This document shows positions 1-64,000 of a stretch of DNA of 64,000 bases, one piece after another. The first letter of the stretch is position 1. The number at the start of each line of letters is the position of its first letter. The stretch covers positions 6,283 through 70,282 of the forward strand of contig NZ_JALXBK010000044.1 in NCBI RefSeq assembly GCF_026991475.1, given 5' to 3'. The notes under the pieces are model-generated. The model did no database searches, was not told where the DNA came from, and worked only from the letters and a program-made list of their open reading frames with translations. This DNA comes from Sulfurimonas sp. Lineage in GTDB: Bacteria > Campylobacterota > Campylobacteria > Campylobacterales > Sulfurimonadaceae. Both the position numbers and the translations under genes were made by a program.

Positions 1-510
1 AAGAAAGGTCCAGATATTTCAAATAGCTACTACATAGTTATTAGCATTATGCTCCTAGGTGTCTTTATTTTACTCTATCTCAAGAAAAAAGTACAAGCAA
101 AACAAGTGACTCCAAAAAAAGTAAAAAAGGCAGCATGGCTGTTTGAATCTACAAATAAAGCTCCAAAAAAGAGTCAAGAGACACAAGAAAATGAAAGTAA
201 TAATAATGTGACTATAAGATTTCAAAAAGCTATTGATGGAGATAATAGTGTTGTAATGCTAGACTTTGGTCCACAAAGTTATCTTGTTTTAATGGGAAAA
301 AGCAATATTTTACTTGATAAGTTTACAGATGAAAAGCCATCTTCTCAACAAGATTTTGAATCAATTCTTCAAAGTCGGCACGAAGAGTTAGAGTCTTTTC
401 TCTCTACTACACCCTCTACACCAAATAACAATCTAAAAGAGAAAAATCAAGAGCCACTCCAAGCATATAAAGAGAGAGCAGCAACGCTACTCTATAGTGA
501 TAACCAGTAG
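1..510 (+). CDS. 5'-truncated membrane protein, probable Campylobacterota-type FliO family
   Basis: Frame is open from base 1 (KKGPDISNSYYIVISIMLLGVFILLYL = TM helix). It is followed by the beta-rich segment VTIRFQKAIDGDNSVVMLDFGPQSYLVLMGKSNILL, which resembles the FliO domain. Confidence 0.45.
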   Translation, partial: KKGPDISNSYYIVISIMLLGVFILLYLKKKVQAKQVTPKKVKKAAWLFESTNKAPKKSQETQENESNNNVTIRFQKAIDGDNSVVMLDFGPQSYLVLMGKSNILLDKFTDEKPSSQQDFESILQSRHEELESFLSTTPSTPNNNLKEKNQEPLQAYKERAATLLYSDNQ

Positions 511-518
511 ATAAGAAG

Positions 519-1661
519 TTACTTCTTACTACGTTGGTAATTCTCTTTAAGCAGTTTTTTTATAGTTTTAATATTCGCTGCGTTTAACTCATATTTTTCA
601 TCCATCAATTTATTGATATGAAATACCTCTGTAACAGTAATACCATAAGGATCTTTTTTCTCTTTTTGCAGTTTACCAGCATCATTAAAACTATAGAGGT
701 AGAGTCGTTTTCTATTTGTTTGAATGTAGTATGTAACTACAATTTCATCAGAATGTTTTTTTTCTAAAGCTATAACTACACGCTGATTTTCATCATATTC
801 ATCATCTTGAATCTGTAGTATATTTTTCACATATTTTACGGCAATAAATCCAACATAAAATTTATTGTATAAATCATGATACCTTTGAATATTTTCATTC
901 ATTAAAAACTTCATATCTATAATATGGTTTTTATGCCCTCTGAGTGATTTTGTGATCCAACTCATTGTGTTATAATACCTAAAAGGATGTAATTTAAGCA
1001 TATGTGCTTCAATCATCTTTTTAGATTTTATTTTCTCTTTTGGCAAAAGTTTTCGCTTCTTTAAAGTTGTAATATACTCAAAAACTTTAGAGGCAGAAAA
1101 CTCTTTTGTAAACCATACTTTACAATATGATGGAAACTGTTTTGCTCCAGTAGCACCCTCATTCAATATAATAAGCGCCTTAATGGTATAGTTTGGAAAT
1201 ATTGTCTCAAGCAGTGCATATTTTTTTCTCAAGCGTCTACGTAGTTTCAATACTGATTTAACAAGTGTCATCTCTACAAAATAAAGTTCATTGTTTTTTG
1301 TAATAAACATAGCATCAAATTCACTGATTTCTCTACTTTTCGTTCGATAAACTATCTGTTCTTTCTCACTTATTGAGAGCGTATTTGCATAAGCTTTATG
1401 TCTGTTTTGATGAAAACCTTTAAGTATGAATTTATCAATATCTTCATTAGTCTCAGCATAACGCAGTAGTTTTTCATAAACAAAATTTTCATACACTTCA
1501 CCTTCAAATGAACGATAAGAACTTAAATATGCAGGATCATCTAGCTCTATTCCTTTTTCAACAAGAGAAAGCAAATGCCTTGTATTATAATCATAATGTA
1601 AGAGATTATCTGAAATGTCATCTGTTTGAAGATTTTTAATTGATTTACTTATTTCCAACAT
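519..1661 (-). CDS. hypothetical protein with PD-(D/E)XK nuclease-like N-terminal motifs
   Basis: 380-aa ORF whose TTG start overlaps the dusB stop; contains GEVYENFVY...EFDAMF...YFVEMT. Confidence 0.55.
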   Translation of the reverse strand: MLEISKSIKNLQTDDISDNLLHYDYNTRHLLSLVEKGIELDDPAYLSSYRSFEGEVYENFVYEKLLRYAETNEDIDKFILKGFHQNRHKAYANTLSISEKEQIVYRTKSREISEFDAMFITKNNELYFVEMTLVKSVLKLRRRLRKKYALLETIFPNYTIKALIILNEGATGAKQFPSYCKVWFTKEFSASKVFEYITTLKKRKLLPKEKIKSKKMIEAHMLKLHPFRYYNTMSWITKSLRGHKNHIIDMKFLMNENIQRYHDLYNKFYVGFIAVKYVKNILQIQDDEYDENQRVVIALEKKHSDEIVVTYYIQTNRKRLYLYSFNDAGKLQKEKKDPYGITVTEVFHINKLMDEKYELNAANIKTIKKLLKENYQRSKK

Positions 1662-2617
1662 TACAGTGTCATCTCACCATTTTTAAAAAACTCATCAATA
1701 ACATCTCTATATTGCTCAATATTGTCAATAGAATTTACTTGATTTCTAAGTGCAGATGCACCTCTGTAGCCTTTTGAATAAGTATGTGTATGTTTTCTAA
1801 ACATCGGCACCCCATGTGTTCCATAAAAGTCAATCATTTTATCAAAATGTTCCATAATAATTTCATGCTTAAGTTTTTGATCGACATACGCTTCACCACT
1901 ACGGAGTTGATGAAATATCCATGGAGCACCAACAGCACCACGACCTATCATCACACCATCTGCTCCAGTATGTTCAAGTACCCATTTTGCTTTTTCATAC
2001 GAATCTATATCACCATTAGCAATAACAGGAATACTCACTGCTTCTTTTATCTCTTTTATAGCATCATAATCAACTGCAGCCTTAAATTTTCCAGCACGGG
2101 TTCTTCCATGAACAGCTAAAAAATCAGCTCCACTATCTTCAACCATTTTTGCAATATCAATATGATTTTTTTCTTCAAAACCCAAGCGTATCTTTACACT
2201 TGTAAGATTTTTATTTGAAGTATCTTTTATAGTTTTTATAATTGCACCCATTAGAGGTAAATCAAGTAAGAGAGAACTTCCACTTCCATGTCCAACAACT
2301 TTAGGAACAGGACATCCACAATTCAAATCAATAACATCTATACCATCTTGTTCATTTAAAAGTTCAACTGCTCTACGAACAATATCTACATCAGCACCAG
2401 CGATTTGGACAGAATATGGATTTTCAAGAGGAGATTTTTGAAGCATATGAAGAGTTTTTTCTGATCCATGAGCTAAAGCATTTGAACTTAGCATTTCACT
2501 CACAGTCAAATCAGCACCAAATTTTTTTACGACACTCCTAAAAGGAAGATCTGTAAAACCAGCTAATGGTGCTAAGACATATACTGGTTTATCAAAACAG
2601 ATTGTATCATTCATCAA
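1661..2617 (-). CDS. dusB: tRNA-dihydrouridine synthase B
   Basis: LAPLAGFTD, DLNCGCP (catalytic Cys), VHGRTR, NGDI and MIGRGA motifs. Confidence 0.93.
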   Translation of the reverse strand: MMNDTICFDKPVYVLAPLAGFTDLPFRSVVKKFGADLTVSEMLSSNALAHGSEKTLHMLQKSPLENPYSVQIAGADVDIVRRAVELLNEQDGIDVIDLNCGCPVPKVVGHGSGSSLLLDLPLMGAIIKTIKDTSNKNLTSVKIRLGFEEKNHIDIAKMVEDSGADFLAVHGRTRAGKFKAAVDYDAIKEIKEAVSIPVIANGDIDSYEKAKWVLEHTGADGVMIGRGAVGAPWIFHQLRSGEAYVDQKLKHEIIMEHFDKMIDFYGTHGVPMFRKHTHTYSKGYRGASALRNQVNSIDNIEQYRDVIDEFFKNGEMTL

Positions 2618-2623
2618 GATTAA

Positions 2624-3643
2624 CTATACAAAAATATCAATATTAAAGTTTTTACCACACTCTTTTAGAGCACGATAGGCTTTAAAGTTTTGATACTCAT
2701 CTTTTTGTGAATTATCTAAAATTGCATCTGCAGGTGAATGCATACCTAAATCATAAAGAGTGAAAATATAAGCATCAATTGCATCTTCATTCTTCTCAGA
2801 AAGTACTTCAAAAAGTTTAATTCTATCTTCTGGAATCATATGTGCATTTGCAAGTTGCATAGAAAGCTGAATAAAATCTTTTTTATCTAGTTGCACATTC
2901 TCAACAAGAGAGACTAAATCTTCATTAGGAATATGTAAACTATTTTCATCAGCATTAATTCTTGAAAGAATAGTATTTAGAGTCTCTTTTGTAAGATAGA
3001 CTTTATATTTTTCAATATTTGCTAAAGGAGCTGTTTTTATATATTCTAAATATACTTCTTTACGTAAATCTTCACTATATTTTTCTTCATTAGATAAAAT
3101 ATCTTCTGCTTTCAGGTCACCCTTTTTAAACATATTTCTTGTATTTTGAATAACTAATTCATTATCACTACGAAGATTAAAACGTTTTAAATCTGCAACT
3201 TCACCACTCTTAATAGTTTCTATTGCATCTATAACTTTTTCTATCTTTTCATTTTTAATTTTACCTCTAACATCACCCTTAGGATAAATAATACTATTTT
3301 CTAGAAGAGTACCTAATAACTTGTATCTTGCAGTTTTAAAGGTATAGTGTCTCTCCTGTTTACCAAGATATGTATCCGCAATTTCATCAATGATTTTTTC
3401 ATAATCTTTATCATATTTACGTAGTCTAAAGTTTCCTAACATAGAATAAATTGCCATATGTGCAACACTTGCTAGATATAGCACAACAAGAGGTAACACA
3501 ACCCATAGCGCTACCGAAAGTGATGGTAAAGGAACACCAAAGAAATCTATATTCACAGTCGTCTGCGTAACATACGCATATACATACCAACCAACTAAAG
3601 CTATCCATATAAACGCAGCTATCGTATATCTTTTTAAATACAT
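2624..3643 (-). CDS. conserved Campylobacterota membrane protein (two N-terminal TM helices, helical C-terminal part)
   Basis: 339-aa ORF in the dusB-dksA-rlmH-accD block seen in Campylobacterota. Confidence 0.75.
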   Translation of the reverse strand: MYLKRYTIAAFIWIALVGWYVYAYVTQTTVNIDFFGVPLPSLSVALWVVLPLVVLYLASVAHMAIYSMLGNFRLRKYDKDYEKIIDEIADTYLGKQERHYTFKTARYKLLGTLLENSIIYPKGDVRGKIKNEKIEKVIDAIETIKSGEVADLKRFNLRSDNELVIQNTRNMFKKGDLKAEDILSNEEKYSEDLRKEVYLEYIKTAPLANIEKYKVYLTKETLNTILSRINADENSLHIPNEDLVSLVENVQLDKKDFIQLSMQLANAHMIPEDRIKLFEVLSEKNEDAIDAYIFTLYDLGMHSPADAILDNSQKDEYQNFKAYRALKECGKNFNIDIFV

Positions 3644-3655
3644 TTTAAGTCCTTC

Positions 3656-4012
3656 TTAATTAGATTTTTCTACAATTTCTCTACAATCAATACAGTAAAT
3701 TGCATGAGGTTTTACCTTTAATCTCTGAAAACCTATATCATCTTCACACATTTCACAAACACCATATCCACCATTAACAATTTTCAATAGTGCTTTTTTA
3801 ATCTCTTTTAACTCTTGCGTTTGTTGTTCATAAATAGCACTTTCAACCATTGAATTGTTATTTACAGATGCATGATCACCCTCATCTTTTAAATCTAAGT
3901 TACTTAACTCGTTCAACTCAACATTTACACTACTCAGATTAGTCTCTATCTGTTTTTTACGACTCTCTAAAATTTCTTTAAAATAATTTAACTCACTTGC
4001 TTGCACGTACAC
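3656..4012 (-). CDS. dksA: RNA polymerase-binding protein DksA
   Basis: Coiled coil with DEGDHA tip and C4 zinc finger (CEMC...CIDC). Confidence 0.93.
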   Translation of the reverse strand: MYVQASELNYFKEILESRKKQIETNLSSVNVELNELSNLDLKDEGDHASVNNNSMVESAIYEQQTQELKEIKKALLKIVNGGYGVCEMCEDDIGFQRLKVKPHAIYCIDCREIVEKSN

Positions 4013-4018
4013 TTCCCT

Positions 4019-4477
4019 TTATTTATGATATGGATGGTTACTTAATATAGAAAAAGCCCTATATATTTGTTCTAATAAAACTGCTTTTGCAATTTTATGA
4101 CTCATTGTTATTTTTCCTAGGCTTATAACAGCATTACTCTTTTGTAAAAATTTATCTTCAAAGCCATACGCACCACCAATAAAAAACTTTACATTCATTT
4201 TATCATTTATTAACTTACTAAATTCAAAACTATCTACAAGTTTTCCATTTGGATGCAAAGTTATACAGAAATCTTTCCCAATATAAGCTTCTAAAGCCTT
4301 TGTATATGCTTTTTGAGAAGCTTCTGGGGATATTGTGTGTGCTTTTGTTACATCTTTTGTAAAAATCTCTCTATCTGTAACATTAGCAAAACGGCTAATC
4401 ATCTTTGTTAAATCTTTATAAAGAGGATCATAAATCGTCTTTTCTTTTTTTGCAATTGACACAATTTCTATATTCAT
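4019..4477 (-). CDS. rlmH: 23S rRNA (pseudouridine1915-N3)-methyltransferase
   Basis: SPOUT motifs FFIGGAYG and [10 protein letters not shown]...[19 protein letters not shown]. Confidence 0.93.
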
Positions 4478-5040
4478 AAAAGTAATCCACTACCAATCAC
4501 ATTATAAGTAACATTTTCAAAGTCATCATTTAATTTAACGCCACCAATTGCAGCAACTAAATGTTTTGAATGCGCAGCAATTTTATCTAATTGGTTACCT
4601 AAAACAGACGTAATATCTGTTTTTGTTGCTGTATTCCTAAATGCACCAAGACCAATGTAGTTTAAATCCATTTTATTTGCTTCGAGTACTTCTTCTTCAT
4701 TATGAGTGGAAATACCAAGAATTTTATCTTCATTTATAACAGAGCGTAAAATAGCGACTGCCTTATGAATATCAGAATCAATCTCTAGCAAATCTTCCTG
4801 TCCCATATGAACACCATCACAATACTCGGCGAGTTCATAAGCGTCATTTATGATTAAAAAACCCTCAAACTGCTTTCTTATAGCGATTAACTGCTCTTTC
4901 ATAAATGCAATATCACCATTTTTATTGCGATACTGAATAATTTCTGCGTTTTGTGTTTTTGCTATATCTACAAATTCATCTATAGATATACCATTTTTAT
5001 CAAGTATATCCTGATCACAAAGCGCATAAAGTTTCATCAA
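4474..5040 (-). CDS. thiE: thiamine-phosphate synthase family protein
   Basis: [25 protein letters not shown] and AAIGG motifs. Confidence 0.8.
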
Positions 5041-5886
5041 TTAATCTTTTTTAAAAAATGCCAATAAATCTGAAAGCGTCTGTTTTAAGTTATTTCTATT
5101 AACTATCATATCTATAGAACCATGTTCTAATAAAAATTCAGCTCTTTGAAAACCATCGGGAAGTTCAGAACCAATAGTCTGCTCAATTACACGCTGTCCA
5201 GCAAATCCAACCAATGCACCCGGTTCAGCAATGATAATATCTCCAAGGTTAGCAAAAGAGGCACTAACTCCACCCATAGTAGGGTCAGTAAGTACCGAAA
5301 TAAATGGTAAGTTATGATTTGCAAGTTTTGCAAGAGCTGCAGAAGTTTTACTCATTTGAAGCAGTGAAAAAGTTGACTCTTGCATTCTAGCACCGCCAGA
5401 TGCACTTAAAATAATAAGACCTTGTTTTTTCTCAATTGCACGCTCAGCAGCACGAACAATTTTTTCACCTTCGACAGAACCAAGGCTTCCACCCATAAAA
5501 GCAAAGTCAAAAATCACAAGTTGTACATCTACGCCGTTCATTTTACATTCACCACTCACAACAGAAGATTTTCTTCCTGTTTTGGCGTATGCCTCTTCAA
5601 TTCTTTTTTTATAAGGTTTTTTATCTACAAACTTAATTGGATCAACTGGTTCTAAAGTTGCATCATACTCAACAAAAGTTCCCTCATCTGCCAATAATTT
5701 CAGTCTTTTGTCAACACCAATACGAATATGAAAACCACATTTTGGACAAACATAATTCTGATGTTCTACCTCTTTATAGTACATCAAAGAGTGGCATGAT
5801 TTACACTTAATCCAATGTGAACCAGCTTCTGCTTTTTCAGGTTGTTTTGTTTCAAATGTTTTTGTAAAAATATTTAATAAATTCAA
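5041..5886 (-). CDS. accD: acetyl-CoA carboxylase carboxyltransferase beta subunit
   Basis: Zn finger WIKCKSC...CPKC; FMGGSLGSV, SGGARMQE and PTMGGVSASF motifs. Confidence 0.96.
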   Translation of the reverse strand: MNLLNIFTKTFETKQPEKAEAGSHWIKCKSCHSLMYYKEVEHQNYVCPKCGFHIRIGVDKRLKLLADEGTFVEYDATLEPVDPIKFVDKKPYKKRIEEAYAKTGRKSSVVSGECKMNGVDVQLVIFDFAFMGGSLGSVEGEKIVRAAERAIEKKQGLIILSASGGARMQESTFSLLQMSKTSAALAKLANHNLPFISVLTDPTMGGVSASFANLGDIIIAEPGALVGFAGQRVIEQTIGSELPDGFQRAEFLLEHGSIDMIVNRNNLKQTLSDLLAFFKKD

Positions 5887-5965
5887 AAAAAATCCTTCAA
5901 TAATATATATCTGCTATATTATATCAAATTAATATTAATTTTAATGATTTTTTTGCACGTAGAAG

Positions 5966-6005
5966 AAAAAAACTAGATTCATCTGTAAAAAACAGACAAA
6001 TCTAG
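5966..6005 (-). terminator. intrinsic terminator after gltD
   Basis: Minus strand CTAGATT-tg-TCTGT-ttttt-ACAGA-tg-AATCTAG followed by a T7 tract, just after the gltD stop. Confidence 0.75.
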
Positions 6006-6012
6006 CAGAAAT

Positions 6013-7398
6013 TTATTTTAATAATGAAGTAATAATGCTTCTTGCAGCCTCACGACCATCAAACGCAGCAGTAACAACTAAATCAGCACCACGGTAACAA
6101 TCTCCACCGGCATAAATACCAGAAGTAGATGTTTCATGTGTCTCTTCATTAACAACAATCCCACCCCATGAATTTGTCTCAATTCCATTTTCTGCTAAGA
6201 AAGATGGAATAACAGGATCAAATCCAAGTGACATTATAACAACATCAGCATTAACTCTATACTCTGAATTTTTCACCTCTTCCATACGTTGACGACCTGA
6301 CTCATCTTTTGCACCAAGCGTTGTTTTTACAACTTCAACTGCAATAGCTTTTCCATCATCATTTAACACAATCTCTTTTGGAGAGACCAAAAATGTAAAG
6401 TCAACACCCTCTTCCATTGCATTTTTGTACTCTTTCTTACTTCCTGGCATATTATACTCATCACGACGATATAAACAAGTGACAGATTTCGCGCCCTCAC
6501 GCTTTGCAGTTCTTAAACAGTCCATAGCAGTATCACCACCACCCACTACAACTACATTTAAGTCTTTGAAATCAAATTTCTTTTCATAAGAGAGCTTAAA
6601 GTTTTTTCTTTGAATATTTGTTAAATAGTCCATCGCTTTATATACATTTGAACTATTTTCCCCTGCAATTCTAGCACTCTTTGCTTTTGTCGCACCAACA
6701 CCAATAAAAATAGCATCATGCTCATCTGCAATAGTTGCAAAATCAACATCATTTCCAACTTCACAATTGAGTACAAGTTTCATACCTGCTTCTTCAAGTA
6801 ATTTTACACGTCTATCAACCACTTTTTTGTCAAGCTTAAAGTTTGGAATACCATATGTTAAAAGTCCACCGGCACGGTCACTTCTTTCATACATAGTTAC
6901 CGCTATTCCTGAACGCAAAAGATATGTTGCAGCTGATAATCCCGCAGGACCACTTCCAATGATAGCTACTTTTTTATCTGTTGTAATCCCTGGAAAATCT
7001 GGTGTAAGCCCAGCTTTAAAACCAGCTTCTGTAATATGTGTTTCAACAGAACCAATAGTAATAGCACCATGACCATCATTGAGTGTACAATCACCCTCAC
7101 AAAGTCTATCGTGTGGGCAAACTCTTCCCATAACTTCAGGAAAAGGTGAAGGTTCATTTGAGAGTTTAAAAGCAAACTCCAAATCTTTCTCTGAAATAGA
7201 TTTTAACCATTGAGGAATATAGTTATGCAAAGGACATTTATTGAGACAAAATGGATCACCACATTGGATACATCTATCACTCTGCGTTGCAGCATCACCA
7301 CCATCGAACACCTCATAAATCTCACCAAAATCTTTTACTCTCTCTACTACCAATCTTTTCGAAGGCTCTATTCTTTCAGTATTTAAATATTCTCTCAT
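6013..7398 (-). CDS. gltD: glutamate synthase small subunit
   Basis: CIQCGDPFCLNKCP Fe-S motif, GSGPAGL FAD motif, GGGDTAMDC; adjacent to gltB. Confidence 0.95.
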   Translation of the reverse strand: MREYLNTERIEPSKRLVVERVKDFGEIYEVFDGGDAATQSDRCIQCGDPFCLNKCPLHNYIPQWLKSISEKDLEFAFKLSNEPSPFPEVMGRVCPHDRLCEGDCTLNDGHGAITIGSVETHITEAGFKAGLTPDFPGITTDKKVAIIGSGPAGLSAATYLLRSGIAVTMYERSDRAGGLLTYGIPNFKLDKKVVDRRVKLLEEAGMKLVLNCEVGNDVDFATIADEHDAIFIGVGATKAKSARIAGENSSNVYKAMDYLTNIQRKNFKLSYEKKFDFKDLNVVVVGGGDTAMDCLRTAKREGAKSVTCLYRRDEYNMPGSKKEYKNAMEEGVDFTFLVSPKEIVLNDDGKAIAVEVVKTTLGAKDESGRQRMEEVKNSEYRVNADVVIMSLGFDPVIPSFLAENGIETNSWGGIVVNEETHETSTSGIYAGGDCYRGADLVVTAAFDGREAARSIITSLLK

Positions 7399-7400
7399 TA

Positions 7401-10400
7401 TTAGTCTCCATTCTCTAGGTTAAGAGGTAGTTTTGTTAAATTTTTTGGTTTAACAAGCCAGAAGTTTCTCACTTCTACTCTAAAGTTTTCAAGCAGTTCT
7501 TGCGCTTTTTTACTTTGTGTTTCTACTACATAATCTTTCAGTAGGCGTTTGAGATAGTGTCTCGCTTCATCACCTTCATCTGTGTCAATTCTTACAGCTT
7601 CGACAAGTTCATGATTTACATTTTCAACAAATTCATGCTCTTTATCGTAAACAAAACTAACACCACCAGTCATACCAGCACCGAAGTTAATACCTGTTTT
7701 ACCAAGAATAACAACAACACCGCCAGTCATATATTCACAAGCATTGTCTCCTGTTCCCTCAACGATAGCAAATGCTCCAGAGTTACGAACAGCAAAACGC
7801 TCACCAACACTTCCAGAAATATAAAGCTTACCACCTGTTGCACCATAAAGACAAGTATTACCACCAGCAGAGAACTCTTCACCCTCATTTTGTGATGTAA
7901 TGATGATTTTACCACCATGCATACCTTTTCCTATGTAGTCATTTGCTACACCTTCAAGATAGATAGAGATACCATTAATCAAAAATGCACCAAGTGCCTG
8001 CCCTGCAATACCTGATAAATTAATTTTTATTGTATCTGGTTTAAGTCCTGCATCTCCATAATATTCAGCTATTTCACCACTTACCAAAGTACCAAAACTT
8101 CTATGAATATTTTTAATTTCTCTCTTAATTCTAATAGGCTGATCTGGGCTTTTAATAGCTGTCATTGCCTCTTTGAGTACATCTTTTTCAAATGCATTGT
8201 CATCAAAAGGAGGATTAAATTGTTGTTGATGCGTATTTACACCCTCTTCTTTATGTAAAATAGAAGAGAAGTCAAATTTTTTCGCAAATGCATCATCTTT
8301 TACTTTTAAAACATCTACATGACCTATCATCTCTTGCATTGTTCTAAATCCAAGTTCGGCCATAATTGCTCTTACATCTTCTGCAAGATATGTAAAGAAA
8401 TTAATTACCTGCTCAACTTGACCTTTAAAAAATTCACTACGAAGTTTCTCATTTTGTGTTGCAATTCCCACTGTACATTTGTTTACATGGCAAATACGAA
8501 GCATTTTACAACCAACAATCGTAAGAACACCTGTACCAAAAGCGTAACTCTCAGCACCAAGAAGTGCCGCTTTTACAATATCTAGTCCAGTCTTCAATCC
8601 ACCATCAGTTTGAAGCTCAACAAGTCCTCTTAAGTTATTTGCTTTAAGTGCATTGTGTGCCTCACTCAAGCCAATTTCCCATGGATTTCCTGCAAATTTT
8701 ATAGAAGTAAGTGGAGCAGCACCTGTACCACCATCACCACCTGAAATAATAATTTTGTCAGCATACGCTTTTGCAACACCTGCTGCAATTGTTCCAACAC
8801 CCATAGTAGAAACAAGTTTTACAGCAACTCTTGCTTTAGGATTAATCTGCTTCATATCAAAGATGAGTTGTGCCAAATCTTCAATAGAGTAAATATCATG
8901 ATGTGGTGGTGGTGAAATAAGCGTAACACCAGGAACAGTATGACGAAGCTTACCAATAAGCGGCGTAACTTTATGTCCAGGAAGTTGTCCACCCTCACCC
9001 GGTTTTGCACCCTGAGCAACTTTAATCTGAATCTCTTCAGCAGAACGAAGGTATGCAGGAGTAACTCCAAAACGACCAGATGCGACCTGTTTAATTTTTG
9101 AAACTCTCTCAGTTCCAAAACGGGCTTTATCTTCCCCACCTTCTCCTGAGTTTGATTGTGCTCCAATTCTATTCATCGCAGTAGCAATAGTTTCATGTGC
9201 TTCAGGAGAGATAGAACCAAGACTCATCGCAGCTGACGCAAAGCGTTTAAATATCTCTTCTTTTGGCTCTACTTCTGAAATGTCAATAGATTTTTTACCT
9301 GAATCAAATTCAAAGAAATCACGAATAAATTTCAATCCACGACTGTTAACCGTATTTTTAAGTCTATCAAAATTCTCTTGTGTAGGTTTTTTACTTACAG
9401 CATGAATAGCATGTATAACAGCAGGACCAAAATCGTGATGCTCTTGTCCTGTATAAAATTTATAGTAACCACCAATGTTTAATGGAAAGATTTTGTTAAA
9501 ACCACTTGTATCAAATGCATCTTTATGTGTTTTATCTAATCTTTCATCTAAATCTTCATAAGTTAAACCACTAAGTGTTGCGTTTGATGCTTCAAAACAC
9601 TCTTGTACAACATCTTTATGTAAGCCAAGAACATCAAAAAGTGCAGAGTTTCTATATGAAGCAATAGTAGAAATACCCATTTTTGACATAATTTTCAAAA
9701 GTCCACTGTTTAATGCAGTATGTACTGATTTATATGCGTCTGCACAATCTAAGTTTATAGTTTTAGATCTTTCTAACTGCGTCGAAACTGTTGCAAAAAG
9801 TAAATATGGATAGATAGCACTTGCGCCATACCCTATAAGAACTGCTGCACTATGAGAATCTACAACTTCACCAGTTACAGCAATCATAGAGATTAAATGA
9901 CGAATATTTTCTTCCAAAAGAGCTGTATTTAAGCGCCCAACTGCTAATGCCATTGGAATAACTTTATGCTCTTTATCTAAAGCGCTGTCATCTAAAATAA
10001 TAATACGACTTCCATCATTTTTAACAGAGTCAATCACCTTTTCAACTAAAGCATCAAGTGAAGCTTTTAAATCTGATTTATATGCCGTAGAAAATGTAGA
10101 GTTTTTATAAAAATCTTGGTATCTTGGAGATTTTACATCACCAAAAGATTTTAATACTACTAATTTTTCTCTAGTAATAATAGGAGAGATAGATTTTAAT
10201 CTTTGTGCATGCATTGGCACTTCATTAAGAATGTTGTGTACTTCACCAAAACCTGTATTTAAACTCATAACTACTTTTTCACGAATAGAGTCAATCGGCG
10301 GATTTGTAACTTGAGCAAATTTTTGTTTAAAAAAGTCTGTAAAATTTCTCTGTTTTTGAGAGAATGCTGCAAGTGGTGTATCATCACCCATAGAACCAAC

Positions 10401-11840
10401 AGCCTCTTTAGACTCTTTTATCATTGGTTCAATCACCTGTTCAACTATCTCTTGAGTTATGTTAAAATATCTTTGTTTATGTACCATTGCATCAGTGTCA
10501 ATTTCTACACAACTTACATATTGATTTTCAACATGCTCTTGCAAGTAAATCATATGCTCATTTAACCATTTCATATATGGATTAGAACTTTTTAGATAAT
10601 CATCAATCTCATTTGTTTTAAGAAGCTTTCCAAATTTAAGGTCAAGTCCAAGCATTTCGCCTGATTGTAGGCGACCTCTCTCTTTGATGTCTTCTTCTGC
10701 AATATCAACCACACCATATTCACTGGCAATAAGCAGGTTATCATCTTTTGTGACAATATATTTTGAAGGACGCAGACCGTTTCTGTCGAGAACACAGCCA
10801 ATATAGCGACCATCTGTTACAGAGAATGCAGCAGGTCCATCCCATGCTTCAAACACAGTAGAGTGATACTCATAAAATGCACGAAGTTCAGGATCCATAT
10901 GTGGAGCATTTTGCCATGCTGGAGGAATAACTGCGCGAACAGCTTTAAAAAAGTCCATACCATTTACAATAAGAAATTCAAAGAAATTATCTGCCGAAGC
11001 TGAATCTGATGAACCTGGTTGTAAAATTGGAAGTAATCTTTTTATCTCTTCATCGCTGAAAACATCACTTTTAACAGACTCTGATTTTATAGATACATTA
11101 ATACGGTTCGCTTCAACAGAGTTGATTTCACCGTTGTGAGCAACTGCACGAAACGGTTGTGCCAAACGCCATTCAGGGAGTGTATTTGTTGAAAATCTTT
11201 GGTGAAAAAGTGAAAAAGAGATTTTAAACTTTTCATCTTGTAAGTCTTTGTAAAACTCTTTAATATGAGTAGGCATTACAAGCCCTTTATAAGAGAGGAC
11301 TTTAGAACTCATAGAAGCAATATAAAAAGCTCTATCATCTACTAATTTATGCTCTGTTTCTTTACGAGAAAGATAGAGTAAAGCATCAAATCTATTTGTT
11401 GCCATAATGGAGTTTGCAATAATAAAAACTTGAACAATATGTGGAAGAGAAGCTATAGCTTGGTCACCCAAAGCATTTTTATCTACTGGCACTTCACGTT
11501 TTAAAATAACTTTGAGGTCATTGTTACAACAAATTTTTTCAAGCGTATCTAAATGCTCTAAATCTTTTGTAAATATAGAAGCAACTGCAAACTGTGCAGG
11601 GAGTTCAACGCCCTCTTTTGCAGCCTCTTCTATCATAAACTCTGTAGGCATTGAGAGCAAAAGCCCACTTCCATCACCTGTCTTTCCATCAGCTGCGACA
11701 GCTCCACGATGCATCATACGCTCTAGTGCAGTAACTGCATCATTTAAAACCTTGTGTGAAGGTCTGTTTTTAATATTAGCAACAAGACCAAAACCACAGT
11801 TATCCTTGAAGGATCTTAACAAATCATGATGTTCAACCAT
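7401..11840 (-). CDS. gltB: glutamate synthase large subunit
   Basis: CGFGLVA N-terminal nucleophile, HRGAVAADG, KVAQGAKPGEGGQLPG and GXGXG repeat C-terminus. Start moved to the ATG at 11840, behind a GGGAG RBS. Confidence 0.96.
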   Translation of the reverse strand: MVEHHDLLRSFKDNCGFGLVANIKNRPSHKVLNDAVTALERMMHRGAVAADGKTGDGSGLLLSMPTEFMIEEAAKEGVELPAQFAVASIFTKDLEHLDTLEKICCNNDLKVILKREVPVDKNALGDQAIASLPHIVQVFIIANSIMATNRFDALLYLSRKETEHKLVDDRAFYIASMSSKVLSYKGLVMPTHIKEFYKDLQDEKFKISFSLFHQRFSTNTLPEWRLAQPFRAVAHNGEINSVEANRINVSIKSESVKSDVFSDEEIKRLLPILQPGSSDSASADNFFEFLIVNGMDFFKAVRAVIPPAWQNAPHMDPELRAFYEYHSTVFEAWDGPAAFSVTDGRYIGCVLDRNGLRPSKYIVTKDDNLLIASEYGVVDIAEEDIKERGRLQSGEMLGLDLKFGKLLKTNEIDDYLKSSNPYMKWLNEHMIYLQEHVENQYVSCVEIDTDAMVHKQRYFNITQEIVEQVIEPMIKESKEAVGSMGDDTPLAAFSQKQRNFTDFFKQKFAQVTNPPIDSIREKVVMSLNTGFGEVHNILNEVPMHAQRLKSISPIITREKLVVLKSFGDVKSPRYQDFYKNSTFSTAYKSDLKASLDALVEKVIDSVKNDGSRIIILDDSALDKEHKVIPMALAVGRLNTALLEENIRHLISMIAVTGEVVDSHSAAVLIGYGASAIYPYLLFATVSTQLERSKTINLDCADAYKSVHTALNSGLLKIMSKMGISTIASYRNSALFDVLGLHKDVVQECFEASNATLSGLTYEDLDERLDKTHKDAFDTSGFNKIFPLNIGGYYKFYTGQEHHDFGPAVIHAIHAVSKKPTQENFDRLKNTVNSRGLKFIRDFFEFDSGKKSIDISEVEPKEEIFKRFASAAMSLGSISPEAHETIATAMNRIGAQSNSGEGGEDKARFGTERVSKIKQVASGRFGVTPAYLRSAEEIQIKVAQGAKPGEGGQLPGHKVTPLIGKLRHTVPGVTLISPPPHHDIYSIEDLAQLIFDMKQINPKARVAVKLVSTMGVGTIAAGVAKAYADKIIISGGDGGTGAAPLTSIKFAGNPWEIGLSEAHNALKANNLRGLVELQTDGGLKTGLDIVKAALLGAESYAFGTGVLTIVGCKMLRICHVNKCTVGIATQNEKLRSEFFKGQVEQVINFFTYLAEDVRAIMAELGFRTMQEMIGHVDVLKVKDDAFAKKFDFSSILHKEEGVNTHQQQFNPPFDDNAFEKDVLKEAMTAIKSPDQPIRIKREIKNIHRSFGTLVSGEIAEYYGDAGLKPDTIKINLSGIAGQALGAFLINGISIYLEGVANDYIGKGMHGGKIIITSQNEGEEFSAGGNTCLYGATGGKLYISGSVGERFAVRNSGAFAIVEGTGDNACEYMTGGVVVILGKTGINFGAGMTGGVSFVYDKEHEFVENVNHELVEAVRIDTDEGDEARHYLKRLLKDYVVETQSKKAQELLENFRVEVRNFWLVKPKNLTKLPLNLENGD

Positions 11841-12020
11841 TATAACTCCCAAATTTTTAAATTTTATATAAGAACTATATAAATTTAATCTCTTTTTAAA
11901 GAAACTTAGTCTATTTAGAGATAAAGCACGTATATTATATATTTTTTTACTTTAAATAAGGATAATAATAGTAGAATTTCTTATGAAAAATAAGCCAAGT
12001 GTGTATATAGGAAGCAATTA

Positions 12021-12638
12021 GTGCAAGGATATGTCATAAATCTCAACCGTGTAAAAGAGGAAGATTTAATAGTTACAATACTATCAAAAAATAACTTATA
12101 CACGCTTTATAGATTTTATGGTGCACGCCATAGTGTAATAAATTTAGGCTTTAAAATCGACTTTGAACTAGAAGAGTCTGCCAAAGGAACTATTGCACGA
12201 CTTAAAGATGTAATTCACATCGGTTACAAATGGATAAATGATTATAAACTACTGCGTTTATGGCAAGATTTCACTCTACTTTTTTATAAACACCTCAAAG
12301 ACAGTGAAGATATTGGAACATTTTATTTTGATCTTTTAAACGCAGCGGAGCAAAATTGGGATAAACAGAATCCAAAAAGAGTGGCAATTGAAGCTTATGT
12401 GAAACTTCTTGAAAATGAAGGGAGACTCCACACTGAATTTTACTGCTTTTTATGCTCGCAAGCTATAAAAGAGGATGTTTCCCTCATCCGTGCTTTTTTA
12501 CCTACGCACATAACATGTACCCACACCTTAGCCATCAGCAAAAATGCACTCAATGAACTCTACACAAATAAATCATCTCTCTTTTTAAATGATAAAGAGG
12601 TAGATAGACTCTGGAATATCATGATGGAAGGTTTATAG
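12021..12638 (+). CDS. recO: recombination protein RecO (Campylobacterota type)
   Basis: MQGYVIN...EEDLIV...YRFYGARHS...IDFE N-terminus and CFLC...C-C Zn-binding region. Confidence 0.85.
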   Translation: MQGYVINLNRVKEEDLIVTILSKNNLYTLYRFYGARHSVINLGFKIDFELEESAKGTIARLKDVIHIGYKWINDYKLLRLWQDFTLLFYKHLKDSEDIGTFYFDLLNAAEQNWDKQNPKRVAIEAYVKLLENEGRLHTEFYCFLCSQAIKEDVSLIRAFLPTHITCTHTLAISKNALNELYTNKSSLFLNDKEVDRLWNIMMEGL

Positions 12639-13241
12639 CAGTTCATTTTTATAGTGCTTATTGTACTCCACTATCATTCCATGAAACGCAGCAAATATCT
12701 CAAATAGTTCTGCTTTATTAAACTCTTTACGAAAATCAGACTCTAAAAACTCTTTATACTCTTCATATTTTTTAAATGAAACATCAAACTTTTTAAGTAA
12801 TCTTTTTGTGTAACTATCTACCACCATCTCATCACGCAAACAGGCATAGCAGAGTATGGCATCAGCACTCTCCTCAGCTACTCCTTTTTGTGCCAAGAGC
12901 CAATCACGAGAAACCATCTTTTGAAATGCTTCAAAAGTGCCAAATTCATTTAAAATATTTGTACTAAGCATTAAAAGTCTCGGTGCTTTTTGATTGTAAA
13001 ATCCACTCGGCTTTATCATCTCTTTTAAAGTGGCTTCATCTAAGTTGCTAAACGCAGTGAGTTCTAAAAAACCTTCTAAATTTTCAAGTGACTTTTCTAC
13101 ATTTTTCCAAGTAGTGTTTTGTGTCAAGATAGCACCAACAACCACTTCAAAACTGCCTGCGTTTGGCCACCACCATTTAGAGGAGTTTTCAAGTAACTTT
13201 TTAGATTTTAAAAACGCATATAACTCTTTTGAACTAATCAT
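12633..13241 (-). CDS. HhH-GPD DNA glycosylase (3-methyladenine glycosylase III / endonuclease III-like)
   Basis: FEVVVGAILTQNTTWKNVEK, SGFYNQKA and GVAEESADAIL motifs. Confidence 0.85.
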   Translation of the reverse strand: MISSKELYAFLKSKKLLENSSKWWWPNAGSFEVVVGAILTQNTTWKNVEKSLENLEGFLELTAFSNLDEATLKEMIKPSGFYNQKAPRLLMLSTNILNEFGTFEAFQKMVSRDWLLAQKGVAEESADAILCYACLRDEMVVDSYTKRLLKKFDVSFKKYEEYKEFLESDFRKEFNKAELFEIFAAFHGMIVEYNKHYKNELL

Positions 13242-13242
13242 T

Positions 13243-13800
13243 TTAGCAAATAGGTTTTTGTGCCACCAAAGATGCTACACGTATCTTCTCACCTCGTAAG
13301 TTTACTTCATCTTTTTCTTCATAGTAAACAATATCAAGCCCAATAAAAGCATGTAAGAGTTCATTTTTTCTTAAAAGGTACTCAGGGTTTGCAGGATTAT
13401 TAAAATCTCCATGAGCCACTATAAAAGTCTCAAATATCACAACCCCACCCTCTTTGAGTGCCTCTTTGATTTGAGGAAAAAAACGACGCTGTAAATAATT
13501 AATATTTATAATCAAATCATACTTTTTAGATGTTAATGTATACTCATCTAAATCTACTTCAATCTTATTTATTTTCTTATCTTCATCAATACATGAAAGT
13601 GCATAATCACTCAAATCAACCGCATCAACCATAAAACCTTTTTTAGCTAAAAAGTGTGTATTTCGCCCTGTTCCACATGCAATATCTAAAGCATTTCCAA
13701 CAGTTGCTAAATCAATGTACTTTTCAACCAAAGGTTCAACATTCTTACGCATAGGCTTTTCAACATGACGCACATTCCAACGCTCTTTATCTTCTATCAT
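13243..13800 (-). CDS. class I SAM-dependent methyltransferase (TehB-like)
   Basis: ALDIACGTGRN motif I, VDAVD and YDLII. Confidence 0.85.
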   Translation of the reverse strand: MIEDKERWNVRHVEKPMRKNVEPLVEKYIDLATVGNALDIACGTGRNTHFLAKKGFMVDAVDLSDYALSCIDEDKKINKIEVDLDEYTLTSKKYDLIININYLQRRFFPQIKEALKEGGVVIFETFIVAHGDFNNPANPEYLLRKNELLHAFIGLDIVYYEEKDEVNLRGEKIRVASLVAQKPIC

Positions 13801-13858
13801 TTTTCTCTCCTAAAAGTATGTGTAATTTTTCTACCATCAACCCCAACTCAAAAAATTA

Positions 13859-14572
13859 TTATTTCACATTTAACAAATACTCTTCAACCCACACAGGCAC
13901 AATTTCACTCTTAAATACAAACTCGTTTGCATTATCTACTTGTGCTATCCACAATCTTTCTTGTGATGAGTTATCAAAAATGTAAGCTCTGTTGGAATAT
14001 TTCAAAGCTTCACTAAGTAGTTCTAGTGAGCGGTAGTAACGACTAACTATTTTTTCTTTAGGTACTGGATGTCCACCTTTCTTTACTCTGTTTTGAACAC
14101 GAGATATATTTATAATAGGATCTTTAGTAGCTATAAAATAGAGATAAGTTCTATATCCTGCTTCTTGAGCCTTTTTTAAAAATTCCACTTTATCTCTTGA
14201 TGACATAACCGTTTCAAATGTAAAAGATATTTTTACATTTAGAAGTTGATGACGGATAAAGTCAGCACATACTGAGGCATAGTAAGAGTTTACTACTATA
14301 TTAAAAAAGTCTATTTTGTTATCTGAAAATTTTAAAAGAGAAACATCATCTAGTTCTAAAAGTGGATGGGCATTAAAAAACGATAAAACTTCACTCTCTT
14401 TGCCTACAATCTCATACTTGGATAAATCCAAAAAATCAAACTTTTTTATCTCTTTTTCTATCTCATCAGGGTTGATATACACACCAAGTAATTCTTTACT
14501 TATAATAGTATTAAGTGTACTTTTACCACTTCCATTTGGACCAGCGAACATCCTCAATCTTGGAGTATTCAC
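13859..14572 (-). CDS. zeta-toxin family P-loop kinase/ATPase
   Basis: FAGPNGSGKST Walker A, FTFETVMS and RVQNRVKKGGHPVP, typical of the zeta family. Confidence 0.85.
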   Translation of the reverse strand: MNTPRLRMFAGPNGSGKSTLNTIISKELLGVYINPDEIEKEIKKFDFLDLSKYEIVGKESEVLSFFNAHPLLELDDVSLLKFSDNKIDFFNIVVNSYYASVCADFIRHQLLNVKISFTFETVMSSRDKVEFLKKAQEAGYRTYLYFIATKDPIINISRVQNRVKKGGHPVPKEKIVSRYYRSLELLSEALKYSNRAYIFDNSSQERLWIAQVDNANEFVFKSEIVPVWVEEYLLNVK

Positions 14573-14790
14573 TTTAATAAAACCTTTGAATTTATCTCCA
14601 CATGTAAAGATGGCGCAACATCTTTAATCTTTCGTTTTGTTCCATCAGCAAATATTTCATAAATAGTGTCATTAATAACTTCTAAAACACTATCCCCAGA
14701 TGCTAAAGTGTCAAGATACGCTTTTTGCATGGCACCTTTAGCTAGTAATGGTATAAACGCTTCTAAATTATCAAGTTCTGCATCTTTCAT
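14569..14790 (-). CDS. small protein, putative antitoxin partner of the zeta-like gene
   Basis: 73 aa; its stop overlaps the start of the zeta-like gene; has its own RBS and promoter. Confidence 0.6.
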   Translation of the reverse strand: MKDAELDNLEAFIPLLAKGAMQKAYLDTLASGDSVLEVINDTIYEIFADGTKRKIKDVAPSLHVEINSKVLLK

Positions 14791-14828
14791 AAATTGACTC
14801 CTTTTACACTTATCATTTTATTTGTTTC

Positions 14829-14837
14829 ATTATAGCA
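14829..14837 (-). promoter_or_regulatory. extended -10 promoter of the zeta-like module
   Basis: TGCTATAAT on the minus strand, about 40 nt upstream of the ATG at 14790. Confidence 0.6.
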
Positions 14838-14844
14838 AAATTCA

Positions 14845-15996
14845 TCAAGATAACCGATCCCTATAATCTTCATACCCAAACTCTCTGACAAGCTCCACAC
14901 TTCCATCACTGTGTTTAATAGCTAAAGATGGAAGTTTTATACCGTTAAAGGTGGTATTTTTTACAAATGTGTAGTGAATTTGGTCTTCAAATATTACTCT
15001 ATCACCTACTTTTAAAGGCTCATCAAAGGAGTAGTCTCCCATGATGTCCCCTGCAAGACAGGTGTTGCCGCCTAGTCGGTAGGTGTACTTTTTCTCTCCT
15101 GCTTTGCCTGCTCCTCTTACCTCAGCACGATAAGGCATTGCCAAAGTATCTGGCATATGAGCTTCTGCGGAGGTGTCTAGTATGGCTACGTTCATTCCGT
15201 TTTCAAAGACATCAAGCACCGTTGAAACAAGAGAGCCTGTCTCCCAGCCGACTGCTTCGCCCGGTTCTAAATAAACTTCTACCCCGTACATCTGTCTAAA
15301 CGCAGTAATGAGCCTTATGAGCTTTTCGACATCATACCCCTTTTTCGTGATGTGATGCCCTCCTCCAAAGTTGATATATTTGAGATTTTTAAAGTATTGT
15401 GAGAAGTTCTTCTCAAACGCAGTGAGTACCTCTTCAAGTTCGTCTGCTCCCTGCTCACAAAGTGCATGAAAGTTGAGTCCGTCAAGATGTTCTAAAACTG
15501 ACTCATCAAAATTTTTGAGTGTTGTTCCCAAACGCGAGTAGAGTCCGCAAGGGTTGTAAATATCTACAGGAGAGGCGGAGACTTCAGGGTTTAAACGCAG
15601 TGATATTTCAATGTTTGGGTTTATCTCTTTTACTCTTTTAGCGTATCTGTGTATCTGCGAGGGAGAGTTAAAAACTATGTGATCGCTTATACGTGCTATT
15701 TGCTCTATTTCATCCTCTTTAAACGCAGGCGAATAAGTATGCACCTCTGCGTTTGGATTGAACTTACAAAACTCTTCGCGAGCCAAACGCGCTTCATAAA
15801 GCCCACTTGCCGTACAGCCTTTTAGGTAGCGTGAGACCAGATCAAAAGTGCTCCACATCGCAAAGCCTTTAAGTGCTAAAATAATCTTTGCCCCGCTCCT
15901 TTGCTGCACATCATCCAAAATCTTGAGATTTCTCTCTAAAAGTTCCTCTTCACAGAGGTAGTATGGTGTTTGAAGCTTTTTATGCTGCATTTTCAT
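14845..15996 (-). CDS. nspC: carboxynorspermidine/carboxyspermidine decarboxylase
   Basis: ILALKGFAMW (PLP Lys), GLNFHALCE, NFGGGHHIT, YLEPGEA and GGNTCLAGD. Likely start is 15996 or 15990 rather than the track start. Confidence 0.92.
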   Translation of the reverse strand: MKMQHKKLQTPYYLCEEELLERNLKILDDVQQRSGAKIILALKGFAMWSTFDLVSRYLKGCTASGLYEARLAREEFCKFNPNAEVHTYSPAFKEDEIEQIARISDHIVFNSPSQIHRYAKRVKEINPNIEISLRLNPEVSASPVDIYNPCGLYSRLGTTLKNFDESVLEHLDGLNFHALCEQGADELEEVLTAFEKNFSQYFKNLKYINFGGGHHITKKGYDVEKLIRLITAFRQMYGVEVYLEPGEAVGWETGSLVSTVLDVFENGMNVAILDTSAEAHMPDTLAMPYRAEVRGAGKAGEKKYTYRLGGNTCLAGDIMGDYSFDEPLKVGDRVIFEDQIHYTFVKNTTFNGIKLPSLAIKHSDGSVELVREFGYEDYRDRLS

Positions 15997-16825
15997 ATTT
16001 TTTTCGTATTCTCTTTGCAACTGTTTCAAAGTGTTCTACATCCAGACCAAGTTCTCTGACTTTTTGAGAAGCTTTTTTTATAGACTGATCTGTTAAAACT
16101 TCCTTTAGATTAATGGCAGTTCTTACAATATCTATGGCTTTAATGTACTGTTTAATAATATCATCTACTTCATCATCCATTTTGTCTTCATCTTTGTCAA
16201 GGTTTTTAAGAATTAGTACATAGAGAGAATTTAGATTCCAATGTTCAAATAAAACACCACTCAAATAGTAAGATGTCGTTCCTAAAAACTCCTGCTCAAA
16301 CTCTGGAATGTTTTCACAAGCTAAAAAACCTTCTCTATACATTTCTCTATAAGAGCTTTCCATTAATTCTTTAGAAATAATAATTTTTCCCGACTCCATA
16401 ATAAGACTCAAAGAGGTTAAAAGATGCGTATCTCGTAAATCAATTCTAGAATACCACTGCATCATTAAAGAACTTTCTAAAATACACATTTCGTTAAACT
16501 GTGCATTATTAAACCCATAAATTGTAGTATCTGCTTTTAAATGCTTTGAAATTGCATATTCAATCACTAGACCGTAAATTTGCTGCGTACCCAATAGTGT
16601 TACAGCTTGAGATATAGATATTATCTGATTTCTAAAATTATAATATGGTGAATTTATAGTTTTTAAAATATTTGCAGTAAGCATAACATCGGCTTCTATC
16701 ATTCTCACTAATTTCTTTATATCAACATGATATGCACCATGCGCATAAAGCCCTTCTATTACACTTGCAATTTTAGATAAAGGAGGCATCTCATCAATAT
16801 TTTTTACCAAATCTTCATATGTCAT
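15980..16825 (-). CDS. HDOD domain protein
   Basis: EMPPLS...IEADVMLTANILKTINSPYY...ISQAVTLLG HDOD signature. Confidence 0.85.
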   Translation of the reverse strand: MTYEDLVKNIDEMPPLSKIASVIEGLYAHGAYHVDIKKLVRMIEADVMLTANILKTINSPYYNFRNQIISISQAVTLLGTQQIYGLVIEYAISKHLKADTTIYGFNNAQFNEMCILESSLMMQWYSRIDLRDTHLLTSLSLIMESGKIIISKELMESSYREMYREGFLACENIPEFEQEFLGTTSYYLSGVLFEHWNLNSLYVLILKNLDKDEDKMDDEVDDIIKQYIKAIDIVRTAINLKEVLTDQSIKKASQKVRELGLDVEHFETVAKRIRKKYENAA

Positions 16826-16834
16826 ATTTTTGCC

Positions 16835-18016
16835 TTAAAGCTCTTTAATTTTCCAAGGAAGTCCTTGCTTGTTAAGCTCTTGCATAAATGGATCAGGGTC
16901 GAACTCTTCCATATTATGCACACCCTCTTCATACCATTTTTTCTCCAGCATCAGTTTTGCACCTATCATTGCCGGTACACCCGTTGTGTACGAAACTGCT
17001 TGAGAGTTTACCTCGGCATAACACTTCTCATGGTCACTTACCTGATAAATGTATATTTTTCTCTTTTTACCATCTTTTACACCTTCAGCAACAATTCCGA
17101 TGTTTGTTTTTCCTTTGGTACGAGGTCCGAGTGAAGCAGGATCAGGCAGGAGTGTTTTTAAAAACTCCATAGGAACTATTTTTTGTCCTTGATGCTCAAC
17201 TGGCTCAATGCCAAGCATTCCGACATTTTGTAAACATTTCATATGAGTCAAATAACTCTCACCAAAAGTCATAAAAAATCGAATGCGTTTAAGCCCTTTA
17301 ATGTGTTTGACAAGGGATTCCATCTCTTCATGATAGAGCAGATAGCTATCTTTTTCACCCACTTCAGGATAGTCCCAAACCATTTTTATCTCCATAGGCT
17401 CTGTCTCTATCCACTTGCCATTCTCCCAATAGCGCCCATTTGCACTTACTTCTCGAAGATTTATCTCAGGGTTAAAATTTGTTGCAAAAGCATAGCCGTG
17501 ATCACCAGCGTTACAGTCTAAAATGTCTATGGTCTCTATTTCATCGAAATAATGCTTCTGTGCATAAGCACAAAAAACATTTGTCACACCCGGATCAAAT
17601 CCACTTCCAAGCAACCCCATGATGCCAGCTTTTCTAAACGCAGCATCTCTTTCCCACTGTAATTTATACTCAAATTTTGCTTCATCAGGATGTTCATAGT
17701 TCGCAGTATCGAGATAATCAACACCACATGCAATACAAGCATCCATAATAGTTAAATCCTGATATGGAAGTGCCACATTTATAACAATCGCTGCGTTTAC
17801 TTTCTTAATTAAAGAGATAATATCTTCAGTAATATCCGCATCAACACACTCAGTCTGAATTGTTACATTTTTTATTTCAGCGGCTATTATGTCACATTTA
17901 GATTTTGTTCTACTTGCCAGTACAATATTTCCAAAGACATCCACATTCATCGCACATTTATGGACAACCACGCGTCCAACGCCACCTGCACCAATAATTA
18001 AAGTTGTTTTTTTCAA
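16835..18016 (-). CDS. carboxynorspermidine dehydrogenase (saccharopine dehydrogenase family)
   Basis: IIGAGGVG Rossmann motif, YLDTANYE, GSGFDPGVTN and ATNFNPEINLRE; clustered with nspC. Confidence 0.9.
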   Translation of the reverse strand: MKKTTLIIGAGGVGRVVVHKCAMNVDVFGNIVLASRTKSKCDIIAAEIKNVTIQTECVDADITEDIISLIKKVNAAIVINVALPYQDLTIMDACIACGVDYLDTANYEHPDEAKFEYKLQWERDAAFRKAGIMGLLGSGFDPGVTNVFCAYAQKHYFDEIETIDILDCNAGDHGYAFATNFNPEINLREVSANGRYWENGKWIETEPMEIKMVWDYPEVGEKDSYLLYHEEMESLVKHIKGLKRIRFFMTFGESYLTHMKCLQNVGMLGIEPVEHQGQKIVPMEFLKTLLPDPASLGPRTKGKTNIGIVAEGVKDGKKRKIYIYQVSDHEKCYAEVNSQAVSYTTGVPAMIGAKLMLEKKWYEEGVHNMEEFDPDPFMQELNKQGLPWKIKEL

Positions 18017-20205
18017 AATTTTTCTCCTAAGTAAAGATATAAATTATTATGTTTTTCATCCGCATACCCATAAGTAAAGTAAAATGCACCAAGCGGTGTA
18101 TCTGCTGAAACAAACAAAGAGGCGGAAGATTTTATTTCATCTATATGCAAATTTTTGCCATCTCCCCAAACAGAAGCACCCTCTAGTGTAAAACCACCAT
18201 AAAGAGGAACACCAAGTGAGCCGAAAAAACCGCCATTTTTTATTCTGTAACGGTACATCATACTTGTAAACGCAATGTTATTTCCAGCAAATGAGTTTGC
18301 TGGGTATCCTGAGAGATTAAACATTCCTCCAAGTAAAAACTTATCGTAAACCGTTACCGCTCCTTCTTGCTTACTTTTGACATCTGTAAAACCAAGTTTT
18401 GCATTTATTATAAGCGTATTATCTCTAAAAGTTAAAGGTTTTTGCACTTCGCTATAAAACTGTTCATAGTCATAATCACTTCCCCAAATTTTAGCATCTT
18501 TTTTTATGTTTATTTTGCCTAAAAAACCACTATTTGGAAAGTTATAGTTATCTAGTGAGTCAAAAAGCACTTTTGCGTTTACTTGCCGCGCATTAAACTC
18601 TTCTGAATATTGAATCAAACCAACGTCCGACTTATCTCTGTATGCCGCTGCGTTTAGCTCTGCGCGCAGGCTTCGTGATAGATTTATACCAAAGGCTAAA
18701 CCACCACCATATCCCCTACTCTCAAGTTCTTGATTTCCCACAGTTTTTGTCGGAACAATATAGGTCATTTTTTCATAAGAGACAAAAGGTCTCGCATAGC
18801 ACTTTTGTCTGTAGTCAAGTGGTTGATAGAACTCTGTAGCAAAACGCTGTTTTTTTCCTATTTCTGCATCTGTTCGCCACTCAGCGCCCAAAGAATTGAT
18901 GCCGTACATCAAATAACCGACTTTAAGACTATATGCAGAGTGCCCGTTAAAATCATCATCTAAAGAGAGAGAAAAAAGAACATCTCCATTACTATTCCAA
19001 CTTGGCTCTGTTGTAATAAGCAAAATATTTTTACCCTTGGATTTTACAATTTTATAAGTTATGCTGTCAAATGTAGTAAGATGATAAAGCTTTAGCATAT
19101 CTTCACGCAAAGCTTTATCATTAAATGTAGTACCAGTTTTTTGTCGTATCATTTTTTTAATAACTTCATTTGAAATATACGTCTCATTTTTAATTTTGAT
19201 AGCATCAATGATAAACTTTTTGGCATGGTGTTTTTTTCTGTATTTTTTTCTATATTTTGCATACTCTTGTTTAGAAAGGGACAATCTCTGTAACTGTTTT
19301 ACACTTTTGAGTGCAGTTACATACCCTCGCTCAATTATAGCTGCATATTTGTCCGCATCAAGTCCTGAGTAACCATCAAGTTTTGGTGTGATTAAAATAT
19401 CTTTTGAAGTGAGATGTTTTATGGATTCATTTGCATTTTTACGCATCATTATATCTACAAGTTGTCCAACAACTACAAGGTAGGAATTTACATCTAAAGT
19501 GCTTGAAAAATTTTCACTTACATCCACAGCAATAATAATATCTGCACCCATTTTACGCGCTACATCAATGGGAATATTATCACTAACACCACCATCTACT
19601 AGGTCAATGCCATTAATGTCTATAGGTTGCAAACCTCCAGGAATTGCACTCGAAGCGTAAATAGCCTCAGCAAGTGAACCAGACTTTAGTACCACTTCAT
19701 TACCATTTTTAATGTCCGTCGCAACTGCCCTAAAAGGAATACTTAATTTGTCAAAATCTTTTACATCTGCCACATTTGCAGTCAATTCACTAAATTTCAG
19801 CAAAAGAGGCTCTCTTTTGAGTACACCAGTTGGCAGAACAAGTTCATTGTCTGCATTAATGCCAAATCCAAGTTTGCCTTGGTAAGTATATTCAGTTAAT
19901 TTACGCTGCATTGGAATCTTTTTACGATCCATATCTGCTCGAATGTACTCATGCCAGTTTGTTGAGACCAGCATCTTTTGTATCTCTTGAGGTGTGTTTC
20001 CTGCAGCATAAAGTCCTCCCATAAAGGAGCCCATACTTGTACCAATAATCATATCTATTGGAATGCGGTTTTGTTCCAAAACCTTTAACACACCAACATG
20101 CGCACCACCACGCGCACCACCACCACTTAAAACCAAAGCTATTTTTGGTCTAGTCTCTCCAAAGAGTACCACTGTTACTATAAAAAGCAAAACCAAAAAT
20201 TTCAA
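18013..20205 (-). CDS. patatin-like phospholipase with POTRA and Omp85-type barrel (PlpD-like)
   Basis: Signal peptide; LSGGGARG, GTSMG and DGG patatin motifs; C-terminal beta-barrel ending in F. Confidence 0.87.
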   Translation of the reverse strand: MKFLVLLFIVTVVLFGETRPKIALVLSGGGARGGAHVGVLKVLEQNRIPIDMIIGTSMGSFMGGLYAAGNTPQEIQKMLVSTNWHEYIRADMDRKKIPMQRKLTEYTYQGKLGFGINADNELVLPTGVLKREPLLLKFSELTANVADVKDFDKLSIPFRAVATDIKNGNEVVLKSGSLAEAIYASSAIPGGLQPIDINGIDLVDGGVSDNIPIDVARKMGADIIIAVDVSENFSSTLDVNSYLVVVGQLVDIMMRKNANESIKHLTSKDILITPKLDGYSGLDADKYAAIIERGYVTALKSVKQLQRLSLSKQEYAKYRKKYRKKHHAKKFIIDAIKIKNETYISNEVIKKMIRQKTGTTFNDKALREDMLKLYHLTTFDSITYKIVKSKGKNILLITTEPSWNSNGDVLFSLSLDDDFNGHSAYSLKVGYLMYGINSLGAEWRTDAEIGKKQRFATEFYQPLDYRQKCYARPFVSYEKMTYIVPTKTVGNQELESRGYGGGLAFGINLSRSLRAELNAAAYRDKSDVGLIQYSEEFNARQVNAKVLFDSLDNYNFPNSGFLGKINIKKDAKIWGSDYDYEQFYSEVQKPLTFRDNTLIINAKLGFTDVKSKQEGAVTVYDKFLLGGMFNLSGYPANSFAGNNIAFTSMMYRYRIKNGGFFGSLGVPLYGGFTLEGASVWGDGKNLHIDEIKSSASLFVSADTPLGAFYFTYGYADEKHNNLYLYLGEKF

Positions 20206-20219
20206 AATAAAATCCCTTT

Positions 20220-20591
20220 TTAAACAAGCTTAAACGCAACCAACAGTGTGGCTATCCAAATAAGGACAGTCACTAAAAAACTTACTAAAACAAGTGTTGC
20301 ACCAACATCTTTTGCCTGTTTTGCAAGTATGTGATAATCCTGCGTAACTAAATCTACTGTTCGCTCTATGGCACTATTTACTATTTCTGCCAAAATAGGC
20401 AAAAAGAGTGATAAAAACAGAATGCTGCTGTAGCCAAAATGCAGCGGCAAGATCCAAGCGAGTGTGCCAAATCCAAAAAGCATCAGAAGCTGCCACTTAA
20501 AAGAGGTCTCATTTTTCACAATATCCACAAGCCCTTCAAGTGCATAGATTGTGTTTCTGTAAAGATTGTGTTTTGGTTTATTTAGTTTCAT
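20220..20591 (-). CDS. dgkA: diacylglycerol kinase
   Basis: ETSFK, EIVNSAIERTVD and AKQAKDVGA motifs. Confidence 0.92.
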   Translation of the reverse strand: MKLNKPKHNLYRNTIYALEGLVDIVKNETSFKWQLLMLFGFGTLAWILPLHFGYSSILFLSLFLPILAEIVNSAIERTVDLVTQDYHILAKQAKDVGATLVLVSFLVTVLIWIATLLVAFKLV

Positions 20592-22446
20592 ATTTTTCTC
20601 TCATCTTTTTAATAATTTTTTCTAACTCTTCAGATTTGGTCTCTTTAGAAATAGGCTCACCAAAATAGACTTTTACCTCTCTACGTTTAAAAAGGCTGCG
20701 TTTGGCATCTGCTGGTTTATACTTTGCAAATTTACTACCAAAAATTCCACTGTCAATATAAAAGGGAATAATCACGCCATCATAATCGCTACAAATAAGT
20801 TCATAACCACGATGAAATGGCTTTATAGCACCATCTACGCTTATTGCACCCTCTGGAAATATTGCTACAATACTTCTGTTTTGCAGGCGTTTATATGCTT
20901 CATGCATTGCATCTTTAAAGGCTCTAGGAGAGAGAGGAATAACCTCTCCTTTTTTAAAAATAGCGTGAAAAAATTTCCACTGGTAAATCTCTTTGTCCAT
21001 CATAAAGTTAATGCGTCTCTTTAGCGCCAACTGCAAAATTATCCAGTCAATCCAACTTACATGATTTCCCAAAAGTAGTACAGCTTTTTCATCTGGAATA
21101 TTTTGCACTCCAAAGTATTCATATCTGTGTCTAGCAAGTGAAAAGAGCTTCATTGTAGTGAAAAATGTTTCTGTCATATAATTATGAAAAAGAAGATAAA
21201 TAAGATAAATACCGACAAACCCCATACAATAAAAGAGGATGATTGCATTCATTCCAAAATAAGCAAACAGCGTAGTTAAAACTAAGAATGAGAACATAAA
21301 GATATTTTGAATAAAATTATTTGCAGCTAAAATTGTCCCTAAATGTGCATTTGCACTTAAAAACTGTATGCGCGCACTTAAAGGCACTAAAATAAAAGAG
21401 GCAAAAATTCCAAAAAAAGAAAACATTACAGACATAAGTACCATAGAGTGAACAAATGGAATACAAAAGACTAAAATAGTAACCATAACAGCACCAATGC
21501 CTGCAAGACCGAGATTAATATACTCTTTTGAAAGTTTTGCAACCATTATGGAGCCAAATACAATTCCTACTCCTGCCAACGCCATAACACCTTGAACATA
21601 TATAGTATTTAACACTCCTAGTTGATCTTTTGCGTATTCACCAAAAATCGCCAAAACAACTTGAGAGATTGACCAAAATAGACTCAATGCTAAAATAGCG
21701 TGGAAAATTTCTCTCTTTCGTGTTGCTGTTTTCAGATTGCGAAAAAGATACTCCCCTCTAAAATATTTTTTTAGATTAAAAGTTCTTTTACTAGCAACAA
21801 GTATCTTGTTTGGTAGCGTAGAAGCACCATACCACTCAATAACCGAACTAATAACCAAAAGCCAGCCAAGAGGGGCAATTCGCTCCAGTATTTCAGACTT
21901 TGTAACAAGTGAAGTGTCATACATATTTTCAAACAATACAGTATAAAAAATAATTCCACCCAATATGGCTACTGTCGTCGTAGCCTGCACTATACTGTTG
22001 CCACCTGTTAAAAATTTCTCACCGAAAAGCTCTTTAATGTAGCCATATTTTGCAGGTCCATAAATAGCACTCTGCATAGAGAGCAAAAAAGTCATTACAA
22101 ATGCAAAAATAAAATATCCATGATAATAAGCGTAAGTAATACCAAGAGTAATCACAATAGCAAAGATTGCAGAGTACTCCATAATTTTATTTTTAGGAAA
22201 TCTATCTGCTAAAAATCCAGAGGGAGAAAATACCAAAATAAAAGGCAAAAGTACCAAAGCATTTACAATAGCCGTTAAAACTATTTGTGTACTGCCATCG
22301 TAAACCTTAAAAATTGTATTTTGTATAATTATCTTATGCCCTAAATCGGTAAAAGCATTCAAAAAGACAACAAAAATATAATTTATAACACCAGTAATGG
22401 CAAATATTTTCTCTTTGCTCTGCATATTATTCGCTTTCATCTCCAT
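20578..22446 (-). CDS. MFS lysophospholipid transporter fused to an acyltransferase (Aas-like, no acyl-ACP synthetase domain)
   Basis: 12-TM MFS (FLNAFTDLGHK...GPAKYG) plus PlsC motifs NHVSWID and IFPEG. Confidence 0.85.
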   Translation of the reverse strand: MEMKANNMQSKEKIFAITGVINYIFVVFLNAFTDLGHKIIIQNTIFKVYDGSTQIVLTAIVNALVLLPFILVFSPSGFLADRFPKNKIMEYSAIFAIVITLGITYAYYHGYFIFAFVMTFLLSMQSAIYGPAKYGYIKELFGEKFLTGGNSIVQATTTVAILGGIIFYTVLFENMYDTSLVTKSEILERIAPLGWLLVISSVIEWYGASTLPNKILVASKRTFNLKKYFRGEYLFRNLKTATRKREIFHAILALSLFWSISQVVLAIFGEYAKDQLGVLNTIYVQGVMALAGVGIVFGSIMVAKLSKEYINLGLAGIGAVMVTILVFCIPFVHSMVLMSVMFSFFGIFASFILVPLSARIQFLSANAHLGTILAANNFIQNIFMFSFLVLTTLFAYFGMNAIILFYCMGFVGIYLIYLLFHNYMTETFFTTMKLFSLARHRYEYFGVQNIPDEKAVLLLGNHVSWIDWIILQLALKRRINFMMDKEIYQWKFFHAIFKKGEVIPLSPRAFKDAMHEAYKRLQNRSIVAIFPEGAISVDGAIKPFHRGYELICSDYDGVIIPFYIDSGIFGSKFAKYKPADAKRSLFKRREVKVYFGEPISKETKSEELEKIIKKMREKYETK

Positions 22447-23155
22447 CTACAAGCGTTGTACTCCAACCCTCATAAAAGCCCTGCTCTGTTTTTAAAGCTT
22501 CAAAAAGTTGTTCTACATTTTTGCGTACTTCTTCTTCTGTTACCGCGTGTTCTTTTACCAAAGCAAGACCATTTTCAAAATCTTCACCACTTATTTCATC
22601 TTTAAAACTAAAATCTTCAAACGGAAGTAACTCTAAAAATTTCTCTTTTTGCGTAGGCGTAGTAAATGAAACATAATGTTCAACAAGACGAGGAACTTCT
22701 AAATCATCCTCTTCCTCTTGCAACATAAAAATGATTTTTTCACTTTGAATATGTGCTGATTCCAAAGCTGATGGTATAAGATTTTTATAGTGAAAATTCC
22801 ATTTTGTATCTTTGACAACACTACTTTCATAAACATATCCACTATTACTTAACATTTTAGAGACGACTGCGTTTAGAGATTTTGCATTTTCTGCATAGAA
22901 GTAAAGTTCATTCCAACCATCTACAACGCGACTACCAACATACTTTGCACCACCATCATGCTCTACGGCGATAATAAGTGCCTCTTTGGTTTCTAAAAAC
23001 TCTTCAAAACTCTCTTGTGAATTTTTAGAAGCATCGAATTTTATAAAAACACTAAAAAGCCAACTGTATCGCTCACTATAACCATAAGCACTCATATCGC
23101 TCTCTATATAAATTTCACTTCCATCTTCTTCAACTCTTTTAAAAAAATCTCTCAT
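22427..23155 (-). CDS. DUF695-family acidic protein with RraB-like C-terminus
   Basis: YVGSRVVDGWNELYFYA...WNFHYKNL and GFYEGWST patterns. Confidence 0.6.
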   Translation of the reverse strand: MRDFFKRVEEDGSEIYIESDMSAYGYSERYSWLFSVFIKFDASKNSQESFEEFLETKEALIIAVEHDGGAKYVGSRVVDGWNELYFYAENAKSLNAVVSKMLSNSGYVYESSVVKDTKWNFHYKNLIPSALESAHIQSEKIIFMLQEEEDDLEVPRLVEHYVSFTTPTQKEKFLELLPFEDFSFKDEISGEDFENGLALVKEHAVTEEEVRKNVEQLFEALKTEQGFYEGWSTTLVDGDESE

Positions 23156-23167
23156 ATTCTCTCTCTT

Positions 23168-24196
23168 TTATACATTTACAATGTCATTAACTTCTAAACC
23201 AAACCCACTTAAGCCAATAAAATCCGTCTTTTGCATAGCAGTAATGAGGTTCATTTTTGAAACACCAAAAGATTTGATAATCTGCGCACCAATACCAAAC
23301 TCTTTCATGGCTGCGTTGTCCTGATGATTTGTTTTGTTTATAAAGAGTAAAAGACCACTGTTTTGCTTGAGATACTCTATGGAGTTAATAAGATTGTTAT
23401 ATTTTTCTTGATTTAAAAGTAACTCACAATCTGTAATAACATTATGCACTCTTACATTTGCCACTTCACCAGCATTATAAAATAAAATCGCAGTATGTTC
23501 CACGCCATCATGATCTTCAAAAGTGTGACGACTTACTTTTACACCAAAAAATTCTATCTCTTCTACGCTAATCTCTTTTACAAGTCTCTCATTTGCAAGT
23601 CTATACTCCACAATATCAGAGATAAACACAGTGTTTAACTTATGTTTTTGTGCAAATATATCTAAGTCGTCTCTACGCGCCATTGTTCCATCATCTTTAA
23701 TGATTTCACAAATAACACCTGCTTCACTCAAACCTGCTAAACGGCAAAGGTCAACAGAACCTTCAGTATGTCCAGTACGAACAAGTGTACCACCATCTTT
23801 TGCTATTAAAGGGAAGATATGCCCAGGTTTTACAAGCTCATCTGCGTTTGAGATAGGGTTTGCAAGTATTTTGATGGTATCGTCTCTCTCTTTTGCAGAG
23901 ATACCAGTAAGTGCATCTTTTGCATCAACTGAAACTGTAAACGCAGTCTCATACGATGATGTATTTGAACTCACCATAGGATTTAATGCAAGTCTGTTTG
24001 CAATAGGTTTGGAGAGTGCAACACAAATAAGTCCTCTGGCATTTGTAGCCATAAAATTTACATGTGCTGGTGTTGAGAATGCAGCAGCATAGACTAAGTC
24101 ACCCTCATTCTCTCTATCTTCATCATCAACCATGATGACCATTTTTCCCTTCTTCACATCTTCTATTGCCTGTAAAACTCTATCTATTGGTTTCAT
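23168..24196 (-). CDS. ribB: DHBP synthase / degenerate GTP cyclohydrolase II fusion
   Basis: VDDEDRENEGD, TAFTVSVD, GHTEGSVDL and VICEI motifs; the C-terminal GCHII-like domain lacks the Zn-binding cysteines. Confidence 0.9.
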   Translation of the reverse strand: MKPIDRVLQAIEDVKKGKMVIMVDDEDRENEGDLVYAAAFSTPAHVNFMATNARGLICVALSKPIANRLALNPMVSSNTSSYETAFTVSVDAKDALTGISAKERDDTIKILANPISNADELVKPGHIFPLIAKDGGTLVRTGHTEGSVDLCRLAGLSEAGVICEIIKDDGTMARRDDLDIFAQKHKLNTVFISDIVEYRLANERLVKEISVEEIEFFGVKVSRHTFEDHDGVEHTAILFYNAGEVANVRVHNVITDCELLLNQEKYNNLINSIEYLKQNSGLLLFINKTNHQDNAAMKEFGIGAQIIKSFGVSKMNLITAMQKTDFIGLSGFGLEVNDIVNV

Positions 24197-24298
24197 TTCA
24201 TTCTCTTTATATATTTATATTTTTAATGATTTCATTATATAAAAATATTCATTAAAAAGAGGTCAAAAAAGAAATTTTCAATTTTCTTTGCAAAAGCC

Positions 24299-24327
24299 TT
24301 GACATTAAAAAAGTTTTTGTCTATAAT
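24299..24327 (+). promoter_or_regulatory. consensus sigma70 promoter of the tRNA cluster
   Basis: TTGACA (24299-24304), 17-nt spacer, TATAAT (24322-24327). Confidence 0.85.
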
Positions 24328-24363
24328 TTCGCTCACAAACACAGAGTGAATGTGTTTAAACAC

Positions 24364-24440
<77 letters not shown>

Positions 24441-24460
24441 ATTTATTACTTTCAAAATGA

Positions 24461-24535
24461 TGGGGTATCGCCAAGCGGTAAGGCATCAGCTTTTGGTGCT
24501 GACATTCGGGGGTTCGAATCCCTCTACCCCATCCA
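24461..24535 (+). tRNA. tRNA-Gln (UUG)
   Basis: U1-A72; anticodon stem TCAGC/GCTGA with loop TT-TTG-GT; TTCGAAT T-loop; CCA end. Confidence 0.96.
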
Positions 24536-24573
24536 CATTAACTTTTCAATAAAAAAATATAACAAATTCAAAC

Positions 24574-24648
24574 TGGGGTATCGCCAAGCGGTAAGGCCGT
24601 GGTTTCTGGTGCCACTATGCGTGGGTTCGAATCCCTCTACCCCATCCA
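24574..24648 (+). tRNA. tRNA-Gln (CUG)
   Basis: Same acceptor and D arms as the UUG copy; anticodon stem GTGGT/GCCAC with loop TT-CTG-GT. Confidence 0.93.
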
Positions 24649-24708
24649 CTAATTCAAGTCTCTATGAAACTATGCTATACTTACTTATATTAAAAAGTGA
24701 GGTTACTT

Positions 24709-24963
24709 ATGCAAATATCCTTAAATATTCAAGATGATGTTTACAAACAACTTGTAAACGCAGGTGTAGACATGCAATCAAAAATCAACGAATACCTTGT
24801 AAACCTTGTAGATAAAAAAGATGACTATATAAACTCTAATCAATTTCAAGAAGATAAGGCTTATTTTCACGAGGCTTTAGAAGATATTGAAAGTGGTAAA
24901 GCTAGAGCACTTAGCCAAGAACAATATGAGAAAGAGATGGAAGCTTTTGAGCAATCTTTATAA
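24709..24963 (+). CDS. antitoxin of a RelE/ParE-type module
   Basis: Small acidic protein (...FHEALEDIESGK...) overlapping the toxin start. The ATG at 24709 follows a GAGG RBS and a TGCTATACT extended -10 (24673-24681). Confidence 0.7.
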   Translation: MQISLNIQDDVYKQLVNAGVDMQSKINEYLVNLVDKKDDYINSNQFQEDKAYFHEALEDIESGKARALSQEQYEKEMEAFEQSL

Positions 24964-25244
24964 TGCAAATTGTAAGAAGTAAAAAATATTTAAACTCACT
25001 TCAAGAAATCATGCAATTCATTTCTACTGATAGTAAGAAAAGAGCCTTAACTTTTAGAAATCAATTAGATAAACAAATTTCAAACATTCAAGATATGCCT
25101 TACAAATATAGAAAATCTATCTATTTTAATAATGAAACCATCAGAGATTTGATTTTTAAAGGTTATACAATAGTTTATAAGGTGGATGAAGCCAAAGAAC
25201 AAATAACTATTTTAGGTATTAAAAAATATAAAGCAGAATTATAG
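24963..25244 (+). CDS. RelE/ParE family toxin
   Basis: 93-aa basic protein with MPYKYRKS...IRDLIFKGYTIVYKV...ITILGI pattern. Confidence 0.85.
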   Translation: MQIVRSKKYLNSLQEIMQFISTDSKKRALTFRNQLDKQISNIQDMPYKYRKSIYFNNETIRDLIFKGYTIVYKVDEAKEQITILGIKKYKAEL

Positions 25245-25295
25245 GTTACTTTAATTTTTAAGGAATTTTTTTATTTAATATATACAAATTTTAAT

Positions 25296-25315
25296 CCTCC
25301 CTACCCCATCCACAT
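25296..25315 (+). repeat. duplicated tRNA-Gln 3' end (attR-like remnant)
   Basis: 25301-25315 CTACCCCATCCACAT is identical to 24524-24538 (15/15) and matches 24637-24649 over 13 nt. Confidence 0.75.
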
Positions 25316-27613
25316 CTAGTTTACACCACTCAATTCTCTCTCAGTACTTTTTACACTCACACCCTCAAAAACAACTTTATGATGGGCAATGGCACCACTT
25401 ACCTCTTGCTCTTCTAAACGCAGTCCTTCTGGAACTTCTTCAGAATGTAACTGAATAGCAGTCTGTTTGAAGTTTGGTTCACCTGATTTTGGACAGAAGC
25501 TCTCTTGTGTAAGAGTGTTTACAAGCTGTTCGTTAAAATGAAATGGTACAAATACCGTCCCTGGTCTTACACTTCCAGTTACTCTTACCACAACATCATC
25601 TACACGACCGCGAGGAGATGAGAGGCTCATTCTATCACCAGATTTGACTTTGAGTTTTTTTGCATCATCAGGGCTAATATCCACCCACGCTTCTGGTGCT
25701 AAATTGTCAAGTATTGCGATGTCTCTTGTTTTTGTACGCGTATGCCACTGCTCAACTGTACGCCCTGTATTTAAAATAACAGGAAATTCAGGACTTATAG
25801 GCTCTGACATAGGGTGCCACTCCAAACAAAGAAGTTTTGCCTTTTTATCTGCCGTTCTAAATGGAATATCTTCAGTATAAAGACGTTTACTACCAAGTGG
25901 AAACTGCTCATTACAAGGCCACTGAATACCGCCATGCTCTTCTATAAGCTCATAAGTCATCCCACTATAGTCACACAACTGTCCCTTAGAGACCTTACGC
26001 CACTCTTCAAACGCATCACGAGGCTCACTCCAGTTAGGAAAAAGCATCTCATTAACACCCTCAAAATATTTTGAAAATTCTAAAATGATGTCAAAATCAC
26101 CTTTGGCATCACCTATTGGTTCTACTGCCTTATTTGCTTTGTTACAACGGCGTTCAGAGTTGGTGTAAGTTCCCTCTTTTTCACCCCAAGTACCTGCGGC
26201 AAAAATTACATCAGCAATTTGTGCAGTATCTCCTAAAAAGGCATCTTGCACCACAAGCAAATCAAGTTTTGCCAAAGTTTTACGCAGTTTCTCTTGATTT
26301 ACAAAGCTTACAAGCGGGTTTGTTGCTGTTATCCAGAGTGCTTTTATCTCACCTCTGTCTATAGCTTCAATAATTTCGGCATATTTATACCCACGTTCAC
26401 GAGGAATAATCTCCTCTGGCACATTGACAATTTTTGCATACTCTTTAAGTGCTGCCTCATCCCCATAGTTTCTATACCCTGGAAGACTTGAAGTAAACCC
26501 TGTCTCACGCGTTCCCATAGCATTACACTGACCCGTAATGGAAAAAGGACCTGTTCCCTCTCGACCAATATGTCCTGTTAAAAGATGAAGGTTAATAATA
26601 GAACTTACGGTATCTGTTCCCATAAATGACTGATTAATTCCCATCGTCCAGCCAGTGATGACCTTCTCATTTGAGACAAATTCACGAGCGAGTTCATAAA
26701 GTGTTTTTACATCAATTCCAGTAATGTTTGCCACCTCTTGTGGCGGATAATCCTGAAGATGTTTTTTTAGCTCTTTTATACCGTTAGTATTGGCTTTAAT
26801 GTAACCCTCATTCTCCCAGCCCTGCTCTAAAATGATGTAAGCTAGACCGTTATAGAGTGCTAAGTCAGTTCGCGGCTTAATAGGTACATAAACATCTGCC
26901 ATCTGTGAAGTTTTACTTGCACGCGGGTCAATGACTATAACCTTTTTCTTTGGGTTTTTATTGATATGAAGTGTTAAAATTGGATGATTGTCCGCAATAT
27001 TTGCACCTACCAAAAAGATGGTATCTGCTTTTTCAAAATCTTCATAAGAGCTTGTCGCACCATCACTTCCTAAAGATTGTTTGTAACCCATAACTGCTGA
27101 AGCCATGCAGAGTGTTGTATTTCCATCATAGTTATTTGTTTGCAGTCCTAACTGCACAAATTTTCCAAGCGTGTAAAACTCTTCTGTCAAGAACTGCCCT
27201 GTCCCTATGACCGAGACAGCACTGTTTCCATGCTCCCTTTGAATGCGTTTAAACTCTGAGCTTACTTTTGTAAAAGCCTCATCCCAAGTAGCTTGTTGCA
27301 GTTCACCATCTTTACGAATGAGCGGCGTTTGAATCCTATGTGGAGAGTTTATCATCTGATGTTCTGAAAGCCCTTTTGGACAAAGCGTTCCTTTATTTAC
27401 AAAGTGCTTAGGATTTCCTTTTGTGTAAACTGCTTTACCATCTTTTACACCGATGTAAAGACCACACCCTACACCACAGTAACCACAAGTAGAAAAGACC
27501 CATTTATCTGGCTTCTTCTCATCTGCTATCATTCCAAAAGTATCATCATGAGAGAGTTTGTACTTCTCTTCTTTTATATCAAAACCTAAAAAATCTTTTA
27601 TCTTACCTATCAT
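25316..27613 (-). CDS. molybdopterin oxidoreductase, assimilatory nitrate reductase-like (NasA/NarB family)
   Basis: CGYCGVGC...LCPKG [4Fe-4S] motif, DGNTTLCMASA, GQCNAMG and LNTGRTVEQWHTRT; no Tat signal. Likely start 27613 (AGTGAG RBS). Confidence 0.85.
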   Translation of the reverse strand: MIGKIKDFLGFDIKEEKYKLSHDDTFGMIADEKKPDKWVFSTCGYCGVGCGLYIGVKDGKAVYTKGNPKHFVNKGTLCPKGLSEHQMINSPHRIQTPLIRKDGELQQATWDEAFTKVSSEFKRIQREHGNSAVSVIGTGQFLTEEFYTLGKFVQLGLQTNNYDGNTTLCMASAVMGYKQSLGSDGATSSYEDFEKADTIFLVGANIADNHPILTLHINKNPKKKVIVIDPRASKTSQMADVYVPIKPRTDLALYNGLAYIILEQGWENEGYIKANTNGIKELKKHLQDYPPQEVANITGIDVKTLYELAREFVSNEKVITGWTMGINQSFMGTDTVSSIINLHLLTGHIGREGTGPFSITGQCNAMGTRETGFTSSLPGYRNYGDEAALKEYAKIVNVPEEIIPRERGYKYAEIIEAIDRGEIKALWITATNPLVSFVNQEKLRKTLAKLDLLVVQDAFLGDTAQIADVIFAAGTWGEKEGTYTNSERRCNKANKAVEPIGDAKGDFDIILEFSKYFEGVNEMLFPNWSEPRDAFEEWRKVSKGQLCDYSGMTYELIEEHGGIQWPCNEQFPLGSKRLYTEDIPFRTADKKAKLLCLEWHPMSEPISPEFPVILNTGRTVEQWHTRTKTRDIAILDNLAPEAWVDISPDDAKKLKVKSGDRMSLSSPRGRVDDVVVRVTGSVRPGTVFVPFHFNEQLVNTLTQESFCPKSGEPNFKQTAIQLHSEEVPEGLRLEEQEVSGAIAHHKVVFEGVSVKSTERELSGVN

Positions 27614-27749
27614 TGTAAACTCACTAATTATTATATTGATTAAATAATAGCATAAAACTACATCCAAATTGCCATAATTTTGCTCATATATTAATCAATA
27701 AACAATTTACTATTATTAGAATATAATATGAAAAATATTTGAAGGATTT

Positions 27750-28022
27750 ATGATGTTAAAAGATATGTTATATACTGGTCTAGGAATGGGTGTTATACTT
27801 AAAGAGAAAGTAGAAAATGAGATTCAAAAACTTGAAGATGAAGGTAAACTCAAAAAAGATGATGCAACTTCACTGCTAGATTCCCTCTCTACAAAGGGTC
27901 AAGATGAAGAAAAACGCATAAAAGAGATATTTAAAAAAAGCATTAAAGAGGTCATAGATGAGCTTGGACTTGCTACAAAAGAGGACATCGCAAATCTAAA
28001 GGATGAGTTATCCAAAAAATAA
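27750..28022 (+). CDS. phasin-like / granule-associated small protein
   Basis: LYTGLG...GKL...DELGLATKEDI pattern; directly upstream of an ABC1 kinase gene. Confidence 0.6.
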   Translation: MMLKDMLYTGLGMGVILKEKVENEIQKLEDEGKLKKDDATSLLDSLSTKGQDEEKRIKEIFKKSIKEVIDELGLATKEDIANLKDELSKK

Positions 28023-29560
28023 GCTACTACAATCCAAAGAGAGTTTGGGCTGTTTTTCTATTTCTTCTCACTCTTTACCTACTGATAAAGAAAAAAGAGA
28101 GCTTTTTAGGACTAAAACCTCTCCAACCAAAGAGGCTAAACGCAACTATTATTCTTCTTGGTGCAAGTTTTATTAAATTAGCTCAAGTCTTGGCAACTAG
28201 AAGTGATTTTTTTAGCCAAGAGTATCTGTGTGAGCTCAAAGAGTTGCATGACCAGCTCCCAGCAATGAGCAAAAGTGAATTTACAAAAATTTATGAAAAT
28301 GCCTTTGCTAAACGCAGCTGTTTTAAGAGTTTTGAAGAAGTGCCTATTGCCTCTGCATCCATTGGACAGGTTCACATCGCGCACTTGCAAGACGGCACAA
28401 AAGTAGCAGTCAAACTTCGCCGTTACAACATCAAAGAGCAAGTAAGTGCAGATATAAACATACTCAACTTTTTTAACAATCTTTTCAAACCACTCTTTAG
28501 CACCTACACAAAAAACTCCATAGATGCTGTCATTAGTGAATTTTCAAAGATGATACTCCAAGAGGTCTCCTTTCAAAATGAACTGCACAATCTCAAAAGT
28601 TTCTCAGAAGTTTACAAAGAGAGCGGCATCAGGTTTCCAAAACCATATGAAATGTATTGCTGTGACTCAGCTATTGTAATGAGTTTTGAAGAGGGTTTTC
28701 GATTTGATGACAAAGAGAACCTTTCAAAACACGACATAGATTTTCATCCACTCATAAAAAAACTTGTCAATTTTTACACAGACCAGATGCTCCTGCAGGG
28801 CTACTTTCATGCAGATCCACATCCTGGTAATCTTCTTGTCTCTAGTGAAGGCGAACTAATATTACTTGACTTTGGTATGGTCAAACGCGTACCAAACAAA
28901 ACAAGAGTTGCTATCATTGAGCTTATAAAAGCGGCAAATGAGGAGAATTATGAACTCTACATTAGTGCAAATAAGCGCCTTGGAACCATAGCTTACGAAG
29001 CGCCAACTGCCGAGCTTGCAGAGTTTAGCGCCAAAATGTTTGCCATCTTTTCAAATGAAAATCTTACGAGTGAATCGATGCAACAACTTGCTTTTGATGT
29101 CCTTGCTACGACAAAAGATTTTCCCTTTAAACTTCCATCTGATGCCATCTACATTCTTCGTGTAAGTGCTATCATCGAGGGGCTTGGTACAACTTACATA
29201 GAAAATTTTAATGGAATCAAAGACATTCTCCCGACGCTGCAAGAGAACATTCCAAAAGCACTTGGAGCTAAAGATGGCTTTCGTGAACTCATTGTTCAAA
29301 GCGTTAAAGATGCCCCTTTTGTACTGCAGAACATTCAAACATCTGTGCAAAAAATTGCCGAGGATGATGTAGAGGTAAAACTCTCCGATGACCAGCTTCA
29401 TTGGGTAGCAAAGGAGATAAAAAACTACATCAAGCCACTTCTTGGCGGTTTTGTACTTATAATTGCCTCCTTTTTTACCCTGCTCTATGACAATGAACTT
29501 AAAACCTTTGCGCTCATCTTGTTTGTAGTTGGAGTTTTAAGAATCTTTTTTAAAAGGTGA
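28019..29560 (+). CDS. ABC1/AarF/UbiB family atypical kinase
   Basis: FIKLAQVLATR, ASASIGQVH, VAVK, FHADPHPGN and LLDFGMV motifs. The frame is open upstream of the track start to an ATA at 28019. Confidence 0.88.
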   Translation: MSYYNPKRVWAVFLFLLTLYLLIKKKESFLGLKPLQPKRLNATIILLGASFIKLAQVLATRSDFFSQEYLCELKELHDQLPAMSKSEFTKIYENAFAKRSCFKSFEEVPIASASIGQVHIAHLQDGTKVAVKLRRYNIKEQVSADINILNFFNNLFKPLFSTYTKNSIDAVISEFSKMILQEVSFQNELHNLKSFSEVYKESGIRFPKPYEMYCCDSAIVMSFEEGFRFDDKENLSKHDIDFHPLIKKLVNFYTDQMLLQGYFHADPHPGNLLVSSEGELILLDFGMVKRVPNKTRVAIIELIKAANEENYELYISANKRLGTIAYEAPTAELAEFSAKMFAIFSNENLTSESMQQLAFDVLATTKDFPFKLPSDAIYILRVSAIIEGLGTTYIENFNGIKDILPTLQENIPKALGAKDGFRELIVQSVKDAPFVLQNIQTSVQKIAEDDVEVKLSDDQLHWVAKEIKNYIKPLLGGFVLIIASFFTLLYDNELKTFALILFVVGVLRIFFKR

Positions 29561-29563
29561 TAG

Positions 29564-29971
29564 ATGAAAAAAATATTTGTACTTACTCTTTTGCTACTCG
29601 CTGCGTTTAGTGGCTGCAGTGACAACAATGCAACCATCACAAAATCAGAAAAAGATTTGCATAATGTAAAATGTATGCGTCTTGTCATTTTTCCACCAAA
29701 CAAATTTTTAGAAACGACAATGAATAAGCTCTACAATTTTGATGAAAACTGTAGTTATAGACTTCAAGTCTCTCAAAAAAGCGGCATTGTCTGTAACTCC
29801 AATCAAAATGCAGCGAGGAAAACACTCTCAAATTTTCCATCGGGGTTTATTCGACTCGATTTATATAAAGGGTATAAAAATATCTACAGCTACTACAGGG
29901 ATTTGACACATAAAACTACGAAAGAGGATGTTAAAGAGGCGTTTGAGAGTTTAAAAGAGAGTATGAATTAA
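29564..29971 (+). CDS. hypothetical lipoprotein
   Basis: Lipobox LAAFSGC after a hydrophobic signal. Confidence 0.75.
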   Translation: MKKIFVLTLLLLAAFSGCSDNNATITKSEKDLHNVKCMRLVIFPPNKFLETTMNKLYNFDENCSYRLQVSQKSGIVCNSNQNAARKTLSNFPSGFIRLDLYKGYKNIYSYYRDLTHKTTKEDVKEAFESLKESMN

Positions 29972-30228
29972 TCTTCCTCTTTTTCTTCCACAAAAGAGCT
30001 TGGACGGAGTTTTTTAAAAAATTTTACAAGTGTGGTACTAACAATGCCTCCACCAGGTAAAATCCAAAGTGCTGAGAGAAAAGTCATCTTTCCAATGTCA
30101 CCTATCTGCTCACCTGCTTTTTTGTACTCTTTGTTTTTAATATGTTTGGGGATCTCTTTGGTCTCTTTGTACTCTTGCTTAAGTCCACGACCAATTTTTT
30201 TACTGAATTTTTTGAATTTATGTATCAT
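29968..30228 (-). CDS. small hypothetical protein
   Basis: 86-aa basic ORF containing LWILPGGGIVS. Confidence 0.55.
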   Translation of the reverse strand: MIHKFKKFSKKIGRGLKQEYKETKEIPKHIKNKEYKKAGEQIGDIGKMTFLSALWILPGGGIVSTTLVKFFKKLRPSSFVEEKEED

Positions 30229-30239
30229 TTAGATTTCAA

Positions 30240-30257
30240 GGGTGCGAAGATGCACCC
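30240..30257 (-). terminator. hairpin after the ABM gene, possible terminator
   Basis: GGGTGC-6 nt-GCACCC stem; U-tract is weak. Confidence 0.35.
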
Positions 30258-30268
30258 CTAAGTGTTGT

Positions 30269-30583
30269 TTAGTCTATACTTTCGTAAACTTCAACAGAAG
30301 GTCTGCCTGCAAACCAATCCATAGGAGGCATATTTTCATGAGATTTTTTAAACGCATCACTTTGTGTATATGCCATAAAACTTTTCATATCTTCCCATAC
30401 AGTTTCAATGATGAAAGTATTGTTCTCACCTGTCATTGGGTTTGATTGTGGTGCTAATAGGTTCATAGCACTACAACCCGCTTGATCTTCAATATTGTGT
30501 TTTTTTACTGCCTCTTTTAAGTGTGCAGTGTACTCTTCTTTAAACTCTGGCTTTACTGGAAATTTTGTAAAAACTGTTACCAT
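30269..30583 (-). CDS. antibiotic biosynthesis monooxygenase (ABM)/IsdG-like protein
   Basis: Ferredoxin-like ABM pattern: FPVKPE...TVWED...F.AYTQSDAFKKSH. Confidence 0.75.
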   Translation of the reverse strand: MVTVFTKFPVKPEFKEEYTAHLKEAVKKHNIEDQAGCSAMNLLAPQSNPMTGENNTFIIETVWEDMKSFMAYTQSDAFKKSHENMPPMDWFAGRPSVEVYESID

Positions 30584-30719
30584 TTTTCTAATCCTTTAAT
30601 ATTTTATTTGCAGGAATTGTAACACTTGTTTTTAAAAGTATGGATAACAATAGAAAAAAAAAGACAATTTTGATATACTAAAAAAATTAAAAAAGTTAAT
30701 TTTCAAGGACAAAAAATAG

Positions 30720-31856
30720 ATGAAAAGAAGAGATTTTATAAAAAAAAGTAGTATAACTTTAGGTGCTTTAGCGACAACTCCTGTTGTAACATTTGCTAGT
30801 AAAATTGAAAATATTAAAGGTGTTAAGAGTAGAAAATTTATTGTAAATTATAATTTTGAAGTAGAATATAATGACAAAAATTTCCCTGCTAAACTATGGA
30901 ATCCACTTCCATTTAACGCATCGTACCAAAAAGTGAAACTAATACACTTTGATGGTAATTATGACAATTACAATATAAATAGTAAAAATGATTATGATGC
31001 AAACACTCTATTTGCAGAATGGAAACGCTCTGATAAGAAAAAAATTCTTAATTTACAATTAGAGATCGAGACAATATATAGAACAGTGCCAATATATAAA
31101 ATTAAAAGAGCAAGTAAAGCAAATTTACCACTCTCTAAAGATGTTCAACAATATTTAGAACCAACTGCACATATTCCAATAGCTGGCATTATAAAACAAC
31201 TTGCTGATAGAATTACAGGCGATAGTACAGATAGTTTTGAAAAGATTAAAAAAGTTTATCTTTGGTGTGCTAGTCATACATTTAGAGATAAAAAAGTCAT
31301 TGGTTGTGGCAAGGGTGATGTTGGTAAGATGATTACACAAACAGAGGTAGAAGATATTTATAAAAATGGTTACTTTGGTGGTAAATGTACCGATTTAAGC
31401 TCACTCTTTACTGCAATTGCTAGAGCTGCAGGTATTCCTACACGCGAAGTTTTTGGTATTCGTCTTGGAAAAAGTAACTTTAGTAAAGCACTAGGAAAAA
31501 GCGATGCTAAAGGTTTTGCAACGATTTCTACTTGGCAACACTGTCGCGCAGAGTACTACATTGAAGGTGCTGGATGGATACCAACAGATCCAGCTGACAT
31601 TACAAAACTAGAGCTTGTAGAGGGATTGAAATTTAATGATTCTAAGGTACAAAAATTATTAGAAAAATATATGCACTCTTGGGAGATGAACTGGGTTGGT
31701 TTTAATCATGCTAGAGATTTTAAACTTTTCCCTCAACCTAAAGAGTACCCTCTAAATATGTTTGGTTATCCTTATGCAGAAGTTGAAGATAATGTTTTAA
31801 ACTATTACGATCCAAAAACTTTTGAGTACAAAATAACTTCACAAGAGATTTTGTAA
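30720..31856 (+). CDS. Tat-exported transglutaminase-like protein
   Basis: MKRRDFIK Tat motif; GKCTD (Cys), WQHCRAE (His) and PTDPAD (Asp) triad. Confidence 0.85.
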   Translation: MKRRDFIKKSSITLGALATTPVVTFASKIENIKGVKSRKFIVNYNFEVEYNDKNFPAKLWNPLPFNASYQKVKLIHFDGNYDNYNINSKNDYDANTLFAEWKRSDKKKILNLQLEIETIYRTVPIYKIKRASKANLPLSKDVQQYLEPTAHIPIAGIIKQLADRITGDSTDSFEKIKKVYLWCASHTFRDKKVIGCGKGDVGKMITQTEVEDIYKNGYFGGKCTDLSSLFTAIARAAGIPTREVFGIRLGKSNFSKALGKSDAKGFATISTWQHCRAEYYIEGAGWIPTDPADITKLELVEGLKFNDSKVQKLLEKYMHSWEMNWVGFNHARDFKLFPQPKEYPLNMFGYPYAEVEDNVLNYYDPKTFEYKITSQEIL

Positions 31857-32183
31857 TTATGCTTCTTTAATTATCTTTTGCATATCGGCTGCGAGTATAA
31901 TACCTTTTTCACGCAGTAGTATTGTATCTCTATTTTTAAATATAATTGTTGTAGGCACTTCCGTAATATCAAATTCATACGAAAGTGCCTCTGACTCACT
32001 TAAATCTATCTCAAGTATTACCAACTCTTTTAGAAGTTCATCTAACTCTTCTAGTTCAAATCCTTGTACCATACAAGCATCACATAATTCTGAGCCAAAC
32101 TTCAGTATCACAGTCTGATGTTTTTCAAATGCAGCTTCTATTGTCTCGTTAAAATTCGCTTCGTTTAATTCTATTATTGCCAT
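31857..32183 (-). CDS. thioredoxin family protein
   Basis: CDAC motif, cis-Pro region EVPTTIIF and thioredoxin size. Confidence 0.8.
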   Translation of the reverse strand: MAIIELNEANFNETIEAAFEKHQTVILKFGSELCDACMVQGFELEELDELLKELVILEIDLSESEALSYEFDITEVPTTIIFKNRDTILLREKGIILAADMQKIIKEA

Positions 32184-32197
32184 TATATTATCCCTAT

Positions 32198-32461
32198 TTA
32201 TGCGCTTCTAAGTGCATTAGTTAAAAACATCTTAATCAATGACTGATAAGGTACATCCATTGCATTAGCTTTAACCTTTAACTCTTCTATCATATCAGCA
32301 GGTAAACGCAGAGATATACTCTTTGTAGTTTTTTTAAGATTTGAAAATCTAACAGGTTTTGCCTTGGACATATCAAAGTAGTCTGACACATCATTTTCAT
32401 CCCAAAAAGCAGATTCTTCTGCTTCATCTTTAAATATTGGTAATTTTTTAAGCTCTTGCAT
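32198..32461 (-). CDS. BrnA/CopG-type antitoxin
   Basis: FKDEAEESAFWD...ISLRLP...KVKANAMDVPYQSLIK ribbon-helix-helix pattern. Confidence 0.85.
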   Translation of the reverse strand: MQELKKLPIFKDEAEESAFWDENDVSDYFDMSKAKPVRFSNLKKTTKSISLRLPADMIEELKVKANAMDVPYQSLIKMFLTNALRSA

Positions 32462-32753
32462 AAATCATCCTCTCTTTTTTACTCATTGCTCTTGCAGATA
32501 TAACTCTGATGTGATTTTTTCTAATGGTAAAAACAACAGTCACTAAATCATCAAAATCATTTTTACCAAGAGCCACACATCTACACTCATCCAAAGAGTG
32601 TCTAAAATCTTCGACAATTAGCAAAGGTTCATTAAAAAAAGCCTCTTCAATCGCTGTCCATTTTAAGCCATGTTTATTTTCATTTTTATGAATATTCCCT
32701 TCATCCCAATCAAATCCAACAATAGCTTCAATATCTAAACAATCAAATTCCAC
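32448..32753 (-). CDS. BrnT family toxin
   Basis: GFDWDEGN..KN..KHG...E.R..ALG...IRVISAR motifs. Confidence 0.9.
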   Translation of the reverse strand: MEFDCLDIEAIVGFDWDEGNIHKNENKHGLKWTAIEEAFFNEPLLIVEDFRHSLDECRCVALGKNDFDDLVTVVFTIRKNHIRVISARAMSKKERMIYARA

Positions 32754-32761
32754 TTTCTTCC

Positions 32762-32784
32762 TTGTATATTGCTATTATATACAA
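32762..32784. promoter_or_regulatory. palindromic operator overlapping the brnT -10 box
   Basis: TTGTATAT-N7-ATATACAA; TATAAT on the minus strand at 32774-32779. Confidence 0.6.
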
Positions 32785-32814
32785 TAGTTATTCTTTTGTC
32801 AATAATCATTCCAT

Positions 32815-33246
32815 GTTATAGCCCCATTTCTCACTCGGATATGCTATACTAGTAGGCATAGTAACAGCAGCATTCGCAGCGTTATAGCCCCCTTTCTCAC
32901 TCGGATATGCTATACTAAGTGTTACATGGACTTCTGTGTCTCCGTAGTTATAGCCCCCTTTCTCACTCGGATATGCTATACTGGTAACATTAAAGGTATG
33001 CCATCGCAAGAGGTTATAGCCCCCTTTCTCACTCGGATATGCTATACTAAAATAGTTAATTGCTTCTCTCCATGCCTTGTTATAGCCCCCTTTCTCACTC
33101 GGATATGCTATACTTCTTGATGAAATGTTTCCTACTTTTGGAGCGTTATAGCCCCCTTTCTCACTCGGATATGCTATACTACATCAGCGTTGCTTTTATT
33201 ATTCTGTCAAGTTATAGCCCCCTTTCTCACTCGGATATGCTATACT
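32815..33246 (+). CRISPR. type II-C CRISPR array, 7 repeats and 6 spacers
   Basis: 36-nt repeat GTTATAGCCCCCTTTCTCACTCGGATATGCTATACT at 32815 (one mismatch), 32881, 32947, 33013, 33079, 33145 and 33211; all spacers are 30 nt. Confidence 0.99.
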
Positions 33247-33421
33247 ACGTGCTTCTACACCCCTTTTATAGGTGTATTGGCAGACATTTATTTCTCAAAA
33301 AAAATCTCTAAAAATTGTAAATTTTTCTCAAAATTTAGGTTTTTTCAAATTTTTAACTGCTTCTAATTAAAATATTCTTCTTGATTTTAAAGAATATTTG
33401 TTTCATTTTTACCCACTTTCT

Positions 33422-33739
33422 CTAAAATAGTAAAAGTTGTTTTTTTTCTAACTTCTCTTCCTCTTTTTTTATACCAACTAAAGTTTCCATTTTAGAGTAT
33501 TGCAAATCAGTTATTGAAAGCATCCGCACATGTCCCTTACTTGGCAGATGTGCTTTTACTCTTTTTTTGTGAGTATCTACACTATCATCACCCTTACAAA
33601 TTCGACTATATACAGAGAACTGCATCATAATAAACCCATCTTTAAGAAGAAAGCGTCTAAACTCTATATAACTTCTTTTCTCTTTTTTTGTCTTAGTTGG
33701 TAGGTCAAAAAGTACAAATATCCACATAAATTTAGCCAC
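33422..33739 (-). CDS. cas2: CRISPR-associated Cas2
   Basis: MWIFVLFDLP...FRRFLLKDGF.MMQFSVY type II Cas2 pattern. Confidence 0.95.
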   Translation of the reverse strand: MAKFMWIFVLFDLPTKTKKEKRSYIEFRRFLLKDGFIMMQFSVYSRICKGDDSVDTHKKRVKAHLPSKGHVRMLSITDLQYSKMETLVGIKKEEEKLEKKQLLLF

Positions 33740-33740
33740 T

Positions 33741-34619
33741 TTACTCTACCAATGGTAAAATGAGTTGGTTGCTGTCATTTAACTTCATAGCCCTTACAAA
33801 GCCCTCTGCCATCGTGTCACAAATATTAAGCATAAGTACATTTTCATCATTTAGTTTCATCTCCATTACTAGAACATTTAAAAGTGCTGACTTTACCTCT
33901 ATTCCTAGGTGAACATCAAGAGCATCTTCTATCTCTAGTTTTTTCACTACCATATCTACCATTGGGCGAAGTGGTTCTATCATATCATCAGCGAGATTAT
34001 AAGCATTGAGTTCAGAACGATGAAAAACTCCAAAAGTTGGAAGTAAACCGTGCGAGACTAAAGAACGAGCAACAGCACCTCTAAGTATGGCATACCCATA
34101 GTTGAGTGCTATATTTCTAGGATCAAAAGCTTTTTGATCTCTTGTAAAGTCATCAAAAAGCAGACTCCAATATCTTCTTGCTGCTAGTGCTTCTAAATTT
34201 TCACTATCGCCTGATTTTACTTTGTTTTCTAAAACAGAGACTTGAAAATCATCTTTGTTAAAGTACCTTAAAAGCCTTGCTTGGTTTGAGATTTTTTGAA
34301 TGATGATTTTTTGCCATATCTGTTTTTTTAAAGGAGCTTTCATATCTACTTGAATATGAGCGATTTGAGAGAGCCTTGAGTGCTGATGAAATGGAGTGAA
34401 GAGACCATTTGGCATATGGTAGTTATCACAGCTAAAAAGAGCTATATTACTTAAAAGTGCAGTCGTTACAATAGCCTGATTTGTCTCTAAAACTATGACC
34501 GTTATATCTTCAAGCGGCACTTGAATGATTGGTTCATCCTTTGGTTCATAAACAAACTGTCGATTTTTCATACTAAGCTTACAAGGTTTACTTACTAGTA
34601 TCGTTCTCCATGCACTCAC
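33741..34619 (-). CDS. cas1: CRISPR-associated Cas1 (type II)
   Basis: EALAARRYW, NIALNYGYAILR, GVFH...NAYNLADDMIEPLRP. Confidence 0.95.
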   Translation of the reverse strand: MSAWRTILVSKPCKLSMKNRQFVYEPKDEPIIQVPLEDITVIVLETNQAIVTTALLSNIALFSCDNYHMPNGLFTPFHQHSRLSQIAHIQVDMKAPLKKQIWQKIIIQKISNQARLLRYFNKDDFQVSVLENKVKSGDSENLEALAARRYWSLLFDDFTRDQKAFDPRNIALNYGYAILRGAVARSLVSHGLLPTFGVFHRSELNAYNLADDMIEPLRPMVDMVVKKLEIEDALDVHLGIEVKSALLNVLVMEMKLNDENVLMLNICDTMAEGFVRAMKLNDSNQLILPLVE

Positions 34620-34633
34620 AATCTTCTCCTTTT

Positions 34634-37576
34634 TTAGCTCCTATTTTTTCTTTGTCTTCCCTCTTTTATACTACCTTGCCGTTTTTCACTCTTTACCTCA
34701 ACATAGCCTCCTAAAGGGTCTACTTGATATTTTTTTATAAATACTAAATTTTGAGAACCTAAAATATCTTCTCTATTTCCATCATGTGATTTAATAAAAA
34801 TTTGTGCTGTCCCACTATGAGTGCTATCATAATAGCCCAAAATTTGAACAGATTCTTTCTTAGCAGTCTTCTTCGTCTTAACTTCTATCAAATCCCGCTT
34901 ATAAAATGAGAACTTAAACTCATACTCATCATCCATCTCTATCCATGGTTTGTTTCCAGCGACAATCGCCTTATTTGGCAACTTCTCTTTCACAAAATCA
35001 CTCACATATATAGGTACTAAATAGTATTTACCTGTCTTTTTATTTTGAAATAAATCCACTCTTGGCATAGTATCATTTAAGGCTATTCCATGTTTAAGTT
35101 TTACATTATTTGTTACACTACCACCCTTAAGTACCTCAACCTTACCATTCTCTTTTTTCGTACTTAATGTTTTATTGCTATATATGGTCTCTTTATGAGC
35201 AGCCCCACCTATCTTTCTTCGTGGCATATGCGAAACAAAGATCTCACTCACACTCTCTCTCACTCTAACTCCAAAATCTTCTAGTGGCGTTACAAATCGC
35301 AAAGCCTTAGACTTCTCCTCTTTACTTTTATAGATGTATCCCTCGCGTTTAGTTGAAACATCAGAAAGTCTTTTAACCATAGACTGCGTTGCAAATGCTA
35401 AAATTATCGCGTCTTCTGCATGATGAAGATGATTGTCTCTGTTTTTGTCACCTACTCCCCACTTATAACGCAGTTGCGAAGTAAGCATTCCATTCATAGT
35501 ATATATATGTCGTTTATCTTTTGAGTCTCTAAATGCTATATGTGCTTCCATATAGTTTTTTATAAACTTAGATATGTATGAGGTATCAGTTTTGTTTCTC
35601 TCTTTAAAAGCTATTTCACTATTTTCATCAAAATTAGTTTTTAGCAGTCTTCCTTTTTTTGCTTGTTTTATATTTTTGTAACCCTTAACTCTCTGCTCAA
35701 ATACATCAAACTTCTCTTGGCTCATATACTCATAAGGTGTTTGTGAGCCTTTATCTTGGTTCTCTTTTGTAAAACATAAAACTTTATTATTTAGAGAGTC
35801 ATCAAGTGAGCGACTATATGGCAGTATATGGTCTACTTCTGTTGCATAAGGGTCATTTAACAAATCAGGTTTAATCTCTTTACCACTGTATATACACTCA
35901 CCATTTTGCTCTTTCCAAAGTCTAAATTTCAGAAGTTCTTTAGCACTTGGTTCATGCCCTAAAATTTCAGTTGCATGAACTCTTGCTTCCTCTTTTTTGT
36001 CTCTAAAATCCCCTTGAGCTTTTTTAATCTCATTTCTATCTTTATGAGATTTTTTAATATCTCTTGTTAATTCTATATGAACAGTATCTATCGCCCCATA
36101 TTTTCTAGCAATGGCATTATAAACAAGTCGCATCTGTGCTACTGCTCTTTTAACGACTGGATTTGTCATCTCAATATTTTCTTGCTTGCTTAATGCTGGC
36201 AAGAGTAGAGTTTTTTCACCTTCAAAGATAGCCTTAAAATCATAACCTGCTCTATTACAAGCCTTATCATAATCCTCTCCCTCTTCAAGGTACGGGACGA
36301 TGTTTCTAAGCGCTTTGGTACTTAAATGCCCAAAACCAGAAAATGAAAGGCTTAATAATGCTTCACACACCTGTTTATTCTCTACAATCTCAAAAAGTTG
36401 TTTTAAACTCTCTTTATCATCTTTTTCAGTTGTTAAAATATTTGCAATGGCATCTAAAACCTCATAATCATTTTCTATAGTATCCCAAAAAAGATTATCT
36501 GCATTTTGAATTGACCTTTTTATTTTATGATAAGCAGGAAATTCTATAAGTTTTTCAGATTCAGGTTTTTTAATTTCTCCTGTTTTATAATCATGATAGA
36601 CTAAGCCTTTAAACTGCACATTTTCATCTAAATCAAGTAGTTTTCTCAAATCTGAATATTTAATTGCTCTTTGAATAGTTTTTGCTTTAAATATAATTTG
36701 TTGTATCTCTTGAAATAAAAGTAACTCTTCTTTACTCTCTATAATCAAACGCAGATTTTTAAGTTTTTGTAAGGCTCTAAAATATTCAAAACTATAAGAA
36801 CTTTTTGAAGCTCTTTTTTCATTAACTTCAAATGGACAATTTGCAACCATATCAAATACTGATTTTAAAGGTCTTTGCTCAAATGCTATCTCTTTATAAG
36901 TTTTCAATAACGTATCATTGACAAATTTATTTCCAAACTCTTTTTGTTTTGTGAAAATTATCTCTATCTCTTGCTCAAGCATACTTCTTGCAACAGAATT
37001 CTCATAGTTTAGTTTTCCCTCACTATCTTTTCCATTGCGTTTTTTCTCTTTTGTAGAGATATACTCACCAACTGTTAGGAATTCTGAACTCTCTAAAACA
37101 GTTTTATTATGCCCAATTCCAGAGAGAACTGCCTTGCCTTCACTATCTGTTACTTCATCACTTTTTCTATTGGACTTGTAACCCCTATGTTTAGCAAGAT
37201 GAATCATAATTCGAGAGAGTTCTTTGTTATTTAATTCTCTATAAAGAGCCTCTCTTCTTAAATCCCAAACATCTTTTTGCCCTTTATTGCCAATAAAAAG
37301 AGTATCTAGTTCATTTTGAGTAAGAATTTTATTTGAAAGAAGCAGTCGTTTTATTACTCGTAGTTTTTGAGCCTTGCGTTTAGTAGTTCGTCTAGCACTT
37401 CGTGCTTCACGACGAGGAAGAGCCAAAGACTTCCCATCTTTAGGGTGTTCAGCAATAGTAAATATTCTTACACCACTATCAATAATTTTATTGTTTTCTA
37501 TCTTACTATCAACATTTACTAAAGCCCAGCCTATAGAAGTTATTCCTAAATCCAATCCTAAAACTAGTTTACTCAT
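34634..37576 (-). CDS. cas9: Cas9, compact type II-C (980 aa)
   Basis: RuvC-I LGLDLG, Arg-rich bridge helix, RuvC-II HIELTR, HNH EVDHILPYS...NNKVL and RuvC-III HHAEDA are all intact; no csn2 or cas4. Confidence 0.98.
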   Translation of the reverse strand: MSKLVLGLDLGITSIGWALVNVDSKIENNKIIDSGVRIFTIAEHPKDGKSLALPRREARSARRTTKRKAQKLRVIKRLLLSNKILTQNELDTLFIGNKGQKDVWDLRREALYRELNNKELSRIMIHLAKHRGYKSNRKSDEVTDSEGKAVLSGIGHNKTVLESSEFLTVGEYISTKEKKRNGKDSEGKLNYENSVARSMLEQEIEIIFTKQKEFGNKFVNDTLLKTYKEIAFEQRPLKSVFDMVANCPFEVNEKRASKSSYSFEYFRALQKLKNLRLIIESKEELLLFQEIQQIIFKAKTIQRAIKYSDLRKLLDLDENVQFKGLVYHDYKTGEIKKPESEKLIEFPAYHKIKRSIQNADNLFWDTIENDYEVLDAIANILTTEKDDKESLKQLFEIVENKQVCEALLSLSFSGFGHLSTKALRNIVPYLEEGEDYDKACNRAGYDFKAIFEGEKTLLLPALSKQENIEMTNPVVKRAVAQMRLVYNAIARKYGAIDTVHIELTRDIKKSHKDRNEIKKAQGDFRDKKEEARVHATEILGHEPSAKELLKFRLWKEQNGECIYSGKEIKPDLLNDPYATEVDHILPYSRSLDDSLNNKVLCFTKENQDKGSQTPYEYMSQEKFDVFEQRVKGYKNIKQAKKGRLLKTNFDENSEIAFKERNKTDTSYISKFIKNYMEAHIAFRDSKDKRHIYTMNGMLTSQLRYKWGVGDKNRDNHLHHAEDAIILAFATQSMVKRLSDVSTKREGYIYKSKEEKSKALRFVTPLEDFGVRVRESVSEIFVSHMPRRKIGGAAHKETIYSNKTLSTKKENGKVEVLKGGSVTNNVKLKHGIALNDTMPRVDLFQNKKTGKYYLVPIYVSDFVKEKLPNKAIVAGNKPWIEMDDEYEFKFSFYKRDLIEVKTKKTAKKESVQILGYYDSTHSGTAQIFIKSHDGNREDILGSQNLVFIKKYQVDPLGGYVEVKSEKRQGSIKEGRQRKNRS

Positions 37577-37599
37577 TTAATTTCCTTTTAATGGAAATA

Positions 37600-37608
37600 A
37601 TTATAACA
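37600..37608 (-). promoter_or_regulatory. extended -10 promoter of cas9
   Basis: TGTTATAAT on the minus strand; AAAGGAAA RBS at 37581-37588. Confidence 0.6.
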
Positions 37609-37614
37609 TAACTA

Positions 37615-37712
37615 CATTAGTTTATCCGAGTGAGAAACGAATGGGCTATAATAAAGAGGTTAGAGTTCCTCTGCAAGGCTCTGATTATTACTAATCATCC
37701 TTAAAAAAACTC
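37615..37712 (+). ncRNA. tracrRNA
   Basis: Anti-repeat 37623-37652, TATCCGAGTGAGAAA-CGAAT-GGGCTATAAT, pairs with the repeat in 15-bp and 10-bp stems around a bulge. Downstream hairpins are AGAGG/CCTCT and TGATTA/TAATCA. Ends are approximate. Confidence 0.88.
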
Positions 37713-37719
37713 TCTTACT

Positions 37720-39300
37720 CTATCTCTGCTTCCCAACAAAAAATCCACCTGCCATTCCAAGAGGAACAACAGTCGTATAAAACAAAAATCTGTCACTTAT
37801 TTCACTTACAAACGCAGTGATAAGAGCCAAAAAGAGCATAAATGATGCCGCTGCGTTTAGTGATGCACTTACAAATACAAGCGCTAAAAGAGGGAGAACA
37901 ATTCCCGCTATAAGCAGAGTTATAAAACGAATTTTCTTAATATTTGCAAAGTTTTCATTGAGCAGTCTTTTTGTGCGTTGAAGTTGGTACTCATTCTCTT
38001 TATTTTCAAGTGTTCTAATGTCTTCATAGGAAAAGAAAAGCTGTGCTACACCACCAAGCATTCCCATTGTCGTAAGGGGAATAATAGCCTCATGGATGCT
38101 TGATATACTACTTATAAACGCAACTAAAAAGAAACCTATGTAAGCAACACCAAAAAACTTAAAGTTTGTCGTAATTCTATTCCAAGATGGTCTCGCTTTG
38201 ATACGGTAAATCATACTCTGTGCATAAATTCCGTAAATACCGATTCCAAGTGTTATAACCTCAACAAGTAAACGTAGTATATGTGGAAAATTAAAAAAGT
38301 ACATTGCAACAACAAGGGACATTAATCCTGTAAACACTCCAAGCGCCAAAGCCTCACGAGAGAGCCACGAAGTTTTTATGTTTTTCATCGCGGTCATTGC
38401 CAAGAATGGACGACCAAGATGCAAGGCTGAAAGTGGTAAGCCAAGAGCAGCAGGAAGCATTACAAGCAGCGCCATAATCCAGTTCGTACTCTCAAAACCA
38501 AAGAGACTCATAAAGTCACCCAAAAAGAGCGCCATAAAACCACCTAGTGAAATTTGAGTAAGTACCGTCATAAAAACAAGTGGTATCTCTTTATGTGCAG
38601 GTTTTAAGATGTGTTCATCCATCTCTTTCATATTTTCAGGTAGATTGTCTGGCAGTGTATAACGCGTTGTAGAGTTTGTAATGCGTGCATCTGGTAAAAA
38701 CGGCATATTTGCCTGCTCATCTATGTCACGGTTAAGCCACTCTTCTACATTTACGACTTCTATTTCAATAGCTCCAGCAGGACAAGCTTGCACACATGCA
38801 GGAGACTGACCTTCGTCAAGTCTTTCGTGACACATATGACATTTTGTGACAATTTTACGCTCTTCATGAAATACAGGCACACCATAAGGACAGTTCCAAG
38901 TACAGTACTGACACCCTATACAAGTGTCATCATCATGCACAACGATGCCCGTTTCAGCGATTTTAATGTAAGACTCAGTAGGACAACCACGAAGACACTC
39001 AGGGTCTATACAATGGTTACAGCTCATAGAGTTAAGCATCTGAGTAAACGCAGGAAATTCTCCACCTTCCATCTCACCTACACGACGCCATTTTATATCG
39101 GCTGGGTTATTGTTTTGCTCATTACATGCCACTTCACAACAACGACACCCCACACAGGCAACGGCATCAAAGTGAAAACGGTATTGCTCACCCTCTTTAA
39201 GTGGCGGAATGTCGATAGAGTAAGAGCCACACTGCATATTTGTCTCAGCTTTGTGGTCTATAAAACTCTCTAAAGGTGTTTGCATATAATTCATCTCCAT
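37720..39300 (-). CDS. 4Fe-4S dicluster (DmsB/NrfC-like) fused to a DmsC-type membrane anchor
   Basis: Four Cys clusters (CVGCRCCEVAC, CNHCIDPECLRGC, CIGCQYCTWNC, CHMC...CVQAC) followed by a multi-TM region (HLGRP...SWLSRE). Confidence 0.88.
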   Translation of the reverse strand: MEMNYMQTPLESFIDHKAETNMQCGSYSIDIPPLKEGEQYRFHFDAVACVGCRCCEVACNEQNNNPADIKWRRVGEMEGGEFPAFTQMLNSMSCNHCIDPECLRGCPTESYIKIAETGIVVHDDDTCIGCQYCTWNCPYGVPVFHEERKIVTKCHMCHERLDEGQSPACVQACPAGAIEIEVVNVEEWLNRDIDEQANMPFLPDARITNSTTRYTLPDNLPENMKEMDEHILKPAHKEIPLVFMTVLTQISLGGFMALFLGDFMSLFGFESTNWIMALLVMLPAALGLPLSALHLGRPFLAMTAMKNIKTSWLSREALALGVFTGLMSLVVAMYFFNFPHILRLLVEVITLGIGIYGIYAQSMIYRIKARPSWNRITTNFKFFGVAYIGFFLVAFISSISSIHEAIIPLTTMGMLGGVAQLFFSYEDIRTLENKENEYQLQRTKRLLNENFANIKKIRFITLLIAGIVLPLLALVFVSASLNAAASFMLFLALITAFVSEISDRFLFYTTVVPLGMAGGFFVGKQR

Positions 39301-39391
39301 ATATTAGTGATGAAATTATACTCTTCTTTTATGGGGATTGTAAGAAAATTATGTTTATTTTTTAAGCAAAAAATTATTGTATAATTAAAAT

Positions 39392-40648
39392 ATGTATAGA
39401 TTAAATTTTAAAGACTACTTTTGCATTTCAAAATTTCTTGCACGCTTTGAGCAGCGAGACATTAACATATTAAATGTAAAACTACCCTACAATGACCCTT
39501 TAAAAAATATATCTGAACTTTATAAAAAATATGCAGAGGACGAAGATAGAGACTCTACACTTTATGAGTTTTTCAGACATACCAGAACTATTATACTTTG
39601 GCTTATTTTTATTGCTGTTATGAGTTTCTCTTTTGTAAGCATACAAAAAAGTATAAACATTAAAATCTATCTTATTTTTGGTCTTGTCGTTCCTTTTATC
39701 TATCTGCTTTATGTTGCATGGCAGACACTCTTTTACAAATTTCCAAACAAAGAGGAGAGTTCTTTAGTGGCTTTTTTTGCAAAGAAGTACCCTGAATATG
39801 ACAAACGAGACACCCATGTCTTAAAAACATTCACTACACTTTTACTCGTTGAAATGGGTATTGTTTATACTTTTAGCATCCTCTTAAGCACTATTTTCAT
39901 TTTTTGGGCATACTCCATAGAATTTTACAGTGAGAGTAGCTATGCTTTTTTAGACCCTATTAAGATGTGGTTTGGCACTGCAGATAGTGCTGGACATGCA
40001 GTTTTACCGCAACATTTTTTTGCCATTGCAATTACTGTAAGTATAATTATTCTTTTACTATTAAAAAGTTTTATATGGTTTCTCGCAAAAAGAAATCTTC
40101 AAAAAGCCATGAAACAAGCACTACTACAAAAAGCACAACCTCTTTTACAAAAGTTTTCTCAAAGCGTTGCAATAGAGATTTCAAATAATGAAAAGAAAAC
40201 TACAGAAAATTTTGAGATACGAAAAAACAGATCGCAAAATATAGACCGCTCACAATATGACCTGCTTTTTTATCAGTTTGAGCTAGATGAAAAAGTTGTA
40301 GATATTTTAGAGTTGCAAAATGATAGTGACGTAGCTAACCTAAACGCAGCGTATTATAGTTTTGCTCTGTATGGAGGAGAACAAGAAGACAGTAAAACAC
40401 TTAAAGAGTTACAAAATCTTGTCATTGTTGTAGCTTCTGCACAAACACTTCCAGACAACAGTTTTAAAGGTGATATGCTTACAATACTAGAAACAGATAG
40501 AGTACGGCAAATATGGATAATACCTTTAGTAGAAAAAGATGGCATTGTCCAAAAAGCATATAAGGGAGATTACCTCTATGAAGAGTGGCAAAAACAGATA
40601 AATGAGACTATAGGCGACTATAGGATAAGGTTGTACAATGAAAAGTAA
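39392..40648 (+). CDS. DUF2868-like membrane protein
   Basis: About four TM helices plus a soluble C-terminal domain; overlaps the following GTPase gene, as in known DUF2868/DUF3482 pairs. Confidence 0.55.
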   Translation: MYRLNFKDYFCISKFLARFEQRDINILNVKLPYNDPLKNISELYKKYAEDEDRDSTLYEFFRHTRTIILWLIFIAVMSFSFVSIQKSINIKIYLIFGLVVPFIYLLYVAWQTLFYKFPNKEESSLVAFFAKKYPEYDKRDTHVLKTFTTLLLVEMGIVYTFSILLSTIFIFWAYSIEFYSESSYAFLDPIKMWFGTADSAGHAVLPQHFFAIAITVSIIILLLLKSFIWFLAKRNLQKAMKQALLQKAQPLLQKFSQSVAIEISNNEKKTTENFEIRKNRSQNIDRSQYDLLFYQFELDEKVVDILELQNDSDVANLNAAYYSFALYGGEQEDSKTLKELQNLVIVVASAQTLPDNSFKGDMLTILETDRVRQIWIIPLVEKDGIVQKAYKGDYLYEEWQKQINETIGDYRIRLYNEK

Positions 40649-42032
40649 CGCGCCTACTTTTGCTTTTATAGGCAAACCAAATAACGGCAAAAGCAGCATG
40701 ATATCGGCTCTGACTTTTGATGATCGCATTGAAGTCTCTAAAAGTGTCGGAACTACAACAAAAGCACTACAGTATAGCTACTATTATAAACAAAAAGTGG
40801 TGTGTAACTTTTTTGATACACCAGGGTTTGAACAGGCAAAAAAGATTGTCTCTTTTATAAAAGAGCATGAGAGTGAATACTTTGGACATGGGGTGCTCGA
40901 TGCCTTTGTGTCACAATACAGCGAAGATGCAAGAATGCAAAAAGATATTGAAATTATCCGTGCCGTGCTTGCGAATGATTTCATAGTATTTGTCATAGAT
41001 GTTTCACAACACTACAATCAAAATGTCATAGGCTATGAGTTTGAGATACTTCACTTTTTGAAAAAACCAGTCTTAATACTGCTAAACAAAATTCAAGAGC
41101 AGGACTACACACAAGAGTGGAAAGAGGCACTCTCTAGGTATAAACTGACAAATACTCACCCTATAAATCCACTTAACAGTAGTTATGAGAACATAGATAC
41201 AATATACAAAAATCTCTATACCGTTGATGCAACACTCCAGCAAAAACAGTTTTTAGACCAACTTTTACACCTGCATAAAGTACATTACCAAGAGAAAAAG
41301 AGTCTGAGTGCCAAAGAGATTGCAGGGATGATAGTAGAGATTTTACAGTTTGAATCTGTTGTAAAGTTCAAAGAAAAAGATGCAGATGAGACTCTTAAAG
41401 AGGGAGCACTGAAAAAATACCAAAATGGCATTTACGCAATAGAGAAAAATAATAAAACAAAAATAGAGCAAATATGGGGTTATTACCAAATAAAAGTGCT
41501 AGATGAGCGTGCCGAAATAGATGCAAAACAGAGCGTGAACTTAGGACTTACAAAAAACCGTTTAGCTCTCATTGGCGCTAGTGTAGGAGCCATAGGAAGT
41601 GGCGCGGCAGTCGCGCCCATAGCTCTTCTTGATGGTGGTATTTCTACTGCTGTTGCTGCAACTGTTGGGGGATTGATAGGGGCAAAAGCAGCCTATGCGA
41701 TAGGCGAGAAATTTGGTTCGTATATTATTTCAAATCATAAAATCATCCATAAAATGGATGCAAAAAACTACAATGCTACATTTATTTTACTCAAGCGTTC
41801 TCTTGAACATCTCTACCGTCTTATCAAACACGGTCATGCAAACAGAGAAGCCATAGTAATACCAAAAAATCCAGATTCTTGGCATTTTCCTGCAGAGTGG
41901 AGTTTTCAAAGAGATGAAGAGAAAAAAATAGCTGCGTTTCATAACAGTATAGTCAAAGATGAAAATACCAAGCAAGTTGAAGAAGAGTTATGTGAACTTA
42001 TAGAGAAGGTGATTGAGCGAGAAATTAGCTAA
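40638..42032 (+). CDS. GTPase with DUF3482-like glycine-zipper C-terminus
   Basis: G1 GKPNNGKSS, G3 DTPG and G4 NKIQ; hydrophobic Gly/Ala hairpin GASVGAIGSGAA...GGLIGA. Confidence 0.7.
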   Translation: MKSNAPTFAFIGKPNNGKSSMISALTFDDRIEVSKSVGTTTKALQYSYYYKQKVVCNFFDTPGFEQAKKIVSFIKEHESEYFGHGVLDAFVSQYSEDARMQKDIEIIRAVLANDFIVFVIDVSQHYNQNVIGYEFEILHFLKKPVLILLNKIQEQDYTQEWKEALSRYKLTNTHPINPLNSSYENIDTIYKNLYTVDATLQQKQFLDQLLHLHKVHYQEKKSLSAKEIAGMIVEILQFESVVKFKEKDADETLKEGALKKYQNGIYAIEKNNKTKIEQIWGYYQIKVLDERAEIDAKQSVNLGLTKNRLALIGASVGAIGSGAAVAPIALLDGGISTAVAATVGGLIGAKAAYAIGEKFGSYIISNHKIIHKMDAKNYNATFILLKRSLEHLYRLIKHGHANREAIVIPKNPDSWHFPAEWSFQRDEEKKIAAFHNSIVKDENTKQVEEELCELIEKVIEREIS

Positions 42033-42134
42033 ATGTAATTTAGAATTACTCCAAATCCTCTTTATCCATCACAAAACCCACAACCAACAAGGCTATAACA
42101 AAAAGTGTAACCATACCTATAAAAAAGTAGTGCA

Positions 42135-42623
42135 TTATATTTTTCCTTTCTCTTTTGCCATTTTCAAAAATCGTGTTTTATCACCCTCTTTTTTAAACGC
42201 AGTGTTTGCAAAGAAGAGTGCATTTTGTTGGCTTTGTACCATGACACCTTCATCAAGTTGAATGACTTTTATAATATCATCCCACGCAACTACTTCATTA
42301 TTTCCATGCAGTCCATTTTCATCAAGAGTAAAATGTACATCCATATTTTTAGGAACATTCTTATCATAAAAGCGAGAAAGCATTCTTTTTCTTAAAAACC
42401 ATCTACCATAGTACCAATAACCTACTAAAAAAGTAGAAAGATAAAGCAGTCCATAACTATTGTGTTTAAGTGCGCCAACAATGCCAAACTGTACAAGTCC
42501 CACAAAGAACCATCCCATATATCTTTTGTTGGAGTGACGCATATCGTAATCGTAGTAGAGTTTGCTTGTTTTTAGCGCAAGTTCTTTACTCCACTCAAAA
42601 TTCACTTCTATTGGTTTAGACAT
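42135..42623 (-). CDS. YcxB-like membrane protein
   Basis: Two TM helices plus HFTLDENGL...VAWDDI..V...ALFFANTAF YcxB pattern. Confidence 0.7.
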   Translation of the reverse strand: MSKPIEVNFEWSKELALKTSKLYYDYDMRHSNKRYMGWFFVGLVQFGIVGALKHNSYGLLYLSTFLVGYWYYGRWFLRKRMLSRFYDKNVPKNMDVHFTLDENGLHGNNEVVAWDDIIKVIQLDEGVMVQSQQNALFFANTAFKKEGDKTRFLKMAKEKGKI

Positions 42624-43221
42624 GCTCTTCGCACTCCTCTATCATCAGTTCACTCTTTTTGATACACCCTGCGTCTTCAAGTTCTTCTATAAGCCCTAAT
42701 GTTTGTATATAGAGTGCATCATATATCTTTTTATTTTTTGCATACAAACGGCTCTGCTTTTTTCCATACCAGTATGCGAGCGCTACCGTTGAAGCAAAAA
42801 GCGAATATATCCACCCTTGCCACTCTTTAAGGTTAAGTAATACGATGAAGTATTGCACAGAAAAGAGAACAAAAAATTCGATTGAAAAGATGATGACAAG
42901 GGTAGCACTCTGCTCAAAGTCAAGCGTATATTTTTCAAGCTCTTTAAGTCTTGCCAAATTTACATTAACTAGCTGCGCTTTTGACTTGCAATCATCTTTT
43001 AAATCATCTAATTTTATATCTTTTAAATGTATATTTGAGAGGTTATACTCTACATTTGTCTGCATATAATCTTCAAGTAACTGCGGATTTTTATCAAGTA
43101 TTTGAATTATTTCTGCTTCATTTACTCTATTTTTACCAGCAACTCTTTGTACATCTTGCAAAACAATATCATACAGTCCAACAGTTTTTATTTCTCGAGC
43201 AACTCTGTCTAAGTTTATCAA
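42616..43221 (-). CDS. hypothetical membrane protein
   Basis: 201-aa ORF with two C-terminal TM segments; overlaps the next gene. Confidence 0.7.
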   Translation of the reverse strand: MINLDRVAREIKTVGLYDIVLQDVQRVAGKNRVNEAEIIQILDKNPQLLEDYMQTNVEYNLSNIHLKDIKLDDLKDDCKSKAQLVNVNLARLKELEKYTLDFEQSATLVIIFSIEFFVLFSVQYFIVLLNLKEWQGWIYSLFASTVALAYWYGKKQSRLYAKNKKIYDALYIQTLGLIEELEDAGCIKKSELMIEECEEHV

Positions 43222-43248
43222 AGATTTTGTCCTTATTTTTGGGAAATT

Positions 43249-43268
43249 GTAGGGACAAATGCCCCTAC
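43249..43268. repeat. GTAG-type palindrome (REP-like / terminator)
   Basis: GTAGGGACAAATGCCCCTAC; both strands begin GTAGGG. Confidence 0.4.
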
Positions 43269-43272
43269 TTTT

Positions 43273-44961
43273 TTAATTTGCAAACGCAGGATCGTCTGCA
43301 GGTTCTATCTCTTCTTCAAGACCATAAGATGCAGTTTGATCTTTTGCAGGTAAAAAGATACCTATAAGTCCTTTTATACCAACACTCATAATAATGTTGT
43401 ATAAAAATATCGCCCAAGCAGCAAGTAGCATTGTACCAAACATAGCAGCAAAAACCATATCAGGATTAAACTGTCCATCAACATAAAGGTGGCGACGAAG
43501 CATACCGTCAAGTCCTGCCATACCCATAAAGGCACCCATACCAATACCACCTATAAGATGCAGCCAAAAGTGTGCATTTGAGAGTTTATGTGAGTAAACT
43601 TTCGTGTTGTTTGTTACAAGTGGCCACATAACATATACTGCACTATAAAGTGTCATATAAAGCCCAACAATTAAAGCAATATGCACATGCGCACCGATAA
43701 TCCACTGTGTATTGTGTAAAACACGGTTCATACCCATATCTGCTTGAATAATCGCAGCCGGAACAGCCAAACCAAAGCCTACTAGACCACCTAGAAGATA
43801 TTTTAACTCCATTGTCATTTTAAGTGGACGCGCTTTCCAAAGTGTTACAAGTGTAATAAACAGCGCAAGTCCTTGAGTCAGTAACTCAAACGCAGTAACC
43901 ATCTCACCAGAGATAAGTTTCATCATCTCAGGCTGTCCTTGATCACCAAGAAGATGATGTGACCAAACCATCCAAGAAACAAGCAACTCAAGCATCAAGG
44001 CAGCACGAGCCACATTTTCCATGAAAAGTTTTTGCCCTGTAATGAGCGTTGCAAGTAAATACCATGAACCTGCAACATAAATAAGCACAAGTCCATCAGC
44101 AACAAGGTCAAGCCCCCACCAAAAGAAGTTCTTGTACAAAAGTGCATCAATGGCAGTTACATCCAAAGGATGCCCCGATGCATCAAAAATTAGATAAATA
44201 AGCACTAAAACACCAGCACCTAAAATAACAAGTGCATCTAAAAATGTATCAACAGTACCACGAAAAATTGCAACAACAGGAAGTGCTAAAGCAGGCTCTT
44301 TTGTGTAGGGCTGTTTTCCCTGAAGTTTATTGATAAGATTTAAAAAACCATCAATACCAAAACCAGAAATAAGCAACTCTTTTGTTGTTTTATTTTTATG
44401 AATACCTACACGAGCAAAAATTGTTGCATAAATATTGTATATAAATGTCAAAGTACCAAGCATAATAAGTGCAATACCAACAATAAATACTAAACCACCA
44501 ATAACTTTAAACTGATGAGTATCAGCAGGAAGTGGCCAGTAAAGCGTATATAGTGGTGCATAAGACCAAACAAATGCAGCTATCCAAGCTAATGCTGTTC
44601 CCCCAGTAATAAGCATCCAAGTAATATTGGCTAGTTTAATACTGTAAAGAGGTTTCTTTGTAAGATATGGTACCAAAAATGTAAAAGCACCAAAAACAAG
44701 TTGGTATGTAGAACCAAAAATACCTACAATAGGATGCACAGTCATAATAGAGAAAAAGTGCTCAGGATGAAAAAATTGCGCTGGAATAGGGTTAAGTGGT
44801 ACATGTCCAACTTCTACCATTCTCATTATCATTCCCTCGATAGCAACCAAACCATAGAACAAAAATGCCATAACTACAGCACGAAGTGTAACCTTTTGCA
44901 GAGCGTTTAAACCTTTATGGTCAAAATTTGTACCATTTATCAATTTATTCATATAACTCAT
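43273..44961 (-). CDS. heme-copper oxidase superfamily subunit I, B-family-related with an altered active site (gNOR-like)
   Basis: Heme ligands VHP (helix II) and HVH (helix X) and the WSHH pair are present. Helix VI reads FWWGLDLVAD instead of FWWxGHPxVY. Confidence 0.85.
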   Translation of the reverse strand: MSYMNKLINGTNFDHKGLNALQKVTLRAVVMAFLFYGLVAIEGMIMRMVEVGHVPLNPIPAQFFHPEHFFSIMTVHPIVGIFGSTYQLVFGAFTFLVPYLTKKPLYSIKLANITWMLITGGTALAWIAAFVWSYAPLYTLYWPLPADTHQFKVIGGLVFIVGIALIMLGTLTFIYNIYATIFARVGIHKNKTTKELLISGFGIDGFLNLINKLQGKQPYTKEPALALPVVAIFRGTVDTFLDALVILGAGVLVLIYLIFDASGHPLDVTAIDALLYKNFFWWGLDLVADGLVLIYVAGSWYLLATLITGQKLFMENVARAALMLELLVSWMVWSHHLLGDQGQPEMMKLISGEMVTAFELLTQGLALFITLVTLWKARPLKMTMELKYLLGGLVGFGLAVPAAIIQADMGMNRVLHNTQWIIGAHVHIALIVGLYMTLYSAVYVMWPLVTNNTKVYSHKLSNAHFWLHLIGGIGMGAFMGMAGLDGMLRRHLYVDGQFNPDMVFAAMFGTMLLAAWAIFLYNIIMSVGIKGLIGIFLPAKDQTASYGLEEEIEPADDPAFAN

Positions 44962-45572
44962 TGGATACCTCCATTATCTTTACACCCTACAACTTTTACC
45001 AAGTCTTTTACCATCATCAAATCTTTCCCATCTTCACTATACTGTTTTGGTCCAGAGTATTCTGTCGATGTCAAATCGAAAACACCATTGTGGTTAAATG
45101 TCCAAAGAATATCATTTGAATCAAGAATGCCATTCACATCTGTTCCCGGATTTACCTGCATCTGCATTACTAGAGAACCATCTTGACGAAAAAGTCCAAA
45201 ACCATATACTAAGTCTCTACTATGTACATCAAACTCAACCGTTTGACCACATTGAATGACTATCTGTTTAGGAAGTCCTATCCATTTATGATTTTGAATT
45301 TCAAATTCATATTTTGCATCTGGTTTAATGTTATGTCTGTCAATATCCTGCGATACCCACGGAATAGTATTATATGTAAAAATATGGTGCCCCACACCAC
45401 CTGCAACTAAAAAGGCCATATACCAATAAAATGGTATTCTAAAGACTGATTTAGCATCTTTTCTCGTAAGGTTATATCCAAACCATGCAACAACGGAAAT
45501 AATCATTGCAGAATATATGGAGTAAGCAACCCAGTGAAAAGACAATAACTCAGCAGAGTTTGTAAACGTCAT
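44958..45572 (-). CDS. heme-copper oxidase subunit II-like cupredoxin lacking CuA ligands
   Basis: Two TM helices plus a cupredoxin domain; SRDLVYGF and STEYSGPKQ replace DVxH and CxEYCGxxH. Confidence 0.8.
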   Translation of the reverse strand: MTFTNSAELLSFHWVAYSIYSAMIISVVAWFGYNLTRKDAKSVFRIPFYWYMAFLVAGGVGHHIFTYNTIPWVSQDIDRHNIKPDAKYEFEIQNHKWIGLPKQIVIQCGQTVEFDVHSRDLVYGFGLFRQDGSLVMQMQVNPGTDVNGILDSNDILWTFNHNGVFDLTSTEYSGPKQYSEDGKDLMMVKDLVKVVGCKDNGGIQ

Positions 45573-45627
45573 TTCGCTATCCTTCTATAAATTTGTGAAA
45601 TTATATGAAATCACATAGTGAAAAAAA

Positions 45628-45641
45628 TTGATATATATCAA
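45628..45641. promoter_or_regulatory. FNR/Crp-family box
   Basis: Perfect TTGAT-ATAT-ATCAA, centred 41.5 nt upstream of the TSS predicted from TATAAT (minus strand, 45600-45605). Confidence 0.8.
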
Positions 45642-45786
45642 GAAAAATCACTTATGATACTGCTAGTTGTATATTTTTTAATCATACGATTTTTTAAGTA
45701 TGATTATTTTTTAATCAATAAACTATTCCATCGGCTTATTTTATCTATTATAATTGCACCATATATTTACTAGGAGAAACACACAT

Positions 45787-47067
45787 ATGGCAAACTTTAA
45801 AGCACTAAAAGGAGAAGGACACTTCCCGACACTCTTTATGGCCTTCTTATATTTCGATATGAGTTTTATGGTCTGGACAATGCTCGGGCCACTTTCAACA
45901 GAGATAGCTGAAGCACTGGCTAAAACAGGCTTTATAATGACGGCAGGGCAAAAAGCAACCCTACTTTCACTTCCTATTCTCTCAGGTGCTATTTTAAGAA
46001 TTGTTCTTGGATTTAGTGTGGATAAAATTGGTGCAAAGAAGACTGCACTTATCTCTCAAGCTATCGTGATTGCTTCTCTTTTAACAGCTTTTTTTATGGG
46101 TGACAAAATTACATATAACATTTTACTTATAGTTGCACTAGGACTCGGGTTTGCAGGAGCATCTTTCGCAGTTGCACTCCCACAAGCTGGTCAATGGTAT
46201 CCGCCAAAACTACAAGGTGTGGTTTTAGGTATTGCAGGTGCTGGTAACATCGGTGTTGTTCTTGACTTTATATTCGCTCCAAAGATTGCTCAGTACTGGG
46301 GTTGGTACTCTGTATTTGGTGTAGGTGCTGCTATGGCTATCATTGTATTTGTTGCATATCTTTTCTTAGCAAAAGATGCGCCAAAAGAGATTTATACACC
46401 ACGTCCTAAAAAGGTCAAAGATTATCTCAAACTTTTAGGCGATAAAGATACTTGGTGGTTTAACCTCTTCTATGCAGTAAGCTTTGGTGGTTTCGTTGGT
46501 TTTGCTGGATATATGAAAGTTTACTTGATGAACACTTATCAAGCAGATATGTCTGCGTTTGGTATAGACTATCTTAACGAACCAAATGTAAAAGTTATTG
46601 CTGGTTATTTTGGTGCTATTACTATTTTTGCAGGTGCTGTTCTTCGCCCTGTTGGTGGAAACATTGCAGATAAAATTGGTGGAGTAAAAGCACTCTACTT
46701 TTTCTATGGTGCGGTTGCAGGGCTTGTTGCTCTTACGGCATTGGTTCCATTACCTTTTTATCTCTCTATTTTAGTACTCTTTTTAATTATGGCAAACCTT
46801 GGTATGGCAAATGGCGCAGTTTTCCAACTTGTACCTCAAAGATTTGGTAAAGATATTGGTATAATGACGGGACTAGTTGGCTGTGCTGGCGGTCTTGGCG
46901 GTACTGCACTTATTAAAACTCTTGGATGGTCTAAGGGTGCATTTAACGGATATACAGAAGGATTTTTAATTTTTGCAGCTGTTGTGCTTGTAGCTATCGC
47001 AGGTCTTAGTTTTGTAAAAACAAGATGGAGAACCACTTGGGGTGTTGCTGCTGGTGGAAGAATATAA
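45787..47067 (+). CDS. narK: NarK/NasA-type nitrate/nitrite MFS transporter
   Basis: FLYFDMSFMVW, GFAGASFAVA...WYPP...GIAGAGN and GMANGAVFQLVP nitrate signature. Start at the ATG at 45787, after AGGAGA. Confidence 0.9.
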   Translation: MANFKALKGEGHFPTLFMAFLYFDMSFMVWTMLGPLSTEIAEALAKTGFIMTAGQKATLLSLPILSGAILRIVLGFSVDKIGAKKTALISQAIVIASLLTAFFMGDKITYNILLIVALGLGFAGASFAVALPQAGQWYPPKLQGVVLGIAGAGNIGVVLDFIFAPKIAQYWGWYSVFGVGAAMAIIVFVAYLFLAKDAPKEIYTPRPKKVKDYLKLLGDKDTWWFNLFYAVSFGGFVGFAGYMKVYLMNTYQADMSAFGIDYLNEPNVKVIAGYFGAITIFAGAVLRPVGGNIADKIGGVKALYFFYGAVAGLVALTALVPLPFYLSILVLFLIMANLGMANGAVFQLVPQRFGKDIGIMTGLVGCAGGLGGTALIKTLGWSKGAFNGYTEGFLIFAAVVLVAIAGLSFVKTRWRTTWGVAAGGRI

Positions 47068-47076
47068 AAGGAAAGA

Positions 47077-48984
47077 ATGGTAATGACTTTAGAAGAAGCA
47101 AAACTCGCAAGAAGTAAAAAAGTAAATAAAGTTGAAAAGGTAAAAGATTTAAAAAATCCTACCGAGGCCTTTAATGCAATAGAAAAGTACGCAAAAGAGG
47201 GATATGACTCAATTCCGGATGAAGATAAAAAGTACTTTTTAAAATGTTTTGGTATTTATGACAAAGATGGGCTTACTCCAAAACAGTTTATGATGCGTGT
47301 CAGAATTTCTGGTGGACATCTAAACGCAGCACAAGCAAAAACTCTTGGAAATATCGCTAAAAATTATGGGCAAGACTACATCGACATCACAACCCGTGCG
47401 CAGGTTGAGTTTCGCTACCTAAACATAGAAGATATGCCTGCTATCTTACAAGAACTTAAAGATGCAGGTCTCAATGCTTACCAAACTGGCGTAGACAACT
47501 TTAGAAATATTGTTACAGACCCACTTGATAAATTTGGCTTTGACAATATTTTACCATCATTTGCACTACTCCAAAAAATTCAAGAAAAATTCCTTTTTAA
47601 TCCTGAATGGATTTCAACACTACCTAGAAAATTTAACACTGCCGTTACAGGTTCAATGGCAAACAGATGTAATGTTTTTGGACATGATTGTTGTTTTGTT
47701 CTTGCACAAAAAGATGGCTATTATGGGTACAATTTATATCTTGGTGGTCGCGTAGGAATGATAGCAAAAAATGCAGATATGTTCTTAGCTAGTGAGAGTG
47801 AAGTTCTGCTTGCGTACGATGCACTTATTGAAATATTTAAAAAATATGGTTTTAGAGATAATCGTAATAAAAATAGACTCCATTTTCTTATAGACGCGGT
47901 GGGAATGCAGACAATTACTGCTGCCATTCGTGAAAATGCAGGAGTTGATTTTGCATCCGCTGGAGATACACTTACAACAACAAATGCACATGACACGCAG
48001 CATGGTAAAGTCCAACTCAAAGATGGTACTTTTGCCATTCAGGTTGTTGTTCCATCAGGAATATTTAGTGGAACTGCCCTACTTCGCGTAGCTGAACTTA
48101 GTGAAGCATTTGGAAATGGTGAGCTGCGTTTTAGTGTTGAGCAAAACCTCTATATTCTTGGAGTAAAAGAGACACAAACGCTTCTTGAAAATGACTTTTT
48201 TCAAGAGTATAAAAATGTAAATTCTCCATATTTTAACAATCTTATTGCCTGTGCAGGGACTGAGCATTGTAGTTTTGGTGTTATTGAAAATAAACGCGAT
48301 GCTATTTCAATGTCTGAGTATCTTACAAACGCAGTGCCGCTTGAGAGCGGTAGAGTGCGTCTTTATTGGTCTGCATGTGTCAAAGGGTGTGGTACACATG
48401 AAATAGCCGACATTGGTTTTGAAGGATGTAAAGCAAAAGTAAATGGAAAAACAGAAGATGGTGTCCATATTACTCTTGGTGGAAAGATTGTAAGTGAAGG
48501 GCAAAATGGCTATACAGTCATAAAATCAGCTCCTCTTCAATTTGCCCGTTATTATGTTGAGAGCATTGTTTTAGAGTATAAAAAGCTTAGAAATCCACAA
48601 GAGTCATTTGAACAATTTAATGAAAGAGTTTTACTATCCTACTCTTCAGCATATATTGGTTTTTATATGAAATTACAAGCATATCTACGCTCAAAAGATA
48701 TAAACATAGAACTCAATATCAATGCAATACAAAAAACTGGTAAAAATGAGGAGTTTGAACTTTTTGAACTTGGTCGTAAACTCTACTACCAATTTACAAA
48801 ACAAGAACCATATACAGCTTATGTTCGATTTACAAATGAGAATAAAAGAGAAAAACTTATAGATGTTCGTAAAATCAATCCTGATATTGATGAAAATATT
48901 GCAAATATGCTCTTTAAAATGTTAGAGTCTGAAGAGAAACGAGCAGTTGTTTTCTCTGAACTTACAGAGTTTATAGCACTCTAA
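47077..48984 (+). CDS. nirA: ferredoxin-nitrite reductase (siroheme, 4Fe-4S)
   Basis: FMMRVRI, ITTRAQVEF, LPRKFN, CAGTEHC and ACVKGC motifs; downstream of narK. Confidence 0.85.
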   Translation: MVMTLEEAKLARSKKVNKVEKVKDLKNPTEAFNAIEKYAKEGYDSIPDEDKKYFLKCFGIYDKDGLTPKQFMMRVRISGGHLNAAQAKTLGNIAKNYGQDYIDITTRAQVEFRYLNIEDMPAILQELKDAGLNAYQTGVDNFRNIVTDPLDKFGFDNILPSFALLQKIQEKFLFNPEWISTLPRKFNTAVTGSMANRCNVFGHDCCFVLAQKDGYYGYNLYLGGRVGMIAKNADMFLASESEVLLAYDALIEIFKKYGFRDNRNKNRLHFLIDAVGMQTITAAIRENAGVDFASAGDTLTTTNAHDTQHGKVQLKDGTFAIQVVVPSGIFSGTALLRVAELSEAFGNGELRFSVEQNLYILGVKETQTLLENDFFQEYKNVNSPYFNNLIACAGTEHCSFGVIENKRDAISMSEYLTNAVPLESGRVRLYWSACVKGCGTHEIADIGFEGCKAKVNGKTEDGVHITLGGKIVSEGQNGYTVIKSAPLQFARYYVESIVLEYKKLRNPQESFEQFNERVLLSYSSAYIGFYMKLQAYLRSKDINIELNINAIQKTGKNEEFELFELGRKLYYQFTKQEPYTAYVRFTNENKREKLIDVRKINPDIDENIANMLFKMLESEEKRAVVFSELTEFIAL

Positions 48985-48996
48985 AAGGATAAAACG

Positions 48997-50637
48997 GTGC
49001 CATCATCAAACATAAAAACTTCTGGCTTTTCGCTTGCAAAGGGCAAAGAACTTACAGGTGATGACTTTTATGCTGTCAAAACCATGGGAAACATTACTGT
49101 GGGCATCGTTTGTGATGGTGTCGGTAGTGCCGATCATGGCGCCGAAGCAGCACAAAGAACAACAGAGTACCTACTTAATAATTTTAAGATACGCCCAAAA
49201 AGTTGGAGTATTGAAAAATCAATCACAACTTTTATAAAATCTATCAACTCTATTCTTTATCAAGAATCACAGGTAAATTATGAACGCAGTGAGCTTGTTA
49301 CCACTCTCACCATTGTCGTCATAGCTGGAAGTCGTCTCTATGGTGCAAATGTCGGAGATAGCCGAGTTTATATCTACAGGGATGAAAAACTCAATCAAAT
49401 CTCTTACGACCATGCAATGGATGAAGAGGGATATGAAAATGTTCTAACCCAAGCCATAGGTATAGATAAAGAGGTAGAGATTTACTACTTTGAAAACACC
49501 ATTAAAGAGAGAGATAAAATTCTTCTTTGTAGCGATGGGCTATATAATGTTTTAGATAAAGAGCAGATAGAAAAACAACTCTCTGTGGGTTCTGCTACAA
49601 GCCTTGTAAAAAAAGCAAGTACAATCAAAGAGGACAATCTGCCTGATGATACGACGGCAGCTGTATTAGAAATTTTAAAAGTTGATGAAAAAGAGATACT
49701 TCGTAAGCAAGAGCTGCTTATTCTTCAAACACTTAAAGAGGGCGAAGTTATTGACGGATATGTGCTAGAAAAATCACTTATCCAAAACCAAAGAACATGG
49801 TTGTGTAAGAAAAAAACAAAACGCTACATCTTAAAATTTCCTCCAATTGAAGCAATAGACGATGCTACACTCATAGACCTTTTTGTCAAAGAAGCATGGA
49901 ATGCAAAACGCCTCAAAGCAGACTGTTTTCCAAAAGCTGTTATTCCTAAAAACAGAACAATGCGTTACTATGTTTTACAATATATACAGGGAGAGAGCTT
50001 AGAAGCGTATCTCAAAAAACATCACTTAAGTGTGGATGATGCCATTAAACTTACTAAAACACTTCTGCAAATGGCGCAATACCTCATTAAACGAGATTTA
50101 GTTCATGGCGATATAAAACCAGACAATATTATGGTTGTAAAAGATGAAGATGAAAATCTCGTGTTTAAAATCATAGACTTTGGTAATATTACAGAAGTTT
50201 TTTCTACAAGTTCAAAAGCAGGAACGCCAAGTTTTCTCTCACCTCAAAGGTTTCAAGGCGAAGCCATTAGTGAGACGAGTGAGATTTTTTCTATTGGGGT
50301 AACTCTCTATTTGGCACTTACTAAAAAATACCCTTATGGGGAGATAGAACCATTTACAAATCCCTCTTTTAAAGAGGCGCAAAGACCAAGCAAATATAAT
50401 GCTAATATTCCTAAATGGTTTGAGAGTATCATCTTAAGAGCTATATCACGAGATGAACATAAAAGGTATGAACACTACTCAGAGATGTTGTATGAGTTAG
50501 AGCGTCCTCAAAATGTAAAACCCTACTTTAATGAAAATAGTTCCATAATAGAGCGCGATCCTGTTCTGTTTTACAGAGTTGGTTTTACAGCTATGACACT
50601 ACTCAATCTTATACTTATCGCACTTTTACTGCGATAA
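48997..50637 (+). CDS. bifunctional PP2C phosphatase / Ser-Thr kinase with C-terminal TM
   Basis: VCDGVG, VGDSRVY, CSDGL and DDTT (PP2C); HGDIKPDN and DFG (kinase). Confidence 0.88.
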   Translation: MPSSNIKTSGFSLAKGKELTGDDFYAVKTMGNITVGIVCDGVGSADHGAEAAQRTTEYLLNNFKIRPKSWSIEKSITTFIKSINSILYQESQVNYERSELVTTLTIVVIAGSRLYGANVGDSRVYIYRDEKLNQISYDHAMDEEGYENVLTQAIGIDKEVEIYYFENTIKERDKILLCSDGLYNVLDKEQIEKQLSVGSATSLVKKASTIKEDNLPDDTTAAVLEILKVDEKEILRKQELLILQTLKEGEVIDGYVLEKSLIQNQRTWLCKKKTKRYILKFPPIEAIDDATLIDLFVKEAWNAKRLKADCFPKAVIPKNRTMRYYVLQYIQGESLEAYLKKHHLSVDDAIKLTKTLLQMAQYLIKRDLVHGDIKPDNIMVVKDEDENLVFKIIDFGNITEVFSTSSKAGTPSFLSPQRFQGEAISETSEIFSIGVTLYLALTKKYPYGEIEPFTNPSFKEAQRPSKYNANIPKWFESIILRAISRDEHKRYEHYSEMLYELERPQNVKPYFNENSSIIERDPVLFYRVGFTAMTLLNLILIALLLR

Positions 50638-50653
50638 GTATAAAATAATTGAG

Positions 50654-50965
50654 CTATTGCTCTTTTCCGTTACCGTAGTTTTCAAAAAGATAATTTTCAA
50701 TAATTTTTGCATCTTTTTTATCAATAGGAGCTTTAAACTCTTCAATCATTTTATTAACTTTTCCACGCCAAAATTTTCTTGACTGTGGTCCTTGATTTAT
50801 AATATATCCAAAAGAGTGACACATCAAACAATCTGCCTGAACCGTACTAAAACCTTTACCCATCTTAATTTCAAATGGTATATACGGAACTTCTACACTA
50901 CTTTTTACCTGTGCAAAAAGTGCACTTATAGATAACGCTGTTAATAATATTATTTTTTTCATCAT
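50654..50965 (-). CDS. sorB: monoheme cytochrome c, SorB-like
   Basis: Signal peptide, CLMCH heme motif and distal KMI; downstream of the SorA-like gene. Confidence 0.75.
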   Translation of the reverse strand: MMKKIILLTALSISALFAQVKSSVEVPYIPFEIKMGKGFSTVQADCLMCHSFGYIINQGPQSRKFWRGKVNKMIEEFKAPIDKKDAKIIENYLFENYGNGKEQ

Positions 50966-50973
50966 TTAAATCC

Positions 50974-52173
50974 TTATACTACTTCTACATTAACTACTTG
51001 AATACCATTGTATTTGTAACCACCACGGTTCCAGCCAATATCTTTAGAGAGAGGTTGTTCTTCACCAAGAGAGTTCACCGCTTTTGCCATAATATTAAGT
51101 TTTCCATATTTTTTCGGTTTGAATCCAAAAAGGAATGCTCTATAGGCATATCTGCCCATATCTTCTTTAAGAGTCGCTTCTTCCCATGTTTTTCCATCAT
51201 CAATAGAGATGAGAACTTTATGGATGCCATAACCACCATCCCATGCAACACCACGAACAACTACTTGTGAATTATGGTAAATTTTTGCACCGTTTTCAGG
51301 ATAACCAATAACTGATTTCACATTCATTATAGTAATAGGTTTTGTCTTTTTCGCTTTATTTTCAGGTGTTTCACATTCACATTCGTTATCTGGAACTCTA
51401 TAGGCTTTATCCATAAAGAAAAGAGATTTATATTTATCTGTCACTGTAATGTTACTAAGCATTTTAACCCAACTGTCAGAGTAGTATCCAGGAAGCACTA
51501 AACGCAGTGGATAACCATTTAAATATGGCAGATCTTCACCATTCATCTCATATGCTACGATAACGTGATCATCAAGTTCATCAAGCTCTAATTCTCGCAC
51601 AAAGTTTGGTGTTTTATAGTAAGCTGCTTTTTCACGACCGTTAAAGCCTATCCATTTTGCACCTTCAAGAAGCCCTGCTTTGTCCAAAATGTCTTTAAGC
51701 CTTACACCTTTCCATCTTGCACAACCCATAGCACCACTACCCCACTGAATACCACCAGGAATAGGAGTAAATGCTGAACGGCTATTTCCACCACACTGAA
51801 CTACTGCGTTTACTTCCACCTGTTCAAAATCACGCTTAAGATCTGCAATCGAAATTTTTAACTCTTTTTTTACAAAACCATTAATATGAATAGTATATGT
51901 ATCAGGGTCAATATATGTAGGAATATCCGGAAGATGCCAACGCACAAAGAATTGATCATTTGGTGTAAATTCCTCTGTAAATACAGAGAGTGGCGTTTCC
52001 AATAATGGCGGTCTATCTGAATATGTAATAAGTGGTCTTTTTTCAGGAAAAGCATACTTAGATACTTTTCTTGTTTCATTAGGTTGGTGTGTTTCACCTG
52101 CAGCTAAAGATGTAGAGCCAAGCACCGCTGCTGATGCTGCAATTGAAGTTTTAAAAAAATCTCTTCTTTTCAT
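50974..52173 (-). CDS. sorA: Tat-exported sulfite dehydrogenase molybdoprotein, SorA-like
   Basis: MKRRDFFK Tat motif; FFVRWH, QCGGNSR (Mo-Cys) and GYPLRLVLPG sulfite-oxidase family motifs. Confidence 0.85.
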   Translation of the reverse strand: MKRRDFFKTSIAASAAVLGSTSLAAGETHQPNETRKVSKYAFPEKRPLITYSDRPPLLETPLSVFTEEFTPNDQFFVRWHLPDIPTYIDPDTYTIHINGFVKKELKISIADLKRDFEQVEVNAVVQCGGNSRSAFTPIPGGIQWGSGAMGCARWKGVRLKDILDKAGLLEGAKWIGFNGREKAAYYKTPNFVRELELDELDDHVIVAYEMNGEDLPYLNGYPLRLVLPGYYSDSWVKMLSNITVTDKYKSLFFMDKAYRVPDNECECETPENKAKKTKPITIMNVKSVIGYPENGAKIYHNSQVVVRGVAWDGGYGIHKVLISIDDGKTWEEATLKEDMGRYAYRAFLFGFKPKKYGKLNIMAKAVNSLGEEQPLSKDIGWNRGGYKYNGIQVVNVEVV

Positions 52174-52239
52174 AAATTTTCCTTATAATTGTTACTTGTA
52201 TGTATTATTATAACAAGTTATTATTAAAAGGAATTAAAA

Positions 52240-53487
52240 CTACTCTTCTAGTTCGGAATATCCCTTTTGAACTTGCGCTTTTTTTGCCAATAAATTTGCT
52301 TTTTTTGTGACATCTTCACCAACTATATGGTAGTGCTGATGAAGGTTTTCAAGAGATGTATCTATCTTCGTACAAAGTTCTTTAGAGAGTGTATCAAATC
52401 TGTAGCCCATTGCGTTTATCTCTTCTTTAGAGTTTATTTGCAACTCTTTCGTAAGAAGATTCAACTGCGCTTGAGACTTCACATAGTCTGATTTAATACG
52501 CTCTATCTCATCAATTAATATTTTAAGCTCTTCAAATACATCACTCATTCCATTATTTGTATCTGCAAGTCTCTCCATCTTTTTTGAGGAGAGTATCATC
52601 TGTTTCATTATCAGTTCACTTTGTGCACGAATATTTGAGAGGGTACTTTCGCCTTCATGTAAAGAGGTGGCCACTACTCCTGTATTTGATTTTAAAAGAA
52701 GTAGCTCTTTTTCAAAATCTTTCATAACGTAGGATAATTCTTCAGTAGTAGAAGTTACTATTTGGTCTGAAACATTTGTGGCAAGTGCCATAATATTATC
52801 TAATTTCATCTGTAATTCTCGTATATCATCCGATATACCAAATCTACTTTCAACTGCTTTTTTTAGGAGTTCTTGGAGTTTATTGTAGTGGTCTTTTTCA
52901 GAAATTCGTAAAATATCTATATGTTTGTGCACTACATCATCTAGTTTTGGAAGTTGCTCTTCACTAAAGTAGGTAAATGAGTTTTTAACATCATCATGCC
53001 ACGCCTCAACTTGTAAAAACTTCTCTAAAAATTTTTCTTGATTTACCTCAATGGTGCTAAGTGTTTGAATATCTTCTATAAACTTCTCTCGAATTTCACT
53101 CTGCGTTTGCACTGTTTCATTTTGTGCTGCATTCATTCTTTTTTCAAGTTCTAAAATAAAATTTTTAAGTTGGGCAATTTCTTGAACCAATACAGTGCTA
53201 AATTCATCCTGTGTTCTTGATTGTAAAGAGAGCTGCGTTTGATGTAGAATATTCATAATAATATATAAGATCACTGCTACAAGTAGCGGAAAAAGTGATT
53301 CTCTACTCAGTAGCAATAAGTCATTACTATGCGGATGAATCATAAAGTGAATAATTGAGCTAAGTGTTCCAATACCGAGCATTAGTGGTGCATAATCTAT
53401 CTTATTTGGCTGTTTTAAAATAGCAATTTGTCTTAAAAACAGAAGTGCCATCACGCCAAACGCAATGAGTAAATCAGTGTCAAACAT
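52240..53487 (-). CDS. membrane-anchored coiled-coil hypothetical protein
   Basis: Three N-terminal TM helices followed by about 330 aa of heptad-rich helix. Confidence 0.75.
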   Translation of the reverse strand: MFDTDLLIAFGVMALLFLRQIAILKQPNKIDYAPLMLGIGTLSSIIHFMIHPHSNDLLLLSRESLFPLLVAVILYIIMNILHQTQLSLQSRTQDEFSTVLVQEIAQLKNFILELEKRMNAAQNETVQTQSEIREKFIEDIQTLSTIEVNQEKFLEKFLQVEAWHDDVKNSFTYFSEEQLPKLDDVVHKHIDILRISEKDHYNKLQELLKKAVESRFGISDDIRELQMKLDNIMALATNVSDQIVTSTTEELSYVMKDFEKELLLLKSNTGVVATSLHEGESTLSNIRAQSELIMKQMILSSKKMERLADTNNGMSDVFEELKILIDEIERIKSDYVKSQAQLNLLTKELQINSKEEINAMGYRFDTLSKELCTKIDTSLENLHQHYHIVGEDVTKKANLLAKKAQVQKGYSELEE

Positions 53488-54109
53488 TTTCTAATACCTC
53501 TTTTGGATTCTTAACTACAGTAGGATGCTCTGCTGAAGCTGAAAAACCCCATGCCGCAAAAATCGATTTTATATGTGCATTTGCAGCACTTTGCATATCT
53601 TTTGAATTGTCACCAATCATCCATGCACTATCTTTCATAGCATTGTAGTCATAATGACTCAATATATAGTTTAGCATAGCAGGATCAGGTTTTGAAGCAT
53701 GTACTCTGTCTGCGCCGACTATAAGATCAAAAAATTTTGCAACACCTAAATGTGAAAGCATAGTTTTAGCAAAAACTGTCGGTGCATTAGTTGCAACAGA
53801 AAGGTAGACACCCTCTTTTTTCAATTGAATTAACAGTTCTAAAATACCTTCATAAAGATAAGGATTTTGAGTACATTGCTCTTTATAATGACGCTCAAAA
53901 AGTTCTCTATCTCTCGTCTCATATACTTTTGTATTATAAAAAAGTTCAGGAAGATTTCTTACTTCCATATTAATTGCCTCTACTATAAATTCTTCACTTA
54001 AAGGAGGTAAATTATGATTTTTCTTTCTTACATAATTTATGGAGATAGTTATATCTTTTTTGGAGTCAATCAAAGTACCATCCATATCAAATATAACTAT
54101 TTTTTTCAT
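53480..54109 (-). CDS. HAD family hydrolase (phosphoglycolate phosphatase-like)
   Basis: FDMDGTL, ATN, KPDP and IGDNSKD motifs. Confidence 0.88.
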   Translation of the reverse strand: MKKIVIFDMDGTLIDSKKDITISINYVRKKNHNLPPLSEEFIVEAINMEVRNLPELFYNTKVYETRDRELFERHYKEQCTQNPYLYEGILELLIQLKKEGVYLSVATNAPTVFAKTMLSHLGVAKFFDLIVGADRVHASKPDPAMLNYILSHYDYNAMKDSAWMIGDNSKDMQSAANAHIKSIFAAWGFSASAEHPTVVKNPKEVLENV

Positions 54110-55059
54110 GACTTCATCTTCTCATATAGTTCAATAAGCGTATCTACAAAAAGCTCACTATCGTTTGGACAAGAACAAACTCTATACTCTTTAAATCCCA
54201 ACTCCTCAGCTATCTCTTTATACTCAACACCAAGCTCAAAATCAGTCTCTGAATTATCTATGGTAAACGCAATAGGGAAAATAATGACACCCCTGTTTCG
54301 TACAGTTTTAAGCTTATCTTCAAGCGATGGTGTAAGCCACTCCATACGCCCTACTTTTGACTGATATGCCAAATGCACATCATGAAATGCCATTCCCTGC
54401 TCTTGCATCATCTCTTTAAGTATCGCAACATGTCTATTTACATGTTTTTCATAAACATCACCTGCATCTACGATTTTTTTCGGAAGTCCATGAGCCGAAA
54501 ATATGATGTCAAAATCACGGTATTCGTCATCGCCCACACTTTTTTTAATGTTTTCAATAATAGCTCTGTTGTAGGTGTTATTTTGAAAAAAGTGTTTTAT
54601 TTCAACAAGTAGAGCAGTGCCACCACTTTTATGATATGCCTCTTCAAAATCCTCTAATGAAGATTTTGTAGTCGTTGTTGAGTATTGAGGATAGAGAGGA
54701 ATCAAATAGATTTTATCTATCTCTTCGCTCTTTAGTCTCTCTATAACTTCAGTAGCAAAGGGAGGTGTATAACGCATAGCAAAATCAACTACAAACTTTT
54801 CACCAAGCCTTTTTTGTAGTTTATCTACAAGTTTTTTTGTATGCCCTACTATGGGTGATTTACCACCTAATTGTCTATAAATCTCTTGTGAAGATTCTGT
54901 GCGGTTAAAAACAATAAGTCCACCCACCAACTTACGAACAACATTACTCTTCATTGTCAATATATTTTTATCAGCAAACATATTTTTCAAAAACATCTCA
55001 ACTTCATGAAGATTATTTGGTCCTCCCATATTGAGAAGAATTATTGCCTCTTTTTTCAC
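54106..55059 (-). CDS. hemH: ferrochelatase
   Basis: LLNMGGP, AMRY..P, LYPQYS.TT, FSAHGLP, YQSKVG and ETDFEL. Confidence 0.95.
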   Translation of the reverse strand: MKKEAIILLNMGGPNNLHEVEMFLKNMFADKNILTMKSNVVRKLVGGLIVFNRTESSQEIYRQLGGKSPIVGHTKKLVDKLQKRLGEKFVVDFAMRYTPPFATEVIERLKSEEIDKIYLIPLYPQYSTTTTKSSLEDFEEAYHKSGGTALLVEIKHFFQNNTYNRAIIENIKKSVGDDEYRDFDIIFSAHGLPKKIVDAGDVYEKHVNRHVAILKEMMQEQGMAFHDVHLAYQSKVGRMEWLTPSLEDKLKTVRNRGVIIFPIAFTIDNSETDFELGVEYKEIAEELGFKEYRVCSCPNDSELFVDTLIELYEKMKS

Positions 55060-55373
55060 GCACTTTCCTCTTTTTTTATATAAACCCCAAGCCAGACAAC
55101 GACTTTTTTTGTTTTTAACAAAGTATGCTTTGTATTTGCAGGGATGAAGATAGAATCACCTGCTTTTAATTTGTGTACTATACCATCAATTTGTAGTTTT
55201 GCACAACCCTTTAAGACAACTACCCACTCATCTTTATCTTTTTGTAAAAATTCTTGTGGTGTTTTTAGAGTATTACTTACTATGCGTTTTATTACTACAT
55301 TTTTTTTGCTTAAAAGTGTTGTGAAATTTTCATCATCAACTAAAGGCAGCTCAAAATCAAAAAGATTAGCCAT
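55056..55373 (-). CDS. cupin domain protein
   Basis: EWVVVLKG...GDSIFIPANTKH cupin motifs; likely start 55373. Confidence 0.8.
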   Translation of the reverse strand: MANLFDFELPLVDDENFTTLLSKKNVVIKRIVSNTLKTPQEFLQKDKDEWVVVLKGCAKLQIDGIVHKLKAGDSIFIPANTKHTLLKTKKVVVWLGVYIKKEESA

Positions 55374-56331
55374 AGTTAATCTCCCAATGCCCTTTTCTTG
55401 CACTTCCTACTCTTTTAATTTTATTCTCTTTTTTCAAGTTTACTATCTGTTTTTCAATGGCTCTTGTAGTCAAATCTAGAAGCTCTGCTAACTCTCTTAT
55501 GGTAATTTTTGGATTTTCTTCTAAATAAATTAAAATTTTATCCTCTGTATTTACCGAACTTTTTACCGAACTTTTTACCGAACTTTGAATAGTCTCTAAA
55601 ATCACTTCTAACATAAATTCTATAAAAGGTGTGCTTTCACCTAAACTTCCAGACTCTTCTAAAGCTCTATAGTATCTCTCTTGATTATCTCTTATAATAC
55701 TTTCGGTAGGAATAGCACTAAAAACTTTTCGCCATTGATGTAAAATTACTGATTGCCAAAGTCGTCCAATTCTACCATTTCCATCAGAAAATGGATGAAT
55801 AAACTCAAACTCATAATGAAATACGCAAGATTTGATAAGCATATGTTCATCACTTGTTTTTAACCACTCAAATAGATTTTGCATTAATTGGGCTACAACA
55901 CCAAAAGGTGGAGCGACATGGCTTACCCCATCACTACTACCAACTCCTACATTAACACCTCTAAAACTTCCAGCACTATTTAAAATACCTTTCATCAAAT
56001 AGTTATGGGCTTTTAACAAATCATCAAGATTATCATAGCTATAATTTTCAAATGCTTTATAGGCTTCTATAGCACCCTCAACCTCAAGTACCTCTTGATA
56101 ACTACCCAAAACTCTCTTTCCATCTAAAATTGCAGTAATCTTCTCTTCTCCCAAAAAATTACCCTCTATCTCTAAAGTACCGACAAGAGTCTTAATACGA
56201 TTTTTTTTTCGAAGCTGTGGAGTAATGATTTTGTCAGATTTATACTCTAATCTAGTAAGTTCTTCACCTATTTTAGTTGCTAAAGACAACATTTTAGAAG
56301 TGATTGTATAGGGAGGTTTATAATTACTCAT
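55366..56331 (-). CDS. Fic family protein with C-terminal HTH
   Basis: Canonical HPFSDGNGRIGR motif; TIRELAELL...AIEKQI HTH. Confidence 0.92.
   Translation of the reverse strand: MSNYKPPYTITSKMLSLATKIGEELTRLEYKSDKIITPQLRKKNRIKTLVGTLEIEGNFLGEEKITAILDGKRVLGSYQEVLEVEGAIEAYKAFENYSYDNLDDLLKAHNYLMKGILNSAGSFRGVNVGVGSSDGVSHVAPPFGVVAQLMQNLFEWLKTSDEHMLIKSCVFHYEFEFIHPFSDGNGRIGRLWQSVILHQWRKVFSAIPTESIIRDNQERYYRALEESGSLGESTPFIEFMLEVILETIQSSVKSSVKSSVNTEDKILIYLEENPKITIRELAELLDLTTRAIEKQIVNLKKENKIKRVGSARKGHWEINYG
55551..55586. repeat. 12-bp tandem repeat x3 in the Fic linker
   Basis: (TTACCGAACTTT)3, encoding SSVK-SSVK-SSVN. Confidence 0.9.
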
Positions 56332-59216
56332 GAAATATTACTCTCCTTACCCTCTACAATCTTCACTTCATCCTCATTTAATCCATAAAGCTTATAAACC
56401 AAGCTATCAATCTCTTTAATACTATCATCTACCAAATGCTCTAGCTTCTCAATCTCCTCTTTTATCTCTATCTTATCGACTGCGTTTAGGCTCTCAAAGT
56501 GTTTGTTGTATTTTGCTATTTTCTCTTTTGATTCTATGATGGTGTCTACTACATTTATAAATGGTTCTTGTTTCTCTTTTGGTATTTTTGGGATTGGTAA
56601 TTTTCCAACACCATTAGGAAAATATTCAAAACTTCCTCCACCCGTTTGTTTTCCAATACTTTTATATCTAAAATTCAAAACTTTAGAATTTAAAAGTGCC
56701 AATAAATATTTTAAATCAAAATTAGCATTTGTATCAAAAATGATTGTCATATTTGAAAATGCTAAATACTCATTTTTACAATCTAGTACAAAAGTATTTT
56801 CAAATGCTCTTCTACTGCAAAATATTTTATTATACTTATAAAGTTCCTTATGCATTGGGCGGCTATATCTCCACCATATTCTACCTTCATTTTTAACAGT
56901 TGCTCTATTTTCTAAAAACTCTTTATTTTCAAGCAAATGATTTTGTATTGAACTTGGCAAATCTTCAAAGTTTTCTATGTCTTCAAAATATAAAATATAT
57001 GTTTCTTTACCCTCTATAAAATATCTTTTTATATTTTTACCCGTCACTCTTGGCTTTATAAATTCTTTTGGAAATTGATTTGGATACTCTTTAAATAAAA
57101 ATACTTTATCTGCCGCAGTTTCCATTCCTTTACCAATTTTAAAGATACTATTTAGCTTTGAATGGGAACTATCTATTTTTTCATTTATAGCACTTATTTT
57201 TTTCTCTACTAATGAAAAAACCATATCTTTTTTTAAACTTACTTCAAAATAGTTTTTTATATCAGAGATGATTTCATTAATTTCACTTACTTCATAATTT
57301 TTTTCTTTAAAGTTATAAGCCAAACATTCACTATCTTTTTTATTTTTATCAAATTCTATAATAGCAGAAGTTATTGAAGCATCTTGAAAAACCATATATT
57401 TTTCAAAATTTAAAATTTTTGAAATAGGTGCATTGTCTAATATATAGTTTCTTAGTTTTACAGCTTTTGCAAAGTGTAAAAAAGCATTTGAAGTTATAAA
57501 GCCCACTTTACTTTTTGTTATTTCTATGGCTTTTGCTACAAAATAAAAAAGTATATCGCTTTTATCTTGCCAAATATTCGGAAATCTATTTTGTATCTCT
57601 TTTGCTAATTCTGATTTAGCCCCTAAAGTTTGAATATTAAAATACGGTGGATTCCCTATCACAACATCAAAACCACCATTAGCCATTATTTCAGGAAAAA
57701 GCTCATTCCAGTCAGCAGTAAGTGAGTTTGCACTTTTAATGTTGCCCATAAGATTTGAAAGTGGTCTGTCCCTTTTTGCAGTTTGTAGCCATAAAGAGAG
57801 TTTTGCTATGCCAACACTTGCACCATTTATATCTACTCCAAAAAGATTTTTTTCTATGATTTGCTTATCTATATCGTGATGTTCAAAGAGTCCTGCATCT
57901 GCTAATTGTAGCTCTCTTTGTATCCATTTATGCTCATCTAAAAGATATCTAAAAGAAGCAGTTAAAAACGCACCACTTCCACACGCTGGATCAACTATTT
58001 TTAGGCTCTCAAGATACTCTCTATATTTGTGCAGATTCTCGCGCCTCATCTGTTTTGCTTTTTTACCCTCTTTTGTTGCATCAAAAAGTTTTAACTCCTC
58101 TTTTTTCACATCGCAGAGTTTTGCGACAGTATTGTTTATGATGTAGTGCGTAACAAACTGAGGCGTGTAAAAGACACCATCTTTTTTTCTAGTATCTACT
58201 ACCTTGTGTTCTTCAAAGAGAGACTCTTTAATCTTCTCCAAATCATTTAATGATTGTTCAAATATATGCCCTAAAACCTCTACATCTACATCATCACTAA
58301 AATCATAAGCACTTAAATGAGATAAATCATCTTTAATTATATAGTCATCTATTATGAGATTTTCTAGCAATTCATCAGGCTTAAAAAGATTTCCATTATA
58401 TCTAGGAATATTTACTTTAGCATTTCCCACATCTATAAAATGAAAATACTTTTTGTAGTAATTATAAAGAGGAGTATCATCTCCCCACTCCTGAGAACTC
58501 TCATACTGTTTTATAACAGCATCAATGCTATTTGCAGGGATCAGCCCTCTATCTTCAGCAAAGAGTATAAACATAAATCTATCAAGCAGTTTGTTTGCCG
58601 ACTCAAATATACTCTCTTTTGATAGCTCTTTATTGTTATCAATAAGATTATTTAAAAGTTTTAATCTAAAATTACTATACTCTTTATAGACCTCTTTGGT
58701 TATCTCTTCTTGTGATTTTGAGAGTTTTTTGAGTCTTGCTATTTCGCTGGATTCTAAGGATGGTTGTGAGAGAAGTGCATAGAGTATGGTGTAGCTCTCG
58801 TTTTTTGTCATATCTAAAGAGAAGCAGACATCACTACTTTCACTATAAATGTCAAGCTGTTTAAAGTTTGAAATGATGACATATTTACAAGTTGGTTTTT
58901 CGTTTTTATAACGAAATGCTTGCGCTATGATGTCACGATTTGATATTTTTTTATCACTACTTTTTAGCTCTATGATTGCTATTGGCTTGCTATTTTTATC
59001 ATAAACCACACCATCAGCTTTTTTCATATCTGTAGTGTTTTTCACCTCTCTTACACAGTTACTCCATTGAAGCATCTTTGCAAGCAGAGCAATAAACTCA
59101 GCACCATTTGCATCTTCAGCTATAAATTTATTTTTTGTAACAAGTTTAATGATGTCGTTACTATCTGGAGCATTGAAAGATTTTACAAAATTTTTAAGGA
59201 GTGATTTTTGAAACAT
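56328..59216 (-). CDS. type IIG restriction-modification enzyme (Eco57I-like fused REase-m6A MTase-TRD)
   Basis: N-terminal ADG...IELK PD-(D/E)XK motif, GVFYTP, DPACGSGAFL, GNPPY and a TaqI_C-like TRD. Confidence 0.88.
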   Translation of the reverse strand: MFQKSLLKNFVKSFNAPDSNDIIKLVTKNKFIAEDANGAEFIALLAKMLQWSNCVREVKNTTDMKKADGVVYDKNSKPIAIIELKSSDKKISNRDIIAQAFRYKNEKPTCKYVIISNFKQLDIYSESSDVCFSLDMTKNESYTILYALLSQPSLESSEIARLKKLSKSQEEITKEVYKEYSNFRLKLLNNLIDNNKELSKESIFESANKLLDRFMFILFAEDRGLIPANSIDAVIKQYESSQEWGDDTPLYNYYKKYFHFIDVGNAKVNIPRYNGNLFKPDELLENLIIDDYIIKDDLSHLSAYDFSDDVDVEVLGHIFEQSLNDLEKIKESLFEEHKVVDTRKKDGVFYTPQFVTHYIINNTVAKLCDVKKEELKLFDATKEGKKAKQMRRENLHKYREYLESLKIVDPACGSGAFLTASFRYLLDEHKWIQRELQLADAGLFEHHDIDKQIIEKNLFGVDINGASVGIAKLSLWLQTAKRDRPLSNLMGNIKSANSLTADWNELFPEIMANGGFDVVIGNPPYFNIQTLGAKSELAKEIQNRFPNIWQDKSDILFYFVAKAIEITKSKVGFITSNAFLHFAKAVKLRNYILDNAPISKILNFEKYMVFQDASITSAIIEFDKNKKDSECLAYNFKEKNYEVSEINEIISDIKNYFEVSLKKDMVFSLVEKKISAINEKIDSSHSKLNSIFKIGKGMETAADKVFLFKEYPNQFPKEFIKPRVTGKNIKRYFIEGKETYILYFEDIENFEDLPSSIQNHLLENKEFLENRATVKNEGRIWWRYSRPMHKELYKYNKIFCSRRAFENTFVLDCKNEYLAFSNMTIIFDTNANFDLKYLLALLNSKVLNFRYKSIGKQTGGGSFEYFPNGVGKLPIPKIPKEKQEPFINVVDTIIESKEKIAKYNKHFESLNAVDKIEIKEEIEKLEHLVDDSIKEIDSLVYKLYGLNEDEVKIVEGKESNIS

Positions 59217-59293
59217 ATATGAACCTCTGATTTATTAGTATGATTTTACCTAAAATCAGGTTTAAAGTTTATTTATGTTGCCAAAAGAAAAGT

Positions 59294-59590
59294 TTATGCA
59301 GCAACTTGCAAATGAGCAGAAGATATTTTTTCCACATCGCTTAAAAGCTTAAAACTAAGCCTAGAATAGCCTTCAAGTTTTTGGTTCTTATATATGTTAT
59401 AGTAGCTATCTATAATTCTATCAATATTGTAAAGTCTATCAGATTGTTCAGCCGTTAAACACTCTCTATTTTCTTCTAATGCTTTTCTATCATCAAGTAT
59501 TTCAAAAAAAGTCTCATCATGAAAAAAAGCTTCAAGATCAAAATTCTCTAAGTTTTTCTGTAATCTGTTTAATTGTTTGTCTAAATTCAT
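59294..59590 (-). CDS. small acidic hypothetical protein, putative immunity/antitoxin
   Basis: 98 aa; overlaps the upstream ORF by 53 nt. Confidence 0.6.
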   Translation of the reverse strand: MNLDKQLNRLQKNLENFDLEAFFHDETFFEILDDRKALEENRECLTAEQSDRLYNIDRIIDSYYNIYKNQKLEGYSRLSFKLLSDVEKISSAHLQVAA

Positions 59591-59999
59591 TGCTAACCTC
59601 CACCCTGTTTACTTTTGCACCTAATTGTTCTTTATGCTTACTCAATGTATCCACAATTGTACTATCAATTTTATATGAAGTCAATATTTTGCCATTTTGT
59701 GCGACAATAACAGCCCAATTGTCTTCTTTTGTATAAAAAACCCTATCCCATAAATCAGCTGCTTCATAGAGTTCAAAAAATGTTTCGTCACTACTAAGAG
59801 CATTAAATGTTTTTTGTAAATAGTCATGCTCATCAATAACTATTTCTTCAATATTCATTCTTTTATTCAGGTGTTTTCTGTAGTCTTTAATGGTATACCA
59901 TAACATTGCAAAAGAAGATATTGCAGATTGTTTGCTTGTAGCATCAAAATTTTCTAAATGAATTAAAAAATTATTTTCAACTTTCTTATACTTTTCCAT
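59538..59999 (-). CDS. hypothetical protein, putative BECR-fold RNase toxin
   Basis: Likely start ATG 59999 (153 aa); YRKHLNKR...RVFY...WAVIV..NGKILTSYK pattern. Confidence 0.5.
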   Translation of the reverse strand: MEKYKKVENNFLIHLENFDATSKQSAISSFAMLWYTIKDYRKHLNKRMNIEEIVIDEHDYLQKTFNALSSDETFFELYEAADLWDRVFYTKEDNWAVIVAQNGKILTSYKIDSTIVDTLSKHKEQLGAKVNRVEVSNEFRQTIKQITEKLREF

Positions 60000-60015
60000 C
60001 ACCAAAATATACCCA

Positions 60016-60717
60016 TTAAACTTCAATCCGTAAACTAACTTCATACATAAACTGCTGCAGAGGCAACATATCTTCATATATTTCAAAAAGAGTTGTAATG
60101 AGAGCTTTACCATCTTCTATAAGATGTGGGTCTAAAAGCTTATATGTTGCCATACCTTTATAGAGAGATAAGTCTGCGTTTGGCATATCTTTGTCAAAAC
60201 CTTTTGGGTAGCGTTTATAGCCTTTTTCAAGATGTGTATAATTTTTTCCCATCCCTTTGATTTTGTTCAAAATATCTGCAAGTTCTTGCCGCTTTGCATC
60301 ATCTTTTATATATTCACGAAAAGCATCAAGCATAGGTTTTTCAAACCATCTCACACCAACTGCAACATAAAGTTCCTCTGGGGAGAAATGCATATAAAAA
60401 GAGGAGCTTTGCATCCTTTTGCCAGATCCTTGCCAAAATATTACACCAATACGGTGTTTAATTGGCTCTTTATTTGCACCCATTCTACGGGTATCTCTGT
60501 AAATTCTATAGAGTGATTTGTTTATTTTTGGTTCTGCGTTTATGGTGGGCTCTAGTGCTTGAAGATGTTCACCCATCTCTACGACAAAAGCGCGAGATGG
60601 GTTGAGAATAAGGTTTTCATACTCACTTTTATGAGCTTCAAACCATACTTTGTTGTTGTTTTTACGAATAGAGTCTAAAAAAGGTAAAACTTTTGGTGAA
60701 AAACCACTAAACTCCAT
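60016..60717 (-). CDS. DUF2461 family protein
   Basis: FSGF...FL..I..NNNK.WFEAHK..YE and RIYRDTR...KEP.K motifs. Confidence 0.85.
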   Translation of the reverse strand: MEFSGFSPKVLPFLDSIRKNNNKVWFEAHKSEYENLILNPSRAFVVEMGEHLQALEPTINAEPKINKSLYRIYRDTRRMGANKEPIKHRIGVIFWQGSGKRMQSSSFYMHFSPEELYVAVGVRWFEKPMLDAFREYIKDDAKRQELADILNKIKGMGKNYTHLEKGYKRYPKGFDKDMPNADLSLYKGMATYKLLDPHLIEDGKALITTLFEIYEDMLPLQQFMYEVSLRIEV

Positions 60718-60724
60718 ATTTGTC

Positions 60725-63700
60725 CTATGCTAACTTTCTATTTCTAAACGCAAGTATAATAATAACAAAGACAATTGCATAACTAATAGGTACAAAATCA
60801 GGAATAGGAACCGGATCACCTTTTGCGTATGAGTGCATACCTGCAAGGTAGTAGTTCACTCCAAAATAGGTCATAAGTACAGATGTAAATGCCATTAAAG
60901 AGATTACGCTGTAGTTAAAATCATTATAAATAGATTTAATAAATCTTAAATGCAACACAACAGCATAAACAATGATGGTTACAAGTGCCCAAGTCTCTTT
61001 TGGATCCCAACTCCAGTATCTACCCCAAGACTCATTTGCCCAAACACCACCAAGGAAATTCCCAACCGTAAGCATTGCAAGACCTATCATAAGGCTCATT
61101 TCATTGATTGCGTTTAACTCTTTTATAGAGAGTGAAATTTGTCTATCGTTCTTTTCATTTTTTGCGATGAACAGAAGTAGCGTAATAAACCCAAGCAAGG
61201 CACTCAAACCTAAGAAACCATAACTCGCCGTAATCATAGAAACATGTATGCTTAACCAGTAAGAGTTCAGTACAGGCACAAGATTTGTGATTTGAGGGTT
61301 CATCCAACTTAAATGTGCAACAAATAGAATCAGACCTGCTAAAATAGAAGTCGAAGCAAGAGTAATTGGTGACTGCTTAGAGAAAATGAAACCAGCCAAA
61401 ACTGTTGCCCAAGCAATATAAGTCATAGACTCAAATCCATTTGACCAAGGAGCATGTCCTGAAATATACCAACGAAGAGCAAGCCCTAAAGTATGTGCTA
61501 GGAAGAAAATTCCCAAAAGCCCCAAGGCAGATTTTGTAATAAATGTCATTTTAAACTGTGGTTTTAAAATTTTAATAAAACTAAGAACAAGTAAAACAAA
61601 ACCGACTATGAAATACAGAGGCCAAAGAATTTCAAATATATTTGAATGGTTATAGAAAATTTCTGCTTTTATTCTACTTGCTTTTGGATAAACAGCCGCA
61701 CCATACTTTTTCTGATATGCTGCAATTTTATCAAGTGCTGCATTACTCTTAGACCAATCACCACTTTTTAGTGAAGCATCTACAGAAGTAAAATAGTTTA
61801 CAGCAAGATTTCTTACACGCTTACTATTTTGAGGTGAAAACTTTTTCAATGCTTCTATTGTTGCATACCATTTGTTATTTACATCATTTGGTTTTGGCCA
61901 AATTTTTAGAAGTGAACCTGTAAAAACCATATAAACAACATTCACTTTTTCATCAATCTTTAGTGCAGCTTTATCAAGTCTTTCTCTATCTTTTGGAGCT
62001 TTTCTTGAAGCCTCATCAACTAGTTTCATAAGCTTATAGCCACGCATATTTTCAGGATCTTGAAAAAATTGTGCAAAAGAGGCATATTTTGCATCTTTTG
62101 CAATACCTATTATTTTATTAATATTTTCATTTCCTGTTCTGATTAACTTTATATTTCTATAAATATCAGGACGCATCATCATTCCTAAAAGTACCTGATC
62201 TGCATTAAGTGTTTTATCTCCAACCTTTAGCGTAGCACTTCTGTGAATCTTTGCAAGAACTTCAATAGCAAGCGTATCTATTGGTTTCATTCGCCCTTTT
62301 GTATCTTGTACAACTAATTTAGAAAACTTTTTCGCATGCTCTTTAGGAAAAGACAAAATCGTTTTTATTGACGGATCTAAACTATCTGCATGCACCGATG
62401 GAGTTATACTAAGTAAAACTCCCATAGCAAGCAATGCAGGAATAGCTTTGGCTTTTGCTGCATCTTTTGCTTTTTTTGAAAGACGAGAAAATCTATGTTT
62501 TCTTGAAAAAAGTGTCCAAAACAGTCCAAATGCTAAAAGTGCATATCCAATATATGTTGGAAGTGTTCCTGGATCATGATTTACTGACAAGACGGTTCCT
62601 CCTTCATCCATATCATAAGAAGATTGAAAAAATCTGTAATGTCTATACTCTAAAATATGATTCATATAAATCCTATATTTTTCATGAAAATTATTTGCTT
62701 TATCAATAACCTCCACCTCACTTGCATACGAGGCTGGACTCATAGAGCCTGGGTATCTATCAAGCTTAAATTTTAGTAACTTGATTTGAAAAGGAATTTG
62801 AATCTCTTTTGAACCAAAAGAGACATAGACATCTACACCATCAACATTTACATGCGAAGCCTCGCCCTCTAAACCATTTCTAAAATAAGCAGTTACATTT
62901 TTTTTATGCCCATCAACATCTACAGAAAAACGCAAAAGTCCAAGACCAGAAGCTCTTAATTTAGCATTAGGGTTTGTGATCACTTTTTTAACAGCATGTG
63001 GCAAATATTTACGAAGTACAAAACTACCAAATTTTGTTGTATAAAGAACTCTATTGTTCAAGAGATCATTGTCGTTTGCTGCTAATTCTCCTTTTGATCT
63101 ATCTGACATTTTCATATAAGAGAGTTGCATATTATGTTTCATATAGAGCTTATTGTCTTTTAAAAATATAGATATTGTAGGCTTCTTAAATGTTTTACCA
63201 GATTGAAAATCTAAAATAAAATTTCCAGCATTATAGTAGTTACCTTTATCTAGTGCAACAGGTTTTCCTCTACCTCCACCAGTTACCATCAGACTTAGCA
63301 TTGAAGAACCTTTGGTGTCTTCTACTATTGAAGTTATGGCATTTGGAATATACTCTTTGAGGGTAACATCTACATCTTTACCTGCAACATCCAAAGAGGC
63401 TTCTAAGTCGTTATTTAAACGCTTAGAGAGATAGGCAATTTTAGAGTATGATACTACTTTGTCACCTACTTTTGCTTCTACATCAAAGTACGGATCTGAG
63501 CTCATCATAGAAGAGGCAATCATACCATTTCTGATATGCATAATACCCTCATAGCCCATATATCTGGTAACAGCTGCACCAAATAAAATAACTAAAAAAG
63601 CAATATGAAATATAAATATAGGAGCTTTTTTAAGTGTGTACATTTTAAAATGTATAATATTATAAACAAGATTTAAAGCTAAAATCCCTAAAAGAACATT

Positions 63701-63850
63701 AAACCATTGTGCATTATAAATTTCTGCTTTTGCGGTCATCGTTCCATAGTCATTTTCAACTATAGTCGCATATCCAATGGCAAATGCAAAAATCAGCATC
63801 AAAACCACCATAGATTTCATTGATCCAACAAAGGATAAGAGTGTTTTCAT
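60725..63850 (-). CDS. ccsA: cytochrome c biogenesis system II CcsBA fusion
   Basis: ResB-like N-terminus (FFQSSYD) and WWD domain WANESWGRYWSWDPKETW with conserved His residues. Confidence 0.9.
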   Translation of the reverse strand: MKTLLSFVGSMKSMVVLMLIFAFAIGYATIVENDYGTMTAKAEIYNAQWFNVLLGILALNLVYNIIHFKMYTLKKAPIFIFHIAFLVILFGAAVTRYMGYEGIMHIRNGMIASSMMSSDPYFDVEAKVGDKVVSYSKIAYLSKRLNNDLEASLDVAGKDVDVTLKEYIPNAITSIVEDTKGSSMLSLMVTGGGRGKPVALDKGNYYNAGNFILDFQSGKTFKKPTISIFLKDNKLYMKHNMQLSYMKMSDRSKGELAANDNDLLNNRVLYTTKFGSFVLRKYLPHAVKKVITNPNAKLRASGLGLLRFSVDVDGHKKNVTAYFRNGLEGEASHVNVDGVDVYVSFGSKEIQIPFQIKLLKFKLDRYPGSMSPASYASEVEVIDKANNFHEKYRIYMNHILEYRHYRFFQSSYDMDEGGTVLSVNHDPGTLPTYIGYALLAFGLFWTLFSRKHRFSRLSKKAKDAAKAKAIPALLAMGVLLSITPSVHADSLDPSIKTILSFPKEHAKKFSKLVVQDTKGRMKPIDTLAIEVLAKIHRSATLKVGDKTLNADQVLLGMMMRPDIYRNIKLIRTGNENINKIIGIAKDAKYASFAQFFQDPENMRGYKLMKLVDEASRKAPKDRERLDKAALKIDEKVNVVYMVFTGSLLKIWPKPNDVNNKWYATIEALKKFSPQNSKRVRNLAVNYFTSVDASLKSGDWSKSNAALDKIAAYQKKYGAAVYPKASRIKAEIFYNHSNIFEILWPLYFIVGFVLLVLSFIKILKPQFKMTFITKSALGLLGIFFLAHTLGLALRWYISGHAPWSNGFESMTYIAWATVLAGFIFSKQSPITLASTSILAGLILFVAHLSWMNPQITNLVPVLNSYWLSIHVSMITASYGFLGLSALLGFITLLLFIAKNEKNDRQISLSIKELNAINEMSLMIGLAMLTVGNFLGGVWANESWGRYWSWDPKETWALVTIIVYAVVLHLRFIKSIYNDFNYSVISLMAFTSVLMTYFGVNYYLAGMHSYAKGDPVPIPDFVPISYAIVFVIIILAFRNRKLA

Positions 63851-64000
63851 TGTATTCCTTTAATAAAAAGTTATTGTAATAAAAATAAGATAATAGAATG
63901 TATAAATTATATGCTTAAATTAAATGTGTAGCTCTATTTCAAAACATTTTATCTTTTTATCACATAAAAACACATTTCCATCATGTGCTTGTGCTATTTG

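Follow-up and report, generated by a model that had tools for sequence, protein, structure and literature searches.

The closest described systems to the word analysed here are the DUS of the Neisseriaceae and the USS of the Pasteurellaceae. The DUS (GCCGTCTGAA and its dialects) is read by the minor pilin ComP. The USS fall into AAGTGCGGT and ACAAGCGGT types, have an extended AT-rich flank and are spaced more evenly than random; their receptor was long elusive. Campylobacter jejuni recognises self DNA before uptake by methylation-dependent discrimination (CtsM, RAATTY). To our knowledge, RAATTY, which is short and common by chance, has never been reported as enriched. Chi and KOPS are over-represented octamers in core DNA and are co-oriented with replication. 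The cyanobacterial HIP1 (GCGATCGC) is a hyperabundant intragenic octamer that is conserved beyond coding needs and whose function is debated; it is a palindrome and a methylation target that is conserved across the phylum (PMC13756078).

The 8-base word AAACGCAG occurs in 46 exact copies (25 plus, 21 minus) in the window, the whole 64,000-nucleotide stretch of Sulfurimonas DNA that was analysed. In 100 dinucleotide-preserving shuffles, 1.51 +/- 1.34 copies are expected (maximum 5), in line with the chance expectation of about 1-1.5 copies given by the sequence-only reading. All 43 positions listed in that reading are exact matches, but its count is incomplete. The overlooked copies are 3611-3618 (+; TAAACGCAGC; antisense xCT-GCG-TTT; ORF 2624-3643), 12252-12259 (-; TAAACGCAGT; antisense f0; ORF 12021-12638) and 60174-60181 (-; sense f2; ORF 60016-60717). 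C or T stands directly 5' of 42 of the 46 copies (39 of 43 in the earlier count), with a weaker lean directly 3' (32/46). The fuller form is Y-AAACGCA(G>A)-Y. The one-off variants AAACGCAA (15 copies) and AAACGCAT (7) are rarer than the word, as had been stated, but their numbers had been put at about 12 and 6.

All copies in the window lie in ORFs. ORFs of at least 100 aa contain 44 of the 46 copies, and the other two, 24756-24763 (+) and 32304-32311 (+), are within an 88-aa ORF (24697-24963) and a minus-strand 87-aa ORF (32198-32461). The copies occupy five frame/orientation classes, in agreement with the "at least five" proposed, though unevenly: 17 are xxA-AAC-GCA-Gxx and 17 are xCT-GCG-TTT. 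The copy at 578-585 (-; AAACGCAG as TAAACGCAGC; ORF 519-1661) is sense xxA-AAC-GCA-Gxx. Copies in sense f2 include 4944-4951 (-; AAAACGCAGA; ORF 4474-5040), 12338-12345 (+; ORF 12021-12638), 13157-13164 (-; ORF 12633-13241), 18648-18655 (-; ORF 18013-20205), 37851-37858 (-; ORF 37720-39300), 40342-40349 (+; ORF 39392-40648), 47322-47329 (+) and 48327-48334 (+; both ORF 47077-48984), 51804-51811 (-; ORF 50974-52173) and 60534-60541 (-; ORF 60016-60717). Copies in antisense f1 include 6061-6068 (+; CAAACGCAGC; ORF 6013-7398), 12684-12691 (+; GAAACGCAGC) and 13050-13057 (+; both ORF 12633-13241), 29601-29608 (-; ORF 29564-29971), 37810-37817 (+) and 39046-39053 (+; both ORF 37720-39300), 41932-41939 (-; GAAACGCAGC; ORF 40638-42032), 42195-42202 (+; ORF 42135-42623), 43282-43289 (+) and 43888-43895 (+; both ORF 43273-44961) and 46553-46560 (-; ORF 45754-47067). 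Antisense f0 is used at 25416-25423 (+; ORF 25316-27667), 36747-36754 (+; ORF 34634-37576), 48124-48131 (-; AAAACGCAGC; ORF 47077-48984) and 51500-51507 (+; ORF 50974-52173), and sense f1 (xAA-ACG-CAG) at 53101-53108 (-) and 53233-53240 (-; both ORF 52240-53487).

The enrichment is not limited to the window. The whole 2.07-Mb genome contains 1,397 copies (704/693 on the two strands), or one per 1.49 kb, which matches the estimated density of about one per 1.5 kb. At 35% GC, AAACGCAG is the second commonest 8-mer of the genome. An order-3 Markov model expects 109 copies genome-wide. Order-5 (the model suggested earlier) and order-6 models expect 781 and 1,287, and these are uninformative because such models absorb the word itself. 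Coding sequences contain 1,269 copies, compared with 67 expected under codon-order shuffling and 117 under synonymous-codon shuffling, in which the protein and per-gene codon usage are kept. Among one-base variants in the genome, only AAACGCAA is also enriched (3.3x), with the other 22 at 0.3-1.4x. Frame usage favours cheap codings: 509 copies are read as N-A, 389 as A-F and just 15 in the Cys frame.

The dominance of two frames would suit a word that follows from codon, dipeptide or amino-acid usage. This reading, together with an assembly artefact, is refuted by the 11-fold excess over the synonymous shuffle and by close relatives, some of which encode the same proteins without the word; its probability is negligible. 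The earlier statement that a protein motif does not explain the word is borne out by the same excess. The word also has a density of 0.56/kb in non-coding DNA (0.69/kb in coding DNA) and recurs in independent assemblies from other samples. The excess is a real DNA-level signal, stronger than the sequence-only reading had put it, and all refutation tests that were run favour it.

A polar signal of the Chi (AddAB/RecBCD) or KOPS (FtsK) type would also be an 8-mer over-represented in core DNA. In 10-kb bins oriented by GC skew, which follows gene orientation (rho 0.87), the word is split 468 vs 493 (49:51, n=961), whereas ratios of up to 80:20 are seen for G-rich words in these bins. The leading-strand polarity that the sequence-only reading associated with such signals is thus lacking, and AAACGCAG is not Chi or KOPS. 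Both the 11- to 30-fold enrichment and the density of one copy per 1.5 kb are higher than for any Chi site known to us. In addition, the word varies between species of a single genus, and a polar signal is highly improbable.

The sites are maintained at the DNA level in close and distant relatives. In L001 (6.5% divergence), 12/12 window sites are intact (p=0.003). More distant relatives (22-25% divergence) keep 4/7, 7/17 and 6/11 sites intact, compared with 15-17% for random 8-mers. In ORF 14845-16029, the copy at 15415-15422 (+; antisense f1) is intact in L001 and L002, and 15298-15305 (+; antisense f1) is intact in L001 and is AAATGAAA in L002. In the same ORF, L002 has ACACGCAG at 15593-15600 (+; antisense f0) and CTGCATTT at 15747-15754 (-; sense f2). 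L002 also has AAATGCAC at 17636-17643 (+; antisense f1; ORF 16835-18016) and AAATGCAG at 28310-28317 (+; sense f0; ORF 28190-29560), and the copy at 17791-17798 (-; sense f2; ORF 16835-18016) is gone. In the alignments, 20696-20703 (-; sense f0, AAA-CGC-AGx; ORF 20578-22446) is common to L001 and L006, and 22867-22874 (-; sense f2; ORF 22427-23155) to L001 and L002. Within ORF 23168-24196, 23842-23849 (-; sense f2) is common to L001, L003 and L004, and 23939-23946 (+; antisense f1) to L001-L004 and L006. Convergent gains by multiple substitutions occur among the aligned relatives. The near-sister genome G032 contains 464 copies vs 1,481 in G031 and retains only 4/12 window sites; 6/8 lost sites have a synonymous C-to-T change. 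Its sites erode at approximately the background rate, a natural case of loss.

A binding site for an abundant nucleoid-associated or chromosome-organising protein would be dispersed on both strands genome-wide, as AAACGCAG is. Such a site gives no reason for fast dialect change among close relatives and leaves the near-background decay in G032 unaccounted for. We know of no nucleoid protein with sharp 8-bp sites in more than 1,000 copies, and this explanation is improbable.

The word is not genus-level, as had been proposed. AAACGCAG is confined to some Sulfurimonas clades, and other lineages of the genus carry CTCACGCAG, CCACATGCC, the palindromic TACATGTA, GCATCTA, AAACGCCA, AACACGCAA, TAGCATCA, TGCACCAA or nothing. 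The words cluster on the single-gene marker tree (25 changes vs 36.3 in shuffles; 0/200 as low). On this tree, AAACGCAG requires at least 6-7 gains or losses, so frequent loss or a mobile determinant is needed.

This polyphyly also fits a word that reflects DNA-level upkeep unrelated to uptake (sequence-specific repair, gene-conversion bias or chromosome biology) by a variable, possibly mobile DNA-binding protein. The hyperabundance, intragenic placement and conservation beyond codon needs resemble HIP1 as described in PMC5861425. The palindromic dialect TACATGTA and the failure of tested competence components to track AAACGCAG point the same way. However, AAACGCAG itself is asymmetric and restricted to some clades of one genus, unlike HIP1, and a candidate enzyme was not found. 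No repair bias known to us enriches a word 11- to 30-fold while keeping each of its eight positions sharp. The lower density in two genomes without ctsE/F (just 0.22-0.24 copies/kb) fits uptake better, and upkeep unrelated to uptake is a tentative explanation with a minor share of the probability.

The uptake machinery includes ComEC and Cts-type genes. ComEC was found in all genomes with a completeness of 90% or more. In this genome, ctsE/ctsF are at a contig edge and the cts secretin is absent from the assembly; the near-identical G031 contains a full cts-like operon. No small ComEA-type protein was detected in this genome or G015. None of the four pilin-like genes or nine cts-operon proteins tested tracks the word, nor does the T2SS-like cluster across the compared genomes. 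Neither of two methyltransferase-bearing restriction genes (MmeI-like and type IIG), found with a strict, non-exhaustive motif filter, tracks it, and no receptor was found among the tested pilin, Cts and methyltransferase genes. G002, G005, G008 and G017 have the same machinery, yet no abundant word.

A strand-specific methyltransferase could instead mark AAACGCAG for the cell to read, as with RAATTY in C. jejuni, with dialects following specificity exchange. Methylation is the basis of DNA selection by C. jejuni, mobile restriction-modification systems are numerous in the Campylobacterota, and the CAG ending of the word matches many MmeI-family sites. The patchy distribution on the tree is consistent with such a tag, and the window itself encodes an MmeI-family-like restriction-modification enzyme (56328-59216) with a copy inside its gene at 56480-56487 (-; sense f2). 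But both restriction genes are without a homolog (E<=1e-5) in G012 and G013. In G015 the MmeI-like gene is missing and the type IIG gene is only a partial match (36-41%), and the closest counterparts in G014 have 43% and 49% identity. Genomes normally avoid restriction sites and do not enrich them. C. jejuni shares the phylum and the Cts-type transformation machinery with the present case, and its self-recognition before uptake would be a further parallel, but here the 8-mer is enriched 11- to 30-fold and no matching methyltransferase is found among the two identified genes. A methylation tag is unlikely.

AAACGCAG is a lineage-specific word that is maintained as DNA. By analogy with the DUS and USS, there is about an even chance that it is a "self" tag built by biased DNA uptake and recombination. 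Of the three roles first suggested (uptake, an iterated motif linked to methylation, and nucleoid-protein binding), uptake gains support from the dialects, island absence, frame bias and DNA-level conservation. Like the DUS, with thousands of copies at approximately one per kb, the word is equal on both strands and has a sharp core, weaker flanks, clade-specific dialects, a reading-frame bias within genes and few copies in one probable acquired island. It differs in its unrelated sequence and phylum and in being approximately 91% intragenic. The machinery is Cts-type, as in Campylobacter, rather than a ComP-containing classical type IV pilus, no tested pilin-like gene tracks the dialect, and the uptake role is putative. 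Inverted pairs within 100 bp are not preferred genome-wide (inverted 27 and 33 vs direct 38 and 31); in the window, 15721-15728 (+; antisense f1; ORF 14845-16029) forms one with 15747, 26 bp apart. Like the USS, the word is mainly intragenic, frame-biased and located where proteins tolerate it, with two or more types among related genera. Unlike the USS, its context is informative no further than +/-2 bp, its spacing is over-dispersed (CV 1.29), and dialects turn over within one genus, even between near-sister genomes. Against an uptake tag stand the lack of a tracking gene among those tested, the undetected ComEA-type protein, the machinery-bearing genomes without an abundant word, the absent inverted-pair preference, the over-dispersed spacing, the cts secretin missing from this assembly and the at least 6-7 gains or losses.

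We infer that uptake bias would be the driving force and that the reader would be a component of the transformation machinery that binds or prefers double-stranded DNA bearing AAACGCAG. New copies born by mutation would spread and lost copies would be replaced (molecular drive) because word-bearing fragments would be taken up and recombined more often. The word would build up over time wherever the encoded protein tolerates it. Recently arrived DNA is predicted to be still without the word, and a low-GC (30%), 19.6-kb LPS/O-antigen cluster, a probable acquired island, is motif-free. Strongly constrained genes are predicted to be unable to accommodate it; the highly conserved operons atp/tol-pal, rpoBC and gltB are also motif-free. 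If the preference changed or was lost, the old word would decay about as fast as the background, and another dialect could build up. The literature searched contains no description of a AAACGCAG-type uptake word in the Campylobacterota. The scatter of the word on both strands and the different words of related lineages match the footprint that "self" uptake tags have in Neisseria and Haemophilus.

In the window, the word AAACGCAG occurs in 46 exact copies, 25 on the plus strand and 21 on the minus strand, about 30 times the 1.5 ± 1.3 copies found in dinucleotide-preserving shuffles of the window. The 43 positions listed in the sequence-only reading are all correct, and its total was too low, as the copies at 3611 (+), 12252 (-) and 60174 (-) had been overlooked. 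In 42 of the 46 copies the word is preceded by C or T (39 of 43 in that reading), and the 3' neighbour also leans towards C/T. The copies are coding, as had been claimed: 44 are in open reading frames (ORFs) of at least 100 aa, and the remaining two are in ORFs of 87 and 88 aa.

The excess is not limited to the window, which is C44:6283-70282 of its genome assembly. The assembly of the Sulfurimonas sp. genome (G000; 2.07 Mb, 131 contigs, 34.8% GC) contains 1,397 copies, 704 on one strand and 693 on the other, and the word ranks second among all 8-mers. An order-3 Markov model predicts 109 copies. Expectations from order-5 and order-6 models were set aside because such models absorb the word itself. 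Longer words built around AAACGCAG head the lists of 9- to 12-mers. In a logo of 1,392 copies, information outside the core is found only at positions -2/-1 (Y) and +1 (Y), giving Y-AAACGCAG-Y, and the word is therefore not a piece of a longer repeat. A crudely called set of coding sequences (1,850 ORFs, 1.85 Mb) contains 1,269 copies, compared to 117 after synonymous codons are shuffled within each gene, which preserves every protein and the codon usage of each gene (10.9-fold). Survival of the excess under a codon-preserving shuffle was a check named beforehand. Shuffling codon order leaves 67 copies. Of the one-base variants, AAACGCAA is enriched 3.3-fold over the synonymous shuffle, and the remaining 22 are at 0.3- to 1.4-fold, many of them below 1. 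Coding DNA contains 0.69 copies/kb and non-coding DNA 0.56 copies/kb. AAACGCAG is a real signal kept at the DNA level.

In 20-kb bins, GC skew tracks gene orientation (rho 0.87) and can thus serve as a proxy for the direction of replication. The word's orientation shows no such correspondence with GC skew (rho -0.26). In 10-kb bins oriented by skew, 468 copies are on the G-rich strand and 493 on the other (49:51). In the same bins, G-rich words reach 80:20. Chi and KOPS words are strongly co-oriented with replication. The lack of such polarity in AAACGCAG rules out a KOPS-like function and speaks strongly against Chi. The commonest 8-mer of the genome, AAAAAGAG (1,488 copies), leans to the G-rich (leading) strand, 627 to 412, unlike AAACGCAG. 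The word CAAAAGAG is likewise among the top words of several other Sulfurimonas loci.

Several of these properties are shared with the uptake words of the Neisseriaceae (DUS) and the Pasteurellaceae (USS). These words occur in hundreds to thousands of copies and have a core of 8–12 bp. Like them, the Sulfurimonas word is present at roughly one copy per kb, far over chance, in about equal numbers in both orientations and without replication polarity. It also has a sharp core, with one-base variants unenriched except for AAACGCAA. Intragenic copies favour frames of low protein cost, again as in DUS and USS: 509 are in the frame xxA-AAC-GCA-Gxx (N-A) and 389 in xCT-GCG-TTT (A-F), about 110–134 are in each of three further frames, and 15 are in the frame that requires Cys. 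Two properties differ. About half of DUS and USS are in terminators (2025 preprint, 10.1101/2025.10.24.684340), whereas about 91% of the Sulfurimonas copies are within genes, and there is no excess of inverted pairs. Pairs at most 100 bp apart are distributed as 38 (++), 31 (--), 27 (+-) and 33 (-+), without a preference for inverted orientation, and a role as terminator or inverted pair was rejected. The sequence-only reading had also named HIP1 as a possible parallel. Unlike HIP1-type palindromes, which are methylation targets, AAACGCAG differs from its own reverse complement, and it is rather unlikely that a HIP1-like process unrelated to uptake maintains it.

The spacing of the copies is over-dispersed (CV 1.29). 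The longest gap, at C24:58206-77830 (19.6 kb, 30% GC), contains no copies where about 13 are expected. It holds an LPS/O-antigen cluster with rfb-type genes, glycosyltransferases and an ABC exporter, and is probably a recently exchanged island. Other long gaps cover either signalling genes with low GC or strongly conserved operons, including atp and tol-pal. The two largest genes of contig C16, also word-free, are, by their size, probably rpoB and rpoC. A word-free gene of 1,483 aa in the window (7401-11852) is probably gltB.

The relatives' loci are from Sulfurimonas sp., mostly metagenome-assembled genomes. Among 18 other Sulfurimonas species, counts of AAACGCAG range from background (3–90) up to 1,186, and in 12 genomes of the order's other families the word is at background. 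High whole-genome counts in relatives are 1,481 (G031, the genome of locus L001), 1,409, 1,216, 1,711, 1,305 (in 1.4 Mb), 1,714 and 1,825, and intermediate counts are 831, 658, 549, 495, 464, 361, 336 and 203. One sister clade contains only 53–69 copies per genome. G012 (2.76 Mb in two contigs) contains 410 copies.

De novo word counts reveal dialects, that is, other abundant words in other Sulfurimonas lineages. The word CTCACGCAG is found in genomes G006 and G010 and loci L012, L049 and L055, CCACATGCC in nine loci, TACATGTA in genomes G009 and G016 and loci L007 and L072–L080, and GCATCTA in L038, L051, L061 and others. The remaining dialects are AAACGCCA (L022 and L042), AACACGCAA (L053), TAGCATCA (L065) and TGCACCAA (L067). 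De novo counts gave no abundant word in G002, G005, G008 and G017. On a tree of a 622-aa marker, the words are clustered, with 25 changes compared to 36.3 when labels are shuffled; none of 200 shuffles is as low. The distribution of AAACGCAG on this tree requires at least 6–7 changes. Such lineage dialects are a further likeness to DUS and USS.

In alignments of orthologous DNA, part of the sites are shared and others are lineage-specific, arising through several protein-changing substitutions. For example, L015 and L021 contain GAAACGCAGC where all other loci contain TATAAAAAT(C/T). At 6.5% divergence, L001 retains every one of the 12 window sites that can be aligned, compared to 61% of random 8-mers (p = 0.003). 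In relatives at 22–25% divergence, 4 of 7, 7 of 17 and 6 of 11 sites are intact, where 15–17% are expected (p = 0.003–0.018). In the near-sister L002, whose marker protein is 96% identical, only 4 of 12 sites are intact, compared to an expected 46%. Six of its eight lost sites include the change from AAACGCAG to AAATGCAG. In both dominant frames this change leaves the protein unaltered, so no special mutational explanation is required. The genome of L002 (G032) contains 464 copies, compared to 1,481 in its sister G031. A second sister pair, G047 and G046, contains 203 and 831 copies, and both pairs thus differ 3- to 4-fold. Some lineages thus actively keep the word, while a very close one has let it erode. 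The two sister pairs are natural cases of loss of maintenance and could reveal the determinant. Two strain contigs, L132 and L133 (99.9% and 99.0% identical), contain too few differences for a polymorphism test at the word.

Taken together, the pattern is the population-genetic footprint of an uptake sequence, from which we infer the uptake mechanism. The chance that uptake-biased drive maintains the word is about even; the methyl-tag form that it includes is, on its own, improbable. Explanations other than this drive and a HIP1-like process have little probability.

Campylobacter and Helicobacter are naturally transformable. ComEC is present in 30 of 31 Sulfurimonas and related genomes, including G000 and every genome that is at least 90% complete. 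No small protein of the ComEA type was detected in either G000 or G015. The sole secretin of the G000 assembly is within a complete T2SS-like cluster (C47:67.8-77.8 kb). This cluster was rejected as the uptake machine, as it is present in the word-free genomes G001, G005, G007 and G016 and missing from the dialect-bearing genomes G006, G009 and G010. Another system, conserved throughout the order, has the gene order g1-g2-g3-secretin-ctsP-ctsX-g7-ctsE-ctsF, which we take to resemble the Cts transformation genes of Campylobacter jejuni. In G000 this operon is interrupted by a contig end: contig C6 begins within ctsE, and ctsF follows. The operon is complete in G031, which is near-identical to G000, and in G032. 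No orthologs of ctsE or ctsF were found in G013 (= G049, Sulfurimonas sp. UBA2011) or in G044 (isolate NORP9, the genome of L028). Of these two, only G013 was covered by the secretin-family search, which found no secretin in it at all. Both retain ComEC and have an intermediate word density of 0.22–0.24 copies/kb.

Between the cts-like operons of the near-identical genomes G031 (L138, contig C132) and G032 (L137, contig C181), g1, g2, g3, the secretin, ctsX, g7 and ctsF are 62–85% identical, and neighbouring housekeeping genes are 98–99.6% identical. Identity of ctsX between G031 and G033 or G015 is 48–52%. This divergence suggests diversifying selection or allele exchange at a putative uptake machine. 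It occurs regardless of whether the word is shared and thus proves nothing about the reader, the hypothetical protein that would recognise the word.

In Neisseria, the receptor whose specificity matches the uptake word is ComP. Here, four pilin-like proteins and nine cts-operon proteins were compared across dialects as candidate receptors, and none of them groups by dialect. No cts-operon protein groups G009 with G016, the two genomes that carry TACATGTA. The pilin-like candidates at C76:10934-11422, C76:11573-11971 and C47:53191-54720 have identities that follow phylogeny or vary freely. The first of these (minus strand) is a hypervariable type IV pilin-like gene of 162 aa, beside priA and near comEC. 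G000 and G031 share the word, and their versions of this pilin are only 45% identical, compared to about 90–97% for most proteins of this pair. The seeming loss of a 208-aa pilin in G032 reflects a contig end rather than a deletion. In G000, C47:49445-54720 encodes a secreted protein of 1,250 aa with an Asn run (NNNNNNNNNNNN), followed by pilin-like genes of 208 and 300 aa. The group resembles a pilus-tip adhesin with minor pilins; the T2SS-like cluster is about 13 kb away. At C76:521-2998 (+), the DnaB replicative helicase (825 aa) has a seeming intein-like insert (C...LAGLIDSDGY...VTHN) inside its ATPase domain.

A screen for methyltransferases with a strict motif filter, which others may have escaped, gave four candidates, two of them of restriction-enzyme size. 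The first is in the window at 56328-59216 (-) and is 962 aa long, with an N-terminal PD-(D/E)XK-like motif (D...ELK), the SAM motif VDPACGSGAFL and NPPY. Its predicted layout is that of an MmeI-family type IIL restriction-modification enzyme. Homologs are patchy, with 57–61% identity in two other genera and none at E ≤ 1e-5 in G012, G013 and G015. The second, at C49:15536-19276 (+), is a type IIG-like protein of 1,246 aa whose N-terminus resembles a nuclease and which also contains an N6-methyltransferase (NPPY) and a single HsdS-like target-recognition domain. Its distribution, too, is patchy: G012 and G013 contain no homolog of it at E ≤ 1e-5, and G015 only a partial match (36–41%). Neither candidate tracks the word, as a cognate restriction-modification enzyme would, and on these two enzymes the methyltransferase hypothesis was set aside.

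Literature searches that combined Sulfurimonas with uptake-sequence terms returned no paper, and pairing "DNA uptake sequence" with Campylobacterota or Epsilonproteobacteria brought up nothing of relevance. A search for the bare word returned primers only. Transformability of Sulfurimonas is undocumented in the literature searched. Within the phylum, natural transformation is documented for Aliarcobacter (PMC8308473). In the literature searched, only two families are named as having sequence-specific uptake, the Neisseriaceae and the Pasteurellaceae (10.1101/2025.10.24.684340). Both consist of host-associated Proteobacteria.

It is tentatively proposed, at somewhat short of an even chance, that Sulfurimonas represents a third, independently evolved case of sequence-specific recognition of self DNA for transformation. 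A Cts-type machine would act with a hypothetical reader whose specificity switches so often that near-sisters differ, and the dialects would act as rapidly evolving barriers that limit gene flow among populations of vents and sediments. If so, this third case, in Campylobacterota that are free-living chemolithoautotrophs, would make self-DNA tagging a recurrent solution, and there would be a new receptor to be found. The genus would allow the gain, switching and loss of tags to be followed in nature among very close relatives, with G031/G032 and G046/G047 as ready comparisons. The words could mark bins and acquired DNA in Sulfurimonas metagenomes, and donor DNA with the right word might render these hard-to-manipulate bacteria genetically tractable.

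Follow-up and report, generated by a model that had tools for sequence, protein, structure and literature searches.

Introduction

In the passages that Murali et al. devote to it (2024, PMC11214002), gNOR is described as a B-family-derived member of the heme-copper oxidase (HCO) superfamily in which the active-site His is replaced by Asp and the Tyr is gone, with a subunit II that is a cupredoxin without CuA and for which quinol oxidation is possible. The same passages assign gNOR a preference for sulfidic habitats, list it as uncharacterised, report that no migrated Tyr was found in gNOR-like families, and note that the Tyr-less HCOs tested so far (eNOR and bNOR) are NO reductases. In a published table the gNOR entry has D where the Tyr would stand, with Sulfurimonas, Sulfurovum and Persephonella named as hosts (PMC8756737, citing Sievert et al., 2008). 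Metagenome studies now annotate gNOR (norGH) routinely, and our search of the literature up to 2026 returned no biochemical characterisation of any gNOR.

Here we describe an operon in a 64,000-nucleotide stretch of DNA, the whole of which is referred to as the window, that we read with a probability of about 0.72 as a gNOR-type (norGH-type) operon of a denitrifying Sulfurovum, encoding a predicted NO reductase. Given that every gNOR-defining feature that could be tested is present, the locus belongs to a family already described, and to the host group in which that family was founded; it is of an already known kind and represents no new kind of enzyme. An earlier note on this DNA had pointed to a B-family-derived gNOR clade with an Asp in place of the His and a predicted function as an NO reductase, and PMC11214002 bears this out. 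The non-heme-iron NO reductase that the note suggested coincides with the published prediction. What the present analysis contributes for the Campylobacterota clade are minor additions, namely a 201-residue gene, an FNR-type promoter box, and the restriction of gNOR to relatives that also carry NirS and cNOR.

Results

The catalytic subunit

The central gene of the operon is an open reading frame that matches Pfam COX1 (PF00115) at E=1e-48 and scores far under every cut-off of the NCBIfam equivalogs for aa3, cbb3 and SoxB subunit I. Its closest solved relative in HMMER searches is subunit I of the Thermus thermophilus ba3 oxidase (E ~1e-5). The gene and its key residues are as follows.

43273..44961, minus strand: gNOR subunit I, catalytic, 562 aa, an intact ORF with a Pfam COX1 match
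44734-44736, minus strand: His76 (TVHP), helix-II heme ligand, aligned to ba3 and conserved
44107..44109, minus strand: Asp285 (GAC), where ba3 has His233, the helix-VI ligand of CuB/FeB
44095..44097, minus strand: Asp289 (GAT), where ba3 has Tyr237, the cross-linked Tyr
43987..43989, minus strand: Glu325, helix VII (LMLELL), 10 residues ahead of the HH pair
43954..43959, minus strand: His335-His336 (WSHHLL), the helix-VII metal-ligand pair, kept in 120/120 homologues listed
43681..43689, minus strand: His425 and His427 (AHVH), helix-X heme ligands, aligned to ba3 and conserved

Subunit I thus retains the low-spin and high-spin heme His ligands of the HCO superfamily. The earlier note had aligned this segment to ba3 with Asp at both the His and the Tyr position, and the two codons are indeed GAC and GAT; its further statements that the heme ligands and the HH pair are kept, and that helix VII carries an extra Glu, agree with the conserved H76, H425/H427 and H335/H336 and with the presence of E325. 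A preprint's claim of a His-to-Glu change at a gNOR heme ligand was also considered and is not seen in this subunit, in which all three heme His residues are present.

Position 325 is Glu in 120/120 close homologues listed and in the distant cluster representative P0123, and Asp in another, P0124; a second glutamate, E359, is invariant. E325 sits about three helical turns cytoplasmic of the HH pair. Profile-profile alignment with hhalign matches the gNOR profile to the genome's cNorBs at E=1.7e-4, which is too weak to place E325 or E359 on the glutamates of cNOR. We speculate that E325 belongs to a proton path rather than serving as a metal ligand.

Alignment register at the helix-VI site

Three alignments place helix VI in three different registers. 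HMMER pairs the subunit I segment DALLYKNFFWWGLDLVAD with the ba3 segment DPLVARTLFWWTGHPIVY, placing FFWWGLDLVAD on LFWWTGHPIVY; without a gap this sets D285 on His233 and D289 on Tyr237, and with one gap it sets L284 on the His and A288 on the Tyr. The hhalign register, which uses a pair of gaps of 6 and 5 residues, sets L291 on the His and Y295 on the Tyr. A His at the helix-VI ligand position is absent in all three registers, and a Tyr falls on the cross-link position in the hhalign register only. The ungapped register is best supported, because the conserved WW anchor stays at -4/-3 relative to the ligand and because the distant homologue P0204, whose segment is of equal length, reads WWGLHSYVN against WWGLDLVAD, which sets Asp285 on the His and Asp289 on the Tyr/Asn position. 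We rejected the hhalign register (GLVLIY on GHPVVY, with compensating gaps), in which the WW anchor is broken and the aligned Tyr is F or W elsewhere. In cNOR, the position of ba3 Tyr237 is occupied by Glu211.

This comparison bears directly upon the possibility that the protein is still an O2 reductase that has recruited another His and Tyr, much as happened in the C-family, whose Tyr now lies in helix VII. The placement of Y295 on the cross-link Tyr by hhalign and the fact that the nearest profile relatives are O2 reductases speak for such an arrangement. In the C-family (cbb3) enzymes the Tyr stands six residues ahead of HH in helix VII; the residue six ahead of HH in subunit I is Ser. In the D..D cluster representatives farthest from it, P0123 and P0124, Y295 is exchanged for F or W, so that it is no conserved cofactor; no register supplies a His at the ligand position; and Murali et al. 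saw no sign of a migrated Tyr in such families. We consequently give an O2 reductase a very remote chance. In the best-supported register, the helix-VI His is exchanged for Asp, and the cross-link Tyr is gone, with Asp in its place and no Tyr migrated from elsewhere.

Conservation and phylogeny of the D..D enzymes

The motif WWGLD[LM][IVG]AD occurs in 120/120 close homologues listed, as well as in 27 fragmentary cluster representatives. It is likewise found, reading GLDLVADG, in 80/80 species-representative genomes, a set defined as the 80 closest loci, among which S. denitrificans, Persephonella and M. oxyfera do not figure. This invariance across relatives indicates that the D285 and D289 substitutions are not due to chance. 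A search of 1.84 billion cluster representatives with subunit I returned 295 matches, among which just two more D..D clusters are full-length, P0123 at 61% identity and P0124 at 46%; beneath these lie His...Tyr and His...Asn enzymes of at most 30% identity. Subunit I is 86% identical to a protein of Sulfurovum sp. NBC37-1 and 79-94% identical across many genera.

In a maximum-likelihood tree the D..D sequences are monophyletic with support of 100/99 and form a clade separate from the genome's own NorBs, situated among B-like enzymes whose backbone is unresolved. The hhalign comparison of the gNOR profile with B-like oxidases gives E=1e-56. On this evidence subunit I would fall within the published B-family-derived clade.

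Loss of two residues that all other members of the HCO superfamily have might also betray a decaying or non-catalytic relic of an oxidase. We give this reading almost no credence, as the reading frames are intact, the subunit is preserved at the identities given above across many genera, the D..D motif and the heme and metal ligands are invariant, and conservation extends to the promoter box and the make-up of the operon. An identity of about 80% across genera instead points to strong purifying selection on subunit I.

Subunit II

Immediately upstream of subunit I lies the gene for a second subunit, with a 4-bp overlap between its stop and the start of subunit I.

44958..45572, minus strand: gNOR subunit II, two N-terminal TM helices and a cupredoxin domain without CuA ligands

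Pfam returned no match for this protein taken alone. A profile built from 9 orthologues, the upstream genes of two distant loci included, matches ba3 subunit II in its CuA domain, with E-values from 6e-7 to 5e-4. Where a CuA domain has S.DV.HSF subunit II has SRDLVYGF, and where a CuA domain has C.E.CG..H..M it has STEYSGPKQY...M; at the CuA ligand positions the first His is thus Tyr, both Cys are Ser, the second His is variable and the Met is kept. An AF2 model computed from the 9-sequence alignment (pLDDT 74.6) contains two N-terminal helices and a beta domain that Foldseek superimposes on the ba3 CuA domain with a TM score of 0.56-0.63 and an rmsd of 2.8-4 A. This model replaced a poor one obtained from the single sequence (pLDDT 51.6). 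Both the profile and the model point to a cupredoxin subunit II that has lost its CuA ligands. No CxxCH (heme-c) motif occurs in the four gene products of the cluster. With neither CuA nor heme c, electrons probably arrive straight from quinol, and the composition of the operon is consistent with quinol as the electron donor of gNOR.

Promoter box and neighboring genes

The promoter region of the operon contains a putative operator.

45628..45641, no strand assigned: TTGATATATATCAA, a perfect palindrome of the FNR/Dnr type lying 55 bp ahead of the start codon of subunit II

The palindrome lies within a divergent intergenic region shared with a NarK-like gene. An exact TTGAT-N4-ATCAA occurs once in the window and 13 times in the 2.07-Mb genome, 3 of these intergenic. 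Boxes stand at the same place in other Sulfurovum genomes and, with a different spacer, in another genus. Among the 72 loci from species genomes with enough upstream sequence, 54 carry a box with at most 1 mismatch (43 of them exact), mostly 51-69 bp upstream; the half-sites are conserved and the spacer is variable. The genome encodes three Crp/Fnr-family regulators. The putative FNR-type box likely places the operon under the control of anoxia or NO, and by its nature does not name the substrate.

In the window and in the closest complete genome, the gNOR operon stands back-to-back with NarK-like and NirA-like genes, with a NasC-like reductase near. The promoter region shared with these genes and the proximity of the NasC-like reductase could suggest an NO scavenger for nitrate or nitrite assimilation, one that clears by-product NO in the cytoplasm. 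We hold this to be highly improbable. NarK-like and NirA-like neighbors accompany the operon in only 10/80 closest loci, whereas co-occurrence with NirS is complete; we therefore regard the adjacency as the trait of one sublineage and rejected it as a feature of the family.

Two further genes follow subunit I.

42616..43221, minus strand: third gene, 201 aa, whose N-terminal half is soluble and precedes two predicted TM helices
42135..42623, minus strand: fourth gene, 162 aa, weakly YcxB-like (Pfam YcxB E=9e-4, under the cut-off)

The 201-residue protein has no Pfam or NCBIfam match, and its alignment holds no conserved Cys or His. Its gene lies directly 3' of subunit I in all Campylobacterota loci read, occurs in exactly the same 11/41 relatives as subunits I and II, and is present in 75/80 species genomes (the 80 closest loci), 4 of the 5 misses being contig ends. 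It is absent from two gNOR loci outside the Campylobacterota. At one of those two loci a hemerythrin-domain gene stands in its place. The YcxB-like gene overlaps the stop of the 201-residue gene and is present in 59/80 closest loci.

Genome context and co-occurrence

The genome (2.07 Mb, 99.96% complete) contains four HCO genes, these being a canonical cNorB that scores 646 bits against 3O0R_B, another gene of cNorB type beside nirS, a cbb3 CcoN fragment at a contig end, and gNOR subunit I. The presence of NirS and NosZ marks the organism as a denitrifier. Of 41 relatives, 11 carry gNOR. NirS is found in 11/11 gNOR-positive and 7/30 gNOR-negative relatives (Fisher p=1e-5, a value that ignores shared ancestry and gene transfer), and a cNorB-type gene in 11/11 gNOR-positive relatives. 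Given that every gNOR-positive relative has both NirS and cNorB, gNOR is an accessory of NirS-type denitrification and never the sole NOR; no genome here needs it for denitrification. The nirS-linked norB of one relative has an internal TAA and is a possible exception.

Retention of both enzymes raises the question of whether a true gNOR might catalyze some other reaction, for instance NO dismutation, N2O or nitroxyl/hydroxylamine chemistry, peroxide reduction, or a reaction with sulfur species. The function assigned to the gNOR family derives only from modelling, context and a bioinorganic mimic; a separate role would explain why hosts here, all of which have cNOR, keep both; and the conserved extras (the 201-residue and YcxB-like genes) have no counterpart in other NORs. 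Against this stand the tight co-occurrence of gNOR with NirS, which is the NO producer, the FNR/Dnr type of its upstream box, typical for denitrification genes, and the reduction of NO by the Tyr-less HCOs tested, eNOR and bNOR. On balance, we consider a different reaction unlikely. It appears quite unlikely, too, that the Campylobacterota gNOR is a three- or four-component module, made up of the cupredoxin subunit, the catalytic subunit, the clade-specific 201-residue membrane protein and often the YcxB-like protein, whose 2-His/2-Asp(+Glu) chemistry is unlike that of cNOR and which needs its third protein as a subunit or for assembly. One example of such chemistry would be NO turnover that tolerates sulfide and differs in product or coupling.

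Discussion

The preferred reading, a gNOR-type NO reductase, leads to the following proposal, in which metal content, substrate and electron donor are predictions drawn from sequence. The binuclear site would hold non-heme iron bound by two His and one or two carboxylates beside the high-spin heme. Lacking the His-Tyr cofactor, it would not carry out four-electron reduction of O2, and would instead convert 2 NO to N2O, with menaquinol as the direct electron donor. A Crp/Fnr-family regulator acting at the TTGAT-N4-ATCAA box would turn the operon on under anoxia or NO. The enzyme would supplement the cytochrome-c-dependent cNOR as a further NO reductase, and may act while sulfide inhibits cNOR, as the literature suggests.

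As one of several predicted NO reductase families, gNOR may account for much of the N2O that arises from sulfidic habitats. For a first biochemistry of this family, the 201-residue gene is a candidate for co-expression, and the FNR-type operator predicts inducing conditions. Because gNOR always accompanies NirS and cNOR, a phenotype would be visible only in a cNOR-deficient background.

Comparison with known systems

The T. thermophilus ba3 oxidase (1EHK/1XME), which is the nearest solved relative of both window subunits, resembles the window locus in its heme ligands, HH pair and two-gene order. It possesses His233-Tyr237 and a CuA center, whereas the window enzyme has Asp285 and Asp289 and no CuA. 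With these elements lost, a ba3-type O2 mechanism is unavailable to the window enzyme, which lacks the His-Tyr cofactor, three-His CuB and CuA of the B-family O2 reductases.

With cNOR (NorCB, 3O0R, and the genome's two NorBs) the window enzyme shares the absence of a Tyr cofactor, a presumed conversion of 2 NO to N2O, and a heme/non-heme site with a carboxylate. In contrast, the site of cNOR is built from three His and a Glu, and a cytochrome c subunit accompanies it; the window enzyme has no helix-VI His and no heme c motif, and cNOR and qNOR fall in tree clades separate from it. The marginal profile match to cNOR noted above argues for an independent origin.

Both qNOR and E. coli bo3 resemble the window enzyme in having neither CuA nor heme c. 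Yet qNOR is a single fused polypeptide related to the C-family, and bo3, an O2 reductase of the A-family, has the His-Tyr cofactor that the window enzyme lacks. The sNOR and bNOR enzymes are, like the window enzyme, B-like HCOs without the Tyr, and P0204 has the WWGL context as well. In them the helix-VI His is retained, the Tyr has given way to Asn, and CuA-type subunits are reported; the window enzyme carries D..D where P0204 and P0266 carry H..N.

The gNOR passages of the literature that we consulted make no mention of the 201-residue gene, the YcxB-like gene or the FNR-type box. In its core, the window locus is identical to gNOR as described by Sievert et al. (2008), Hemp & Gennis (2008) and Murali et al. 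(2024), sharing the Asp/Asp site, a subunit II devoid of CuA, affinity to the B-family, and a host from sulfidic habitats within Sulfurovum/Sulfurimonas.

A membrane protein gene that accompanies gNOR

Subunit I of gNOR is followed by a small gene whose product matches no protein family.

42616-43221, minus strand: 201-aa two-helix membrane protein, also present at the Campylobacterota gNOR loci L014-L018

In the Campylobacterota gNOR loci this gene always lies directly 3' of subunit I, and among the 41 relatives the two co-occur exactly, both being present in the same 11 genomes. Across the 80 species genomes with the closest gNOR loci, the 201-aa protein was found in 75; it was not found in two gNOR loci outside the Campylobacterota. 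It could be an undescribed gNOR subunit or assembly factor.

Regulatory sites and cNorB-type genes

A conserved regulatory site precedes the gNOR operon.

45628-45641: FNR/Dnr-type box TTGAT-N4-ATCAA, about 55 bp upstream of the operon

The spacer of this box differs from genus to genus. Three Crp/Fnr-family regulators are encoded in the source genome, one of them adjoining nosZ (contig C80).

Elsewhere in the same genome (locus L002, contig C6:15795-21800), a second, divergent cNorB-type gene and a NorC-like gene stand directly upstream of nirS, themselves preceded by a one-mismatch FNR box, TTGACATAAATCAA. This cNorB-type gene is 39% identical to canonical NorB. Among the relatives the nirS-linked type is the usual NorB, the canonical type occurring in only 6 of 41. 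In one gNOR-positive relative, G005, the nirS-linked norB carries an internal TAA (contig C4:1622-2965). The stop could be an assembly error; if it is real, gNOR would be the sole intact NOR of that genome.

Other genes around the operon

Two further features flank the operon.

39392-42032, plus strand: gene pair encoding a 418-aa protein without assigned function and a 464-aa GTPase with DUF3482
48997-50637, plus strand: PP2C phosphatase-Ser/Thr kinase fusion, 546 aa, directly after the NirA-like gene

The pair lies between the YcxB-like and DmsBC-like genes and has no counterpart there in L018, the closest complete genome, in which the kinase fusion keeps its position.

Farther along the window are a molybdoenzyme gene and its probable partner, together with a type II CRISPR-Cas locus (32815-37576).

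25316-27667, minus strand: NasC-like (NasC/NapA-like) molybdopterin enzyme, 783 aa
32815-33247: short CRISPR array with a period of 66 bp, spanning some 6.6 units
33741-34619: Cas1
34634-37576: Cas9, 980 aa
37720-39300, minus strand: unusual fusion of a 4Fe-4S (DmsB-like) protein and a DmsC-like membrane anchor

Between the fusion gene and its NasC-like partner stand the CRISPR-Cas locus and a few other genes, whereas in L018 fusion and partner are side by side. Relatives pair such a fusion with a NasC/NapA-like molybdoenzyme, and the products could form a membrane-anchored nitrate-reductase-like complex of uncertain type.

Distant homologues

At L013, a distant gNOR locus (46% identical), the gene next after subunit I (7714-8274) encodes a hemerythrin-domain protein, a possible partner with a role related to NO or O2. 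The search of cluster representatives with subunit I also returned P0255, a 462-aa HCO homologue from a 56-kb Logan contig. Its helix-VI site reads WVALRFYLQ and HWQH replaces HH, another odd ligand set.

Follow-up and report, generated by a model that had tools for sequence, protein, structure and literature searches.

Judged by its homologues, the first gene of an overlapping pair (A and B) in the genome of a Sulfurimonas sp. encodes a free-standing copy of a domain which Sulfurimonas and Nitratiruptor phages carry on their MuF head protein. ORF A is probably the tip of a phage MuF toxin, an RNase of the BECR type, and ORF B its cognate inhibitor, whereby both would form a selfish or protective cassette heading a small defence islet; within this reading, the toxicity of A, its RNA substrate, the direct binding of A and B and the role in phage defence are what we infer. 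The features of the pair and its surroundings are collected in Table 1, the window being the whole stretch of 64,000 nucleotides that was analysed. Both protein families are uncatalogued: neither A nor B matched any Pfam, NCBIfam, PADLOC or PHROG family, no PADLOC-DB 2.0 family was hit by either of them at E<=1, searches of the PDB by sequence returned no match for A or B with close and with broad profiles, and B displayed no detectable similarity to solved chains, ImmD included. The original prediction, which had called the module undescribed, thus holds for the two families, for which there is neither a Pfam, NCBIfam or PADLOC model nor a solved relative; the kind of system, by contrast, is already known.

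Table 1. Location of the A-B cassette, its functional elements and its neighbours; positions are those of the window.
Feature	Position	Strand	Description
ORF A	59538-59999	minus	153 aa; free-standing MuF-C-terminal, BECR-like putative RNase toxin domain
ORF B	59294-59590	minus	98 aa; acidic, predicted all-helical; putative cognate immunity protein/antitoxin
Dual-coding A/B overlap	59538-59590	minus	53 nt; B frame is +1 relative to A
Shine-Dalgarno sequence of B, GGAGG	59597-59601	minus	within the A coding sequence, 6 nt upstream of the B ATG; read from sequence
Candidate active site of A	K42-H43...K46-R47, ~59876-59859; T107-S108-Y109, 59681-59673	minus	from conservation and AF2 model
Type IIG R-M gene, islet neighbour of A-B	56328-59216	minus	962 aa; Pfam Eco57I, MmeI and TaqI_C domains
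Fic + winged-helix gene (SoFic-like)	55366-56331	minus	last islet gene; stop codon overlaps the cupin start
Left islet junction	60000-60034	minus	DUF2461 stop, then 16 nt from conserved MuF-linker 'GYN' codons
Inserted islet (A, B, type IIG R-M, Fic)	55374-60015	minus	4.6 kb

The layout of the locus had been described accurately in the original prediction, as re-reading of the DNA returned the same sizes for both ORFs, the same overlap, the same co-orientation with the R-M and Fic genes and the same 77-nt gap between the B stop (59294) and the R-M start (59216), with A and B lying upstream of the R-M gene. The smaller ORF had been termed acidic, in agreement with which a pI of 4.85 (net charge -6.3) was computed for B, that of A being 5.84. 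Likewise, the neighbours that had been named as a type IIG R-M enzyme and a Fic protein were matched as such in PADLOC, the former being of the Eco57I/MmeI type (REase_MTase_IIG, 9e-134) and the latter, which joins Fic to a wHTH domain, matching SoFic (4e-43). A and B are both genuine, conserved genes, since each has a number of homologue clusters (A, n=11, 58-100% identity; B, n=15, 60-97% identity) and the pairwise dN/dS values are low (0.08-0.45 for A and 0.04-0.22 for B), which indicates purifying selection on both. The overlapping stretch codes at once for the A tail (...KQITEKLREF, followed by the stop codon) and for the B start (MNLDKQLNRLQKNLENFD), and the length of the overlap is constant in close homologues and amounts to 41-62 nt in distant pairs. 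Such an overlap could hint at a spurious frame, or at a single A-B product formed by programmed +1 frameshifting, the more so as a fused form of 247 aa exists. This is nevertheless scarcely credible, as both frames are conserved with dN/dS well under 1, B possesses a GGAGG of its own 6 nt before its ATG, fusion requires a 1-nt deletion which also removes this GGAGG, and a separate C-terminal helix of A is conserved and modelled with high confidence by AF2.

The decisive lead on the identity of A came from the gene neighbourhoods of homologues. One B homologue (P0028) sits in a metagenomic phage head module comprising portal (phrog_145), scaffold and major head protein (phrog_247), where it directly follows the gene of a 494-aa protein with the same 53-nt overlap as found for the window pair. 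At its N-terminus this protein has a MuF-type head-morphogenesis domain (phrog_1657, 2e-28; Pfam Phage_Mu_F, 1e-3), and over its last 150 aa it shares 57% identity with A (3e-62). When 1.8 billion representative proteins were searched with a profile, 88 relatives of A were identified, the domain carriers making up about 88 clusters at 50% identity, and in all 88 the A-type domain locates to the extreme C-terminus, with at most 6 residues after it. The long members (370-790 aa) carry Phage_Mu_F, nine of them matching the Pfam model (best 2.4e-24), and an N-terminal MuF domain on the same polypeptide was found for P0029, P0033, P0035, P0047, NRS1_33 of NrS-1 and others. In the Nitratiruptor phages NrS-1, -2 and -3 the domain ends proteins annotated as 'phage head morphogenesis protein' (in NrS-1, NRS1_33), and an 84-aa hypothetical ORF overlaps the end of the NrS-1 MuF gene by 62 nt. 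The location in a phage packaging or head module applies to the phage loci L009/L010 and to NrS-1, not to the window copy, which lies between housekeeping genes within its 4.6-kb islet; a tblastn search found no MuF N-terminus anywhere in the window's genome, and the A of the window stands free. The A family is patchy, with 6 carriers among 201 genomes of the bacterial family; among GTDB representative genomes relatives were found in two Sulfurimonas MAGs only, no close relatives were found among IMG/VR viral contigs, and the Foldseek viral library returned nothing but uncharacterised proteins. The closest relatives are Sulfurimonas MAGs.

Earlier work described polymorphic toxins of the MuF type in temperate phages, with an immunity ORF downstream (Jamet et al. 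2017, PMC5576092; Zhang et al. 2012, PMC3482391), and like these the A homologues form the variable C-terminal domain of MuF head-morphogenesis proteins in packaging modules. By the measure applied to MuF toxins, a variable C-terminal domain of at least 100 aa is followed by an ORF of less than 150 aa, and a small overlapping ORF of 84-103 aa was identified behind the A-type gene in 9 of 9 loci examined, be it fused or free. Differences are that the window copy has neither a MuF part nor a surrounding prophage, that the catalogue of MuF toxin domains does not include the A domain (neither Pfam nor NCBIfam matching it), and that the described MuF toxins are mostly from Firmicutes, whereas A-B is from deep-sea Campylobacterota. 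The free-standing cassettes keep up to 25 in-frame MuF-linker codons upstream of the A ATG (KYPI.KY...GYNxxM), which identifies the cassettes as truncated 3' ends of MuF-toxin genes. Upstream of A, 8 of 9 loci, be they fused or free, share the arrangement 'GGGTATAAT-N6-ATG'; the window reads GGGTATATT, which at the left junction gives a -10-like TATATT 6 nt before the A ATG; a scan for promoters and terminators gave counts no higher than in shuffled sequence. Orphan CdiA-CT/CdiI and Rhs-CT/RhsI modules (Poole et al. 2011), in the account given of them in PMC5576092, are likewise promoter-poor, 5'-truncated cassettes of a toxin tip and its immunity gene. A parent junction is retained in either case, i.e., the KYPI.KY..GYNxxM linker in A-B cassettes and VENN in CdiA, but the parent of A-B is a phage head protein and not a secretion system, and the A-B cassettes are scattered through the chromosome whereas the orphan CdiA-CT and Rhs-CT modules are arrayed behind a full-length gene.

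The fold of A was modelled by AF2 from an 11-sequence alignment (pLDDT 94.2, pTM 0.89). The model comprises helices at residues 3-15, 23-31, 37-50, 57-68, 115-126 and 137-151 and strands at 72-78, 83-90, 95-99, 105-110 and 128-132, of which the first four form a meander after the helices; the segments RVFY, WAVIV and ILTSYK, which had been proposed to be strands from the letters only, correspond to strands 2-4, and the likewise highlighted KHLNKR carries the near-invariant His43 and Arg47. Among 69 diverse sequences of the family, H43, R47, Y60, W95, G103 and T107 are near-invariant, with at least 90% conservation for H43, R47 and T107. In the model, H43 and R47 locate to helix 37-50 and T107 (within ILTSYK) to strand 4. 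A His in an N-terminal helix combined with a Ser or Thr in strand 4 is the configuration reported for BECR/PBECR RNases by Iyer et al. (PMC5512222, section 19), who also record such domains fused to MuF. Helices followed by four strands, with a His/Arg helix and a Thr on strand 4, are what the AF2 model displays, so that the predicted topology and active-site layout of A are BECR-like and its membership in the BECR superfamily is plausible. The likeness to PBECR/MuF-C domains (PMC5512222) extends to the occurrence of MuF fusions next to solo forms and to the core of helix and four strands bearing the His helix and the Thr/Ser on strand 4; A differs by extra N-terminal helices (residues 3-31) and by a C-terminal strand and helix, and, whereas A has B, descriptions of PBECR domains do not usually include an immunity gene dedicated to them.

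The BECR fold which the original prediction expected Foldseek to recover was borne out in topology and layout of the AF2 model, but no significant Foldseek match was obtained: matches to solved BECR proteins are weak (best E 0.35, probability 0.5-0.57, TM 0.32-0.47). Against the PDB, the tRNase domain of colicin D accounts for 4 of the top 12 entries (1tfk, 1tfo, 1v74 and 5znm) and is the best recurring structural match to A, with E values of 0.35-0.7 and probabilities of 0.2-0.57, none of which is significant. Colicin D resembles the pair in that its catalytic His resides on an N-terminal helix beside lysines and in that a small acidic immunity protein inhibits it; however, there is no sequence similarity between colicin D and A, nor is any detectable between ImmD and B. 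A was not found to belong to a named PBECR or MuF_C family, as Pfam PBECR1 (PF18809), PBECR2 (PF18810), PBECR3 (PF18812) and MuF_C (PF18819) left it undetected both in hmmscan and in a genome search (cut-offs of E<=1e-3 for PBECR2, E<=1e-6 for PBECR1 and PBECR3 and E<=10 for MuF_C). Comparison of A by hhalign with PBECR1-3 alignments built from Campylobacterota genomes gave probabilities of 1-3%, a test of little power, since PBECR1-3 do not connect to one another either (0.2-23%). The weak alignments are in register, the A His helix being placed on the His helix of PBECR3 and 'GKIiTSY' of A on 'WIITAY' of PBECR1, which share the pattern 'I(I/L)T(S/A)Y'.

With respect to B, the AF2 model is of low confidence and predicts an all-helical protein. 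Among the ORFs found behind distant A-type genes, two of three match the B profile weakly (5e-7 and 2.5e-5), and that of NrS-1 does so marginally (0.078). The toxin-immunity reading finds support in asymmetric decay, a natural fusion and co-divergence. Firstly, in one Sulfurimonas lineage (L005-7 and L056, on at least 10 contigs) A is truncated at its 5' end and disrupted by frameshifts and stop codons and B is intact; a dead A with a kept B is expected for toxin and antidote, not for two assembly partners. Secondly, there is a natural in-frame A-B fusion of 247 aa, which arose by a 1-nt deletion inside the Shine-Dalgarno sequence of B, destroying GGAGG; contigs of two separate metagenomes carry its 744-nt gene in identical form. 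This fusion serves as a Rosetta-stone hint at a physical interaction of both proteins; when it was modelled by AF2, confidence was too low for an interface to be read from the result (pLDDT 66.8, pTM 0.52). Thirdly, the divergences of A and B track each other across pairs. The translation signals fit the same picture, as the strong Shine-Dalgarno sequence of B, together with the lack of a usable one for A, is in keeping with low translation of a toxin and high translation of its antidote. All of 16 B C-termini end in Ala (12 in -AA, 3 in -VA and 1 in -TA), and that of the window (...LQVAA) resembles the end of the host ssrA tag (-LAVA), which suggests a protease-labile antidote. The host tmRNA tag, ANNTNYRPALAVA, is that of Sulfurimonas autotrophica. 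From these features of the sequences, B is most likely the protective partner of A, and the earlier proposal, in which a BECR-like nuclease of the sort carried by MuF toxins is paired with its immunity protein, is well supported, A homologues being MuF C-terminal domains themselves.

Alternatively, A may be a non-toxic accessory domain of MuF proteins, e.g., one binding RNA or DNA or taking part in head assembly, with B as its assembly partner or chaperone and with the chromosomal copies as functionless remnants of prophage decay. In line with this, the A domain has been met solely in MuF proteins and what derives from them, the free-standing copies can be recognised as truncated MuF 3' ends, the C-terminal PBECR domain of Mu gp30 was proposed to be catalytically inactive and possibly RNA-binding (Iyer et al., PMC5512222), and Jamet et al. 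(PMC5576092) left the toxin status of unknown MuF extensions open, cautioning that uncharacterised C-terminal extensions are not proven toxins. The C-terminal domain of Mu gp30 displays no similarity to A. Yet intact free-standing A-B pairs under purifying selection occur in at least six non-phage contexts, this genome has no MuF gene, the His/Arg/Thr set is near-invariant rather than degraded, and A is dead in places where B is kept, which in sum renders the idea of a non-toxic domain improbable.

The mechanism proposed on the basis of the preferred toxin-immunity reading takes A-B to be derived from the 3' end of a polymorphic-toxin gene of the phage MuF kind. Catalysis by A would proceed via His43, helped by Lys42, Lys46 and Arg47 on the helix and by Thr107/Ser108 on strand 4. 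Metal-independent RNA cleavage is a feature of the BECR-fold RNases as a class. B, being small, acidic and predicted to be helical, would be translated from its own strong ribosome-binding site within A, and most likely binds and blocks A. In the phage form, the MuF-fused toxin may be packaged in the head and delivered together with the DNA, whereby the downstream gene would protect the lysogen. The chromosomal A-B is probably an addiction or abortive-infection-type module, a protection against phage toxins of the same family, or both.

As to the islet, six congener genomes without it share the gene order CcsBA-DUF2461-cupin-HemH-HAD, one of them with a 97%-identical DUF2461. Their DUF2461 stop lies directly against the cupin ATG, except in two genomes for which tblastn found no cupin and where it precedes hemH by 12-17 nt. 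As the DUF2461 stop abuts the next gene in these genomes, the stretch that carries A, B, the R-M and the Fic gene is identified as a 4.6-kb insertion, in which there is no recombinase. An imperfect direct repeat at the islet ends was considered and dropped, as it is better explained by the conserved GYN-linker codons.

Across genomes, the cassette tends to reside in accessory or defence regions. In another locus it directly follows the last repeat of a type II-C CRISPR array (cas9-fic-cas1-cas2-array-A-B); in a second lineage B, with A decayed, lies 95 nt upstream of a type IIG enzyme unrelated in sequence, accompanied by RhuM; and further copies are found near an Mrr-type nuclease, beside IS transposases or among housekeeping genes. 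A recognised defence gene is lacking in 3 of 7 chromosomal contexts. The association with defence islands that the original prediction had wanted surveyed is consequently seen for the CRISPR, type IIG and Mrr neighbours, but not where IS elements or housekeeping genes flank the cassette. The same prediction went further and considered A and B a module, possibly of the Abi type, that backs up the R-M enzyme; spelled out, this reading has A-B functionally coupled to the type IIG enzyme, as its second line of defence, and inherited with it as one unit. Consistent with such a coupling, A-B, R-M and Fic were inserted together in a single orientation with no terminator between B and the R-M gene, the second lineage also places B just ahead of a type IIG enzyme, and other copies flank the type II-C CRISPR array or lie near the Mrr-type nuclease. 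Set against this, neither A nor B has a PADLOC match, the contexts devoid of a recognised defence gene have to be accounted for, and in a sister strain of 95% identity A, B and Fic are intact although about 2.2 kb of the R-M gene is gone. Moreover, the second R-M-linked lineage, in which the toxin is dead, does without the proposed Abi effector. A coupling to the R-M enzyme is hence quite improbable, and the notion that the pair backs up this enzyme is left unsupported by the sister strain, in which A-B persists next to a largely deleted R-M gene.

A different view of these contexts is that B is the selected function, acting as a stand-alone 'anti-effector' immunity against the MuF toxin injected by Sulfurimonas and Nitratiruptor phages, with 'GGGTATAAT-N6-ATG' additionally allowing a leaderless transcript of the toxin tip in phages and cassettes. 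This would account for the clustering of the cassette with R-M, CRISPR, Fic and Mrr genes, for B outliving A and for the ssrA-like -AA at the end of B, and if true it would mean a defence aimed at a virion-delivered protein; we nonetheless regard it as unlikely, A as toxin tip and B as its cognate inhibitor being the reading we prefer.

A further claim made for the pair concerned two peptide motifs shared by A and B, which had been suggested to reflect mimicry or ancient duplication. Both motifs are present exactly as claimed, LENFD locating to residues 15-19 of A and 14-18 of B and DETFFE to residues 71-76 of A and 25-30 of B, which gives spacings of 51 residues in A and 6 in B. Composition-preserving shuffling of B, repeated 200,000 times, gave p=0.0135 for a shared 5-mer, p=0.0008 for a shared 6-mer and p=8e-5 for two separate shared stretches of at least 5 residues, which is unusual for a single pair. 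The explanation offered for this sharing is however unsupported, because the motifs are not conserved among A homologues: LENFD varies there (LKNFD, LDKLD, LESLD, IDSFK), and DETFFE is kept in the closest clade only, being replaced by KEV(F/Y)FE or SDVYYE elsewhere. Profile-profile comparison of both families by hhalign gave a probability of 12%, and in a shuffle test of A/B similarity the window pair reached p=0.014 and four of five other pairs were non-significant, the fifth (NrS-1) reaching p=0.02 with an alignment in a different register. In the AF2 models, of which that of B is of low confidence, DETFFE forms strand 1 of A and the start of a predicted helix in B. Homology of A and B, be it by duplication or by mimicry, was accordingly rejected, despite MAFFT repeatedly placing residues 42-153 of A onto B, as it failed in hhalign, in the shuffles and in the comparison of helix with strand. 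The LENFD of B overlies the A stop codon within the dual-coding stretch, and this dual coding may in part explain its invariance in B. We read the sharing of the motifs, going by these sequence comparisons, as a coincidence surfaced by a very large scan.

In terms of concepts nothing general is changed by the finding of A-B. What it adds is an uncatalogued toxin domain together with an uncatalogued immunity family to the MuF polymorphic-toxin repertoire, and it does so, as far as we are aware, in a group, the deep-sea vent Campylobacterota and their phages such as NrS-1, of which almost no toxin biology has been studied. The phage-fused, the free intact and the fused A-B copies, together with those combining a dead A with a live B, constitute a natural series with which the toxin-immunity hypothesis can be tested at little cost. 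Should A prove to be an RNase, both its target and the His/Arg/Thr site would be additions to the BECR catalogue. The cassettes also exemplify how the tips of toxins built into phage structural proteins become chromosomal accessory cassettes beside defence genes.

Copies of the pair formed by A, the putative RNase toxin domain, and B, its acidic putative immunity partner, were found in several gene contexts (see table). A 95%-identical metagenomic sister strain (L075) shares the DUF2461-A-B junction of the window and retains an intact Fic gene, while its type IIG R-M gene lacks about 2.2 kb, leaving a 230-aa N-terminal stump. Within a CRISPR-associated locus (L001) the order cas9-fic-cas1-cas2 is followed by 14 repeats with a spacing of 66 nt, the last of them degenerate, and A-B lies about 80 nt beyond. 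The Fic gene of this locus, placed between cas9 and cas1, encodes 261 aa and shows distant kinship only to the Fic of the window, one 36-aa motif block being common to both. In two metagenomes an identical gene was identified which encodes a natural A-B fusion protein of 247 aa, whereby a 1-nt deletion within the GGAGG site of B joins the two frames and at the same time costs A its C-terminal helix; this gene is adjoined by small unknown ORFs and a Mrr_cat nuclease.

Coordinates of the features discussed
Feature	Location	Strand	Remark
Type II-C locus with Fic and A-B	L001:1362-8706		Sulfurimonas MAG JALUKS010000157.1
MuF/toxin junction, Gly-Tyr-Asn codons	window 60000-60011; L001:7980-8003; L053 (phage NrS-1) around 3950-3970		
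Promoter-like site TTGACT-17-TACAAT	window 59656-59684	-	10/12 matches
B C-terminus	window 59294-59299		
Sister-strain R-M region	L075:1143-2791		compared with window 56328-59216
A-B fusion gene	L076:1356-2099; L077:109-852		

The phage BECR-fold RNase domains of Pfam are common in Campylobacterota, often with several per genome (PBECR1 in 48 of 201 genomes, PBECR2 in 54 of 301 and PBECR3 in 30 of 201), where they reside within giant ORFs, the longest of which reaches 3743 aa; a Pfam domain search of the window's genome returned none of the three. The profile search with A yielded a MuF-toxin protein of 790 aa (P0049), the MuF domain of which carries an apparent insert of about 330 aa that starts with CYSEDTEVL, ends with HN/C and, judged by these termini, looks like an intein. 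A highly repetitive protein of 1060 aa (P0061) matches the profile with 18 stretches, all confined to profile positions 7-59. This pattern resembles an artefact of low complexity or repeats, and the protein was left out of the alignments.

At the MuF/toxin junction the Gly-Tyr-Asn codons read GGGTATAAT in eight of nine loci, which is a perfect -10 hexamer located 6 nt upstream of the toxin domain's starting Met. This hexamer might drive a leaderless transcript comprising the toxin tip and the immunity gene, even within full-length MuF genes. A promoter-like site that lies within A, roughly 65 nt ahead of the ATG of B, might provide B with a transcript of its own; promoter-like sites in the region are no more numerous than in shuffles. 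All 16 B-family proteins end with Ala (12 with -AA, three with -VA and one with -TA), distant B-like ORFs end with -AA or -VA, and the ssrA tag encoded by the tmRNA of the window's own genome (identified with aragorn) ends with -ALAVA. The Ala-ending C-terminus of the B family could be a C-terminal degron.
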